Shown: positions 1 to 64,000 of the stretch, in pieces
How positions within the stretch are numbered: position 1 is the first letter of the stretch
How the letters are laid out: the number at the start of each line of letters is the position of its first letter
NCBI RefSeq assembly: GCF_003918875.1
Contig: NW_025766002.1
Location: 1,240,001-1,304,000, forward strand
Reading direction: 5' to 3'
DNA from: Haliotis rubra
Lineage: Eukaryota
Length of the DNA: 64,000 nucleotides
The notes under the pieces: model-generated
Database searches by the model: none
Told to the model about the DNA's origin: nothing
Seen by the model: the letters and a program-made list of their open reading frames with translations, nothing else
Position numbers and translations under genes: made by a program

Positions 1-14974: not shown

Positions 14975-17900
14975 GTTGTATCCCGATTATGTGGTATTGA
15001 ATCCCGAGTATGTACTATTGTATCCCCGAGTATGTGGTATTGTATCCCGAGTTTGTGGTATTGTATCTCCAGTATGTGGTATTGTATCTCGAGTATGTGG
15101 TATTGTATCCCGAGTATGTGGTATTGTATCTCCAGTATGTAGTATTGTATACCGAGTAAGTGGTATTGTGTCTCGAGTATGTAGTATTGTCTCGAGTATG
15201 TAGTATTGTATCCCGAGTATGTAGTATTATTGGATTGTATCCCGAGTATGTAGTATTATATCTCGAGTATGTGGTATTGTATCCCAAGTATGTGGTATTG
15301 TATCCCGAGTATGTAGGATTGTATCCCGAGTATGTGGTATTGTATCCCGAGTATATAGTATTGTATCTCTAGTATGTGGTATTGTATCCCGAGTATGTGG
15401 TATTGTGTCTCTTATATGTAGTATTGTATCCCGAGTATGTGGTATTGTATCCCGAGTATGTAGTATTGTATACCGAGTATGTGGGATTGTATCTCGAGTA
15501 TGTGGTATTGTATCCCGAGTATGTAGTGTTGTATCCGAGTATGTAGTATTGTATCTCCAGTATGTGGTATTGTATCCCGAGTTTGTGGTATTGCATCTCC
15601 AGTATGTGGTATTGTATCTCGAGTATGTGGTATTGTATCCCGAGTATGTGGTATTGTATCTCCAGTATGTAGTATTGTATACCGAGTAAGTGGTATTGTG
15701 TTCTCGAGTATGTAGTATTGTATCCCCAGTATGTGGTATTGTATCCCGATGTATGTATTATCTCGAGTATGTGGTATTGTATCCCAAGTATGTGGTATTG
15801 TATCCCGAGTATGTAGTATTGTATCCTGAGTATGTGGTATTGTATCCCGAGTATGTGTATTGTATCCCGAGTATGTAGTATTGTATCTCTAGTATGTGGT
15901 ATTGTATCCCGAGTATGTGGTATTGTGTCTCTAATATGTAGTATTGTATCCCGAGTATGTGGTATTGTATCCCGAGTATGTAGTATTGTATCTCTAGTAT
16001 GTAGTATTGTATCCCGTGGTATTGTATCCCGTATGGTATTGTATCTCTGAGTATGTAGTATTGTATCTCTAATTGTATCCCGATGTGGTGGTTTGTATCC
16101 CGAGTATGTAGTATTGTATCCCGAGTATGTAGTATTGTATCCTGAGTATGTAGTATTGTTTCCCGAGTATGTGGTATTGTATACCGAGTATGTAGTATTG
16201 TATCTCTAGTATGTGGTATTGTATCCCAAGTATCCCCAGGTATGGTGTCCCGAGTATGTGTTGTATCTCCAGTATGTAGTGTATCCCGAGTATGTAGTAT
16301 CCCTGTATGTGGTATTGTATCCCGAGTATGTGGTATTATATCTCGAGTATGTGGTATTGTATCCCGAGTATGTAGTATTGTATCCCGAGTATGTAGTATT
16401 GTATCCCGAGTATGTGGTATTGTATCCCGAGTATGTGGTATTGTATCCTCGAGTATGTGGTATTGTATCCCGAGTATATAGTATTGTATCCCGAGTATGT
16501 GTGTATTGTATCCCGAGTATGTGGTATTGTATCCCGAGTATGCAGCATTGCATCTCCAGTATGTAGTATTGTATCCCGAGTATGGGGTATTGTATCCCGA
16601 GTAAGTAGTATTATATCTCGAGTATGTGGTATTGTATCCCGAGTATGTGTATTGTATCCCAGTATGTAGTATTGTATCCCGAGTATGTAGTATTGTATCC
16701 GAGTATGTGGTATTGTATCCCGAGTATGTAGTATTGTATCTCGAGTAGTATGTATCCCGAGTATGTGGTATTGTATCCCGAGTATGTGGTATTGTATCCC
16801 GAGTATGTGGTATTGTATCTCTAGTATGTGGTATTGTATCCCGAGTATGTAGTATTGTATCTCTAGTATGTAGTATTGTATCCCGAGTATGTGGTATTGT
16901 ATCTCTAGTATGTATTGTATCCCGAGTATATGTATTGTATCCTCCTAGTGTAGTATGTATCCCCAGTATTGTATCCCGAGTATGTGTTATATCCCGAGTA
17001 TGTGTATTGTATCTCCAGTATGTAGTATTGTATCCCAAGTATGTAGTATTGTATCCCGAGTATGTGGTATTGTATCCCGAGTATGTAGTATTATATCTCG
17101 AGTATGTGGTATTGTATCCCGAGTATGTGGTATTGTATCCCGAGGATGTAGTATTGTATCCCGAGTATGTGGTATTGTATCTCTAGTATGTGGTATTGTA
17201 TCCCGAGTATATAGCATTGTATCTCTAGTATGTAGTATTGTATCCCGAGTATGTGGTATTGTATCTCTAGTATGTGGTATTGTATCCCGAGTATATAGCA
17301 TTGTATCTCTAGTGTGTAGTATTGTATCCCGAGTATGTGGTATTGTATCCCGAGTATGTGGTAATGTTTACCGAGTATGTAGTATTATATCTCTAGTATG
17401 TGGTATTGTATCCCGAGTATGTGGTATTGTATCCCGAGTATGTAGTATTGTATCCCGAGTATGTAGTATTGTATCTCGAGTATGTAGTATTGTATCTCGA
17501 GTATGTAGTATTGTATCCCCAGTATGTGGTATTGTATTGTATCCCGATTATTGTATCCCGAGTATGTATGGTATATTGTATCCCGAGTATGTGGTATTGT
17601 ATCCCGAGTATGTAGTATTGTATCTCTAGTATGTAGTATTGTATCGTATCCCGAGTATGTGGTATTGTATCCCGAGTATGTGGTATTGTATCCCAAGTAT
17701 GTAGTATTGTATCCCGAGTATGTGGTATTGTATCCCGAGTATGTAGTATTGTATCTCTAGTATGTGGTATTGTATCCCGAGTATGTAGTATTGTATCCCG
17801 AGTATGTGGTATTGTATCCCTAGTATGTAGTATTGTATCCCGAGTATGTAGTATGTATGTATTGTATCCTAGAGTATGTATCCCGTATTGTATCCCGAGT

Positions 17901-18403
17901 ATGTATTGTGTAGTATTGTATCCCGTATGGTATTGTATCCCGAGTATGTATTGTATCCCGAGTATGTAGTATTGTATCCCGAGTATGTAGTATTGTATCT
18001 CTAGTATGTGGTATTGTATCCCGAGTATGTAGTATTGTATCCCGAGTAGTATTGTATCCCTAGAGTATGTATGTGGTATTGTATCCCCCGAGTATGTAGT
18101 ATTGTATCCCGAGTATGTAGTATTGTATCTCTAGTATGTAGTATTGTATCCCGAGTATGTAGTATTGTATCCCGAGTATGTAGTATTGTATCCCGAGTAT
18201 GTAGTATTGTATCCCGAGTATGTAGTATTGTATCTCTAGTATGTAGTATTGTATCCCGAGTATGTAGTATTGTATCCCGAGTATGTATCCCGTATGTATA
18301 TTGTATCCTGAGTATGTAGTATAGTATCCCGAGTATGTAGTATTGTATGTGTATTGTATAGTATTGTATCCCGAGTGTGTGGTATTGTATCCCGAGTATG
18401 TAT
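14975..18403. repeat. 21-bp satellite array (~3.4 kb, ~160 copies)
   Basis: Unit gtatcccgagtatgtggtatt with cccgag/ctctag/ctcgag and tgg/tag variants; many indels in the middle. Confidence 0.97.
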
Positions 18404-18790
18404 CCTGAACATGTACTTGACCAACGTCTTCATTTTGAAACAATTGACAAAATTTAACAGAGTTTGGTCTTTCCTGAATCAACAAAATAGGGACATTCTA
18501 AAATTGCATGATATTCATCACTGATAGAAGTATTACAGAGAGTACATATACGCTCGTGTAGAGGTACACCATTCCAACGGCCAACCGCAACTTGTAGACG
18601 GTGATGTACGAAAAAGAAGCAATTTAATCCAGCTGTTTTGTGATAAAATGCTTGAATATTTTTCAAATCCAAATTGTTTCTTAAAGATCGGGTAATTTTT
18701 GGCCGTTGAGGAATTAAACATATCTGAAAAAAGTCTGTACATACTGATCCTCTAGCCTTACTCTGATAATGTTTGTAAGAAATGACAATG
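18404..18790 (-). mobile_element. 3' fragment of a non-LTR retrotransposon ORF2 (C-terminal CCHC-type zinc region)
   Basis: HRLQVAVGRWNGVPLHERICTLCNTSISDEYHAILECPYF matches the H.L.VE.GRW...ER.C..C....DE.H....C motif at the end of CR1/L2/RTE-X-like ORF2 proteins; frameshifted. Confidence 0.75.
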
Positions 18791-19009
18791 AAACATGGTC
18801 CTGGTTGTACCATATGTACAAGCATCCGTTCTGTGTGAAAATAGACTCCAGACATTTGATCCATTTATGTGGATGATTAAGTAATGACAAAAAGGCCTTT
18901 TGTGAGAGATCACCGTGACCTTACATTAGCGGGTCAAGTGCACACAGCTACATCTACAGTATCCTACGGTTATAACGAACTCAATGGGATCACTACTTGT
19001 AGTTCGTTA

Positions 19010-19221
19010 CCCGTGAAGGTAACCCATGCTTTTCGTAAGAGGCGACTAACGGGGTTGGGTGGTCAGGCTCACTGGCTTGGTTGTCATCGGTTCCCAATTG
19101 CGCAGATCGATGCTCATGCTGTTGATCACTGGACTGTCTGGTCCAGACTCGATTATTTACGGACCGCCGCCATATAGCTGGAATATTGCTGAGTGCGGCG
19201 TAAAACTAAACTCACTCACTC
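19010..19221 (+). mobile_element. SINE family 2 (tgcttgtcgtaagaggcgactaa core, Meta-like), (ACTC)n tail
   Basis: Matches copies at 32529-32726, 33345-33497 and 58501-58660; short TSD tcgtta. The Meta-domain label is from memory and unverified. Confidence 0.8.
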
Positions 19222-20199
19222 GTTATAACTGTTGATTATGCGCATTTCGACTAAACCAAATGGCTAGGACAAAACACAAGTGCGATATATCCGTCAGTTC
19301 GTTGTAAGCTTGTATTTTATAATCGTAGATTACCGTAAGTACTATCCCCCATCATCCATTTTGTCCACACAATAATATTTCGACCTGCTAGTGATGATTC
19401 TCCTATCTGAAACTATTCTAATGACATTTGTTCGGGTTGGGATTTTAACACAATCCAAATACGGTTCTAGACTATACCGTAACACGTCATACAAGTAGGT
19501 GACCACTGAGTGGGGTTGTACGCCATCTTTTCAGCATAACTGAAACCAAGCAAAGTGCCCTTTTTCTGTGGGACGACTGTTTGAACGACACATGTTCATC
19601 GACGCACTGCTATCGACTTCAACTGCCTCACAGACCCTTAACTACCGTACAGCTACAGCCCTAAGTAAATAAGTCTAGGGTTCCTCAGATTCTGAAACTC
19701 CCATCCCATTAAGCTCCTTTTCAATTAAAAGTGAATTATTTGTGTTTGTGAAACTTATATACATTGAGAGACTAAGTGTTAGTCTACTATGGACAATGAT
19801 AGGGTTTCACGTGGTTAGTTCTGCTGTAACATGTGGTATAGTGCTGATTGTGAGTGTGGTGACATATGTAAGAAGCTGGTTATGTAAATGTTGCATTTGC
19901 TGCTAATCCCCTGCTTTCACCATTGACATATCTACAGCAATGGGGCTCCTAGTGATGTCACCGATGTGGACAAACTGCTGAGACAGCAATATATGACAAG
20001 CGTGGACCCAGCTGTCAGTCAGACCCGATGCTACTTTCACGCGCACAGTATAACATTACATGGCTTGTTATTTACTAGCTGTTGGATTACGTAATGTCAT
20101 ACAACACTTGCAGCCAAACGCATTGCAGGAACCTGTATCAGGACATATACTTATCATTAATTATGTGTCTCCGGCAGCAGAGGGCAATGTCCGAAGAAG

Positions 20200-21282
20200 T
20201 GAGAGAGAGAGATGGTGCGAGCGAGTGAGTGGGGAAGAATGTTTTTTTGCGAGTCAGAGAGTGTTTGTGTGCGAATGTGTCTCTGTACGTGTGTGTAAGA
20301 GAGAGAGAGGGAGGAAAAGGGAGAGAGAGAGTGAAGGAGAGAGAGAGAGGAGAGAAAAGGAGAGAGAGAGAGAGGAGAAAGAAGNNNNNNNNNNNNNNNN
20401 NNNNNNNNNNNNNNNNNNNNNNNNNNNNNNNNNNNNNNNNNNNNNNNNNNNNNNNNNNNNNNNNNNNNNNNNNNNNNNNNNNNNNNNNNNNNNNNNNNNN
20501 NNNNNNNNNNNNNNNNNNNNNNNNNNNNNNNNNNNNNNNNNNNNNNNNNNNNNNNNNNNNNNNNNNNNNNNNNNNNNNNNNNNNNNNNNNNNNNNNNNNN
20601 NNNNNNNNNNNNNNNNNNNNNNNNNNNNNNNNNNNNNNNNNNNNNNNNNNNNNNNNNNNAGAGGGAGAGAGGCGAGGAGGAGAAAGGAGAGAGGAGAAAG
20701 GAGAGAGGAGAGAAAGGAGAGGNNNNNNNNNNNNNNNNNNNNNNNNNNNNNNNNNNNNNNNNNNNNNNNNNNNNNNNNNNNNNNNNNNNNNNNNNNNNNN
20801 NNNNNNNNNNNNNNNNNNNNNNNNNNNNNNNNNNNNNNNNNNNNNNNNNNNNNNNNNNNNNNNNNNNNNNNNNNNNNNGGAGAAGGGGGTGCTTAAGCAC
20901 TCAGTTTGGGGTTAATTCAATACTAGGATCATGTGTTAATGTTTATAAAAAACGAGAGGCAAAGACACTGACTTTCAGTATGAGATGCACAACTGGACAA
21001 AGGGGTAGACTTGGGTGGAGATAGACATGATTGATAGATGGGGAACGGGAAACTAAGGATGAGATAGAGGGAGGTGCTGAAAAGAGGAAGAATGAAGGAA
21101 CAGAAGGGACGAATAAAGGGGATAGAGTGGANNNNNNNNNNNNNNNNNNNNNNNNNNNNNNNNNNNNNNNNNNNNNNNNNNNNNNNNNNNNNNNNNNNNN
21201 NNNNNNNNNNNNNNNNNNNNNNNNNNNNNNNNNNNNNNNNNNNNNNNNNNNNNNNNNNNNNNNNNNNNNNNNNNNNNNNNNN
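20200..21282. repeat. Purine-rich (GA)n/(GGA)n tract broken by three assembly gaps (20385-20659, 20723-20878, 21132-21282)
   Basis: Direct reading of the sequence. Confidence 0.95.
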
Positions 21283-24200
21283 TCGTTTCACATTATATAA
21301 TCCCACTATACAAAAAATGTAATTAATGACAATTTCCCAGACCAGACGTTTCCAAGGGCACAGTCCCGCACGTCCCGGCTCCAGCATATATACACAAACG
21401 CGCGGAAATGGGCGCGGGCTGACCGCTGATCTTCACCTTTCTTGTTTCTGAACAGAAAAGATGTTACAGGGGACGACGTGTAGCTTTCCATAAACAAATT
21501 GGTTGCCCCTAACGTCAGCTGAGGGAGCCGCGCAGCCTGTGCTTGTAACACTGCAGATAACCTGCGTGCCCTTGTTTAACATGACCGAGAATGATAATGT
21601 TGTTTCAACCATTCTCTTGTTTCTGTAAACATATATCGCAACCATCATTGAAACTTATCACACTGCAGCGAATGTATCTGGCGCCACTGCTGTTTCAGCG
21701 GCTTTTATGACGAATGAAAGTAACCTATAAAAAGAAGATTGAGACTCGAAATATACTTTAAGCTGATACGGAATCTAAATTTGATTCAGACTGCTTAATA
21801 CATTCTTTGTACAAACCTCCACATGCGAACTTCCGTGATACGCTAGGATATAGGTAAGGGGTTTGAGACTCCACGTCATGAATCGCTTAGTTTTATCCAT
21901 GAATGTGCCACAGTTACAAGTTTAACACAAACACGTTTTGTTTTACACAGTCATAATATATATAGTAAGCGATAACATTAATTATAATTGGTTATGGAAA
22001 TACACCCTTTAATCATCATCTGTAATGGTTTAATATAAAGCCCAAATTTCAAATTTCAAATGTTTCAATGTTTAAATTACCAAATAACTAGCATTCCTTT
22101 TCTTACAAAAAATTGCAAGTCAGTGTAAGGTTATTGGAGAGTCAACGTTTAATTCCTAACTATATTTGACAAACCTAATCCAATTAAAAAACACACAAGG
22201 CATATTTCGTTGAAATTCCAGTATGCTTTTATGAAAAACCCTCCGTGTAATCCATAACGTTGAGACCCACGTGTACACCACCTTCGTTACAATTCTCTTT
22301 ATAAACACGGTGCAACAACAACAGCCTCTCTCATTCTCACCTGGGCGACAGGTGTTAACAGTCTCTAACTCCAAAAGAAGAATAAGGAAACAGAAAACAG
22401 AAATAAAAGATGAAGTAAACAACAAAAAGAGACAGCGATACACGTGTTAGCCAAACCAGACCTTAGATACCGTTCACGATTGAGCACAAAGATTTGGCAT
22501 TGTGAAACGTGACAGATACCTCGTCAACCTAGTCAATCGCGCCTCTCTCCAGGTCGCGTCCTTGCCTTGGCAACTTGTCCAGATTAATACTCTTTTCCTA
22601 ATCTGTGGGTTGTGTATAGCCTCTCAGTATTTTCATAATCAACTCGCGCCTAATCCATTGTACATCTTTTAAGCATTGCTAATCATTCTCATCTGTATCA
22701 TCATGTGTTTTCATGCGTGCTTCGTGAAAGTAGACAAATCGGTTGGCGGTCGTCAAGCTGATCTCATATTAGCTGGCGAAGGTATTCCGACTTTAGCTTC
22801 CTTGGACTCCTACCAGACTTACAATCTGGAGATTCACATAATCTTCACATACCCTCCCAGTTGCAAGTTATGTTGTGTTACATAGATTTTAAGGTGGGTG
22901 GCGTTACTTTTTTAACCGTCGAGTTTTAAAAACGTTTAGCATCTTGTTGTTCAATTAGCCAATGGCTGCTGATGGCTTGGCTCCCTGAGGTAATATTGTA
23001 AAGCTGTCGATAGGTGGCAGTATTTGGCGCCAAAATGTTCATGGTCCCGCCTTTAAGACCACTTTTGTCACAATGGGAAGAAACGTTTTAAAAAGACCCA
23101 AAGGAAAACATTGCCCACATCATGCTTACGTGTATAGTGGTATAGCTTTTAGATCTGGGATAAAATTAGAAATAACAATACTTGGAAAAATTTCTGTAAA
23201 ATATTTTGGGATAAATATTCAAACGTTTAAGTTTGACAACTGAAAATATGAAACATAGTATTTACTTTGTTGGGTACAACCATGTTCAGAATTAAAACCC
23301 CTTACACATAGGGCTCCTGGTGCAATATGCAGTCACATACAGGAAATATAGGCTGCCATCAGATTCTTGAATGAAGTCCAAACACCAACTCTATAGGTGA
23401 CATACAGGGTGTGCCATATTTTCTTAATTTCCGCGTTTACTGTAGATATCTTAAAGAGTTGAGTTTGTCTTTGCTACAATCTGTATTACGTCTTTGCTAC
23501 AATTTGTATTACGTCTTGGTTATTAGAGCGCATGCACCAAGTCATATAACGGAAGTATGCCTGGGCATGCGTACTAGAGACCAAACACTGTTGTTACACT
23601 GTCCTACTGGTCAATACATTCAGATCAGATTACCTTCACCATTAATACTGGACGGGGAAACATTTGAAGCGTCTTGCATAATCAATTAGTTCTTCTGACC
23701 GATCACGTCTACTGTTGGTTTCAGAACACAAATAGCATGTTTAACATCGTTCGCAAAATATATTCCACCAGGAACTATGAAAGTTTGTAAACGTATTTTT
23801 GTTTTGTTCACGATTTTTCAGACTTCATCTTCAACAAAACATCCTTTTCCCTTAAGGCATTTTCTTCACAAGCTATCCGTGTCTGTGTTTGTTCATGTCT
23901 AAATCATATGTCGCATTAAAATATTTGACTCGAGATCGCCGACAATGAAGGACTGTCGGGACCAACATCCCTTCAACCAAAGTAACGCCAAGGACCTCTA
24001 CATTCCTCAACTTCCGTCGTTCATTAAAAAAAACATTCCGGGATGTCCACCAAGAGTTTTCAATGACCTACTGTGACCAGGGAATAAAAGACCTCTTCCT
24101 TGTTTGTCGTAGCCAGCGTTGTTCTCTTGTTTACTGACACACAATCAAGAATTAAGATTCCCCCACGATTTGGAGACTACACAAAACCACTAGCCTGTTC

Positions 24201-24795
24201 ATTAACCCCGTGTCCTAAGCCGGATGACGCTGTAGGCTACGAGTAACTGTGGCCGATTTTACATGACAAGGGATTGAATAAGAATTCGGGATATTCCGTT
24301 GTTTTAGGTCTTACGTATGAAATTCATTCAAAGAATTTCCCCGAATTAACTTTAGGATGAGGTCAGTATTTGCATTCTTCATTTTCTTCTCGTGGTGTTA
24401 CAGTGGCAGCTTAGACGGATTGTAGTCGATGAAGTCGTTGGCGCACACGTCCAGGCGTGTCCATTCTTACAAATACGTCTTACGTTTTACAACTTTTCGT
24501 TATTTTTTAACTGTCTTTCGTGTTTGCTTATTTCTCTAGTTGGGATGTTATTTGGCAGCGGTTTGCTTTGAAATACGCATATACACACGGCATTCCATAC
24601 CTTCCCCTCTGGAGAAGATCGGATAGAGAAATGAAGTGTGATATCAGTATATGGGTGCCATGCTACATTTCATATACTGGTAGCTATTGTAAATACACGC
24701 ATATACACACGCCATTCCTTACAATGTACCTTCCCCTCTGAAGAAGATCGGACAGATAAATGAGGTGTAATATCAAGTATATGGGTGTCATGCTA

Positions 24796-25812
24796 AACTC
24801 TTCAAAAAAAGAAACGCACAGGCCAAAAATAAGAGAATGTATTAAACGTATTTAAGTGTACATAAGTCGATTAAGCTTGAACACAGATGAAGGAAATTCG
24901 ACACTCAGATGAACATATGTGTTGTTGTCAGTCTTAAGTCAGTTCACATGTGTAGACACAAGGGGGCGTTCAGGTCAGTACCTGGTGACACCACCCCTTG
25001 CAGCCGTCACTGCTCGACACCGCCTTGGAAGGGATTGCACAAGTCGTCGGATTTTTGCTTGGGGAATTCTTCGCCATTCCTCCTGCAACACGTTGGCAAG
25101 TTCTGCAAGTGTCTGTGGACGACGGTGACGTTTACGGACGAGTCCATCAAGTTCGTCCCATAGATGCTCGATCGGGTTCAGATCACGCGATTTGGAATAC
25201 CAGGGAAGGACATTGACGTTTGCATTGGCGAGATATGCACCTTTTACACGAGCTGTGTGGGGTCGAGAGTTGTCGTGTTGAAACAGCTCCCTCTGGCGGT
25301 TACAAAGTGGGAGGAGGTTAGGTCGCAGGATTTGGTCGATGTAGCGATTTGCTGTAAGATTGCCTTGAACCACCAATAGCTCTGATCTACCATGACGCTT
25401 CCTCCACCAAATCTGTCACCTGTCGAAATCAGTTCGGAGCAAAATGTTCGTGTCGACGTCGATAGACACGTTGTCTCCCATCCCGTCGTTGCAGGAGGAA
25501 ATGTGATTCATCGATGAACCAAACATGTCGCCAGTTCCTCAGGTTCCATTCTGTACCCTGTTGCACCATTGGACGCGTCGTAGTCAGTGTAGTCGTGTCA
25601 GGACAGGTCCAACTTTTGGTCGATATGGTCGAGTTCACAGTTCACACTTCTTTCAGCCGATTTCTGATGGTTTGGTCGGAAATTCTTCGAAGACCAGGTA
25701 CCTGTCCTGCAGTGTCCGTTGATGTAGCAAACCGGTGACGTAGGTGAAACACCCGGATGAATGAGGAAGGGCACTGAGCAGGAGTGGTCACTCTTGGTCT
25801 TCCACTCGGACA
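24796..25812 (-). mobile_element. Degenerate Tc1-like (DD34E-type) transposon lacking one end
   Basis: Frameshifted transposase with WRHVWFIDESHF, FQHDNSRPHTAR and SRDLNPIEHLW motifs. TIR-like aactcttcaaaaaaagaaacgca at left. Sits in a ~130-bp local tandem repeat (24570-24795 and 25813-25890). Confidence 0.88.
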
Positions 25813-26619
25813 ATGAAGTGTAATATCAAGTATATGGGTGTCATGCTATATTTCATATACCGGTAGCTATTGTAAATACACATATACATACTCCATAATA
25901 CCCTTCCAATCTCCATTCACGTTTTGATGGAATAAAGTATAATGTGAAGTATATGGAGTCCATATGTATTTCGTATACTGGTATCCATTGTAAACACACA
26001 CGTACCAACTGCATTCTACCATTTCCCCTTCCTGTGTAGTTTGGACTGAAGTGTGGGTCAAGTATTGGGATGTTATGTAACATTTTATAAACTGTTATTC
26101 TTAGTGAACACACAGATCTTGCTTTTAAGATATCGTAAGATTACACGCACGTGCGTCTCTGTGTTTGTTTTATGAGAGAAAATATATGCATGCACACACG
26201 CGCTCGCACGCACACACACACACTAAGGGTGCGTGTTCAGAATCGAGCTGCACTAATTAAACGACCGAAACTGTTATATTACCACGCTGCCGCTGACAAA
26301 CTGATATTTCAACCAGCGTTTAGTTGCAATGGTTATTTATTACGTATTTATTATTCTTGAACATGTAATGAAAATATATTTCCTCCCGTCATAATGTCAA
26401 TACCATCAACCTCGTATTCCGAGACGTTAAACCTAATTTCACCTCACCTCACCTCGTATTCCGAAATTTAGTGAAGGGATATAACGGGATTCAGTGGGAC
26501 CATATGGGCAAAGAGAAGTAACTGTAATAGAGGATTCTTATTAGAAGAAACGCTAGTAAAATATGTGTTTCGGTGTTCGGCAACGCATTTGTTAACAATG
26601 TAGGTAGTGGTGGTGGTGG

Positions 26620-26856
26620 TGGAATGGGTTTAACGTCGTGCTTGAGAATAATTCGCTCATATGACGACGTGCATGCGTGTGTATGTGTATGTGCGGCTGC
26701 TTGTACTAGCCCAGACTGAAGCTGGTTTTATAGTGCTAGCCCACTGAGATATCATGCCGCAGTGAAGCATGAATACCCCACTCAGACACATTATACTGAC
26801 TCCGAGCCGACTAGTCCTTGTTGTACCCATTAATGCCGAGCGCCAGGCAGGGACCA
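26620..26856 (-). mobile_element. SINE family 3 (V-SINE-like core), 5'-truncated
   Basis: Highly similar to 33963-34200. Confidence 0.8.
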
Positions 26857-28059
26857 ACAAGGATTGTACAATATCATAGGGTTGTAAACGAATGTTTTAA
26901 AGTCGGTGCTCGTCACTGCGGGTTACTGTCTTCGGGCGCACTATTCGCCATATATTCACAACGTGACTACCCTCTCAAATTGTTATTGTGCTATCGCCAT
27001 GTTCGTATAATTTGTAGGTAGTGGTGTTCCACTCTTTAAGAACAGCATATGCAGTAGCTCTTGTTGACGTTTGCAGGTATGCTGAGTAAATCGAAATTCC
27101 AATAACAAATAATAAAACTGCAATATTGTATATACTGCCAGGCAATATAATGTATACAGCAATGGCTGAAGATAGCTGAAGACTTACCACACACGAAATG
27201 ATTATTCTATGCTGATGTAGTTGACAAGTAACCAGTGCGATGTTACGTGCATCAGATCAATGACTGTCTCAACACAGGCGACGTGTAAATAGTCTCAAGG
27301 AACATTAAGATCACAGTTTCACAGTGATGAGCAGTCTGAAGTATACATTTCAAGTGTATATTTTCTTTTGCTCGATGGTTTATAAGTGTTCCAAAAGGAG
27401 AGTTTAGTAAAAAACGTCAGTGAACAAAAAATAAATCAGTACAAAAACAAACGAGGTTACATTCCTGATGCCTGATACATGTATTAGTACTACATAACGA
27501 CAACAGGTAAATGTGTTTAACATAACTACACAATGAATCGGCAGTAGATAGCATCCTAATGTATCATAATGGAACGTATATAGAACGGTTTAATACATGG
27601 GACCAAGAAAAAATATCCGATCTTCGAGACATCCGACCAGGGCATATCATCACATATGACTATGAAAGAAAACAAAACGCTTCTCAGTTTGTTTTGAATC
27701 GAAACTATAATCCGTTATCAGTAGTGTTTAGTCGTAACAGTGAGTACTTCCTAATTAATTCCATATTAATCAATCCTAATTAAATAACAAACAAGTGAAA
27801 CCTTCAACTCAATTAGCCCTAATTAGTTTACACTACCGCATCCCTTTGATTCATGCCGCACCGTGTGTAAACAACCTCCGTTCAGATGGATACTTGCCCT
27901 TGAAAGGTAGATGCATACCGAGTTTCTTTGCAAATATCGAGTTAAAACGGTAATTTTGCTCGTTGGAACCATGAAATGATATGGAGATATCCGAAATATC
28001 GAGACATCCGTATCGAGTTAAAAGAGCTTGAATAATGATAAATTATAAAGGATTTTGCC

Positions 28060-28124
28060 TGGACCGAGATGTTATACCGAGACAACCGAGATATCGCGTT
28101 GTTCGACACAACGGTGCTCGACTG
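28060..28124. mobile_element. Terminus of a Tc1/pogo-type MITE
   Basis: Ends ...cggtgctcgactg followed by TA (CAGTCGA terminus on the - strand); cgaga(t/c)a repeats also occur at 27620 and 27980. Confidence 0.5.
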
Positions 28125-28148
28125 TATAAAGCAACATCAGTATCTGTT

Positions 28149-29582
28149 TCAGCACCACCCAGGACTCCAGGCGCCATTGAAATATTTGGGATTGGAAGCT
28201 GGATCTGGTGCTGGGTCTTGTGCTGGAACACGGCTCTTCTTGTACTCATCCAGCTTCTCTATCATCACTGCAGCTAGTTCTGGATACTTGGCTATTATGT
28301 CTACATGCTCTGTTGGATCCTCTGTGATGTTGAACATCATGTATGGCGGGAACTCCGTATCGTCAGCTTCATATACACTCATGTCCATTCCTAACTTTGG
28401 CAATGGTGCCCAGTTGTTATACTTGCCAGGACTTCCTTGTATAAGTTTCAGATGACCATGTCGGATAGCTGATGTATTTGTCATATCGTATATGTTGTAG
28501 ACAAATCCGTCCCGCTTGCTCTTCCCACCGTTAATGAGCATGTCGTACTGACTGACTCCGTCCATGTTCGGATCTGTGTTTTCTCCACCAGCCAGCTCCA
28601 ACAATGTCGGGTACCAGTCCACAGCATGCATCATTTCCGTGTTGACATAGCCCGTCTTCTTCAAGAGATTCTTACTGTAGATGAAAGCAGCTCCTTTCGT
28701 GCCCCCTTCCCACAACGTAGACTTAGCTCCTCGTAGAGGCAGATTGTTGGCTGCGTCAAAGTAAGGTCCACCATTGTCAGATGTGAACACAAGAAGTAAA
28801 TTATCCATAAACCCTTCTTCTTCAAGACTCTGAACAACCCTTCCAACAGCCTCGTCCAGGGCAGTTACCATACCACAATAAATCCTTCGGTTAATGGTCT
28901 CGATGTTCTTGTACATATCCTCAAACCTCTTGGGTACCTCGAGCGGTACATGCACAGACTGGAACGGCAGGTATAAGTATAATGGCTTGGATTTATCGTG
29001 AGTCTTGATGATTTCAATGGCACGTTCAGTGTACACATCTGCTGAATACTTCCCCTTGTCCTCTCTGTCCACCTCCTTATTTCTCCGGAAGTCCACACCA
29101 GTCATGTTCATTTCGGACCTCGTGTGATTGTAGTAGCCCTCCTTACCTGAATAATAGCCAACGAAAGAATCAAAGCCTCTTTCAGTTGGTGTGTACTTCC
29201 AGTTGCAGAATCCCAAATGCCATTTCCCAACGATATGAGTGGCGTAGCCCAAAGCTTTCATTCTCTGCGGTATGAGTGTGAAGTTTATCGGCAAGTACTT
29301 GGGTTCCACCACAAACACTACTTGATCCTGTAGTCCAGTGTGATAGGGATAGTATCCCGACATGAAGCAATTTCTGGAGGGTGAACACAGTGGCTGGACG
29401 TAAGAAGAGTTGAGGATGACACCAGCTTTGGCCAGTCTGTCCAGGTTAGGTGTGATCATGTCTGGATTGTGCCATCCAACGTCATTCCAGCCGAGGTCGT
29501 CAGCGACGATGAATACAACGTGAGGGGGACTACATGTCGCTAATGTAAAAGTCATTAGAAGGAAAATACCAGTGGAAATCAT
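28149..29582 (-). CDS. ARSB-like: Arylsulfatase B/I/J-like sulfatase, gene 1 (477 aa, intron-free CDS, signal peptide)
   Basis: First ATG at 29582 (the ORF track starts at a TTG). Hydrophobic N-terminus MISTGIFLLMTFTLATC. Motifs IVADDLG, CSPSR (FGly Cys), GKWHLG, RGFD, QSVHVP, SDNGG, RGAKSTLWEGG; C-terminus GAWSPGWC. Confidence 0.95.
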   Translation of the reverse strand: MISTGIFLLMTFTLATCSPPHVVFIVADDLGWNDVGWHNPDMITPNLDRLAKAGVILNSSYVQPLCSPSRNCFMSGYYPYHTGLQDQVVFVVEPKYLPINFTLIPQRMKALGYATHIVGKWHLGFCNWKYTPTERGFDSFVGYYSGKEGYYNHTRSEMNMTGVDFRRNKEVDREDKGKYSADVYTERAIEIIKTHDKSKPLYLYLPFQSVHVPLEVPKRFEDMYKNIETINRRIYCGMVTALDEAVGRVVQSLEEEGFMDNLLLVFTSDNGGPYFDAANNLPLRGAKSTLWEGGTKGAAFIYSKNLLKKTGYVNTEMMHAVDWYPTLLELAGGENTDPNMDGVSQYDMLINGGKSKRDGFVYNIYDMTNTSAIRHGHLKLIQGSPGKYNNWAPLPKLGMDMSVYEADDTEFPPYMMFNITEDPTEHVDIIAKYPELAAVMIEKLDEYKKSRVPAQDPAPDPASNPKYFNGAWSPGWC

Positions 29583-29870
29583 CTCACGTGTCCTCACCCA
29601 AAGGGTTTTACTGAGTAACAAAATTGATGTTAAGTAGACGACCTCACACCTCGACCCACAGGTCCGATAAGACTGAATCTACCACGTTGAAGTATATGTC
29701 GCAATACATGTCGACACGTCGATGTTATATATTATTCTGACCTGTTTGATAAGGAGAGTCCTTGTTTTAAGTGATTTATAGTTTCATATCAAAGTGATAA
29801 GGCCAAAGTGTAACTGGAAATCAGGGTCAGCCCTGTGCGGACATCTGTGCTCATGGGCACACTATTTATA

Positions 29871-30103
29871 TGGTAATAGTAACGTGTTTATGCTGATTCA
29901 AACAAAAACAAACTTAAAGTGGCATTTGGTAACAATTTACTAGCAATCTGATAGGAATACACACACAACTAGAATATCAACAGTTAAAATGGTAACTGTA
30001 GCATGTTTATTCTGATTCAAACAAAACAAACTTAAAGTGGCATTTGGTAACAATTTACCTGCAAACTGATAGGAATACACACACAACTAGAATATCAACA
30101 GTG
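29871..30103. repeat. ~119-bp tandem duplication upstream of gene 1
   Basis: tggtaa..tgtttat.ctgattcaaacaaaa..ctagaatatcaacagt occurs twice (29871-29984 and 29990-30103). Confidence 0.9.
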
Positions 30104-30204
30104 CCAGAAGGCATGGTCTCCATGTGTACGCCTCTAATCTGATTCTATTACATACACTCAAATGATGATCTGTGTGATTGTATGATCCACCACTGGCGAC
30201 CGCA

Positions 30205-30590
30205 TCAGTCAGTACCTGGTGTAGCCGCCCTCGCACGGAGAGCATCTACTCGTCGTCTCCTCATACTGGCAATCAAGCGTCAACTTCTCATTATCGGTAT
30301 ATCTGCCATTCCTGATGGAATACCTGTGTCGTACAGATGTTGATTAGAGGATCTCTAGCTAGAATTTGTTGTCCAAGATAGTACCAAAGAGTGAGTGAGT
30401 TAAGTTTTACGCCGCTTGTAGCAATATTCCAGCAATATCACGGCGGGGAACACCAGAAATGGGCTTCACGCATTGTACCCATGTGGGGAATCGAACCCGG
30501 GTCTTCGGCGTGACGAGCGAACGCTTTAACCACTAGGCTACCCCACCGCCCTTAGTACCAAAGATGTTAGATGGGGTTCATATTGGGTTA
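30205..30590 (-). mobile_element. Highly decayed Tc1 transposase 3' remnant interrupted by a SINE
   Basis: With the SINE removed, the - strand reads PNMNPI*HLW (SPDLNPIEHLW-like). The end tcagtacctggtg matches the Tc1 at 24975. Confidence 0.55.
30391..30552 (-). mobile_element. tRNA-derived SINE family 1, young full-length copy
   Basis: A and B boxes, (ACTC)n tail, perfect 12-bp TSD tagtaccaaaga at 30379-30390 and 30553-30564. Confidence 0.93.
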
Positions 30591-30880
30591 TGATAATATC
30601 GTCACTATTTTCAAACAATTGTTTTTCACATATTGCTGATCAGATATCATCATAAATATTGTGCTTACACTTGACTTCAAAGGGGACAATGGAATACAAT
30701 AAAGTGATCTATTGTATTCATCATCATACATCGAACTTTGTACGGTGAACCACAATCCCACTTATTCTCAACCCTCAAAATTCGATTTTAAACCATCAAA
30801 GGCAGCTTTTTTGTATTAAAATAAACATATACATGATGGCAGAATTGGTTTATTGAAAACAAATGCTCTACATCTAAGAG

Positions 30881-31045
30881 TGAGTGAGTGAGTTGGGTTT
30901 TACGCCGCTTTTAGCAATATTCCAGCAATATCACGGCGGGGGACACCAGAAATGGGCTTCATACAATGTGCCCATGTGGGGAATCGAACCCGGGCCTTCG
31001 GCGTGACGAGCGAACGCTTTAACCACAGGGCTACCCCACCGCCCC
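30881..31045 (-). mobile_element. tRNA-derived SINE family 1
   Basis: Near-identical to the 30391 copy; TSD ta(c/a)atctaagag. Confidence 0.93.
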
Positions 31046-31074
31046 TAAATCTAAGAGCTTAGACAGCCAAATTA

Positions 31075-31623
31075 TAGTCCGTTTGGCTCAAAAGTGGACC
31101 GATGAATTGCAATCTAATGCGAAAACTAATAAACAGAAAATATTCAATGAAACGCTGATCATAATCAAAACATCATACCCACTCTGTGAGGGTTTTGCAG
31201 AATTTTTGTCCTAAAAATGAAAAAGTTGTTTAACAATCTATCATTAAAATATTGACACAGTTCACTATTTGTTACGAGGGAGGAGTGCAGAGAAAAGGAC
31301 AGCCAGGTGTTAGAGAAGCACGTGCACAAGTACCGACAAAGTTATTGATTCATTAACCTGTGCTGTGCCGTCTCCATCCTTTCTCGAACACCTGGCTGTC
31401 CTTTTCTCTGCACTCCTTCCTCGTAACAAACAGTGAACTGTGTCAATATTTTAATGATAGATTGTTAAACAACTTTTTCATTTTTAGGACAAAAATTCTG
31501 CAAAACCCTCACAGAGTGGGTATGATGTTTTGATTATGATCAGCGTTTCATTGAGTATGTTATGTTTATTAGTTTTCGAGTTAGATTGCAATTCATAGGT
31601 CCACTTTTGAGCCAAACGGACTG
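31075..31623. mobile_element. Foldback MITE (Tc1/mariner-type): 243-bp inverted arms, 63-bp spacer
   Basis: 31075-31317 is the near-perfect reverse complement of 31381-31623; termini (t/c)agtccgtttgg flanked by TA. Confidence 0.9.
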
Positions 31624-31748
31624 TAGATATTGATGTTGGCGCTGTTCAGCCATTACACGCTTGTTCAAGCGTATCTTTCAAATGCGGATAAACATTTTGA
31701 AATGTAGATGTGTTCCTGCAGTAGTATGCTCGAGCAAGTGTCAATGTT

Positions 31749-31818
31749 CACAGCACAGCACAGCACAGCACAGCACAGCACAGCACCAGCACAACACAGC
31801 ACAGCACAGCACAGCACA
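31749..31818. repeat. (CAGCA)n pentanucleotide microsatellite
   Basis: Direct reading of the sequence. Confidence 0.9.
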
Positions 31819-32345
31819 AGACCCGGTAAAGAATTATCTAGGAGGTTTGCGATGTAAGGGAAGGAACTCTAATACCACAGAGCTCACGAAGCGTTAATAA
31901 AATCGTGTATTTGACTACAACACTGAATCAGCGTTCGGTTGTAGAGTTAATATCAGTGCTGTAAATTAAAGTTCAAGACCAGCTCACCACCAGCTCACCA
32001 CCAGCTCACCCAGTCACTGTTAATACTTCTCATTACACCTCCACTTCCTAGACTATTATGGACAACCATTACGGTAAGTTACAATACAGAAAATCGGGTG
32101 CAGTCATTTATGCACTTGTTCCAGGTGTATACTTTTGTTGGTGATCATAAAACAAACAAATAGAACACTCGTCTTGTTTTCCACAGTTGTCACACTGAAA
32201 CCGATGAAATGACTGATCGCTGCAATGTTTTTAATATTTGTGCATGTTTTCCTTGTGTCATTATGAATCGGAACATTTGCAGGACACATGTGTGTTAATC
32301 TGCTATCATATCTATAGACCAAACACGTTTCTAAACTATACTACT

Positions 32346-32521
32346 GACTGACTGACTCACTGACTGAGTTTGGTTTTACGCCGCTTTTAGCAACATTCCA
32401 GCAACACCATGGCGGGGGACACCAGAAATGGGCTTCACACATTGTACCCATGTGGGGATTCGAACCCGGGTCTTCGGCGTAACGGGCAAACGCTTTAACC
32501 ACTAGGCTACCCCACCGCCCC
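32346..32521 (-). mobile_element. tRNA-derived SINE family 1
   Basis: Consensus match; TSD tatactact at 32337-32345 and 32522-32530. Confidence 0.9.
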
Positions 32522-32528
32522 TATACTA

Positions 32529-32726
32529 CTCGTGAAGCACCGGGTTAGAATTGGTCTTTAGCAACCCATGCTTGTCGTAAAACACAACTAACGGGAACTG
32601 GTAGTCAGGCTCGCTGACTTGGTTGACACATGTCATCGTATCCCGATTGTGTAGATCTATGATCATGCTGTTGATCACTGGATTGTCTAGTCCAGACTCG
32701 ATTATTTACAGACCGCCGCCATATAG
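32529..32726 (+). mobile_element. SINE family 2, tail missing
   Basis: Colinear with 19010-19180. Confidence 0.8.
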
Positions 32727-33284
32727 AATGTGAAGAAAGCTCTTCAAAATCAAAGTCATTCTGTCAACAGGGATAAAAACAACAACATACGTATTTAGAA
32801 AAGTATTTAGACGCAGCGAATGTCAGACTTCGCCAAATTTACCTGGCTGACAATCCAATTTAACAATGAGTTTCAACTAGAATGCAGCAAACACACTCAT
32901 TCGTTTTCAAACGGGGTGTTGCTCATAAAATCAAAACCAGGTGTCTTTGTTCCAGACACGATTATAACCAAAAGGATATTTTGTAATTTTAACGTGACTG
33001 ATGTATTTAACGACAAACAACAAAATTTTCAGACACAGAAACTGACGTATTTTACGAGCATTTCTTCGAATTTGAGTTACCTCCCCTTGACCATCAATCC
33101 TAATAGAGCATTCCCGTTCAAAATGTGTATCTCGTCTTGTTGCCATGGCCCATTATGTTGTAATGCTGTAAATGACAAACCCATGTCCGTAACAAGCGTA
33201 TGAAATCAGAAATCTCTGCTAAGAGCGTTTCAACTACATCATAAGTATGTGTTTATGCATTCTGGTATATAACTACTGATGACA

Positions 33285-33497
33285 ATGGGCACAATGTGTG
33301 AAGCTCATTTCTGGTGTTCCCTGCCTTGATATTGCACAAAATGCTTGGTTGACACATGTCATCGGTTCCCAATTGCGCAGATCGATGCTCATGCTGTTGA
33401 TCACTGGAGTGTCTGGTCCAGACTCGGTTATTTACAGACCGCCGCCATATAGCTGGAATATTGCTGAGTGCGGCATAAAACTAAACTCACTCACTTA
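33285..33497 (+). mobile_element. SINE family 1 body fused to a SINE family 2 3' half
   Basis: atgggcacaatgtgtgaagctcatttctggtg (family 1) is followed by cttggttgacacatgtcatcgg...aaactcactcact (family 2). Confidence 0.75.
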
Positions 33498-33962
33498 CTG
33501 TAACCCTGATCAAACCTATTAAAATCTACGTAGTCCCGAAGACAGGAACTGCAGAAACTGCTGCTCACACAGATAACCACGGCATTCCTGGACACATCTG
33601 TCAGGCCATGCCCTAGTTCACTACAGATATAGCTAGTCTAGACACTCGCGTCTGTCGCAATTGCCTGTTACACAACATTCACAGATAACGTAGGTATTCC
33701 ATCACTTACCATACTGTCCAAGAGTCGGTACATGTATGTGGATTAAAGATCGCCATCGAACGTTTGGCTAATCACTCATTAATGCCCAAAACGAGGCTTA
33801 GATTAATATTCAACATTGATTTCAACCATTTAGTTCTTGTTTTGAGACATACGTTTAGTTATAGATTATAGTCTCAGTCATAACAAGCGCAAAAACGGAA
33901 TGCCACTGTTACTCAATTAGGGCTCGTGGTTCTTGGAGCTCTTCCAGCTCTCTCATACCATA

Positions 33963-34247
33963 AGGTGAGGTGAAATGGGGTTTAACGTCGTACTTGGGAA
34001 TATTTCGCTCATATGACGACCTGCATACGTATGTATGTGTGGCTGCTTGTACTAGACCAGACTTAAGCTGGTTTTATAGTGCTAGCCCACTGAGATACCA
34101 TGCCGCAGTGAAGCATGAATACCCCACTCAGACACATTATACTGACTCCGAGCCGACCAGTCCTTGTTGTACCCATTAATGCCGAACGCCAGGCAGGGAC
34201 CATATCTTAACGTCTTTTGGTGTGACGCGGCCGGGGATCGAACCCCT
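33963..34247 (-). mobile_element. SINE family 3 (V-SINE-like), (ACCTC)n-type tail
   Basis: On the - strand: B box ggttcgatccc, then cacaccaaaagacgttaagatatggtccctgcctggcgttcggcattaatggg. The V-domain label is from memory. Confidence 0.8.
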
Positions 34248-34652
34248 CATACCATGAAACATAAAGATGTTCAACAGCATAAACACAAAATGTATCCATT
34301 CCCCATGCTTTATCATTTAGAGATATTCCACGTCATGAATATACCATTAATAGCTAATGTGACGACACGTGAATTACCCAAGGAGAACTACTGCTATGAA
34401 ACATTTTAAATCTTTTGTTCTTTGTAAATCTCTGCAATATTCCATCTGTATGAAAGAGGCCTGGAAATAATTGAAAAATATCGGGGTGACGACCGGAATC
34501 AAGTACCCAGGCCACCTGATATATTAAGCCACACCTCACAAACATTTGTTAATGGAAAGTATTTATAACTTGAAATATAAAGATATGAATTAATGTTCAA
34601 ATGCACCATATTGACAACGAGAATATTCCGAAACCCGTTCCAAGACCTGCAG

Positions 34653-34826
34653 GGGGCGGTGGGCCGTGACCAAGTGGTTAAAGCGTCCTCTCGTCATGCT
34701 GAATACCCGGGTTTGATTCCCCACATGGGTACAATATGTGCAGCCCATTTCTGGTGTCCCCCGCCGTGATATTGCTGGAATATTGCTAAAAGCGGCGTAA
34801 AACCAAACTCACTCACACACTCACTC
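34653..34826 (+). mobile_element. tRNA-derived SINE family 1
   Basis: Consensus match with an (ACTC)n tail. Confidence 0.88.
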
Positions 34827-35379
34827 AAACATTTCCAGGCGTAGCCATCGAGTGCAAAACCTTTTTAGGTATTATTATGTAACAGACATTATCTAACATG
34901 CGACCTGGTTAAAACATTGACGAACCACGCACATATGTGGAGATAACCAGAGAATGTAACACTGATAGCCACATACCATGTCAGGAATTCGTGTCAAGGT
35001 GAACCACACCACCACATGTTTTATCTGCTGTAATATCTGCATTTGGACAAGAATGCGTCATCTGGACGCCGACTCGACTCATCCCATATGGCCTGTTTAC
35101 TGTTAGTGAGTGACCTTATACATATTTATGCATGTCTTGTCCTGGAAGAAAAAGTTGAGCGTGAGCCTTACATAAAAACAGCTCCTTTCAGGGAAGAATA
35201 TTGTCTCCTGTCTCTTGCATGAATTAGCCCCAAATCAGTTATACTTTAAATGACTTTAGTATCATTTCATCATTCCATGTCAATGTGATCAAACGATCAG
35301 TTTCAGTGTTCTTTCCTCAACGCAAGGAAAGTAGGTTATATCTTGAACTTGAAGACCATATACATGTAGTGTCTTTTTT

Positions 35380-36210
35380 ATAAACTGATGTGCAAAAGAA
35401 AGTACACAGATTGCGTTTCTTCCAATAAGATAAAAATAACAAAACCTTTTGATGAAATGGAAAATGTATGTTGAAGCACACTGCAATACACGTGTTTTAT
35501 CAGCAAAATGACATTGTAACAATAAACAGCGATGTATTGATGACCACTGCAGACGGTTCCTACGATGCTGGAAGGTCAAGGCCATTCCACGCAGCGGTCG
35601 GTAGGCCCATACATGCCAGCAGGACGAAGTCGTCTTGTCAATGTGAATCGGCTTACGCGATGACCCAATGATGTGGCTGCTGATGACGTCACCGTCAATA
35701 TCCAGTTGCGTAGGTGAATAACCCGCAGATAGCGATCCTCTTGGGGTGTTGTGACTCTGGAACGTCCACTTCTGGGTCGATCACATGTCTGGCCTGTCGT
35801 ACTGAAACGGTTAAACAGCCGAATTATGGTTTGTCTTGTGCACCACAATGTCCTTGCAATATCGCTGTTGAAAGCACCCATAAGTGGCATTCCTTTGGCC
35901 CGTTCTCGTTGCGCCGACGTCAATCTTGGCATTTCCTCGTGAGATTTCTGTCAAGTGATTGTTCAGTCTTCACGACAAACAGGTTTTATACTCTCTGTCA
36001 GAAAAGTGTTGGTGCATGGGACAATAATCACAATTGTGCAAAAATTCGTGCAAAACACGTACAAATGTTTTTGGTGGCATTTTGGCAAATGAAACATGAT
36101 GGTTGCGTTCTATACAATCAATGTTTTTCAATAATTGTATTAGTTAGAACGCATATTTGGGATTGCAACAACAATTACACCTGTGTACTTTCTTTTGCTC
36201 GTCAGTTTAT
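35380..36210 (-). mobile_element. Internally deleted Tc1-like transposon
   Basis: 30-bp TIRs ataaactga(tgt/cga)gcaaaagaaagtacacag at 35380-35409 and 36181-36210. Retains only the N-terminal HTH region MPRLTSAQRERA...DRPRSGRSRVTTPQEDRYLR (35576-35932). Confidence 0.9.
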
Positions 36211-36304
36211 CTCACTCACTCTCTCACTCATCTGAGTCACTCACTCACTCACTCACCCATCTGAGTCACTCACTTACTCATCTGAGTCAGTCACTCATCT
36301 GAAG

Positions 36305-36454
36305 CAGTCTGTACGAGATGCTCGTCAATGGATTGCAGCAGCTGCAATCAGGTACGGAGATCTCAAGCTCATGCAAGGCAGTCCAGGATCTCAGAATGTT
36401 TGGGTTCCTTTGCTACATCTGACAAGTGATGAAGGTGTCTATGAAGCGGATAAC
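36305..36454 (+). pseudogene. Decayed internal fragment of an arylsulfatase paralog
   Basis: gcagctgcaatcaggtacggagatctcaagctcatgcaaggcagtcc..gatgaaggtgtctatgaagc.gataac matches the AAIRYGDLKLMQGSPG..DEGVYEADN region of genes 2-5, with an internal deletion. Confidence 0.9.
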
Positions 36455-36790
36455 TTGTTTTGTGAGCGTGGAAAACATCAACGAAAGATGTAATTATAAA
36501 ATGCGTTTTGCAATGCTATAATCTGGTATTAAATGGATATTACAAGATATTTTTCTTCAGTCATTTCCAAATGCTGACTACATGTACCTGTCCTAAAATA
36601 CCTATTCTGTAACTTTACCCTACCCGGTTACTTTTCAAAGTAGTACCACGCAGGTCGACAATGAACGCAACACCAGTTACACCGATATTGTTTTTTCATT
36701 CCAAACTAATAGAACGTGGAGATCGTGGTGTATATCGCGACAATGTGACAATCCCATTAGTAAATCACAAAGAAAGAATTCACGACGAAT

Positions 36791-36848
36791 GTTATCTGTT
36801 GGAAACCTTTAAATAGAAGCACACTGCACCACACTGAACAGAAACACA
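36791..36848 (+). promoter_or_regulatory. Conserved proximal element of gene 2: TTATCT (GATA) plus TTTAAATA (TATA-like)
   Basis: TTATCT at 36792 and TTTAAATA at 36808. Homologous blocks lie before gene 3 (46426/47520), gene 4 (52602/52618), gene 5 (60928) and the relic (40489). Confidence 0.5.
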
Positions 36849-38285
36849 ATGAGCCTCCTAAGAGCTGTTTTATTCTGGTTTGTTGTGACTTTCTGTGAGG
36901 GTGCGGAGAAACCTCACATTGTGTTTATCGTAGCTGATGACCTCGGATGGAACGATGTTGGATTCCGGAACCCTCAAATGATCACCCCTAACCTGGACAG
37001 ACTGGCCAAAGCGGGAGTCATCCTCAACTCATCTTACGTCCAGCCTCTATGCTCGCCCTCCAGAAGTTGTTTCATGTCGGGGTATTTCCCTTATCACACT
37101 GGTCTACAAGATGGCGTTGTAAGGATAAACGCAGCAAAATTCCTTCCTGCTAACTTAACAACAATCCCACAGAAACTGAAACAACTTGGTTATGATGCCC
37201 ACATGGTTGGGAAGTGGCACCTTGGCTTCTGTAACTGGAAGTATACACCCACAGAGAGAGGCTTTGACTCCTATCTTGGATTTTACTCTGGTGATGAGGA
37301 ATATTTTACTCACATGACAAATGATGGTAAAGGGGCACTGGATTTTCGCTTCAACAAAACTGCCTATAAAGATGCCAATGGAACCTATTCTGCAAATGTG
37401 TTTGGTAACAGGGCTGTTGAAATCATTGAGAACCACGACGATAGTAAGCCACTCTATCTGTACCTTCCATTCCAGGATGTTCACGGGCCTCTTGAGGTTC
37501 CACCTAAATATGAAAACATGTACAAGAACATAGAAAACCGAAAAAGAAGGATCTATTGTGGAATGGTGAGTGCTTTAGACGAAGCTGTTGGAAACATCAC
37601 GAAGGCATTAGAAGAAAAAGGTCTCATGGACAATCTATTGTTGGTCTTTACAACTGATAATGGTGGCCCTACATTTGTTGCTGCCAATAACTTGCCGTTA
37701 CGGGGAGCCAAAAATACTCTCTGGGAAGGAGGGACGAAAGGCACAGGGTTCATCTACAGTAAATCCCTTCTGAAGAAGACAGGCTACCTCAACACTGGAA
37801 TGATGCATGCTGTGGACTGGTACCCAACATTAGTGGAGTTGGCTGGTGGAGAAAACACTGATCCCAACATGGACGGAGTCAGTCAGTACGACATGCTCAT
37901 CAATGGTGGACCCAGCAAGCGAAATGAGTTCGTCTACAACATCTATGACGAGAGAGAAGCAGCTGCAATCAGGTACGGAGATCTCAAGCTCATGCAAGGC
38001 AGTCCGGGAGATCACAATGGTTGGGCTCCTTTACCACATTTGGGAATTGATGAAGATGTCTATGAAGCTGATAACCAAACGTTCCCTCCCTTCATGCTCT
38101 ACAACATCACTGCAGATCCAACCGAACACTTTGACCTCTCTTCCAAGTATCCTGATCTACTGGACATGATGAAGAAGAGGCTGGAGAACTGGAAGAAGTC
38201 TCGTGTTCCTGCCCAGAACGATTCCCCTGTTCCTGCATCGAACCCTAAGTACTTCGGTGGTGTATGGAGTCCTGGATGGTGTTGA
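36849..38285 (+). CDS. ARSB-like: Arylsulfatase B/I/J-like sulfatase, gene 2 (478 aa, intron-free CDS, signal peptide)
   Basis: Signal-like MSLLRAVLFWFVVTFCEG; motifs ADDLG, CSPSR, GKWHLG, RGFD, QDVHGP, TDNGG, RGAKNTLWEGG; AATAAA at 38384. Confidence 0.96.
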   Translation: MSLLRAVLFWFVVTFCEGAEKPHIVFIVADDLGWNDVGFRNPQMITPNLDRLAKAGVILNSSYVQPLCSPSRSCFMSGYFPYHTGLQDGVVRINAAKFLPANLTTIPQKLKQLGYDAHMVGKWHLGFCNWKYTPTERGFDSYLGFYSGDEEYFTHMTNDGKGALDFRFNKTAYKDANGTYSANVFGNRAVEIIENHDDSKPLYLYLPFQDVHGPLEVPPKYENMYKNIENRKRRIYCGMVSALDEAVGNITKALEEKGLMDNLLLVFTTDNGGPTFVAANNLPLRGAKNTLWEGGTKGTGFIYSKSLLKKTGYLNTGMMHAVDWYPTLVELAGGENTDPNMDGVSQYDMLINGGPSKRNEFVYNIYDEREAAAIRYGDLKLMQGSPGDHNGWAPLPHLGIDEDVYEADNQTFPPFMLYNITADPTEHFDLSSKYPDLLDMMKKRLENWKKSRVPAQNDSPVPASNPKYFGGVWSPGWC

Positions 38286-39680
38286 TATCACTTTCAAGCT
38301 TACACGTCCTGTTGCACAAATGTACTAAACCTACAGGTGTGTTGAAAACTGAGTGTTCACGGCATAACACTTACTTGATTTTAAATAAAGGGAGTAAATT
38401 CCGATGTAAATGTTATATATATGCAGAAACATTTTACTTTTGTGTCAGTCTGAAATATCTGCCAAGTCGGAGTGAGTATCGTAAATTGCATTGCTCTTGC
38501 CAATATCCTAGCAGCAATATCATGACAAGACACGCCAGAAATTGGCTTTCCACAGAGTTCCCAATTAAGGAATCAAACCTCCGGCTATAGTGTGAGAGAA
38601 AATGCCTAAACGACCAAGCTACCCCCACCGTAATTATCTGCAAAAGAGTGTAAGAGCATAATTAGTCATGGAAATTGTACAAAATGATCTCTGATTACCC
38701 GTGATTACGTTCAAAGCGTTAGCATATCCCACTCTTTCGGCAGCACTCAACAGTCACACAATTTCCATTATTAAGTAAGTGCCAAAGAACTCCAAAGTTT
38801 GCTAAGTATGCGTGGTTGGTAATTTCATCTGATTGTCTGCCATAAGATATTCTCAAATAACTATACCATTTTTTTTCTGAATCCTTGACTGAAGAGCTTT
38901 GTTTCTCACTGAAAGTTGGATGTAAAGTACATGTGCTCATGATTGTCAGAAATATACATTCCATAATCTGGAACTGATGATGTACGGCTTACGGCTGGAC
39001 AACCAAAATCATCTTCTCCTGTTATGCAGCTTGTTTTAGAAGCTGACATCACTTTGGATTAATATACATGGAATCAGATATTTCAATGAATACAGTTTCT
39101 CAGAAGATGCTGTAACGACGCCAAAGATCGTATTTACAGCCTTTTGTTAGTCTTGACAACCCATAGAGGTAGTCCTTCGCATAAAGCTTTCAATAACACC
39201 TTTCTCTTATAACGCTAGGAATGATCAAGCCTGTCATGATAATGTATACACCAAGAGGAGAGAAGTCGGATACCACCACTACCATTCTGGAAATCTCCAA
39301 TCAATATTGCTGACCGCGGTTCAAATCTGGCTTCGACAACACAAAGAATGAGCCATGCTTCAGGCCATCTGGTACAACAACCAGACTCACCAGCGTCGTC
39401 CTCGCCTCTTGCAAGCGAAACGATGTAGATTACCCAACTCACGTCCTCATCCTGTAAAATAGAAAAAGATATTGTGTGTGTTTTCCAAATGCAAAATTAT
39501 AGAAAAATTCGACATCACAGGCTATTTATCCTCAATCAGTTTGTAAAGCAGAATGCATATTCTTAATTCTAGACATGGTCTACAAATCCTTTGTTTAATT
39601 TTACTCGACCCTGGTATTTCTGTATAGGGTTGAAATACGTATCACAACACAGGGCCACAAACCCACACAACACCAATTAC

Positions 39681-39846
39681 TACGGAAGCCTATTGGGACC
39701 ACGCTACGCTATTATTCGGCCTCTTTCATCTTGAAACTTAAGTTGAATATTGAAGATAGGATGCTGAATTTTCAAAATACTAAGTTGAATTTTCAAGAAA
39801 CAAGATGCTGAATAATAGCGTACCGTGGCACTAATAGACTTCCGTA
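39681..39846. mobile_element. MITE with ~40-bp TIRs, TAC..GTA termini and a 6-bp TSD (IS3EU-like pattern)
   Basis: tacggaagcctatt..tacgctattattc and its inverse; TSD aattac at 39675-39680 and 39847-39852. The site is empty in the duplicated segment near 40685. Confidence 0.8.
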
Positions 39847-39953
39847 AATTACACAAATTTTGTTTGTAATTTCGAAATACTATTTTTTCAAGTTTAAAAA
39901 TAAATCCATAACTAGAAATAGAAAAGAAGAGTAAGAAGAATGAACAGTTTTGT

Positions 39954-40062
39954 GGCCCGTTCCTTAAAAAGCGATCGTAACCCTAAGGTGATCGTAACTC
40001 CCATACTTTAACATAGACTTACAACAGTTGTAGCTCTACGATCGCTTTGTGGAACGGGGCCC
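39954..40062. mobile_element. Small MITE (ggccc..gttcc..aaagcgatcgta TIRs, Harbinger-like)
   Basis: Imperfect ~25-bp TIRs; absent from the paralogous segment at ~40779. Confidence 0.65.
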
Positions 40063-40330
40063 TGGTGCATATGTACAAGTAGCAATTTATTGGTGGCTAA
40101 AACAGTCAAGAAAGGGTCTGTATGTATTCTTGCATACATATTTGTTGGCTTGTATCGTGTATTGTGTGTCAAATGAACATCCAGAAAAATGACATATGTG
40201 AGCAGTGTATTTAGCGGTTTTATGTTGAACCAAAAATGAAATACAATCATGTACGCATGCATGTAGCTTAGCCCCATAACATTTTCGGTGTTCAATCTTG
40301 TCAAAACATCTTAGCTTAAAGAATATCAAG

Positions 40331-40609
40331 TCACAGGTGCTGTGATTTCAGTTATAGTTTGTGGGAAAAATCATCGTGTTTCCAACACCTACATGGCGTC
40401 TTTCTTGTATATCTTAACAAAAGGACGATCCAGATGGTTATCACAAAGAAAGAATTATATGCTCTGGGCTTGCCACAATAGACAAGCGTTATCTGTTGGA
40501 AATAGAAGAACACTGTACCACACTGAACACAAACACAATGAGCCTCCTAAGAGCTGTATGTATCCTCTTGACTTTCGTGATCTGTGAGTGCGCGGAGTTC
40601 GTCTATTGA
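40331..40609 (+). pseudogene. Arylsulfatase relic: promoter plus signal-peptide-only micro-ORF (40538-40609, MSLLRAVCILLTFVICECAEFVY*)
   Basis: 40331-40500 is colinear with 46284-46440. The first 20 codons match the gene 5 signal peptide at 19 of 20 residues, then homology stops abruptly. Confidence 0.9.
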
Positions 40610-40835
40610 TTCTCAATCAGTTTGTAAAGCAGAATACATATTCTTATTTCTGGGGATGGTGTAAAAATCCTTTGTTTAACACCAATCACTCCAATTTTGT
40701 TTTTAATTCCGAAATACTATTTTTTTAAATCCATAACTTGTGAGAGAAAGGAAGAGAAAGTAGAATGAACAATTTTGTGGCCCTGGTTCATATGTACAAG
40801 TATCAATTTTCTTGGTGGCTAAATCAATAATATCA

Positions 40836-41034
40836 GGTGGGCATGGTGGGCGAGCTGTCTAAGGCGCCATGCTAGTGATCGAGCGAGATTGAGGTATCGG
40901 GATCGAGCCCACCTGTGACCGGGTGTAAAAACATTGGAGTCAACTTTATGCGCACACTCTTTCAGTGTTGTCAACAATTCCGTGTGTACAGTACACAACC
41001 CAGTGCACCTAAAAGAACCGACGAATCCGTTGGT
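40836..41034 (+). mobile_element. SINE family 4, 5' part (the 3' part resumes at 46151-46262 beyond the LINE)
   Basis: ggtgggcgagctgtctaaggcgcc..cacctgtgaccgggtgtaaaaac is colinear with 62626-62812; 46151-46262 matches the family tail. Confidence 0.8.
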
Positions 41035-44000
41035 GAGTGAGTGAGTGAGTTATAATTTATCGTCACATCGGCAATATTTCAGCCATATCGTGACGAGAAC
41101 ATTTTATTGTTATACATAGTAATTTATGGTAAATTATAAAACTCTGTCATCGAAGGACAGTAAAACCGACTAGAATATCACAATATCAAGAAATAAAACT
41201 AGCATATATGTCTAAAATAGGATTTCAGATTAGGACAATACAAATATAAAAAAGGCTGAGGATCGCCAACAACCGATGGTAGACCACCACTCTAGGGACC
41301 ATGGGGACTTACAGTACTTTGGCTACCTGCATGGACCCTAGCTGGATTTATACCATCCCTTCAGCCATTGGCGATTGTACTGATAGTTAGCCATAATAAA
41401 ACAACAAATATTCTACGATTAAAAAAGTGTGTAGATCTGAATAGACTTTGAAAGTTTTGGGACTTACGTACCCTCCCAGTAGGACAATAATTTTACAGTA
41501 CTTTAACCCCCTGTGAGGGTACAGCCACTAACAATCTAAGTTACTAATCTAAACTACCAATCATTAAAATACATCTATCTACAGAACATATTAATCAGAA
41601 TTCATCAATGAAATCAATTTCTTTTAAAAAAACAACAATTAAATGAGTACTAACACTGGTAAAAGATCCTTAAGTGTTTTTACATTGAAATATTTATCCC
41701 TTATGATGGAGAATTCAACACAGTCAAGCAGGATATGCTTGACCGTGACTCCGTGACTCTCTCATCACAAGGGATACAAAACGGAGGATCTTCACCTTTT
41801 AACAAGTATTTGTGAGTATATCTAATATGGCCAATACGACATCGTCGCATGATGACCTCTTCAAATCTGGACTGACAACCCAAGTAGGTGTAACCGATAG
41901 TTGGTTTTATTTCATGTAATTTATTGATACCCACTTGGGTGTCCCACTTCTTCTGCATCAGATCACGGATGTAAGTTCTAATGGTAGCTTTGTAATCAGA
42001 GTAAGGAATGAGAAGTGGTGCCACAGATTTGTTGATCAGCCATTGTGTTCCCAGAAATACCAACGTGACTGGGTAACCAACAGAAGACGATGTCGTATTG
42101 GCCAGTAGCAACTTTTTGCTGTACAGATCCTCATAGAGGGGATGAAAGACACAGTTATATGCAGAGTTCGACTGATTAGAATATAGTTTAGTAATATACT
42201 GCAAAGATAATGTGATACGGGGTTGGTTTAGAGAAGGCTCGTCAGCTTCAACGTAAATACTATCAATAGGAGAAGTTCGGAAAGATCCAAGACAAAGTCT
42301 GAGACCTTGGCGATGAACAGAATCAAGTAGTTTCAAATTGCTTTTACAGGCTCCACCACATACGATTGAGCCATAATCAACTTTTGACCGGATGAGTGAT
42401 CTGTACAAATGAAGGAGGGTAGTTGATCCCCTCCCCACTTAGAATTGGACACGACTTTTAATAGATCTAATGCCTTCAGGCATTTAGTCTTCAAATACTT
42501 AATATGTGGTAAAAAGGTCAAATGTTTGTCGAAAATCAGTCCCAGAAACTTGACTTCCTTTACAACGTTAATTGGAGAGCCATCCAAGTACAGTTCGGGA
42601 TATTTATGAGGCTTATATTTCCGACAGAAATGTATACATTTGGTCTTTATCTGTGATAATTTAAAGCCATTCTCAAGTGACCATTTATGAATTTTATTTA
42701 AACACATCTGTAATTGTCTCTCGATGGTATGCATATTTTCACCACGACATGAAACGTTAAAATCATCCACAAACAATGACCCATCTATTGAGTCATTTAA
42801 TACTTTTGAGAGACTATTGATTTTTATGCTAAACAAAGTAACAGACAAAATACTGCCTTGTGGAACCCCCTGATCCTGATTATAATGGTCAGACAGGGTT
42901 GATCCAACACGAACTTGAAATTGCCTGTCTGATAAAGACTGTGATATAAAATGAGGCAAACCAAATTTCTTAAAATACCATGTTTCCAAAATCTCTTAAA
43001 ATACCATGTTTCCATGTTGTATCATAAGCTTTTTCTACATCGAAAAAGATTGAAACGGCATGCTGGTTATTTACAATGGAATTTTTAACGAATGATTTTA
43101 GTCGAACCAACTGGTCAATAGTGCTTCTATTTTTGCGAAAACCACATTAGATGTTAGTAATAAGATTATTGGATTCTAGAAACCATACTAATCTATTATT
43201 GACCATGCGTTCCATGGTCTTGCAAACGCAGCTAGTTAGTGAAATAGGTCTGTAGTTTGATGGATCTGTATGATCCCGGCCAGGCTTAAGTATTGGTACA
43301 ACAATGGCATGACACCACGAAGGCGGAAAGTGCCCTGTTGTCCAAATGTTCAGAAGTGTTTCAAGACATGCATTGGGTAAATGTTTCAGGAGCTGATAGT
43401 GGATATTATCAGCACCTGTTGCCGTATCATGAGCTTGCGCTAAGGCAGTATTCAGCTCATGTAGTGAAAATACTTCATTATAATCTTCACCATTATCAGA
43501 GTGAAAGTTAATTTTAAGTTTTTCGTGATGATCTTTATATTTCTGAAACTTTGGATTATAGTTTGATGAAGAAGAATGTGTAGCTAAAGTTTCACCCAAC
43601 TTGTTTGCAATTTCAATTTTATCAGTTAAAAGATCATGTCCATCTTTGAGATGATGAACACTAGAATTTCTACCTTTGCCCTTGATTCTCTGTATCATGT
43701 TCCACACCTTCGTCATTGGCGTACGGGAATAAATCTTTGATACAAAGTTCTTCCAAGACTGTCGTTTACTTTGTTTAAAAGGACGTCGAGCCTATGGCAT
43801 TGTTTATTTTAAAATTATTTAAATTGTGTACTGCAGGGTGACGGCAAAAGTATTTCTCTGCCTTCTTCCTACACTTCCTAGCTTGTTTACAATCGTCAGT
43901 AAACCATGGTTTACGAACATGTGGTTTAGCAGAAGCCTTAGGAATAGTTTCATCGGCAATATTATTCAGTTTAGCAGAGAACAACTCAATCGGATCTGAA

Positions 44001-46150
44001 ACATTGACAAAAAGGTCAGATTTCAAGTTGTCAGCACACAGTGTCTGAAATAATGGCCAGTTAGCCTTATTAAAATTCCACCTTGTAGTAGATGGGTCAT
44101 CACTCGGGTTTATAGCGGAAAGTATTGTAGGAAAATGGTCACTTCCACACAGGTCATCGTGGACTGACCACTTAAATTCGTTGTAAATATTTGGGTCTGT
44201 GAGCGACAGATCGAGTGCAGAATAAGTTCCCGAACCAGGGTGTAAATATGTGACAGATCCATCATTAAAGATGCATAAATTATTGTTTGAAATGAAGTCC
44301 TCAATGATTTTTCATTTATTGTTGGTATCGGCACTACCCCACACAGGGTTATGGCCGTTTAGATCTGTCATGATTATACATGGTTGAGGAAGTTGGTCAA
44401 AGAGATCCTGAAGATCGGACTGCTGAAGCGCTGAAGAAGGAGAAATATACAAAGAACAAAGCGTAAAGGTTATCTGTAAAGAAAGACGGACAGCAATAGC
44501 CTGAAGATTGCTTTTAAGAGGAACCGGGCTATGGATAACACCCTGCCTCACGAGAATAGAGCTGCCGCCAGTTGCTTTATCACCTGGAGGGGAGAATGAA
44601 TGGAAGTAATTGTACCGACGCAATTCAAATTTATCTGTACTTTTAAAGTAGGTCTCTTATAAACTAAAAACCGATGGATTAAAATCTTGTGATAATAATT
44701 GTAGATCATTAAAATTATCCCTAAGGCCTCTGCAATTCCATTGTATTAAATTAATAGAGTTGTTCATGGCGCTTCAGCCGGGGATCTTGACCGCGAGGAA
44801 CGTCTACTCCCTCGCCCTGGCTGTGAGGGAGTGACCTCTATATCAAGAGGTCCAAACGGATTGTGAACCGTCACGGATGATGTCGAGGTAGATGGTACCT
44901 CTAAATGCTGGAGCATTTGCTCTTGGCAGCTTTTTCTTTTCTTTATTTGACAACTGGCTAACTTTTGATTGTGTCCTGGTTTTGTTCAGACAGAACAAAG
45001 CAAAGTCTCTGGTTCTTGTTCTGTCTGGACGAGGCAGATGTTGACGAACTTTGCTCATTTTTTGGAAAGAGTGGGTGTATTCATTGATTGTTACTTGTTT
45101 GGTTTTTACCCAAGATATGGGTGTCTGGCATGAAGTTGAAACTTTGGTTTGATGAAACTTTGATGAACAGGGGTAGAAACAGTGGCTGAATATGTTCGAG
45201 TTGTAGTAGTTTTAGACTGTCCAGGTATTAACTTTTTGGCTTCTTGGTAGGAGAGGGTTGTTAGTTCATTTTAAGAATCTTTGACATGATTTCAACGATG
45301 CCACGATGCCATGACCGCTACAGTTAGCACATCTGATGTCTTTTGTACATTCAGTGTTATTATGAGCCCCCACTGCAACGGGAGCATACTGTTTTACGAG
45401 TGCATTACTTGGCACCGTGTCCAAATTTTTGGCATTGCAGCGGATTAGGTATGTAGACATCAACTGGGACATTAAAGTAACCAGCTTTAATAGCTTTTAG
45501 TAGAGCCGACAGCCCAAAGGTGAACAGGTAAGTATTTGTTTTAATTATATCTGCCTCCTGTTTTCTGGTAAACCGCTTAACAGCAGTTACTCCTTGGTGT
45601 TTCAATTCATCAACGATTTCTTCTTCTGTCATGTACGCCAGACAACGAGATCGGTCACGGATGATACCGCTGCAAGAGTTCAATGTCCCGTGCACAGAGA
45701 AAACATCCTGTGCATTAACAAACTGTTGTAATCCCAACAAGTTTACAGATTGTTGCCTCCCGGCACATTCAAAAAGAAGTGAGACAGAACGAAGACGTGT
45801 GACGTTTGCTACCTCTCCACAGACACCTTTGATGCCCATCGATATAGCAAACGGATTCAATGTTAATGGACTTCCATCTGCTGTTTCAGTAACCAAGAAT
45901 CTCAGCCATGAATCCACTAACGCTGAAGAGACTTCATCATCAGATGATGTTGAAAGATGTTGACGTTTATTCGTTTTTGAACCAGGGGGGAATGCTGTGA
46001 GCCATGGTAATATAATGATTTTTAGCAACCCTCATCTCCACCTGCCATCGAGTGTCAGCAAAGACGATCCTGCAGTGGAAACCAAACTGCCAGATCAGAG
46101 CTGCAGGGATGCTACACTCCAGAAATACAGACATAAATACAGAGACGGAT
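41035..46150 (-). mobile_element. Degenerate near-full-length I-clade (I/Nimb-like) LINE: gag-like ORF1 plus APE-RT-RNase H ORF2
   Basis: ORF1 from ~46005 (NPFAISMGI..VTRLRS..PNPLQCQKFGH and CANCSG knuckles). ORF2 44767 to ~41595 has IQWNCRG, DLNGHN, NYRPISLTSC, GVPQGSILS, LFVDD, a remnant FCWLPSHVGISGN and RRCRIGH. Many frameshifts; (ACTC)n tail at 41035. Confidence 0.93.
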
Positions 46151-46446
46151 GATACGATGTGCCGTTGAGACTGACATCCAATAAGCGAGGGGGAAAAAGA
46201 CCAGCGCCTTGAGCATGTACTAGTTGCTTGGATATGTGCGCTATATAAATATCCTATAATATTAAATAATATATAAAAAGACCTCACAGGTGCTGTTATA
46301 GGTTTTGTGAAAAAGCCGTGTTTCCAACACCTACATGGCGTCTTTATTGTAGATCTTAACAAAAGGACGACCCAGCTGGTAATCACAAAGAAAGAATGCA
46401 TGCTCTAAACTTGCCACGACGCACGTTATCTGTTGGAAACCTTTAA

Positions 46447-47520
46447 AGGTCACATGCAACCAAAAAATCAAACATAATTAAAACACAATTATCACTTCTT
46501 CATGACATATAATATGCATTGCTGATTATGAAAAAACAAATAAACAAAATTATAAGCGTATAATCGCAAATCAAAAGTGCAATATTTTGTACTTGGGTTT
46601 ACCTCCCTCGAAACGAAGCAGCCGGGATACCGAACCCAGTCAGAGCGGGTGGGTGTGCACTCAAGTGTAACGGCTGGTTCATTAGCAGATGCCGCCTTCA
46701 CGGGTCAATGTGTGTGTATATATAGAAAGTGCGGTTTTGTAAATACATGCTCATTTTTTTGTGTATAACATTTTGCAATCAACAGACATCATAACATGTC
46801 ATGTGTTCAAGTATCACACCTGCCTGTCTGTGTAATTACATAATGTGACAGAGACCGAACTCGGGCCATAAATCAATGCGTTTTGTTTATGGTGTATAGC
46901 CTGATTGGTGTTAAGTTCAAATTGCATGTGGTCAGTGATCGCAGTTGTGTATTGAATATTGTCATTAGCAGACAGGCAGGCAGACACACTGGTGTCAATA
47001 AAACAAGACATTGAGTTTTGTCTGTGACAGCGACATATCTATATCACAGTTAGAAATTGTGTCAACGCTAAATAATGACATTGCTTTTAAGTATCGAACT
47101 GAGAAAGTGACTCGGTAAGAAGAACGTGTGGTGAAATAGACGAATGAAATTATATAAACAGTTTATTTACTGTCATAACATACAAAAAGCTCGCGCCTGT
47201 GAGATATCAACAAAACATTATGAAACTAGCTCACACCAAAGCCTTCACCGAGTATTCACCAGACAGCCCGCTTCCAAGTTGCGCGAACCTATTTCACTGC
47301 GCACGTGCTATGAGCGCAGCCAGCTGTTGAAACCCGTATTCCCCAGAAAAGTCTGGGGAAAATTAGTGAAACGTTTGAACTCCGATTTCGCGCGGTTTTT
47401 TTCGTCGCGTTATTTTTCAACTTTATAAGTTGAATTTGCATTTTTGACGCTTTTTTTCGGTAAGTCCCTACCGAAAGGTAACATAATCTGCAAAGTTGTG
47501 TTTTACGTTGCATGTGACCT
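46447..47520. mobile_element. Non-autonomous Kolobok-like DNA transposon (1074 bp)
   Basis: Perfect 14-bp TIR aggtcacatgcaac/gttgcatgtgacct, TTAA TSD at 46443-46446 and 47521-47524, purine-purine 5' terminus. The empty site is seen upstream of gene 2. Confidence 0.88.
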
Positions 47521-47560
47521 TTAAATAGAAGCACACTGTACCACACTGAACAGAAACACA

Positions 47561-49003
47561 ATGAGCCTCCTGTCAGCTGTATGTATTCTCTTGGCTTTTG
47601 GGATCTGTGAGTGTGCAGAGAAACCTCACATTGTTTTTATAGTTGCTGATGACCTTGGCTGGAACGATGTCGGATTTCGGAACCCTCAAATGATCACCCC
47701 TAACCTGGACAGACTGGCTAAAGCTGGTGTCATCCTCAACTCATCCTACGTCCAGCCTCTATGTTCGCCCTCCAGAAATTGTTTCATGTCGGGATATTTC
47801 CCGTATCACACAGGACTCCAAGATGGCGTTGTTGGGATAAACGCAGCAAAACATCTACCGGCCAAGCTAACAATAATACCACAGAAACTGAAACAACTTG
47901 GTTATGATGCCCACATTGTTGGAAAATGGCATCTTGGCTTCTGTAACTGGAAGTATACACCCACAGAGAGAAGCTTTGACTCCTATCTTGGATATTACTC
48001 TGGAATGGAGGACTATCTAACCCATATTATACAGGACCATGAAGGTAACGTGGGACTGGATTTTCGCTTCAACAAAACTGCCTATAGAGACGCCAACGGA
48101 ACCTATTCTACACATATATTTGCCAACAAGGCTGTTGAAATCATTGAGAACCACGACACCAGTAAGCCACTCTATCTGTACCTTCCATTCCAGGCTGTAC
48201 ATTCACCTCTTGAAGTTCCACCTAAATATGAAAATATGTACAAGAACATAGCAACTATGAATAGAAGGATTTATTGTGGAATGGTGAGTGCTTTAGACGA
48301 AGCTGTTGGCAATATCACTAAGGCATTAGAAGACAAAGGTCTCATGGACAATCTCCTGTTGGTCTTTACAACTGATAATGGTGGCCCTACATTTGTTGCT
48401 GCCAATAACCTGCCTTTACGAGGAGCCAAGGCTACACTATGGGAAGGGGGAACGAAAGGAACTGGATTCAGCTACAGTAAATCCCTCCTGAAGAAGACGG
48501 GCTACCTCAACACTGGAATGATGCATGCTGTGGACTGGTACCCGACATTGGTGGAGTTGGCTGGTGGAGAGAACACAGATCCCAACATGGACGGAGTCAG
48601 TCAGTACGACATGCTCATCAATGGTGGACCCAGCAAGCGGAATGAGTTCGTCTACAACATCTATGACGAGATTGATGCAGCTGCAATCAGGTACGGCGAT
48701 CTCAAACTCATGCAAGGCAGTCCGGGAGATCACAATGGTTGGGCTCCTTTGCCACATCTGGGAATTGATGAAGGTGTCTATGAAGCTGATAACCAAACAT
48801 TCCCTCCTTTCATGCTCTACAACATTACTGCAGATCCAACCGAACACTTCGACCTCTCTTCCAAGTATCCAGATCTACTGGACATGATGAAGAAGAGGCT
48901 GGAGAACTGGAAGAAGTCTCGTGTTCCGGCCCAAGACCCTACTCCGGTTCCTGCATCGAACCCGAAGTACTTTGGTGGTGTATGGAGTCCTGGATGGTGT
49001 TGA
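47561..49003 (+). CDS. ARSB-like: Arylsulfatase B/I/J-like sulfatase, gene 3 (480 aa, intron-free CDS, signal peptide)
   Basis: All core motifs present (CSPSR, GKWHLG, QAVHSP, TDNGG, RGAKATLWEGG); RGFD is changed to RSFD; AATAAA at 49115. Confidence 0.94.
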   Translation: MSLLSAVCILLAFGICECAEKPHIVFIVADDLGWNDVGFRNPQMITPNLDRLAKAGVILNSSYVQPLCSPSRNCFMSGYFPYHTGLQDGVVGINAAKHLPAKLTIIPQKLKQLGYDAHIVGKWHLGFCNWKYTPTERSFDSYLGYYSGMEDYLTHIIQDHEGNVGLDFRFNKTAYRDANGTYSTHIFANKAVEIIENHDTSKPLYLYLPFQAVHSPLEVPPKYENMYKNIATMNRRIYCGMVSALDEAVGNITKALEDKGLMDNLLLVFTTDNGGPTFVAANNLPLRGAKATLWEGGTKGTGFSYSKSLLKKTGYLNTGMMHAVDWYPTLVELAGGENTDPNMDGVSQYDMLINGGPSKRNEFVYNIYDEIDAAAIRYGDLKLMQGSPGDHNGWAPLPHLGIDEGVYEADNQTFPPFMLYNITADPTEHFDLSSKYPDLLDMMKKRLENWKKSRVPAQDPTPVPASNPKYFGGVWSPGWC

Positions 49004-49189
49004 TGTCTCTTTTCAAACAAATACTTCCCGTTTCACAAGAACGAAATCTGTGTTATTCAGTGTTGACGGTTATTCGGTTGGAAATACTTAATTTTATCTG
49101 TAATATAGTGTATGAATAAAGGAACACTGCAGATGGGGATATAAATACCAGCATAGTCCTAAATATCAGCCGAGTGTGAGTAAAATTGT

Positions 49190-49700
49190 AGTCACCAATT
49201 GTGCTCCCCTCCTTGCGGATCTGTTTCTTTATGCATATGAAAAAGAATTTCTGCTTGGTTTGGCAAAATCAAAGCAAGGTAATTTGGCCAAGAAGTTTAA
49301 TATAAGCTTCAGGTGTATCGATGATTTGATATCGTCCAGTAACCATCCAATAGACAATTCCCTTTCACTGATTTACCCACCCGAAGGACACAAGTGAGAC
49401 CGCCCCAACTGTTTTTATTAGATCTATGCATAAAGAGTGACAAAATCACTCCACAAGGCTGTTTGACAAAAGGGATTTCAACTTTCCAATAGTCAACTTT
49501 CCTTACATGTCGAGCAATATTTCATCAGCTCCAACCTTTGGTGTTTACATTTCACAACTTTTGAGATACAATCGAGCATGCTCTTTGTACCAAGATTTCA
49601 ATGAGCGTCATGCCACTTATGCTCATATGTTTTTTTGTCAAGGTTACAACATTCAATGCCTCAGTAAAGCTTTTAAAAAGTGTATTGGTAGACATGTTTA
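49190..49700 (+). mobile_element. Penelope-like reverse transcriptase fragment
   Basis: TNCAPLLADLFLYAYE, FRCIDD, DKRDFNFPIVNFP and SNISSAPTFGVYISQLLRY; frameshifted. Confidence 0.75.
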
Positions 49701-50590
49701 GGATTTCGAAACTGGATGCATCATAAACACAAACAAACACAAAGTGCAAGATATCATAAAACCTCTTTTGGATCAACTCATCTGAAAAAATATCTCACTG
49801 AAACAGTTTCACATGACCAATAGTTCAGCGGGGTTTTTTTTGTTTTTCATTTTGGTGCTTTTGAAATTTTTGGTACTTTAAAAGAGGCGAAATGCAAGAT
49901 ACAAGACGATCCGACGATACGAATTTTGCCCAACTAAATTTGGAGAACATGTTTTAAGTTGTTATTAGACGGTGTTGTATTTGATACGGGTGTCCCAACC
50001 CTCCACAAATGCGCCAAAAGTATTTGACCTGTTTACAGTCTACACCTTCAAAGTATAGAAGCTGTCTACCAAATTCGGAGATTATGTTGAGATTTTAAGC
50101 TTAGTTGTGCCATGGTGCACCTCACATGAAAGCTATGTCAGGTACTTTGATATCGTGGGAACTGTATCATCGCGGCACATGAAAACATCGGGAAAGCAGA
50201 AACACCACGCCCCGCATCGGCGGTTTACATATGCGAATTCATTGCTCTAGTAAAAGTGATTTATTTCAGTAAAATGCCACGTCCAATCGTAGGTATAGTA
50301 AGGTATTCATCTTTGTAGTACGTTTTGACGCCTACTGCCGTTGCATCTTGCACGAATCCAAACTTACTTGGTCCAGAGTAACTCTGCAATAACTATAGAG
50401 TCATCTGCATTACTATTAAGATTCGTTAATGTTGGACAGTGCCAGATGCTTGTACCGCGTGTGATAGTACTATATGCCACATTATTTACCACAGAAATGA
50501 AGTCATCTGGACATATATAAGTCAATACCAAATGTCAGTTGGCGTTGGTAATCCCGATAGATACAACATTAACAACCGCGATAAAAGAGT

Positions 50591-50757
50591 GAGTGTGTGT
50601 GTATTGATTTACGTCGCTTTTAGCAATATTCCAGTAACATCACGACAGGGGACACCAGAAAAGGGCTTCACACATTGTACTTCCCATGTGGGGAATCGAA
50701 TCCGGGTCTACGGCGTGACGAGCGAATGCTTTAACCACTAGACTACCCTACCACCCC
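50591..50757 (-). mobile_element. tRNA-derived SINE family 1
   Basis: Consensus match; TSD gc(g/a)ataaaagagt. Confidence 0.88.
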
Positions 50758-51151
50758 GCAATAAAAGAGTTTCAACGCATTTGACTACAATATGTGGAAA
50801 GGTCGGTTACATATCTTTTGATTTTCATCACATAAATTAGTAATTGACAGAAGCTGACTTTCTTTAGATGTTAGTAGTGAAGCCTTATTGTGTGATTGTC
50901 AACCGTTTCGCTCAGAATTAGTTGTCTTCTTCAGTTGGTTTCGTTCTTTTGTCAGCATTATCATTAGTCTCTCCTACATACCTAAAATATCCAAAACAGC
51001 CCATGCAACTCTATAATACTTGGCAAGTCTAGATTACTGAAAAAGTCTCGTGGCTCATTGGAATTTATTTTAAGTCTTTTTTCGTAAAATATGTTCATTT
51101 CAGAAGCACAATGTTACTCTAGTCTTACCATAGACACCGTACTTTTAACAT

Positions 51152-51329
51152 NNNNNNNNNNNNNNNNNNNNNNNNNNNNNNNNNNNNNNNNNNNNNNNNN
51201 NNNNNNNNNNNNNNNNNNNNNNNNNNNNNNNNNNNNNNNNNNNNNNNNNNNNNNNNNNNNNNNNNNNNNNNNNNNNNNNNNNNNNNNNNNNNNNNNNNNN
51301 NNNNNNNNNNNNNNNNNNNNNNNNNNNNN
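51152..51329. other. Assembly gap between genes 3 and 4
   Basis: Run of N. Confidence 1.
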
Positions 51330-52658
51330 GCGCGCGCGCAAAAACAAAAAAGTCATCATGGTTTTTTTATTGAGAATATTATCAACAACAAGAGCAGAGG
51401 AGTGCGCCAAAAAGGAGGGGCGCGGAAATGACTCGCTTAACAATGCCAATACCAGACGTGACCACCATTTGCCTTGATAAAAGCGACAGAGGGCATTACA
51501 TGGTTGTACACAGCTTGAGGGATGATCTTCAAATTCCAACCAAAGATAGGCCAACCTTAGCTAGCTTTACCGACTGGTTCTGGTCCAGACGTTGTCGTCA
51601 TCCCAGGCATGTTCAATGGAACGAACGTCACCGGACGGCCATGGTAGTATAACAAGTAATACTGCCTCCATAAGTCTGTTACAACATGTGTAACGGCTGG
51701 ATGGGTATAATCCTGCATTAATGTAACGGTACGTCCCTGCATTTACACAAAGTGTACAACATGATCATGGCACCGTACGCCATTCAAATTGGCATTAACA
51801 AAGAAACATTTTACCTAACATCTGAAGACCTTGAGGAAACCTTGCATCGATAAAACATTCTCCTGAGACGCATGAAGACCCTTTCACGACCATGAGAACT
51901 GTCAAGATGAAACCTGGACTGATGTGTGAACAGTCTACTGTTCTAGTCTTGCCTTCTGAACTTCCGCTCGCGTCTTCATGAAACTAGGTGTTTCTGCCGG
52001 TGATGTGAAAACAAGAACTGGATGTCGGGACCGGATATTTTTCATTTTATCCCAGCTGACAGGACGGTTATAAGGCAAAGCAATACCGAGATACAACCAG
52101 CCCCAACTATGCTTCTAGATTTGTCAGCATCATACCCGAGACAAAGGTGCATATTCTTGTTCATTTGATTCGCCTCAAATTATGTTTCTGGGTTTACGAA
52201 CATCATACCCGTACACGTATTCGTGGGTTTCGCCAAAAAACTTCAAAGATATTCAGAACTTTGGGGTTTCCTTCCAGATTAACCTGAGACTCCATGATAT
52301 AAATGGAATGCTGTTCAAGCTGCGTTAAATCCAACTCACTCACTCACTCACTCACTCACTCATTCATTCACTCCAAATCACCAAACCACCCACCCACTTT
52401 GTGTTGTGCACTGAAAACATTTTGTAACTGTGTTCGCCAAACTTTAGGAAGCTTGTATGTTAAAGTTATCTTTAAAATATTAAAATGTAAAACATTTATC
52501 TTTGCAACATCTGCATAGAGTGTAAGGTGTATGTCTTGACAAGTGAAATATCCAGCTGGTAATCTGAAAGAATGCGTCCTTCAGGCTTGTCGTGACATGC
52601 ATTATCTATAGAAAACATTTAAATAGAATCACAATGTATGATACTGAGCAGAAGCAAA

Positions 52659-54107
52659 ATGAGTGTCCAAAGAGCTGTTTTGTTCTGGATTGTTGGAACT
52701 TTTGTTATCTGTGAGTGTGTGGAGAAACCTCATATTGTGTTTATCGTAGCTGATGACCTCGGATGGAACGATGTCGGATTCCGGAACCCTCAAATGATCA
52801 CCCCTAACCTGGACAGACTGGCCAAAGCTGGTGTCATCCTCAACTCATCTTACGTCCAGCCTCTATGCTCGCCCTCCAGAAGTTGTTTCATGTCCGGGTA
52901 TTTTCCGTATCACACTGGTCTACAAGATAGCGTTGTTAAGATAAACGCAGCAAAATTCCTTCCGGCTAACTTAACAACAATCCCGCAGAAACTGAAACAA
53001 CTTGGTTATGATGCCCACATGGTTGGGAAGTGGCACCTTGGCTTCTGTAACTGGAAGTATACACCCACAGACAGAGGCTTTGACTCCTACCTTGGATATT
53101 ACGCTGGAACGGAGAATTATTTTACTCACATTAGAAAGGATGACGAAGGTAACGTGGGACTGGATTTTCGCCTCAACAAAACTGCCTATAGAGACGCCAA
53201 CGGAACCTATTCTACACATATATTTGCAAACAAGGCCGTTGAAATCATTGAGAACCACGACAATAGTAAGCCACTTTATCTATACCTTCCTTTCCAGGCG
53301 GTACATGAACCTCTTCAAGTTCCACCTAAATATGAAAACATGTACAAGAACATAGAAACCATAAATAGAAGGATATATTGTGGAATGGTAACTGCGTTAG
53401 ACGAAGCTGTAGGAAATATCACTAAGGCATTAGAAGACAAAGGTCTCATGGACAATCTACTGTTGATCTTTACAACTGATAATGGTGGTCCCACATTTAT
53501 TGCTGCCAATAACCTGCCTTTACGGGGAGCCAAACATACTCTCTGGGAAGGGGGAACGAAAGGAACTGGATTCATCTACAGTAAAACCCTTCTGAAGAAA
53601 ACGGGCTACCTCAACACTGGAATGATGCATGCTGTGGACTGGTACCCTACTTTGGTGGAGCTGGCCGGTGGTGAAAACACAGATCCCAACATGGACGGAG
53701 TCAGTCAGTACGATATGCTGATCAATGGTGGACCCAGCAAGCGGAATGAGTTCGTCTACAACATCTATGACGAGATTGATGCAGCTGCAATCAGGTACGG
53801 AGATCTCAAGCTCATGCAAGGGAGTCCAGGAATTCACAATGGTTGGGCTCCTTTGCCACATCTGGGAATTGATGAAGGTGTCTATGAAGCTGATAACCAA
53901 GTGTTCCCTCCCTTCATGCTCTACAACATTACTGCAGATCCAACCGAACACTTCGACCTCTCAGCCAAGTATCCTGATCTTCTGGACATGATGAAGAAGA
54001 GGCTGGTGAACTGGAAGAAGTCTCGTGTTCCTGCCCAGAACAATTCTCCTGTTCCTGCATCCTACCCCAAGAACTTCGGTGGCGTATGGAGTCCTGGGTG
54101 GTGTTGA
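52659..54107 (+). CDS. ARSB-like: Arylsulfatase B/I/J-like sulfatase, gene 4 (482 aa from the paralog-aligned ATG; in-frame upstream ATG at 52638)
   Basis: Signal-like MSVQRAVLFWIVGTFVICEC; motifs CSPSR, GKWHLG, RGFD, QAVHEPLQVP (close to human ARSB QSVHEPLQVP), RGAKHTLWEGG. Confidence 0.95.
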   Translation: MSVQRAVLFWIVGTFVICECVEKPHIVFIVADDLGWNDVGFRNPQMITPNLDRLAKAGVILNSSYVQPLCSPSRSCFMSGYFPYHTGLQDSVVKINAAKFLPANLTTIPQKLKQLGYDAHMVGKWHLGFCNWKYTPTDRGFDSYLGYYAGTENYFTHIRKDDEGNVGLDFRLNKTAYRDANGTYSTHIFANKAVEIIENHDNSKPLYLYLPFQAVHEPLQVPPKYENMYKNIETINRRIYCGMVTALDEAVGNITKALEDKGLMDNLLLIFTTDNGGPTFIAANNLPLRGAKHTLWEGGTKGTGFIYSKTLLKKTGYLNTGMMHAVDWYPTLVELAGGENTDPNMDGVSQYDMLINGGPSKRNEFVYNIYDEIDAAAIRYGDLKLMQGSPGIHNGWAPLPHLGIDEGVYEADNQVFPPFMLYNITADPTEHFDLSAKYPDLLDMMKKRLVNWKKSRVPAQNNSPVPASYPKNFGGVWSPGWC

Positions 54108-54689
54108 TTTCTATATCAAGCAGACACTTCCTGTTGCACAAGTATTCTAAGGCTGTGAATGAAAGAATAGTGATGGAAACTGAGAGTTCGCTACATAACA
54201 TTTACTTGATTTAAACGAGAATACTAACGCCAAATTGTTTTTTCATAGGGGTTAAGCATTCTAAAAGTCACCTTTCTTGATTTAAATTGAAGAAATCGCA
54301 ATAAACACGCACTCGTCTTTCCGCCTTTCACAAAAACACCCGACAGTTAATGAGCAGAAGCTGCTATCACGTGACATGGCGTCAGATGTAGCTATTGCCG
54401 ATGACTTCCACTATGATCTTATCGGACATCTTGACAGTGACCATAGATTCTGAAGCAGTTAAAAATGTTCAAGATGTCATTTTTGACATGGATGCTTGAC
54501 CGTATCAGTATAAGCCGATTTTAAATCTTGAAAGGGAACTTACACTGACGATAAAGGAGAATGAAGCAAGGCACTTTCAACTTGTCTGTTACACGTCCTC
54601 AATACAAACTGTTTTGAACCGCAATGTAAACATGAACATATCTATTCCGAAAATGGCATAACGGTATCTTAATAATGTAGTATGCATCA

Positions 54690-55171
54690 TCCTCGATAAT
54701 CTCCAGGGTATATGTTACGATAAATCTTCACTATAAGCTGATGCCTCTACGTCTCGGCACGATGATGTTATTACCTCCCTTGGCTGGTTTTTATCCAATC
54801 AGGTGTCTACGCTTGGAAGTTGAGCGTACCAATCACAACTCACTTTCGCTTCTTTTATCTAACAGATCAAACTTGGCAACACAATTGTTGCAGAGGTACT
54901 CTGAAAGAGGTAGAAGGAGTTCTTGCATATATTTTTTAAGGTTTCAGACCTGTCAATTTGTATGTATGATTTCCCCATAAATCTAAGTCGCACTGGGAAC
55001 AAACTTTCGCGGCTGCAACCGCTATCTTTGGTGACACTGGCAAGCTCGGTTGTAACGGCGGCTTATCCAATTGGCTACAGTGAGAATGCGGAGCCAGCAA
55101 AGGAAGCCATAGATGCATCCAGGGTACTAGTGGAGATTTATCGTAACGTATACCCTGGAGGTTATCGAGGA
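54690..55171. mobile_element. MITE with 44-bp TIRs, unclassified
   Basis: tcctcgataatctccagggtatatgttacgataaatcttcacta (54690-54733) versus its inverse at 55128-55171, 3 mismatches. Confidence 0.8.
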
Positions 55172-55393
55172 AAAGTATGTATCTGAAGTACTGTTTCATT
55201 GAACTTCTGTATCAGTAAAATTGGCTGAAATTCAATGGAATACATACATGATATTGCTGATCGGATAGGAGGCTCAGCATCACTTTTTAACGACGTGCTG
55301 AACGTGCGACTCGAGTTGACACTTAGTTTATATCCGCGCACAGTAATACCAGGCATATCATTCCTTGTTAGTCGTATTCTTCTTATTAATTAA

Positions 55394-55563
55394 GGGGCAG
55401 TGGGGTAGCCTAGTGGTTAAGGCGTTCGCTCGTCACGTCTAAGACGCGGGTTCGATTCTTCAGATGGGTACAATGTGTGAAGCCCATTTCTGGTGTTCCC
55501 CGACGTGAAATTGCTGGAATATTGCTAAAAGCGGCGTAAAACTAAACTCACTCACTCACTCAC
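55394..55563 (+). mobile_element. tRNA-derived SINE family 1
   Basis: A and B boxes, tail, TSD tcttatt(a/g)attaa. Confidence 0.9.
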
Positions 55564-56721
55564 TCTTATTGATTAAAGCCGTTAGTATTTATACATCCAA
55601 ACATCATACATAATAATAGTCCATTTTTCATGCGCATTGCTCCATGCACAATGCATGCTCGAAGCGCACAAACAATCTGATTATTATTACCCCGTCTGTT
55701 ATCGAGAAAAAAATGTGAAAATACACAAATGACTGATCAATACAAACGACAGCTATCACAGCCGAGTGGGTTGGATCCTACTAGCATGTATTGGGACGTT
55801 TGGCTGGGCTGATTACGTAATGATCTTGTTACTTTTGTTGTTGTTATTGTTCATAAAGATTAGGGGTTTTTTTTGTCGGATAGGTACACATTAAGGACGC
55901 TTTTTGCAACTTGTAAAGCCCCCTCGTAGCGAAACGGGGAATCCTGTGACGTCATTAGGAAGCCTATTGACACCTGTGAATCCAAACCTTTCTCTGGCAT
56001 AAATCTGTCGTTTCACTTGGAAAACGGAAGAAATGGTGGCACTTTCCACTGTTCGATGATGCCGTGCATCCCCAGGCAACGCAATACACCATCTTACCAT
56101 TTTTAAAAAACGACAGAAAAAAGCGGTTGACATTACTGTGTAGCTTGGTGTTTGTCAATATGGCCGACTTTAGTCTCATATGACGTCACGAGTTAAAAGT
56201 CAACGTGGTAGAGAGCAGAATATGCATCATGGCCGAAGCTGAGATAACAGAAACAGTTTTCGCGATTAAAATATAGACAAAAATACTTATTTAATTTTAG
56301 TTGAGATGTAGTGTATGAATACAAGAACATTACAAATGTAGATATAGATGCTAGCATAGTCCTAGACTAACGCTTAGTCTCTGAATATATAATTTTGATA
56401 ATAACAAACAAGCCCATTTAAATTGAAAAGGAGCCCCAGGGAGACCAGAGATTCAGAACCTGAGGAAATCTAGACTTGCTTTATTTAGGACTTTAGCACT
56501 GCAGAAAGGAAGTATTCAGGGACTGTGAGACAGACTAGCATAGTCCCAAATATCTGCCGAATGTGGTTTACGCCTTTTTAGTAATATCCCAACGCCAGTT
56601 TTGTGTTTTAATACTCAGCAGTATTCCATCCATATGGTGGCGGTCTGTAAATAATCGAGTCTGGACCTGAAATCCTCCACACATTAACCATATAATGTTC
56701 ATGAATGCTGTATTGAAAGAT

Positions 56722-57043
56722 GTGAGCGCATTAGTGCAGTGGTAAGGCGTCTGTCCGGATTCGATCCCCGGTGGAGGCACCTAGGTTCGGGTCCCAAGGT
56801 AGGCACATTTGTGTAGTATCCTCGGACAAGATACTTAGATCCACATTGTCTCAGTTCACCCAGCTGTGAAATGGGTACTCGTGAGGATGTGCGGGCAATG
56901 TGAGTGATAAGTTCATTGAGCCTAACAGGCAGGATGGCTGTATGCTCCCCGTGGAGTTGAAAAAGTATCGGATAATACGATGGTGTCCTATGACCGGGGA
57001 TAGTAATGTACGTAGCGCCGTGAGCAGGTAATGTGCCTGGATA
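56722..57043 (+). mobile_element. CORE-like SINE related to family 4; tail interrupted and resuming at 57638-57655
   Basis: tRNA-like head, ctcagttcacccagctgtgaaatgggtac core, agcgccgtgagc..ggata|tgagcgccatat tail. Confidence 0.65.
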
Positions 57044-57629
57044 GGTTTAATCCCATAAGAACTACATCCCATTTGAACTACATCCCAAAATAACTACAGG
57101 GATTAATTAGGGATTAATTATCTGGGTAGAGGCACCCCCACGGCATGTAATGAGTACAGCCCACCAGCTCTCCCTGAAGAACTACGGACCAGTAACTATG
57201 TTGTTGTAAAGGACAAGAGAGAAGGGTATGCTGTAGTTAGTGAATGTTCTTGTATTCATATGATAGAAAAACAACAAGCCAAGCTTAGTATATTAGAGTA
57301 AAGGTAAAGGTATATTGGAGAAAAGGTGAAATACAAAGGAAATAGTTTTTAAGTTAAAATAGTAGTGTTATAGACTGCAATCCAGGACCTCGATGCAGTA
57401 CGCTACTTATTGAAGCTGGGCTAAACTAGTTCTACATGGATCAGATTGAACACTGAGGATGAAAGTGACTCTAAATTATCACACTAAATGTATAAGCCTA
57501 TCTATAGTATAGACTTTATCTGCACAAAATCTTTCGCTGTTCAACGGCTCTTCAGGTGTACAATGAAAAGTGTCATGTGTTGTTTTAAGCTGTAGTTCTT
57601 ATGGGATGTAGTTCTTATGGGAGGACACC
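57044..57629. mobile_element. Non-autonomous DNA transposon with GG..CC ends and an 8-bp TSD (Merlin-like)
   Basis: TSD cctggata at 57036-57043 and 57630-57637; ~39-bp TIRs built from tandem tcccataagaactaca units. Confidence 0.8.
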
Positions 57630-57672
57630 CCTGGATATGAGCGCCATATGCAGCCTTATGTTGACTCTTTTT

Positions 57673-58152
57673 GTCATGAATCTTTAGGCATAGATAAATA
57701 CGTTACACATTATCTCCTTTAGTTCAGGTTCAGATTGGACATTTCTGTTTGAACGAATTTGTAAGGACCTTTGGAATGGGTACATATTCATGTTTTAGAG
57801 TCCAACCAAAAGTTGGTAGTGTCGATGAAAGGTTTTTGCAGAATACTCAGTTATCACACTGGCCTTACAGTATTTAATATGACACTTATAATAAGCTATT
57901 TGATAAAGGATTAATGTAGTGATTTGTGGTGAGTCGTTTCGTCATGAATCTTTAGGCATAGACATAAATATGAAGAGTGCTTTAGTTCAAGTTCAGATGG
58001 TACATTTGCTGGACCATCCAGCAATATATTTGAATATGTTTGAACGAATTTGTTTGGACCTTTGGAATGCATACGCTTCAGGTTTTAGAGTCAAGCAAAA
58101 AGCTGATAGTGCCTATGAACGGTTTTGGCAGAATTCTTCCTCAGTTATATCA
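57673..58152. repeat. Diverged local duplication (~190-210 bp, two copies)
   Basis: gtcatgaatctttaggcataga..ctttagttca..tttgaacgaatttgt..ggacctttggaatg..tcagttat at 57673 and 57941. Confidence 0.85.
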
Positions 58153-58500
58153 CATGTGGCATTATTTGATGACAGTAGGCTGGGACGGAAACAAATATGG
58201 GCCCGAATCTAATGATTAGCCGAATATCTTCATTTTCACGTACACCGACAGATGCATCGGATCACACTACATGAGACATCCAAATTCAATAATCAGCTAT
58301 CGTTTAAAACGTTTCCACAATATCCCGGTTTAATATAAACCAGTGCTAAAAAGAAACTATACACCGCAAAATATTACATAAAATTCAAAAAAATATAAAT
58401 GATGTCATAACACCATACTGAGCCATGTCACACACGTACAGACCCATCATTTCCGGGAACAAACGGCGAAACAAGTTAACGAATCGCCTAAACTGTCGAG

Positions 58501-58660
58501 TGAGTGAGTGAGTTTAGTTTTACGCCGCACTCAGCAATATTCCGGATATATGGCAACGGTCTGTAAATAATCGAGTCTGGACCAGACAATCCAGTGAACA
58601 ACAACATGAGCATCGATCTGCGCAACTGGGAACCGAGGACATGTATCAACCAAGTCAGCG
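58501..58660 (-). mobile_element. SINE family 2, 5'-truncated, inserted into a Tc1 remnant
   Basis: Perfect 15-bp TSD gcctaaactgtcgag at 58486-58500 and 58661-58675. Confidence 0.9.
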
Positions 58661-58675
58661 GCCTAAACTGTCGAG

Positions 58676-58975
58676 AGCTGTCGGAATGGCCCAACAAGGA
58701 GCTGACCACACCGTCATTGCCAGAACCTGCGAATGCACCCGAGCACCTGTCATCAGACTGGTGCAACAACTAAAACAAAAACAGGTAATACATCAGACTG
58801 GCCTAGGAGTGGTCGACCAAGTGTGACAACGGCCGGCGATGATCGCCACATCCGGACAATTCATCTAAGAAATCGTTTTATAACGGCGACGGCATTAGGA
58901 TACCGTATCTGTCGACATACAGTGTACCGGCGACAAAGCGAACATGGTATTCGAGCACGTCGACCCAACAGCTGA
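58676..58975 (+). mobile_element. Tc1 transposase N-terminal (HTH) remnant
   Basis: AVGMAQQG..VIAR..TGNTSDWPRSGRPSVTTAGDDRHIRTIHLRNRF; frameshifted and homologous to 35576-35932. Confidence 0.8.
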
Positions 58976-60984
58976 GTGCACTGTTGAGCTCACAACTAGT
59001 TAATACCAAAAATTAGCATGCTATCAGAAGGGCACGAAGAGGTTAGCCTTTTCGCGAACACCTTGTGTAATCCCTGAGTTTCAATGATCCATTTATTGTT
59101 TTTACACAGCTTTTTTACTCTTACACCAAATGGAATCTGTTTCTGAGGATAGACCTGGTTTTCTATTATTTATAGATGTCCTGTCCTTTCAACAATAACC
59201 CCCTACACAAGGCGACCAATGTGCCCGTGTTGCTGTATACCCAGACAGGTGAGGTAAGGGATATCACGCCTGGGATATAATAATAAACAGTGCATTTATG
59301 ATGCGCTAATCTCACTAGGTGAATGCTCATAGCGCTACGAATCTGATTATTATAACCCCGGACAACCCAAGATGCGTGTGAGGCGCTAGAAGGTTAATAG
59401 TGGCATGACTTATCACACTCTATACCCATTTTCTAGTGGGTGAACAGAGGCAATTTTGAACAAACTCACTTTCCTAAGGTGAGACCACATGTATCACATG
59501 TGCTTCGTCACGGGGCAGGAGTCAAGCTGCAAAACATGGTCACCCATCCATGGACTCTCCGCGCTCAACGTTGCTTAACGTCAACTGATTTGTGACCTGT
59601 GCTGTATGCATAGGACCACACACCACCATATATATATATATGTTTGGGTTAGGTTTAAAGTACACATCATTTCCCTTAATCTCTTGGGAGTAGTGAAACA
59701 AATGACGCCACATATTTAATAATATGAATAGGTTTTGTGGTACCAGCACAAACACATGTTGTGGCAAGTCAACTGGCTATATAGATCCGTTTGAGTGCAT
59801 TACCTAACTGATAAGTGATATGACTCATTGATTGAGAGACTGTTCTTTCACATAAAGACAATTGATTTTCCCTTCAACAATCGTACTAATCTGAAAATAT
59901 GTGATCATGTACCAGTCAGATTAATGAGCACGATGAAGGCCCCAGGTCTCCCGGATATGACAACACACGACTATCAAACTACTATCAAACTCACAGAGCC
60001 TCATCACATTGGTTTTAATATATTTATTTCAACTTCGTGTTATACAGCGTATAGGATGTTCGCCGTAGATTTTCCAAAGTATAAACATCAATGAATACCA
60101 GTACAGAAACAGATGACAGGCTGAAGCTATTCATGGTATGATTTGCACATATAATTAACTTAATAAATATCAGAAGATATTATACATGAAATACTATTTT
60201 GAGTGGTTCAGAATACAGGATGTCCTCCGTACATTTTACAGAGAATAAACATCAATGAATACTAGAACAGATACAGATGGCAGGCTGAAGCTATTCATGA
60301 CATGATGGTCTTGCAAGAGTAAAAGCCTTGGGGACCCAACATTCATCCCAGTCGTGTCTATATGTTTCCAAATAGGTAGTTCATTTAGGAACAATTAATC
60401 GGAGATTTTGCAACTACAGGGCATTCAACGTTATTCATTTTGAAACGCGAACACATATACATGTACATAAAAATACATAACCACCAAACACACATTCACA
60501 GGTATTGCTTTTGAAAGCTCAGTACCACCAGGATGAAGTACAACATGGCGCACATGTTTCCCCAGAGAAAGATCAGCTGTCTTAAACAGCTTTCAGATTC
60601 TTGTATTTAATTAAATAAGCGTAATTTGGATAGCTAGCACGATAACACTGTCTTTCTGATATAGATCAGTTCTTTCACAATTTATCACCCATCGCATTCT
60701 TAGAAACAATCAAACACATCTGAAAAAGTTCCACACATGCATCCAGCAACAGGTATGTTAGAATAGAATATTTCATACAACGTTTCACTGATGCCATGTT
60801 ACCATGTACAGGTATAATGTTTTTAGTTACGTTGACGACATCAGCACAGATTCCATGGTATGTGCCTTGACCAGTAGATTATCTAGATGGTAACCATACT
60901 GAAAGAACGCATGTCGTCACGATTGTCTTATCTATCACAAACATACCTAGAGAAGCACAATGTGCCATATTGAGCAGAAGAAAA

Positions 60985-62427
60985 ATGAGCCTCCTACGAG
61001 CTGTATGTATTCTCACGACTTTTGTGATCTGTGAGTGTGCGGAGAAACCTCACATTGTTTTCATAGTTGCGGATGACCTCGGTTGGAACGATGTTGGATT
61101 CCGGAACCCTCAAATGATCACACCTAATCTGGACAGACTGGCCAAAGCGGGAGTCATCCTCAACTCCTCTTACGTCCAGCCTCTATGTTCGCCCTCCAGA
61201 AACTGCTTCATGTCGGGGTATTTCCCGTATCACACTGGACTACAAGATGGCGTTATTCAGACAGAGGCAGCACAATTCCTTCCTGTCAACCTGACAACAA
61301 TCCCTCAGAAACTGAAACAACTTGGCTATGATACTCACATGGTTGGAAAGTGGCATCTAGGTTTCTGTAACTGGAAGTATACACCTACAGAGAGAGGCTT
61401 TGACACCTATCTTGGATATTACTCTGGAATGGAGGACTATTTTACTCACATATCACAGAATCACGGAGGTGACATGGGACTGGATTTTCACTTCAATAAA
61501 ACTGCCTACAGAGACGCCAATGGTACATATTCTGCACATTTGTTTGCAGACAGAGCCATTGAAATCATCGACAACCACGATAAAAGCAAGCCACTTTATA
61601 TGTACCTCCCATTCCAGTCGGTACATGAACCTCTTGAAGTTCCGCCCAAATATGAAAACATGTACAAGAACATAGAAACCAAAAAAAGAAGGATATATTG
61701 TGGAATGGTGACAGCGTTAGACGAAGCTGTTGGCAATATCACTAGGACATTAGAAGAAAAAGGGCTTATGGACAATCTACTATTAGTCTTTACAACTGAT
61801 AATGGTGGTCCTACGTATAAAGCTGCTAATAACTTGCCTTTGCGAGGTGCCAAGGCTACACTATGGGAAGGGGGAACGAAAGGAACTGGATTCATCTACA
61901 GTAAATCCCTTCTCAAGAAGACGGGCTACCTCAACACTGGAATGATGCATGCTGTGGACTGGTACCCGACATTGGTGGAGTTGGCTGGTGGAGAGAACAC
62001 AGATCCCAACATGGACGGAGTCAGTCAGTACAACATGCTCATCAATGGTGGAGCCAGCAAGCGAAATGAGTTCGTCTACAACATCTATGACGAGATTGAT
62101 GCAGCTGCAATACGGTACGGAGATCTTAAGCTCATCCAAGGCAGTCCAGGAGCTCACAATGGTTGGGCTCCTTTGCCACATCTGGGAATTGATGAAGGTG
62201 TCTATGAAGCTGATAACCAAACGTTCCCTCCCTTCATGCTCTACAACATCACTGCAGATCCAACCGAACACTTCGACCTCTCAGCCATGTACCCTGAGCT
62301 GGTGGACATGATGAAGAAGAGGCTAGAAATCTGGAAACAGTCTGGTGTTCCGGCGCAGGACAATTCTAGTATTCCTGCAGCAAACCCAAAATACTATGAC
62401 GGTGTATGGAGCCCAGGCTGGTGTTAA
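60985..62427 (+). CDS. ARSB-like: Arylsulfatase B/I/J-like sulfatase, gene 5 (480 aa, intron-free CDS, signal peptide)
   Basis: ATG at 60985; MSLLRAVCILTTFVICEC; motifs CSPSR, GKWHLG, RGFD, QSVHEP, RGAKATLWEGG, GVWSPGWC; AATAAA near 62500. Confidence 0.96.
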   Translation: MSLLRAVCILTTFVICECAEKPHIVFIVADDLGWNDVGFRNPQMITPNLDRLAKAGVILNSSYVQPLCSPSRNCFMSGYFPYHTGLQDGVIQTEAAQFLPVNLTTIPQKLKQLGYDTHMVGKWHLGFCNWKYTPTERGFDTYLGYYSGMEDYFTHISQNHGGDMGLDFHFNKTAYRDANGTYSAHLFADRAIEIIDNHDKSKPLYMYLPFQSVHEPLEVPPKYENMYKNIETKKRRIYCGMVTALDEAVGNITRTLEEKGLMDNLLLVFTTDNGGPTYKAANNLPLRGAKATLWEGGTKGTGFIYSKSLLKKTGYLNTGMMHAVDWYPTLVELAGGENTDPNMDGVSQYNMLINGGASKRNEFVYNIYDEIDAAAIRYGDLKLIQGSPGAHNGWAPLPHLGIDEGVYEADNQTFPPFMLYNITADPTEHFDLSAMYPELVDMMKKRLEIWKQSGVPAQDNSSIPAANPKYYDGVWSPGWC

Positions 62428-62625
62428 TTTCTCTGAACTGATAAATGGACATTTCAAACTGCATCATTTCCATTTATTTTCACGTACATACAATTTCTTA
62501 ATAAAAATCTTTATTTCAGAAAATGGAAGGAAAAAGTTACGATAATGAAATCAATCGCTCTTGAAGAAACCATGCACACTTTGCATAAGCATTGCCAGGA
62601 CGTCAAGGTGGCAAGGTGCGAAGGT

Positions 62626-63123
62626 GGCAAGGTGGGCGAGCTGTCAAAGGCGCCGCGCTAGTAAGCGAAAGGTGCCTGGATCGATCCCCACTTGTGACCT
62701 GGTGTAAAAACCTTGGAGCTAACATTACTTGCAGGCTCTTTCATTGTTGTCACAACCCCTTGTGTGCAGTACACAACCCTCTGCACTTAAAATAACCCAC
62801 TAATCCGATGGTAGGTGACCAAATGGTGGACACACGAACACGTGCAGGCACCTAGTTGCGGGTATAGTAACGTGAAGTACCATTGGGCAAAGGACTGTGA
62901 CTATGTGTCCCAGTTCACATAACTGCAAATGGGTACCTTGTGAGGATGAGACTGTGTGATAACTCGCTGCTCCTAACGGGTTACATGAATTGAATACTCC
63001 CCAGGGAGTTGAGTTGGTTAAAAGAATGCCAGGAAAAAAGACCGTTGATCAAGGGAACACTCCAGCGCCTTGAACGTATACTAGTTGCGTGGATATGTGC
63101 GCTATATAAATATCCTATAATAA
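62626..63123 (+). mobile_element. SINE family 4, near full length (~500 bp composite)
   Basis: tRNA-like head, tgcacttaaaataaccc (Deu/Nin-like) segment, CORE-like segment and gcgctatataaatatcctataataa tail; copies at 7650 and 40836/46151. Confidence 0.78.
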
Positions 63124-64000
63124 AGTCAAGTAGACGCTACGTATCTTGTATTCAAAGAGCATATCCAAATTCAAACAAAATTCAATAAAATTATATAAAT
63201 CATAAGAAGATTGTACGATGAGCATTCTTCTAATAGTATTTCAAGTAGGTATTTTTAAAGCGTCACGAACTTAATATGCCACCATATCCACCAGCATACA
63301 AAACAGACAGACAGACACAAAATGAAACATTTAACAATACACAAATACAAAGTGCAAGATATTATGAAGTCACCTTGCCTGAAAATATTTATAACCTTCA
63401 CTGAAACAGTTTCACATGGCCAATAGGCCGACGTTTGGATTTGTTTTCTATTTTTATGCTTTTGACATTTTTGGTGCATTAAAAAGGCCAAATGCGGGAT
63501 ACTAGGCAAACCGCAGCAATGGAGAATATTGCCCAACGAAAAAGGCCAACCCGTGCCTAAATTTGGAGGAAAAATGTTAAGTTGTAATTCGACGGTGTTG
63601 CATTTGATACGGGTATCCCAACCCACCACAACTGCAACAATATTATTTCACCTGTTTACATCCAACACCTTCAAAGTATAGAAGCCTTCTGCCAAAATCG
63701 GACTGGTGGAACAAATATGTACTTGGGATTATAATCTTTTAAGTTTTTGTTTTTGTGGTGTCATCTTGCACATGAAATGAAGGTTGTCAGATATCTTTAT
63801 ATCTTGAATAAACACCATGACTAGTCTAACAAAAATCACTACAATTAAGTGAAAAACATTTTTATTTATATTTTTGTCTAATTCTAAGGTAAAGTTTTTG
63901 TAATGTAGTGTTTAAAAAGTAAATATAATGATGAGATTATTATAGAAAGATACTACATTCAAATATGTTGTAATAATGTTTCAATAATTAAAAAACAAAA

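What the first reader, a model, noticed from the sequence alone, without database searches (positions are those of the whole stretch)
28700..62170. Paralog differences concentrate beside catalytic residues and in pocket loops
Seen, in order of genes 1-5. After GLQD: QVVFVVE / GVVRINA / GVVGINA / SVVKINA / GVIQTEA. Loop: SGKEGYYNHTRSEMNM / SGDEEYFTHMTNDGK / SGMEDYLTHIIQDHEG / AGTENYFTHIRKDDEG / SGMEDYFTHISQNHGG. QxVHxP: SVHV / DVHG / AVHS / AVHE / SVHE. GGP: YFD / TFV / TFV / TFI / TYK. RGAKx: S / N / A / H / A. SPG: KY / DH / DH / IH / AH. Long intervening blocks are invariant. Established: the His of VHxP and the Lys of RGxK are catalytic (ARSB H242 and K318). Inference: diversifying selection on substrate recognition, including charge changes, on a fixed catalytic core.
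Basis: partly seen in the sequence, partly recalled or inferred. Interest (0 to 1): 0.75.

Follow-up and report, generated by a model that had tools for sequence, protein, structure and literature searches.

The report
Abalone sulfatase paralogs with fast-evolving pocket loops
An abalone carries a tandem array of intron-free sulfate-removing enzyme genes whose catalytic residues never change while a few loop positions change faster than silent sites, which fits duplicated digestive enzymes being retuned to different sulfated seaweed sugars, although no substrate has been tested.

Summary
The N gap (51152-51329) lies between genes 3 and 4 and touches no gene.

I added 12 paralogs from the same array and from H. 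rufescens. The rest of the protein is under strong purifying selection (dN/dS 0.11).

Codon site models reject neutrality (M2a vs M1a, p 2.5e-17). Recombination is demonstrable, but the signal survives separate trees for 5 segments (p 7e-10) and 10 segments (p 1e-4). Sites 92 and 388 pass every run; 149 and 159 pass the single-tree and 5-segment runs.

In the one-to-one gene-1 orthologue pair the same patch codons are tightly conserved (dN/dS 0.06 at dS 0.53). They are therefore not intrinsically free loops.

Two limits remain. Pocket location rests on homology mapping to published sulfatase complexes, because model coordinates could not be read. Variable sites are also not enriched next to catalytic residues in linear sequence.

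The idea has precedents (mollusc ARSB duplications, Plutella glucosinolate sulfatases). This scan already noted the same pattern in an IDS-like sulfatase array of this genome.

The parts
28149..29582 (-). g1: divergent, inverted ARSB-like sulfatase gene at the head of the array (477 aa, single exon)
   Evidence: ORF and translation. Pfam Sulfatase E 1e-59. It has a 1:1 orthologue in H. rufescens in the same inverted position (P0139, L007), with dS 0.53 and dN/dS 0.06.
36849..38285 (+). g2: ARSB-like sulfatase gene (478 aa); the reference for residue numbers in this report
   Evidence: Pfam Sulfatase E 3e-53. Human ARSB 1FSU E 5e-111. AF2 model pLDDT 93, TM 0.90 to 1FSU.
47561..49003 (+). g3: ARSB-like sulfatase gene (480 aa)
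51152..51329 (.). assembly gap (N run), intergenic between g3 and g4
   Evidence: it overlaps no ORF and was left unfilled
52659..54107 (+). g4: ARSB-like sulfatase gene (482 aa from the ATG at 52659; an in-frame ATG also lies at 52638)
60985..62427 (+). g5: ARSB-like sulfatase gene (480 aa)
37113..37133 (+). g2 residues 89-95, the hypervariable loop after GLQD. Site 92 has 10 amino-acid states among 17 paralogs.
   Evidence: Translation. P(omega>1) is 0.99-1.00 in all three tree schemes. By residue count and HMMER alignment it corresponds to the loop carrying Trp79 in S1_16 (PMC11760155), Phe103 in S1_19B (PMC6923384, alignment), Asn117 in endoVB4SF (PMC6581707) and Tyr108/Gln111 in GALNS (PMC5926073).
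37287..37334 (+). g2 residues 147-162, a hypervariable and indel-prone loop after strand 141-145. Sites 149, 157 and 159 score as selected.
   Evidence: Translation. Sites 149 and 159 have P>0.95 with one tree and with 5 segment trees; site 157 only with one tree. By count from the catalytic His it corresponds to GALNS Cys165/Tyr170/Arg175 (PMC5926073).
37476..37487 (+). g2 residues 210-213 (D-V-H-G): catalytic His212 flanked by variable positions 210 and 213
   Evidence: Translation. Site 213 has 7 states, with the third codon base kept. The residue after the catalytic His is listed among pocket residues of endoVB4SF (Ser264; PMC6581707).
37671..37679 (+). g2 residues 275-277 (T-F-V) in the loop after metal ligands D270/N271. 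Site 277 has 8 states including D, R and K.
   Evidence: The homologous loop 266-276 of S1_16, with Glu270, sits at the S0 sugar site (PMC11760155).
37713..37715 (+). g2 residue 289, directly after catalytic Lys288 (N/D/T/A/H/S among paralogs)
   Evidence: Corresponds to endoVB4SF Asn357 and GALNS Gln311 (PMC6581707, PMC5926073).
38010..38015 (+). g2 residues 388-389 after SPG, in the C-terminal subdomain. Site 388 is the most robust selected site.
   Evidence: Translation. P(omega>1) is 0.96-1.00 in all tree schemes. Its position relative to the pocket was not established.

Best explanation
The window holds the head of a large tandem array of single-exon genes, with at least 13 copies per species. 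They encode formylglycine-dependent S1 sulfatases whose closest solved relative is human arylsulfatase B, and they carry an N-terminal signal-peptide-like segment. All copies keep the complete sulfate-binding and catalytic apparatus: two Asp, the Cys-x-Pro-x-Arg motif, Lys/His, His, Asp/Asn and Lys. All should therefore hydrolyse sulfate esters by the same mechanism. In the expanded clade (g2-g5 and their relatives), roughly two dozen positions evolve at or above the neutral rate. They lie in the loop after GLQD, the 147-162 loop, the residues flanking the catalytic His and Lys, the loop after the metal ligands, and after SPG. A handful of them (92 and 388 in every run; 149 and 159, and 157 on one tree) evolve several-fold faster than silent sites. 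The scaffold meanwhile is held by purifying selection and is partly homogenised by gene conversion. The most likely reading is diversifying selection on the sugar-binding subsites, giving the abalone a set of sulfatases with different preferences among sulfated algal polysaccharides in its diet. Shown: gene integrity, the invariant core, site-specific dN/dS above 1, constraint on the same sites in the gene-1 lineage, and recombination. Inferred: that the sites line the pocket, that they change substrate preference, and that the enzymes are digestive.
For: Family and fold: Pfam Sulfatase; 1FSU E 5e-111; model TM 0.90 to 1FSU. Core: 11 catalytic or motif residues are invariant in 28 proteins. 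Selection on 17 paralog CDS: M0 omega 0.21; M2a vs M1a LRT 76.4; M8 vs M7 87.2; M8 vs M8a 53.6. With 5 segment trees the LRT is 42.1, p 7e-10. With 10 segment trees and the indel loop removed it is 18.2, p 1.1e-4. All other codons give 0.11, and other window-variable codons give 0.25-0.33. pS at the hypervariable codons is 0.32 against 0.34 elsewhere. Those codons typically keep their third base while bases 1-2 change. Gene-1 orthologues have dS 0.53; dN/dS is 0.06 overall and 0.06 at the patch codons (Fisher p 5e-4). Pocket mapping comes from PMC6923384, PMC6581707, PMC11760155 and PMC5926073. The general rule is that the S subsite is invariant and the carbohydrate-binding regions vary (PMC10154612). 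Mollusc ARSB proteins are found in the hepatopancreas (PMC5159873).
Against: Recombination is significant (PHI z -6.3) and can inflate site-model tests; the LRT falls from 76 to 18 as the trees are split. The class-level confidence interval touches 1. Within the window's own g2-g5, the patch dN/dS is 0.95. Model coordinates were not readable, so no distance to the active site was measured. The position of site 388 and of the C-terminal variable sites relative to the pocket is unknown. Variable sites are not enriched near catalytic residues in linear sequence. There are no expression data by tissue: only guessed-RNA contigs from a relative. There are no substrate data.
Confidence: 0.6

Rival explanations
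1. Relaxed constraint only. After massive duplication the copies are redundant, so a few surface loops drift neutrally (omega about 1). The apparent omega above 1 would be an artefact of recombination, alignment uncertainty in the indel loop, and picking the most variable columns.
For: M2a assigns 13-18% of codons to omega = 1 and only 0.5-1% to omega above 1. The LRT shrinks as trees are split. The class-level confidence interval includes 1. Tree-wide dS is large, so neutral sites would also look hypervariable.
Against: The same codons have dN/dS 0.06 in the gene-1 orthologue pair over dS 0.53, so they are not intrinsically free. The rest of each duplicated gene keeps dN/dS 0.11, so any relaxation would have to be confined to these loops. 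The LRT remains significant with 10 independent trees and with the indel loop excluded. Other low-confidence loops, such as 390-410, are not hypervariable.
Confidence: 0.25
2. Gene-conversion mosaic. The invariant blocks are simply stretches recently homogenised among copies, and the variable patches are leftover unconverted segments, with no selection on the pocket.
For: The PHI test is positive. Splitting into 5 trees gains 417 lnL units. Within H. rubra, pS drops to about 0.20 in codons 295-434 against 0.27-0.37 between species. Framework trees split by species. pS between g1 and the rest dips at codons 46-90 and 316-375.
Against: Invariant amino-acid blocks still carry pS of 0.2-0.37 among g2-g5, so they are held by purifying selection. 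The hypervariable codons do not have raised synonymous divergence (0.32 against 0.34), as older unconverted remnants would. Third codon positions are conserved where first and second positions differ.
Confidence: 0.1
3. Selection is real but is not about the dietary substrate. The loops might diversify to escape algal sulfatase inhibitors, to alter pH or stability optima, or for a non-digestive role such as handling the animal's own glycans or larval or reproductive functions.
For: No tissue or substrate data were obtained (one search found no run on record as RNA). Charge-changing replacements would fit inhibitor escape as well.
Against: The mapped loops are the ones that contact the leaving-group sugar in solved sulfatase complexes. 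Mollusc ARSB paralogs are found in the digestive-gland proteome (PMC5159873).
Confidence: 0.05

Closest known systems
Human arylsulfatase B (N-acetylgalactosamine-4-sulfatase, PDB 1FSU)
   Same: Closest solved structure: E 5e-111, 41% identity, TM 0.90. All ten active-site residues are conserved. Same two-subdomain fold and a signal peptide.
   Different: ARSB is a single lysosomal gene with eight exons (PMC4750586). Here there are 13 or more single-exon tandem copies, with variable residues next to His242, Lys318 and in neighbouring loops. The substrate is unknown.
Mollusc ARSB gene duplications seen in the digestive gland (scallop, sea hare; PMC5159873)
   Same: Multiple ARSB-like genes in algae-eating molluscs. 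The proteins are detected in hepatopancreas, and the authors propose adaptation to diverse algal food with different pocket shapes.
   Different: That work gives phylogeny and alignments only, with no test of selection, and it stresses the C-terminal region. Here site-specific dN/dS, a second species and an orthologue control are provided for abalone.
Plutella xylostella glucosinolate sulfatases GSS1-3 (reviewed in PMC10375594)
   Same: Clustered duplicated S1 sulfatases of a herbivore gut that diverged under positive selection to different substrate ranges.
   Different: Three insect genes derived from a Sulf C ancestor that act on plant defence compounds, with measured activities. The abalone array is far larger, ARSB-like, subject to gene conversion, and biochemically untested.
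Bacterial carbohydrate sulfatases of SulfAtlas family S1 (S1_19 carrageenan G4S sulfatases, S1_16)
   Same: Next-best structural matches (TM 0.77-0.80). They follow the same principle: an invariant S subsite, with specificity set by variable loops and a few C-terminal-subdomain residues (PMC10154612, PMC9096561).
   Different: Only about 28-31% identical. Their diversity is spread over subfamilies and species, not generated within one tandem array of about 90%-identical genes.
IDS-like sulfatase array of the same genome (scan note s1-329470)
   Same: Tandem, intron-free sulfatase paralogs differing mainly in predicted substrate loops.
   Different: A different sulfatase subfamily and locus. 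I did not examine it.

Membership tests
S1 formylglycine-dependent sulfatases (Pfam PF00884) | Significant match to the Sulfatase profile | tested here: met
   E 2.6e-53 (g2) and 1.1e-59 (g1), both far above the cut-off
S1 formylglycine-dependent sulfatases (Pfam PF00884) | C-x-P-x-R signature with the Cys that becomes formylglycine | tested here: met
   CSPSR is present in all five genes and in all 28 family proteins
S1 formylglycine-dependent sulfatases (Pfam PF00884) | Metal ligands D, D, D, N and sulfate-binding K, H, H, K | tested here: met
   D30, D31, D270, N271, R72, K122, H124, H212 and K288 are invariant and align with the ARSB residues listed in PMC7404199
S1 formylglycine-dependent sulfatases (Pfam PF00884) | Two-subdomain alkaline-phosphatase-like fold | tested here: met
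   AF2 model pLDDT 93; Foldseek TM 0.90, rmsd 2.5 A to 1FSU
S1 formylglycine-dependent sulfatases (Pfam PF00884) | Actual conversion of Cys to formylglycine, and sulfatase activity | not testable with these tools
   Needs protein chemistry
Arylsulfatase B orthologue (GalNAc-4-sulfatase) | Closest relative among characterised sulfatases is ARSB | tested here: met
   1FSU is the best PDB hit by 56 orders of magnitude. Sources name the relatives arylsulfatase B/I/J-like.
Arylsulfatase B orthologue (GalNAc-4-sulfatase) | One-to-one orthology and GalNAc-4-sulfate specificity | tested here: not met
   13 or more lineage-specific paralogs per abalone species, with different residues at positions flanking H212 and K288. 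Specificity is untested, so the genes are 'ARSB-like', not ARSB.
Gene family under diversifying (positive) selection | A site class with omega above 1 fits significantly better than nearly neutral models | tested here: met
   M2a/M1a LRT 76.4, M8/M7 87.2, M8/M8a 53.6
Gene family under diversifying (positive) selection | The signal is robust to recombination | tested here: met
   LRT 42.1 with 5 segment trees and 18.2 (p 1e-4) with 10. It is weakened but not lost. This was my own implementation, not codeml or HyPhy.
Gene family under diversifying (positive) selection | dN/dS above 1 at sites defined independently of the test data | tested here: inconclusive
   1.40 [0.87-2.38] and 1.69 [1.03-3.07]: the point estimates exceed 1 but the lower bounds sit at about 1
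Gene family under diversifying (positive) selection | Selected sites lie in the ligand-binding surface | tested here: inconclusive
   Only homology and count-based mapping to published complexes.

The most novel reading that the evidence does not exclude
Abalone keep a repertoire of 13 or more ARSB-like sulfatases per species. Gene conversion keeps the scaffold uniform within a species, while selection diversifies, and in part preserves across species, about 10-25 pocket residues. This would be a two-speed architecture like that of immune or venom gene arrays, here aimed at the chemical diversity of sulfated seaweed glycans. The hint: scaffold trees split by species (96-98% support), yet combinations of hypervariable residues are shared across species more than chance (maximum 0.63 identity, p 0.013).
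Probability: 0.3. Interest if true: 0.7.

Novelty: new member of a known kind. Interest (0 to 1): 0.55.

Why it matters
If the fast sites do set substrate preference, the array is a natural mutational scan of a eukaryotic carbohydrate sulfatase pocket on a nearly constant scaffold. About 26 enzymes that are roughly 90% identical differ mainly at a few positions. That would make specificity determinants of S1 sulfatases directly testable, and these are hard to predict from sequence (PMC11760155 says so explicitly). It would also offer candidate enzymes for tailoring fucoidan, carrageenan or ulvan sulfation, and it would give a molecular handle on how a generalist marine herbivore copes with chemically diverse algae. 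The same positions flank His242 and Lys318 of human ARSB, so they may also inform how ARSB, ARSI and ARSJ differ.

Tried and rejected
1. Measuring distances from variable sites to the active site. The AF2 model has pLDDT 93, but its coordinates are not exposed to scripts, so I used literature mapping instead.

2. Aligning the C-terminal tail to the S1_19B aromatic-shelf tyrosines. By sequence, only the helix 413-453 aligns to S1_19 structures, so the tail sites 458, 460 and 463 stay unplaced.

3. The 'beside catalytic residues' claim as a general linear-sequence enrichment. It was tested and is not significant.

4. The idea that the patches are older, unconverted remnants. Rejected, because their synonymous divergence equals the background.

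5. The idea that the gap disrupts a gene. Rejected.

6. RNA evidence. No run on record as RNA holds the gene. Contigs of small, guessed-RNA runs from another organism cover only the CDS at about 90% identity. That fits transcripts of relatives but proves nothing about this genome or any tissue.

7. The GALNS structure paper could not be fetched by the id I tried; a citing paper was used instead.

8. The equivalence of site 149 to Ser150 of arylsulfatase A is from memory only and could not be confirmed in the library, so I do not rely on it.

9. The large representative protein search was not run, because relatives were abundant in the word search.

Full report
WHAT IS THERE. The window is from Haliotis rubra: the proteins it encodes sit on a 9.43 Mb H. 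rubra contig. It contains five intact, single-exon ORFs of 477-482 codons. They are g1 28149-29582 (minus strand) and g2 36849-38285, g3 47561-49003, g4 52659-54107 and g5 60985-62427 (plus strand). All match Pfam Sulfatase (E 1e-53 to 1e-59). Their best solved relative is human arylsulfatase B, 1FSU (E 5e-111). An AlphaFold model of g2 (pLDDT 93) superposes on 1FSU with TM 0.90. The next-best matches are bacterial galactose-4-sulfate carrageenan sulfatases of subfamily S1_19. The first 20 residues are hydrophobic and precede the point where the mature ARSB chain starts to align, so a signal peptide is likely; this is inference.

THE GAP. The N run at 51152-51329 lies between g3 and g4. It is 2.1 kb after one stop codon and 1.3 kb before the next start. 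No gene or comparison in this report crosses it. I did not try to fill it and cannot say whether sequence is missing there.

THE OBSERVATION. Variable residues are clustered more than chance: the dispersion index is 2.03 against 0.80 for shuffles, p<0.0002. One part of the title does not hold generally. In linear sequence, variable sites are not enriched within six residues of the ten catalytic residues. Only positions 210, 213, 275-277 and 289 are truly 'beside' them. The other hot spots are two loops (89-95 and 147-162) and the residue after SPG (388).

MORE COPIES. The array is much larger than the window. Exact look-ups and cluster lists give at least 13 close paralogs in H. rubra and 13 in H. 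rufescens. I fetched DNA for 12 further full-length copies: 5 from H. rubra and 8 from H. rufescens, of which one was dropped as broken. g1 has a one-to-one orthologue in H. rufescens (P0139), in the same inverted position at the head of the array. The same columns are hypervariable in all copies. Site 92 has 10 amino-acid states among 17 genes, site 277 has eight and site 213 has seven. All 11 catalytic or motif residues are invariant in 28 proteins.

IS IT SELECTION? Whole-gene dN/dS among g2-g5 is 0.13-0.17, so the genes are functional and mostly constrained. I wrote a Goldman-Yang codon likelihood program and fitted site models to 17 paralogs.
- M0 omega is 0.21.
- M2a against M1a gives LRT 76.4 (p 2.5e-17), with 1.1% of codons at omega 5.6.
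- M8 against M7 gives LRT 87.2, and M8 against M8a gives 53.6, with 3.6% of codons at omega 2.6.

Recombination is clearly present (PHI z -6.3) and is known to inflate such tests, so I refitted with independent trees per segment.
- Five segments: LRT 42.1, p 7e-10; sites 92, 149, 159 and 388 have P>0.95.
- Ten segments, with the indel-prone loop and the signal peptide removed: LRT 18.2, p 1.1e-4; sites 92 and 388 remain.

A TREE-FREE, NON-CIRCULAR CHECK. dN/dS is 1.40 [0.87-2.38] in 13 non-window genes and 1.69 [1.03-3.07] among the eight H. rufescens paralogs. All other codons give 0.11, and other window-variable codons give 0.25-0.33. Synonymous divergence at the hypervariable codons (0.32) equals the background (0.34). 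So they are neither mutational hot spots nor older unconverted remnants. Many of them keep the third base while the first two change, for example xxA at 213, xxG at 92 and xxT at 388.

THE KEY CONTROL. Are these loops simply unconstrained? No. In the g1 orthologue pair (dS 0.53), dN/dS is 0.06 overall and 0.06 at the same 25 patch codons: 2 replacement against 6 silent changes, Fisher p 5e-4. The positions matter to the protein when the gene has a fixed role. They run fast only in the expanded clade, whose scaffold is nevertheless conserved. This argues against plain relaxation. My reading is that a few sites are under positive selection and the remaining patch sites evolve at about the neutral rate.

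GENE CONVERSION. The invariant blocks are not only constraint. Within H. rubra, pS falls to about 0.20 over codons 295-434, against 0.27-0.37 between species. pS between g1 and the rest dips at codons 46-90 and 316-375. Splitting the tree by segment gains 417 lnL units. Scaffold trees with the hypervariable columns removed separate the two species with 96-98% support. So the arrays either expanded after the split or are homogenised within species. Even so, invariant amino-acid blocks among g2-g5 still carry pS of 0.2-0.37, so purifying selection is also at work. Combinations of hypervariable residues are shared across species slightly more than chance (maximum 0.63, p 0.013).

ARE THE SITES IN THE POCKET? 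I could not read the model coordinates, so this is only partly tested. Published structures of relatives place the homologous segments at the sugar-binding subsites.
- Loop after the formylglycine helix (residues 89-95 here): it carries Trp79, the wall of the 0 subsite in S1_16 (PMC11760155); Phe103 of the -1 subsite shelf in S1_19B (PMC6923384, aligned next to residue 90); Asn117 in endoVB4SF (PMC6581707); and Tyr108/Gln111 in GALNS (PMC5926073).
- Residues directly after the catalytic His and Lys (213 and 289 here): they are listed as pocket residues in endoVB4SF (Ser264, Asn357), and Gln311 is the equivalent in GALNS.
- Loop after the Asp/Asn metal ligands (275-277 here): it is the 'specific loop near the active site pocket', with Glu270, in S1_16.
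- GALNS docking contacts Cys165, Tyr170 and Arg175: by count from the catalytic His these fall in the 147-157 loop.

The patches at 147-162, 210-213 and 275-277 directly follow beta-strands 141-145, 202-208 and 263-269 of the model. That is the carboxyl edge of the sheet, where the S1 active site lies (PMC6581707). Site 388 and the tail sites 458-463 could not be placed. Reviews state the general rule: the sulfate site is invariant and the carbohydrate-binding regions vary and set specificity (PMC10154612, PMC9096561).

FUNCTION. The likely role is digestive desulfation of algal polysaccharides. This is inferred from the herbivorous host, the signal-peptide-like N terminus, and ARSB paralogs found in the scallop hepatopancreas proteome (PMC5159873). 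No run on record as RNA holds the gene. Small, guessed-RNA assemblies from another organism cover only the CDS at about 90% identity, which is suggestive at best.

NOVELTY. The principle is known. Mollusc ARSB duplications were proposed as a dietary adaptation (PMC5159873). Plutella glucosinolate sulfatases are duplicated S1 sulfatases that diverged under positive selection (PMC10375594). This scan already noted hypervariable loops in an IDS-like sulfatase array of the same genome (s1-329470). I found no paper testing selection in the abalone ARSB-like array. I class this as a new member of a known kind, of moderate interest.

Noticed in passing
window 14967-18402: A 3.4 kb minisatellite: a 21-bp unit in about 163 copies (63-bp higher-order period, 79-82% matches). 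It produces the spurious 426-aa repetitive ORF at 15758-17038 and the strong GC and AT skew in this stretch.
   Followed up: partly
window 42333-43716 (-): Two ORF fragments match reverse transcriptase (RVT_1; E 4e-15 and 2e-4). This is a degraded retroelement in the 9 kb spacer between g2 and g3.
   Followed up: partly
window 28149-62427; loci L001-L007: Every copy of the family examined is a single uninterrupted ORF, whereas human ARSB has eight exons (PMC4750586). The family may descend from a retrocopy that was then tandemly amplified. The scan note on the IDS-like array also says 'intron-free'.
   Followed up: no
L003 17893-19320 (same gene at L006 3036-4463): One H. rufescens array member is broken. 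The ORF ends after 280 codons, and the annotated 374-aa product (P0013) skips the region from after the 190s helix to the catalytic Lys. It is probably a pseudogene within the array.
   Followed up: no
window 28149-29582 (-) and L007 10001-11434: g1 and its H. rufescens orthologue both sit inverted at the head of the array, so this conserved synteny predates the species split (dS 0.53). Scaffold trees of the downstream copies split by species.
   Followed up: partly
g2 residues 458-463 (window 38220-38237) and equivalents: The C-terminal tail just before the invariant SPGWC end is a further variable patch: sites 458, 460 and 463 have 4-6 states. In other S1 sulfatases the C-terminal region helps shape the pocket (PMC5159873, PMC9096561), but the tail could not be aligned to any solved complex.
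   Followed up: partly
P0009 and P0003 (loci L002, L003): Two paralogs change the residue before the catalytic Lys: RGCK and RGSK instead of RGAK.
   Followed up: no

What the first reader, a model, noticed from the sequence alone, without database searches (positions are those of the whole stretch)
28149..62427. Tandem array of five intact, intron-free, signal-peptide ARSB-like sulfatases: a candidate digestive sulfatase system
Seen: five complete 477-482 aa ORFs within 34 kb, each with a signal peptide, several N-glycosylation sequons, the Cys-type CSPSR formylglycine motif and an ARSB-like GxWSPGWC end. Two relics bring the count to at least seven copies. Established: vertebrate ARSB is a multi-exon single-copy lysosomal GalNAc-4-sulfatase, and gastropod gut extracts are a classic source of sulfatase activity. 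Inference: an intronless, possibly retroposed, ARSB/I/J-type copy was amplified into a lineage-specific battery for desulfating dietary algal polysaccharides or sulfated metabolites.
Basis: partly seen in the sequence, partly recalled or inferred. Interest (0 to 1): 0.8.

Follow-up and report, generated by a model that had tools for sequence, protein, structure and literature searches.

The report
Abalone intron-free ARSB-like sulfatase gene array
Blacklip abalone DNA carries five intact, intron-free genes for sulfate-removing enzymes, part of a family of at least 27 that arose from one intron-less copy in the abalone lineage; they probably help digest sulfated seaweed sugars, but that was not tested.

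Summary
The window (Haliotis rubra, contig C1112) holds five intact single-exon ARSB-like sulfatase genes plus two short relics. All five have a hydrophobic N-terminal leader, 6-8 N-glycosylation sequons, the CSPSR formylglycine motif and every catalytic residue. The assembly gap lies between genes and touches no coding sequence.

The copies are not haplotypes or artefacts: dS is 0.27-0.48 and dN/dS 0.15-0.23 among S2-S5. S1 is an old paralog (dS above 2).

The array runs far beyond the window. Contig C1112 has at least 19 intact copies over about 343 kb, and other contigs add 8 more. Every intron state checked outside this family (Patella, chiton, bivalve, Gigantopelta, two other Haliotis paralogs) shows 10 or more separate coding pieces. 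The 27 Haliotis genes treated as intron-free form one clade (support 91/98); single-exon state was confirmed in H. rufescens and H. asinina. This points to one retroposition-like event followed by tandem amplification.

Variation is concentrated in two loops (omega about 1), against 0.03 in the catalytic core.

The digestive role remains inferred; the RNA data were inconclusive. The genes are already RefSeq models. The scan had already reported the same array on neighbouring DNA.

The parts
28149..29582 (-). S1: intact single-exon ARSB-like sulfatase gene, 477 aa, inverted relative to the others; sole H. rubra member of old subclade C
   Evidence: (dS above 2 against S2-S5, dN/dS about 0.09); H. 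rufescens ortholog in the same 90% cluster
36849..38285 (+). S2: intact single-exon sulfatase gene, 478 aa (main-array subclade A)
47561..49003 (+). S3: intact single-exon sulfatase gene, 480 aa (subclade A); used for the structure model
52638..54107 (+). S4: intact single-exon sulfatase gene; 489 aa from 52638, more likely 482 aa from the ATG at 52659
60985..62427 (+). S5: intact single-exon sulfatase gene, 480 aa
36332..36454 (+). Relic 1: 41-codon fragment of the C-terminal domain, about 400 bp upstream of S2
   Evidence: 78-80% identity to S4/S5, E 1e-16
40523..40597 (+). Relic 2: 25-codon fragment covering the start and leader peptide of a lost copy
   Evidence: 80-85% identity to S3/S5
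36792..36815 (+). Conserved promoter block of S2: TTATCT (GATA site, reverse strand) at -57 and TTTAAATA at -41 from the ATG. The same block is at 52602-52625 (S4). At 60928-60933 (S5) only the GATA motif is present
   Evidence: TTATCT sits at the same aligned place in 12 of 13 subclade A copies
47520..47527 (+). TATA-like box of S3; the GATA motif is missing here because homology to the other copies ends at 47517
46030..47516 (.). Very high-copy repeat directly upstream of the S3 core promoter (boundaries approximate)
   Evidence: summed contig depth up to about 1e6 in a DNA run, against a few hundred over the gene; homology to S2 starts at 47517
51152..51329 (.). Assembly gap, intergenic between S3 and S4
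41701..43716 (-). Decayed reverse-transcriptase ORFs (non-LTR-type element) in the S2-S3 spacer
   Evidence: PF00078, E 4e-15

Best explanation
The five genes belong to a Haliotis-specific family of formylglycine-dependent (S1, ARSB-like) sulfatases. The family began when one processed, intron-free copy of a many-exon ARSB-like gene entered the genome of an abalone ancestor. That copy acquired or kept a compact promoter. It then multiplied by tandem duplication, with some dispersal, to at least 27 intact genes in five subclades. Each gene looks like a compact unit of about 1.6-1.7 kb: a TATA-like box about 40 bp before the ATG, a GATA site about 15 bp further up, a 1.44-kb exon, and a poly-A signal 70-200 bp after the stop. 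The proteins enter the secretory pathway through an N-terminal leader. Their Cys in CSPSR is converted to formylglycine by the genome's own FGE. They then hydrolyse sulfate esters using the standard metal-dependent S1 mechanism. The catalytic core is under strong purifying selection, whereas two surface loops (S3 residues 89-97 and 147-166) differ from copy to copy. I infer that the copies differ in substrate preference. Their most likely job is desulfating sulfated algal glycans, and possibly other dietary sulfate esters, in the digestive gland or gut, either extracellularly or in the endo-lysosomal digestion typical of molluscs. Shown here: gene integrity, family, intron loss, single origin, amplification and selection pattern. 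Inferred: transcription unit, secretion, substrates and tissue.
For: Integrity and family. All 11 catalytic or metal-binding residues are invariant in 27 paralogs, and they align to D53, D54, C91, R95, K145, H147, H242, D300, N301 and K318 of human ARSB. The AlphaFold model has pLDDT 93.8, and its best structural match is 1fsu (TM 0.89, 41% identity). The next matches are bacterial S1_19 carrageenan galactose-4-sulfatases. FGE genes are present in the genome. Real, old, constrained copies: dS 0.27-0.48 and dN/dS 0.15-0.23 among S2-S5; dS above 2 for S1. Extent: at least 19 intact copies plus at least 6 broken ones on C1112 between 1.03 and 1.37 Mb, plus C2414 (2), C2703 (5) and C595 (1). Intron loss: Patella vulgata, Liolophura, Potamilus, Gigantopelta and the Haliotis paralogs P0032 and P0068 show 10-14 separate coding pieces. 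H. rufescens P0004 and H. asinina P0014 are single-exon. Single origin: the intron-free genes form one clade, UFboot 91 / SH-aLRT 98. Loop diversification. Promoter block. Context: four ARSB proteins were found by mass spectrometry in scallop hepatopancreas (PMC5159873). The Pfam Sulfatase family is enriched in mussel digestive gland (PMC5549309). Dominant abalone gut bacteria are poor in sulfatases (PMC5870069). An ARSB-derived gut sulfatase in the herbivore Plutella is a precedent (PMC5066984).
Against: There is no expression or tissue evidence. The only runs found held 5-24% of the words, were not confirmed as RNA, and gave short contigs about 90% alike. A leader peptide is shared by lysosomal ARSB, so secretion into the gut lumen is not shown. 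Omega in the variable loops is about 1 (0.89-1.12) and no single site was significant in my counting test, so relaxed constraint is not excluded. No poly-A remnant, target-site duplication or intron-bearing parent inside the clade was found, so retroposition is inferred only from the complete loss of introns. Only two of the non-rubra genes labelled intron-free in the tree were checked directly. S3 has lost the GATA motif to a repeat insertion and may be poorly expressed.
Confidence: 0.55

Rival explanations
1. The genes encode ordinary lysosomal enzymes that break down the animal's own glycosaminoglycans, as vertebrate ARSB does. The many copies would only raise dosage or be near-neutral duplicates.
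For: The closest characterised relative is lysosomal ARSB. The leader peptide and N-glycan sequons are equally typical of lysosomal hydrolases. Mussel authors read digestive-gland sulfatases as lysosomal (PMC5549309).
Against: Housekeeping turnover rarely needs 27 or more intact paralogs, each kept under purifying selection (dN/dS about 0.2) for dS 0.3 to above 2. Copy-specific loops sit on an invariant core. The same genome also holds large arrays of intron-bearing ARSB-like genes that could serve the housekeeping role. In molluscs, lysosomal and digestive roles overlap, so this rival partly merges with the main reading.
Confidence: 0.2
2. The enzymes act on small sulfated metabolites rather than polysaccharides, for example sulfated algal phenolics, steroids or saponins. 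That would be a detoxification or activation role like the glucosinolate sulfatase of Plutella or the arylsulfatase of muricid snails.
For: Plutella glucosinolate sulfatase arose by duplication of an ARSB-like gene (PMC5066984). Gastropod arylsulfatases are discussed as acting on sulfated saponins and Tyrian purple precursors (PMC5519703). Variable pocket loops would suit diverse small substrates.
Against: There is no direct evidence. The nearest structural relatives after ARSB are carbohydrate 4-O-sulfatases.
Confidence: 0.15
3. The family serves development, settlement, extracellular matrix or shell and mucus biology rather than feeding.
For: A 1991 paper title reports heterogeneous sulfatases of H. 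rufescens whose synthesis changes during development (Spaulding and Morse, listed as ref. 80 in PMC5519703; the paper was not readable here).
Against: A developmental change could equally reflect the onset of feeding. No expression data are available here.
Confidence: 0.08
4. The copies are assembly artefacts or uncollapsed haplotypes.
For: One assembly gap lies inside the array.
Against: Coding sequences differ by 10-15% at the DNA level, with dS 0.27-0.48. The spacers are unrelated and hold different transposon remnants. A comparable tandem array of single-exon genes exists in the independent H. rufescens assembly.
Confidence: 0.01

Closest known systems
Human arylsulfatase B / N-acetylgalactosamine-4-sulfatase (SulfAtlas S1_2; PDB 1fsu)
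   Same: Same fold (TM 0.89) and 41% identity. Same formylglycine motif and all catalytic and metal-binding residues. Both have a leader peptide and N-glycan sequons.
   Different: The vertebrate gene is single-copy and has many exons. The abalone genes are single-exon and number 27 or more. They lack the Cys-bridged loop of ARSB in the segment equivalent to S3 147-166, and that segment is hypervariable here. They end in a conserved WSPGWC. The substrate is unknown.
Bacterial S1_19 carrageenan sulfatases (for example 6bia/6b0j, 6prm/6psm, 9hh2-4)
   Same: They are the next-best solved relatives (E about 1e-52 to 1e-54, TM 0.76-0.79, 27-29% identity). Like ARSB, they remove a 4-O-sulfate from a galacto-configured sugar, and they act on red-algal polysaccharide (PMC6923384).
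   Different: They belong to a different subfamily and are bacterial. There are large insertions and deletions exactly in the loops that vary among the abalone copies. No shared substrate has been shown.
Plutella xylostella glucosinolate sulfatase (SulfAtlas S1_10)
   Same: It is an ARSB-derived duplicate recruited by a herbivore to deal with a dietary sulfate ester (PMC5066984). It is a precedent for the proposed logic.
   Different: It is from an insect, acts on a small-molecule substrate, and has few copies. Its intron state was not examined here.
Scallop hepatopancreas arylsulfatase B proteins
   Same: These are mollusc ARSB-like enzymes found as proteins in the digestive gland and discussed as seaweed-polysaccharide enzymes (PMC5159873).
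   Different: Seven genes are reported for scallop. The bivalve relatives examined here (Potamilus) have 13 coding pieces.
Intron-bearing ARSB-like arrays in the same genome ('m' family, e.g. P0073, P0100)
   Same: Same enzyme family, 51-55% identical, and also amplified in tandem.
   Different: They match exon by exon. They form a separate, well-supported clade.

Membership tests
S1 formylglycine-dependent sulfatases (Pfam PF00884) | Sulfatase domain above the curated score | tested here: met
   173-203 bits against a cut-off of 25 for all five
S1 formylglycine-dependent sulfatases (Pfam PF00884) | C/S-x-P-x-R signature at the catalytic position | tested here: met
   CSPSR in all five window genes and 26 of 27 paralogs; CSPTR in one
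S1 formylglycine-dependent sulfatases (Pfam PF00884) | Metal-binding and catalytic residues (ARSB D53, D54, R95, K145, H147, H242, D300, N301, K318) | tested here: met
   Invariant in 27 paralogs and in an 88-sequence alignment; aligned to 1fsu
S1 formylglycine-dependent sulfatases (Pfam PF00884) | Alkaline-phosphatase-like two-domain fold | tested here: met
   Model pLDDT 93.8; Foldseek E 8e-59 and TM 0.89 to 1fsu
S1 formylglycine-dependent sulfatases (Pfam PF00884) | Cys actually converted to formylglycine; sulfate-ester hydrolysis | not testable with these tools
   Only the maturation gene was sought: FGE (PF03781) exons on C557 and C2189
SulfAtlas subfamily S1_2 (ARSB/ARSI/ARSJ type) | Closer to ARSB than to any other characterised subfamily | tested here: met
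   1fsu at E 2e-109 against E 4e-54 for the next (S1_19). No SulfAtlas profile library or vertebrate ARSI/ARSJ sequences were available, so formal placement was not done
SulfAtlas subfamily S1_2 (ARSB/ARSI/ARSJ type) | GalNAc-4-sulfate specificity | not testable with these tools
   Needs an enzyme assay
Retrogene (processed-copy) family | All introns of the parental gene structure absent from the coding region | tested here: met
   Single uninterrupted ORFs, against 10-14 separate coding pieces in relatives
Retrogene (processed-copy) family | Single origin of the intron-free state | tested here: met
   One clade, 91/98 support, one change needed on the tree. Only P0004 and P0014 among the non-rubra rows were checked directly
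Retrogene (processed-copy) family | Poly-A remnant, target-site duplications, identifiable parent | tested here: inconclusive
   Homology between copies ends about 45-130 bp before the ATG and 30-100 bp after the stop. No A-tract is shared in the 3' flanks. No intron-bearing Haliotis gene falls inside the clade. With dS above 2 between subclades, such marks would have decayed
Secreted digestive enzyme | Signal peptide | tested here: met
   Hydropathy heuristic and small residues at -1/-3; modelled as a detached low-confidence helix. No dedicated predictor was available
Secreted digestive enzyme | Expression in digestive gland, gut or saliva; presence in digestive fluid | tested here: inconclusive
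   Runs found were not confirmed as RNA and gave only short contigs about 90% alike

The most novel reading that the evidence does not exclude
Abalone digest sulfated seaweed polysaccharides largely with their own genome-encoded enzymes. On this reading, a retrogene-founded battery of 27 or more ARSB-like sulfatases, together with a second intron-free sulfatase family of 30 or more genes, has pocket loops diversified to cover carrageenan, porphyran, fucoidan and ulvan sulfation patterns. This would take over a task that other marine herbivores leave to gut bacteria.
Probability: 0.3. Interest if true: 0.75.

Novelty: new member of a known kind. Interest (0 to 1): 0.5.

Why it matters
Sulfate esters block most glycoside hydrolases and lyases, so desulfation gates the use of carrageenan, porphyran, fucoidan and ulvan. 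In the sea this step is known almost only from bacteria. The dominant gut bacteria of abalone are reported to be poor in sulfatases (PMC5870069), so who removes the sulfate in abalone is an open and practical question for aquaculture feed.

This family gives a defined, cloneable set of candidate host enzymes. Natural loop variants sit on one scaffold, which suits specificity studies and the enzymatic tailoring of algal polysaccharides. It is also a clean case of a processed gene copy becoming the founder of a large, selectively maintained tandem family.

Tried and rejected
Spacing and flanks beyond the 30 loci rest on the coordinates.

2. The RNA evidence was inconclusive. The look-up of sequencing runs listed no confirmed RNA holder. 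Read laying gave only short contigs about 90% alike over the gene and huge depth over the upstream repeat.

3. P0023 (Mya) was not on record in the look-up of encoding contigs, so Potamilus served as the bivalve example.

4. Spaulding and Morse 1991 on H. rufescens sulfatases is not held. Only its title is used.

I could only show that the loops coincide with insertion- and deletion-rich segments against ARSB and S1_19.

6. My SLAC-like site test found no site with p below 0.05, so positive selection is not claimed.

7. GATA-like motifs upstream of subclades B to E occur at about chance frequency and are not position-conserved. Only the subclade A block is used.

8. Horizontal transfer from bacteria is rejected. 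The nearest relatives are mollusc genes at 56-62% identity, against 27-29% for bacterial enzymes.

9. The codon-aligned antisense ORFs inside S3 to S5 are treated as a by-product, not as genes.

10. Four literature searches found no paper describing intron-free sulfatase arrays in abalone.


Full report
**What is in the window**

The window is G000:C1112:1240001-1304000 of a 1.38-Gb assembly. The word-indexed protein search names the organism: the window's proteins sit among RefSeq models called 'arylsulfatase B-like' or 'J-like' from Haliotis rubra, on a 9,431,463-bp contig.

ORF listing shows five complete sulfatase reading frames:
- S1: 28149-29582 (-), 477 aa.
- S2: 36849-38285 (+), 478 aa.
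- S3: 47561-49003 (+), 480 aa.
- S4: 52638-54107 (+), 489 aa, or 482 aa from the ATG at 52659.
- S5: 60985-62427 (+), 480 aa.

The S4 start at 52659 is more likely. It aligns with the starts of the other copies and lies downstream of the TATA-like box.

All five match Pfam Sulfatase at E 1e-50 to 1e-60. All carry CSPSR, 6-8 N-glycosylation sequons, a hydrophobic leader and the WSPGWC end.

Two relics are real but short: 41 codons at 36332-36454 and 25 codons at 40523-40597.

**The gap**

The N run at 51152-51329 lies between the S3 stop and the S4 start. A sensitive tblastn search of 50300-52637 finds no sulfatase-like sequence. No reading frame of the finding depends on the gap. Only the S3-S4 distance is uncertain. 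I did not look up or infer the missing letters.

**Are the copies real?**

Yes. Among S2-S5 the coding DNA is 85-89% identical. dS is 0.27-0.48 and dN/dS is 0.15-0.23. S1 is an old paralog, with dS above 2 and dN/dS about 0.09.

Homology between copies stops about 45-130 bp before the ATG and 30-100 bp after the stop. The spacers are unrelated and hold different transposon debris. At dS of 0.3-0.5 that is what old tandem duplicates should look like.

An independent assembly of H. rufescens has the same kind of array of single-exon genes at a spacing of about 8 kb. Haplotype or assembly artefacts are excluded.

**Extent of the family**

A six-frame search of the whole genome finds 13 intact copies of the S2-S5 type on C1112 between 1,276,849 and 1,370,779. 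A second group of five lies at 1,027,592-1,203,676. S1 stands alone. At least six broken copies or fragments are also present.

Further intact single-ORF copies lie on C2414 (2), C2703 (5) and C595 (1). That makes 27 in all, plus a lone divergent one on C1391.

The genome also holds large tandem arrays of intron-bearing ARSB-like genes. It has at least 30 further full-length single-ORF sulfatase domains of another type on other contigs.

**What the proteins are**

The best solved relative by sequence is human ARSB (1fsu, E 2e-109). Bacterial S1_19 carrageenan sulfatases follow at about E 1e-52 to 1e-54.

An AlphaFold model of S3 built on 88 homologs is confident (pLDDT 93.8). Its best structural match is again 1fsu (TM 0.89, 41% identity), then the S1_19 enzymes.

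All catalytic and metal-binding residues are invariant in all 27 paralogs. FGE genes, needed to make formylglycine, are present. In SulfAtlas terms, ARSB is subfamily S1_2 (PMC5066984).

**Origin**

The closest relatives outside the family all show 10-14 separate coding pieces, with recurring piece boundaries. These are Patella vulgata P0022, the chiton Liolophura P0029, the bivalve Potamilus P0020, Gigantopelta P0036, and the Haliotis paralogs P0032 and P0068.

H. rufescens P0004 and H. asinina P0014 are single-exon.

In a careful maximum-likelihood tree of 53 proteins, the 27 intron-free Haliotis genes form one clade that excludes every intron-bearing gene (UFboot 91, SH-aLRT 98).

The simplest account is one processed (reverse-transcribed) copy in the Haliotis stem lineage. 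That event came before H. asinina split from the temperate species. Tandem and dispersed duplication into five subclades followed.

Poly-A or target-site marks were not found, and at this age would not be expected. Bacterial transfer is excluded by 56-62% identity to other mollusc genes.

**Selection pattern**

Variation among the 13 main-array copies is sharply localised: the leader peptide, residues 89-97 and residues 147-166 of S3.

A parsimony-based count of substitutions gives the following omega values:

| S3 residues | omega |
|---|---|
| 20-88 (catalytic core) | 0.03 |
| 89-97 | 1.12 |
| 147-166 | 0.89 |
| remaining mature protein (four segments) | 0.12-0.23 |

No single site reached p below 0.05, so I cannot separate positive selection from relaxed constraint.

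The two loops coincide with the segments where ARSB and the S1_19 enzymes differ by insertions and deletions. That fits specificity loops, but it is not a 3-D test.

Codons of about 300-440 are 91-96% identical across the whole main array. Synonymous divergence there is only 0.10-0.19, against 0.3-0.5 elsewhere. Gene conversion is the likeliest cause. If so, the dS values underestimate the age of the duplicates.

**Transcription unit (inferred)**

Twelve of the 13 main-array copies keep TTATCT (a GATA site) at -54 to -58 from the ATG. Most also have a TATA-like box at about -40. This is the best-conserved block in otherwise diverged upstream DNA.

AATAAA or ATTAAA follows 70-200 bp after the stops of S2-S5.

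GATA factors commonly drive gut genes in animals (general knowledge), so this is a hint towards gut expression and nothing more.

In S3 a very high-copy repeat ends at about 47516. That is just upstream of the TATA-like box, and the GATA motif is gone there.

**Function**

Tissue expression could not be established. The digestive reading rests on context:
- Four ARSB proteins were detected in scallop hepatopancreas (PMC5159873).
- The Pfam Sulfatase family is enriched among mussel digestive-gland transcripts (PMC5549309).
- Arylsulfatase B-like proteins and dozens of transcripts were found in a gastropod salivary gland (PMC5519703).
- The core gut bacteria of abalone are sulfatase-poor (PMC5870069).
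- Plutella provides a precedent for an ARSB-derived dietary sulfatase (PMC5066984).

The nearest solved enzymes remove a 4-O-sulfate from GalNAc or galactose. 4-sulfated galactans such as carrageenan are therefore a reasonable first substrate guess, but it is untested.

Lysosomal housekeeping, small-molecule desulfation and developmental roles remain open rivals.

**Relation to earlier notes of this scan**

The same array was already reported on neighbouring DNA (s1-329442, s1-329456). A similar one was reported elsewhere in the genome (s1-322312). Intron-free arrays of a second sulfatase type were also reported (s1-349425, s1-329470).

My results agree on copy number, loop variability and partial homogenisation. 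They add the intron states of outgroups, the single-clade test and the dating relative to three Haliotis species. They do not reproduce significant positive selection.

**Verdict**

This is a real and well-defined lineage-specific gene family of an ordinary enzyme class. The genes are already present as RefSeq models but, as far as the searchable literature shows, the family is not described. The evolutionary story is well supported. The physiological role is plausible but unproven.

Noticed in passing
G000 contigs C2191 (450-547 kb), C2320 (79-100 kb), C2185 (982-1018 kb), C580, C536, C2516 and others: At least 30 further full-length sulfatase domains sit in single open frames. They are of a different type from the ARSB-like genes (domain span about 356 aa) and are arranged in tandem arrays. 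Earlier notes of the scan call them IDS-like. Intron-free sulfatase arrays therefore arose in at least two subfamilies.
   Followed up: partly
G000 contigs C2424, C476, C228, C617, C2481, C2170, C2198, C691: Intron-bearing ARSB-like genes ('m' family, 51-55% identical to the window genes) are also amplified in large tandem arrays. Dozens of last-exon matches were seen.
   Followed up: partly
G000:C1391:457551-458975: A lone, divergent (48-50% identity) ARSB-like gene lies in one open frame of 537 aa. It may be an independent processed copy. Its DNA could not be fetched.
   Followed up: no
window 48437-48847, 53520-53951, 61861-62271 (- strand), inside S3, S4 and S5: Codon-aligned antisense ORFs of 136-143 aa lie exactly in the stretch (codons about 300-440) where synonymous divergence across the array is lowest (pS 0.10-0.19). 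Gene conversion plus a lack of TTA, CTA and TCA codons is the likely cause, but nucleotide-level constraint was not excluded.
   Followed up: partly
window 46030-47516: A very high-copy repeat (summed contig depth up to about 1e6 in a DNA run) is inserted right up to the TATA-like box of S3. It displaces the GATA motif that 12 of 13 sister copies keep.
   Followed up: partly
window 41701-43716 (-) and 24975-25376 (-): Decayed reverse-transcriptase ORFs (PF00078, E 4e-15) lie in the S2-S3 spacer. A weak DDE_3 transposase remnant lies upstream of S1.
   Followed up: no
window 30386-30554, 30876-31060, 32350-32523, 34653-34826, 50584-50772, 55386-55565: A dispersed repeat of about 165 bp (82-93% identity, both orientations) is scattered through the spacers. 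It is SINE-like in size.
   Followed up: no
window 15758-17629 and 20385-21282: A long low-complexity tandem repeat gives a spurious 426-aa ORF. Three further N gaps lie upstream of the array.
   Followed up: no
L038 (H. asinina CM074540.1) 12391-13939: A sulfotransferase gene (PF00685) lies about 3.5 kb from the called gene range of the single-exon subclade D sulfatase gene of H. asinina.
   Followed up: no
G000:C1112:1311036-1312454, 1323389-1324803, 1191490-1195035, 1211759-1214050: Broken copies with frameshifts, stops or rearranged pieces are interspersed with the intact ones, so the array is undergoing birth-and-death turnover.
   Followed up: partly
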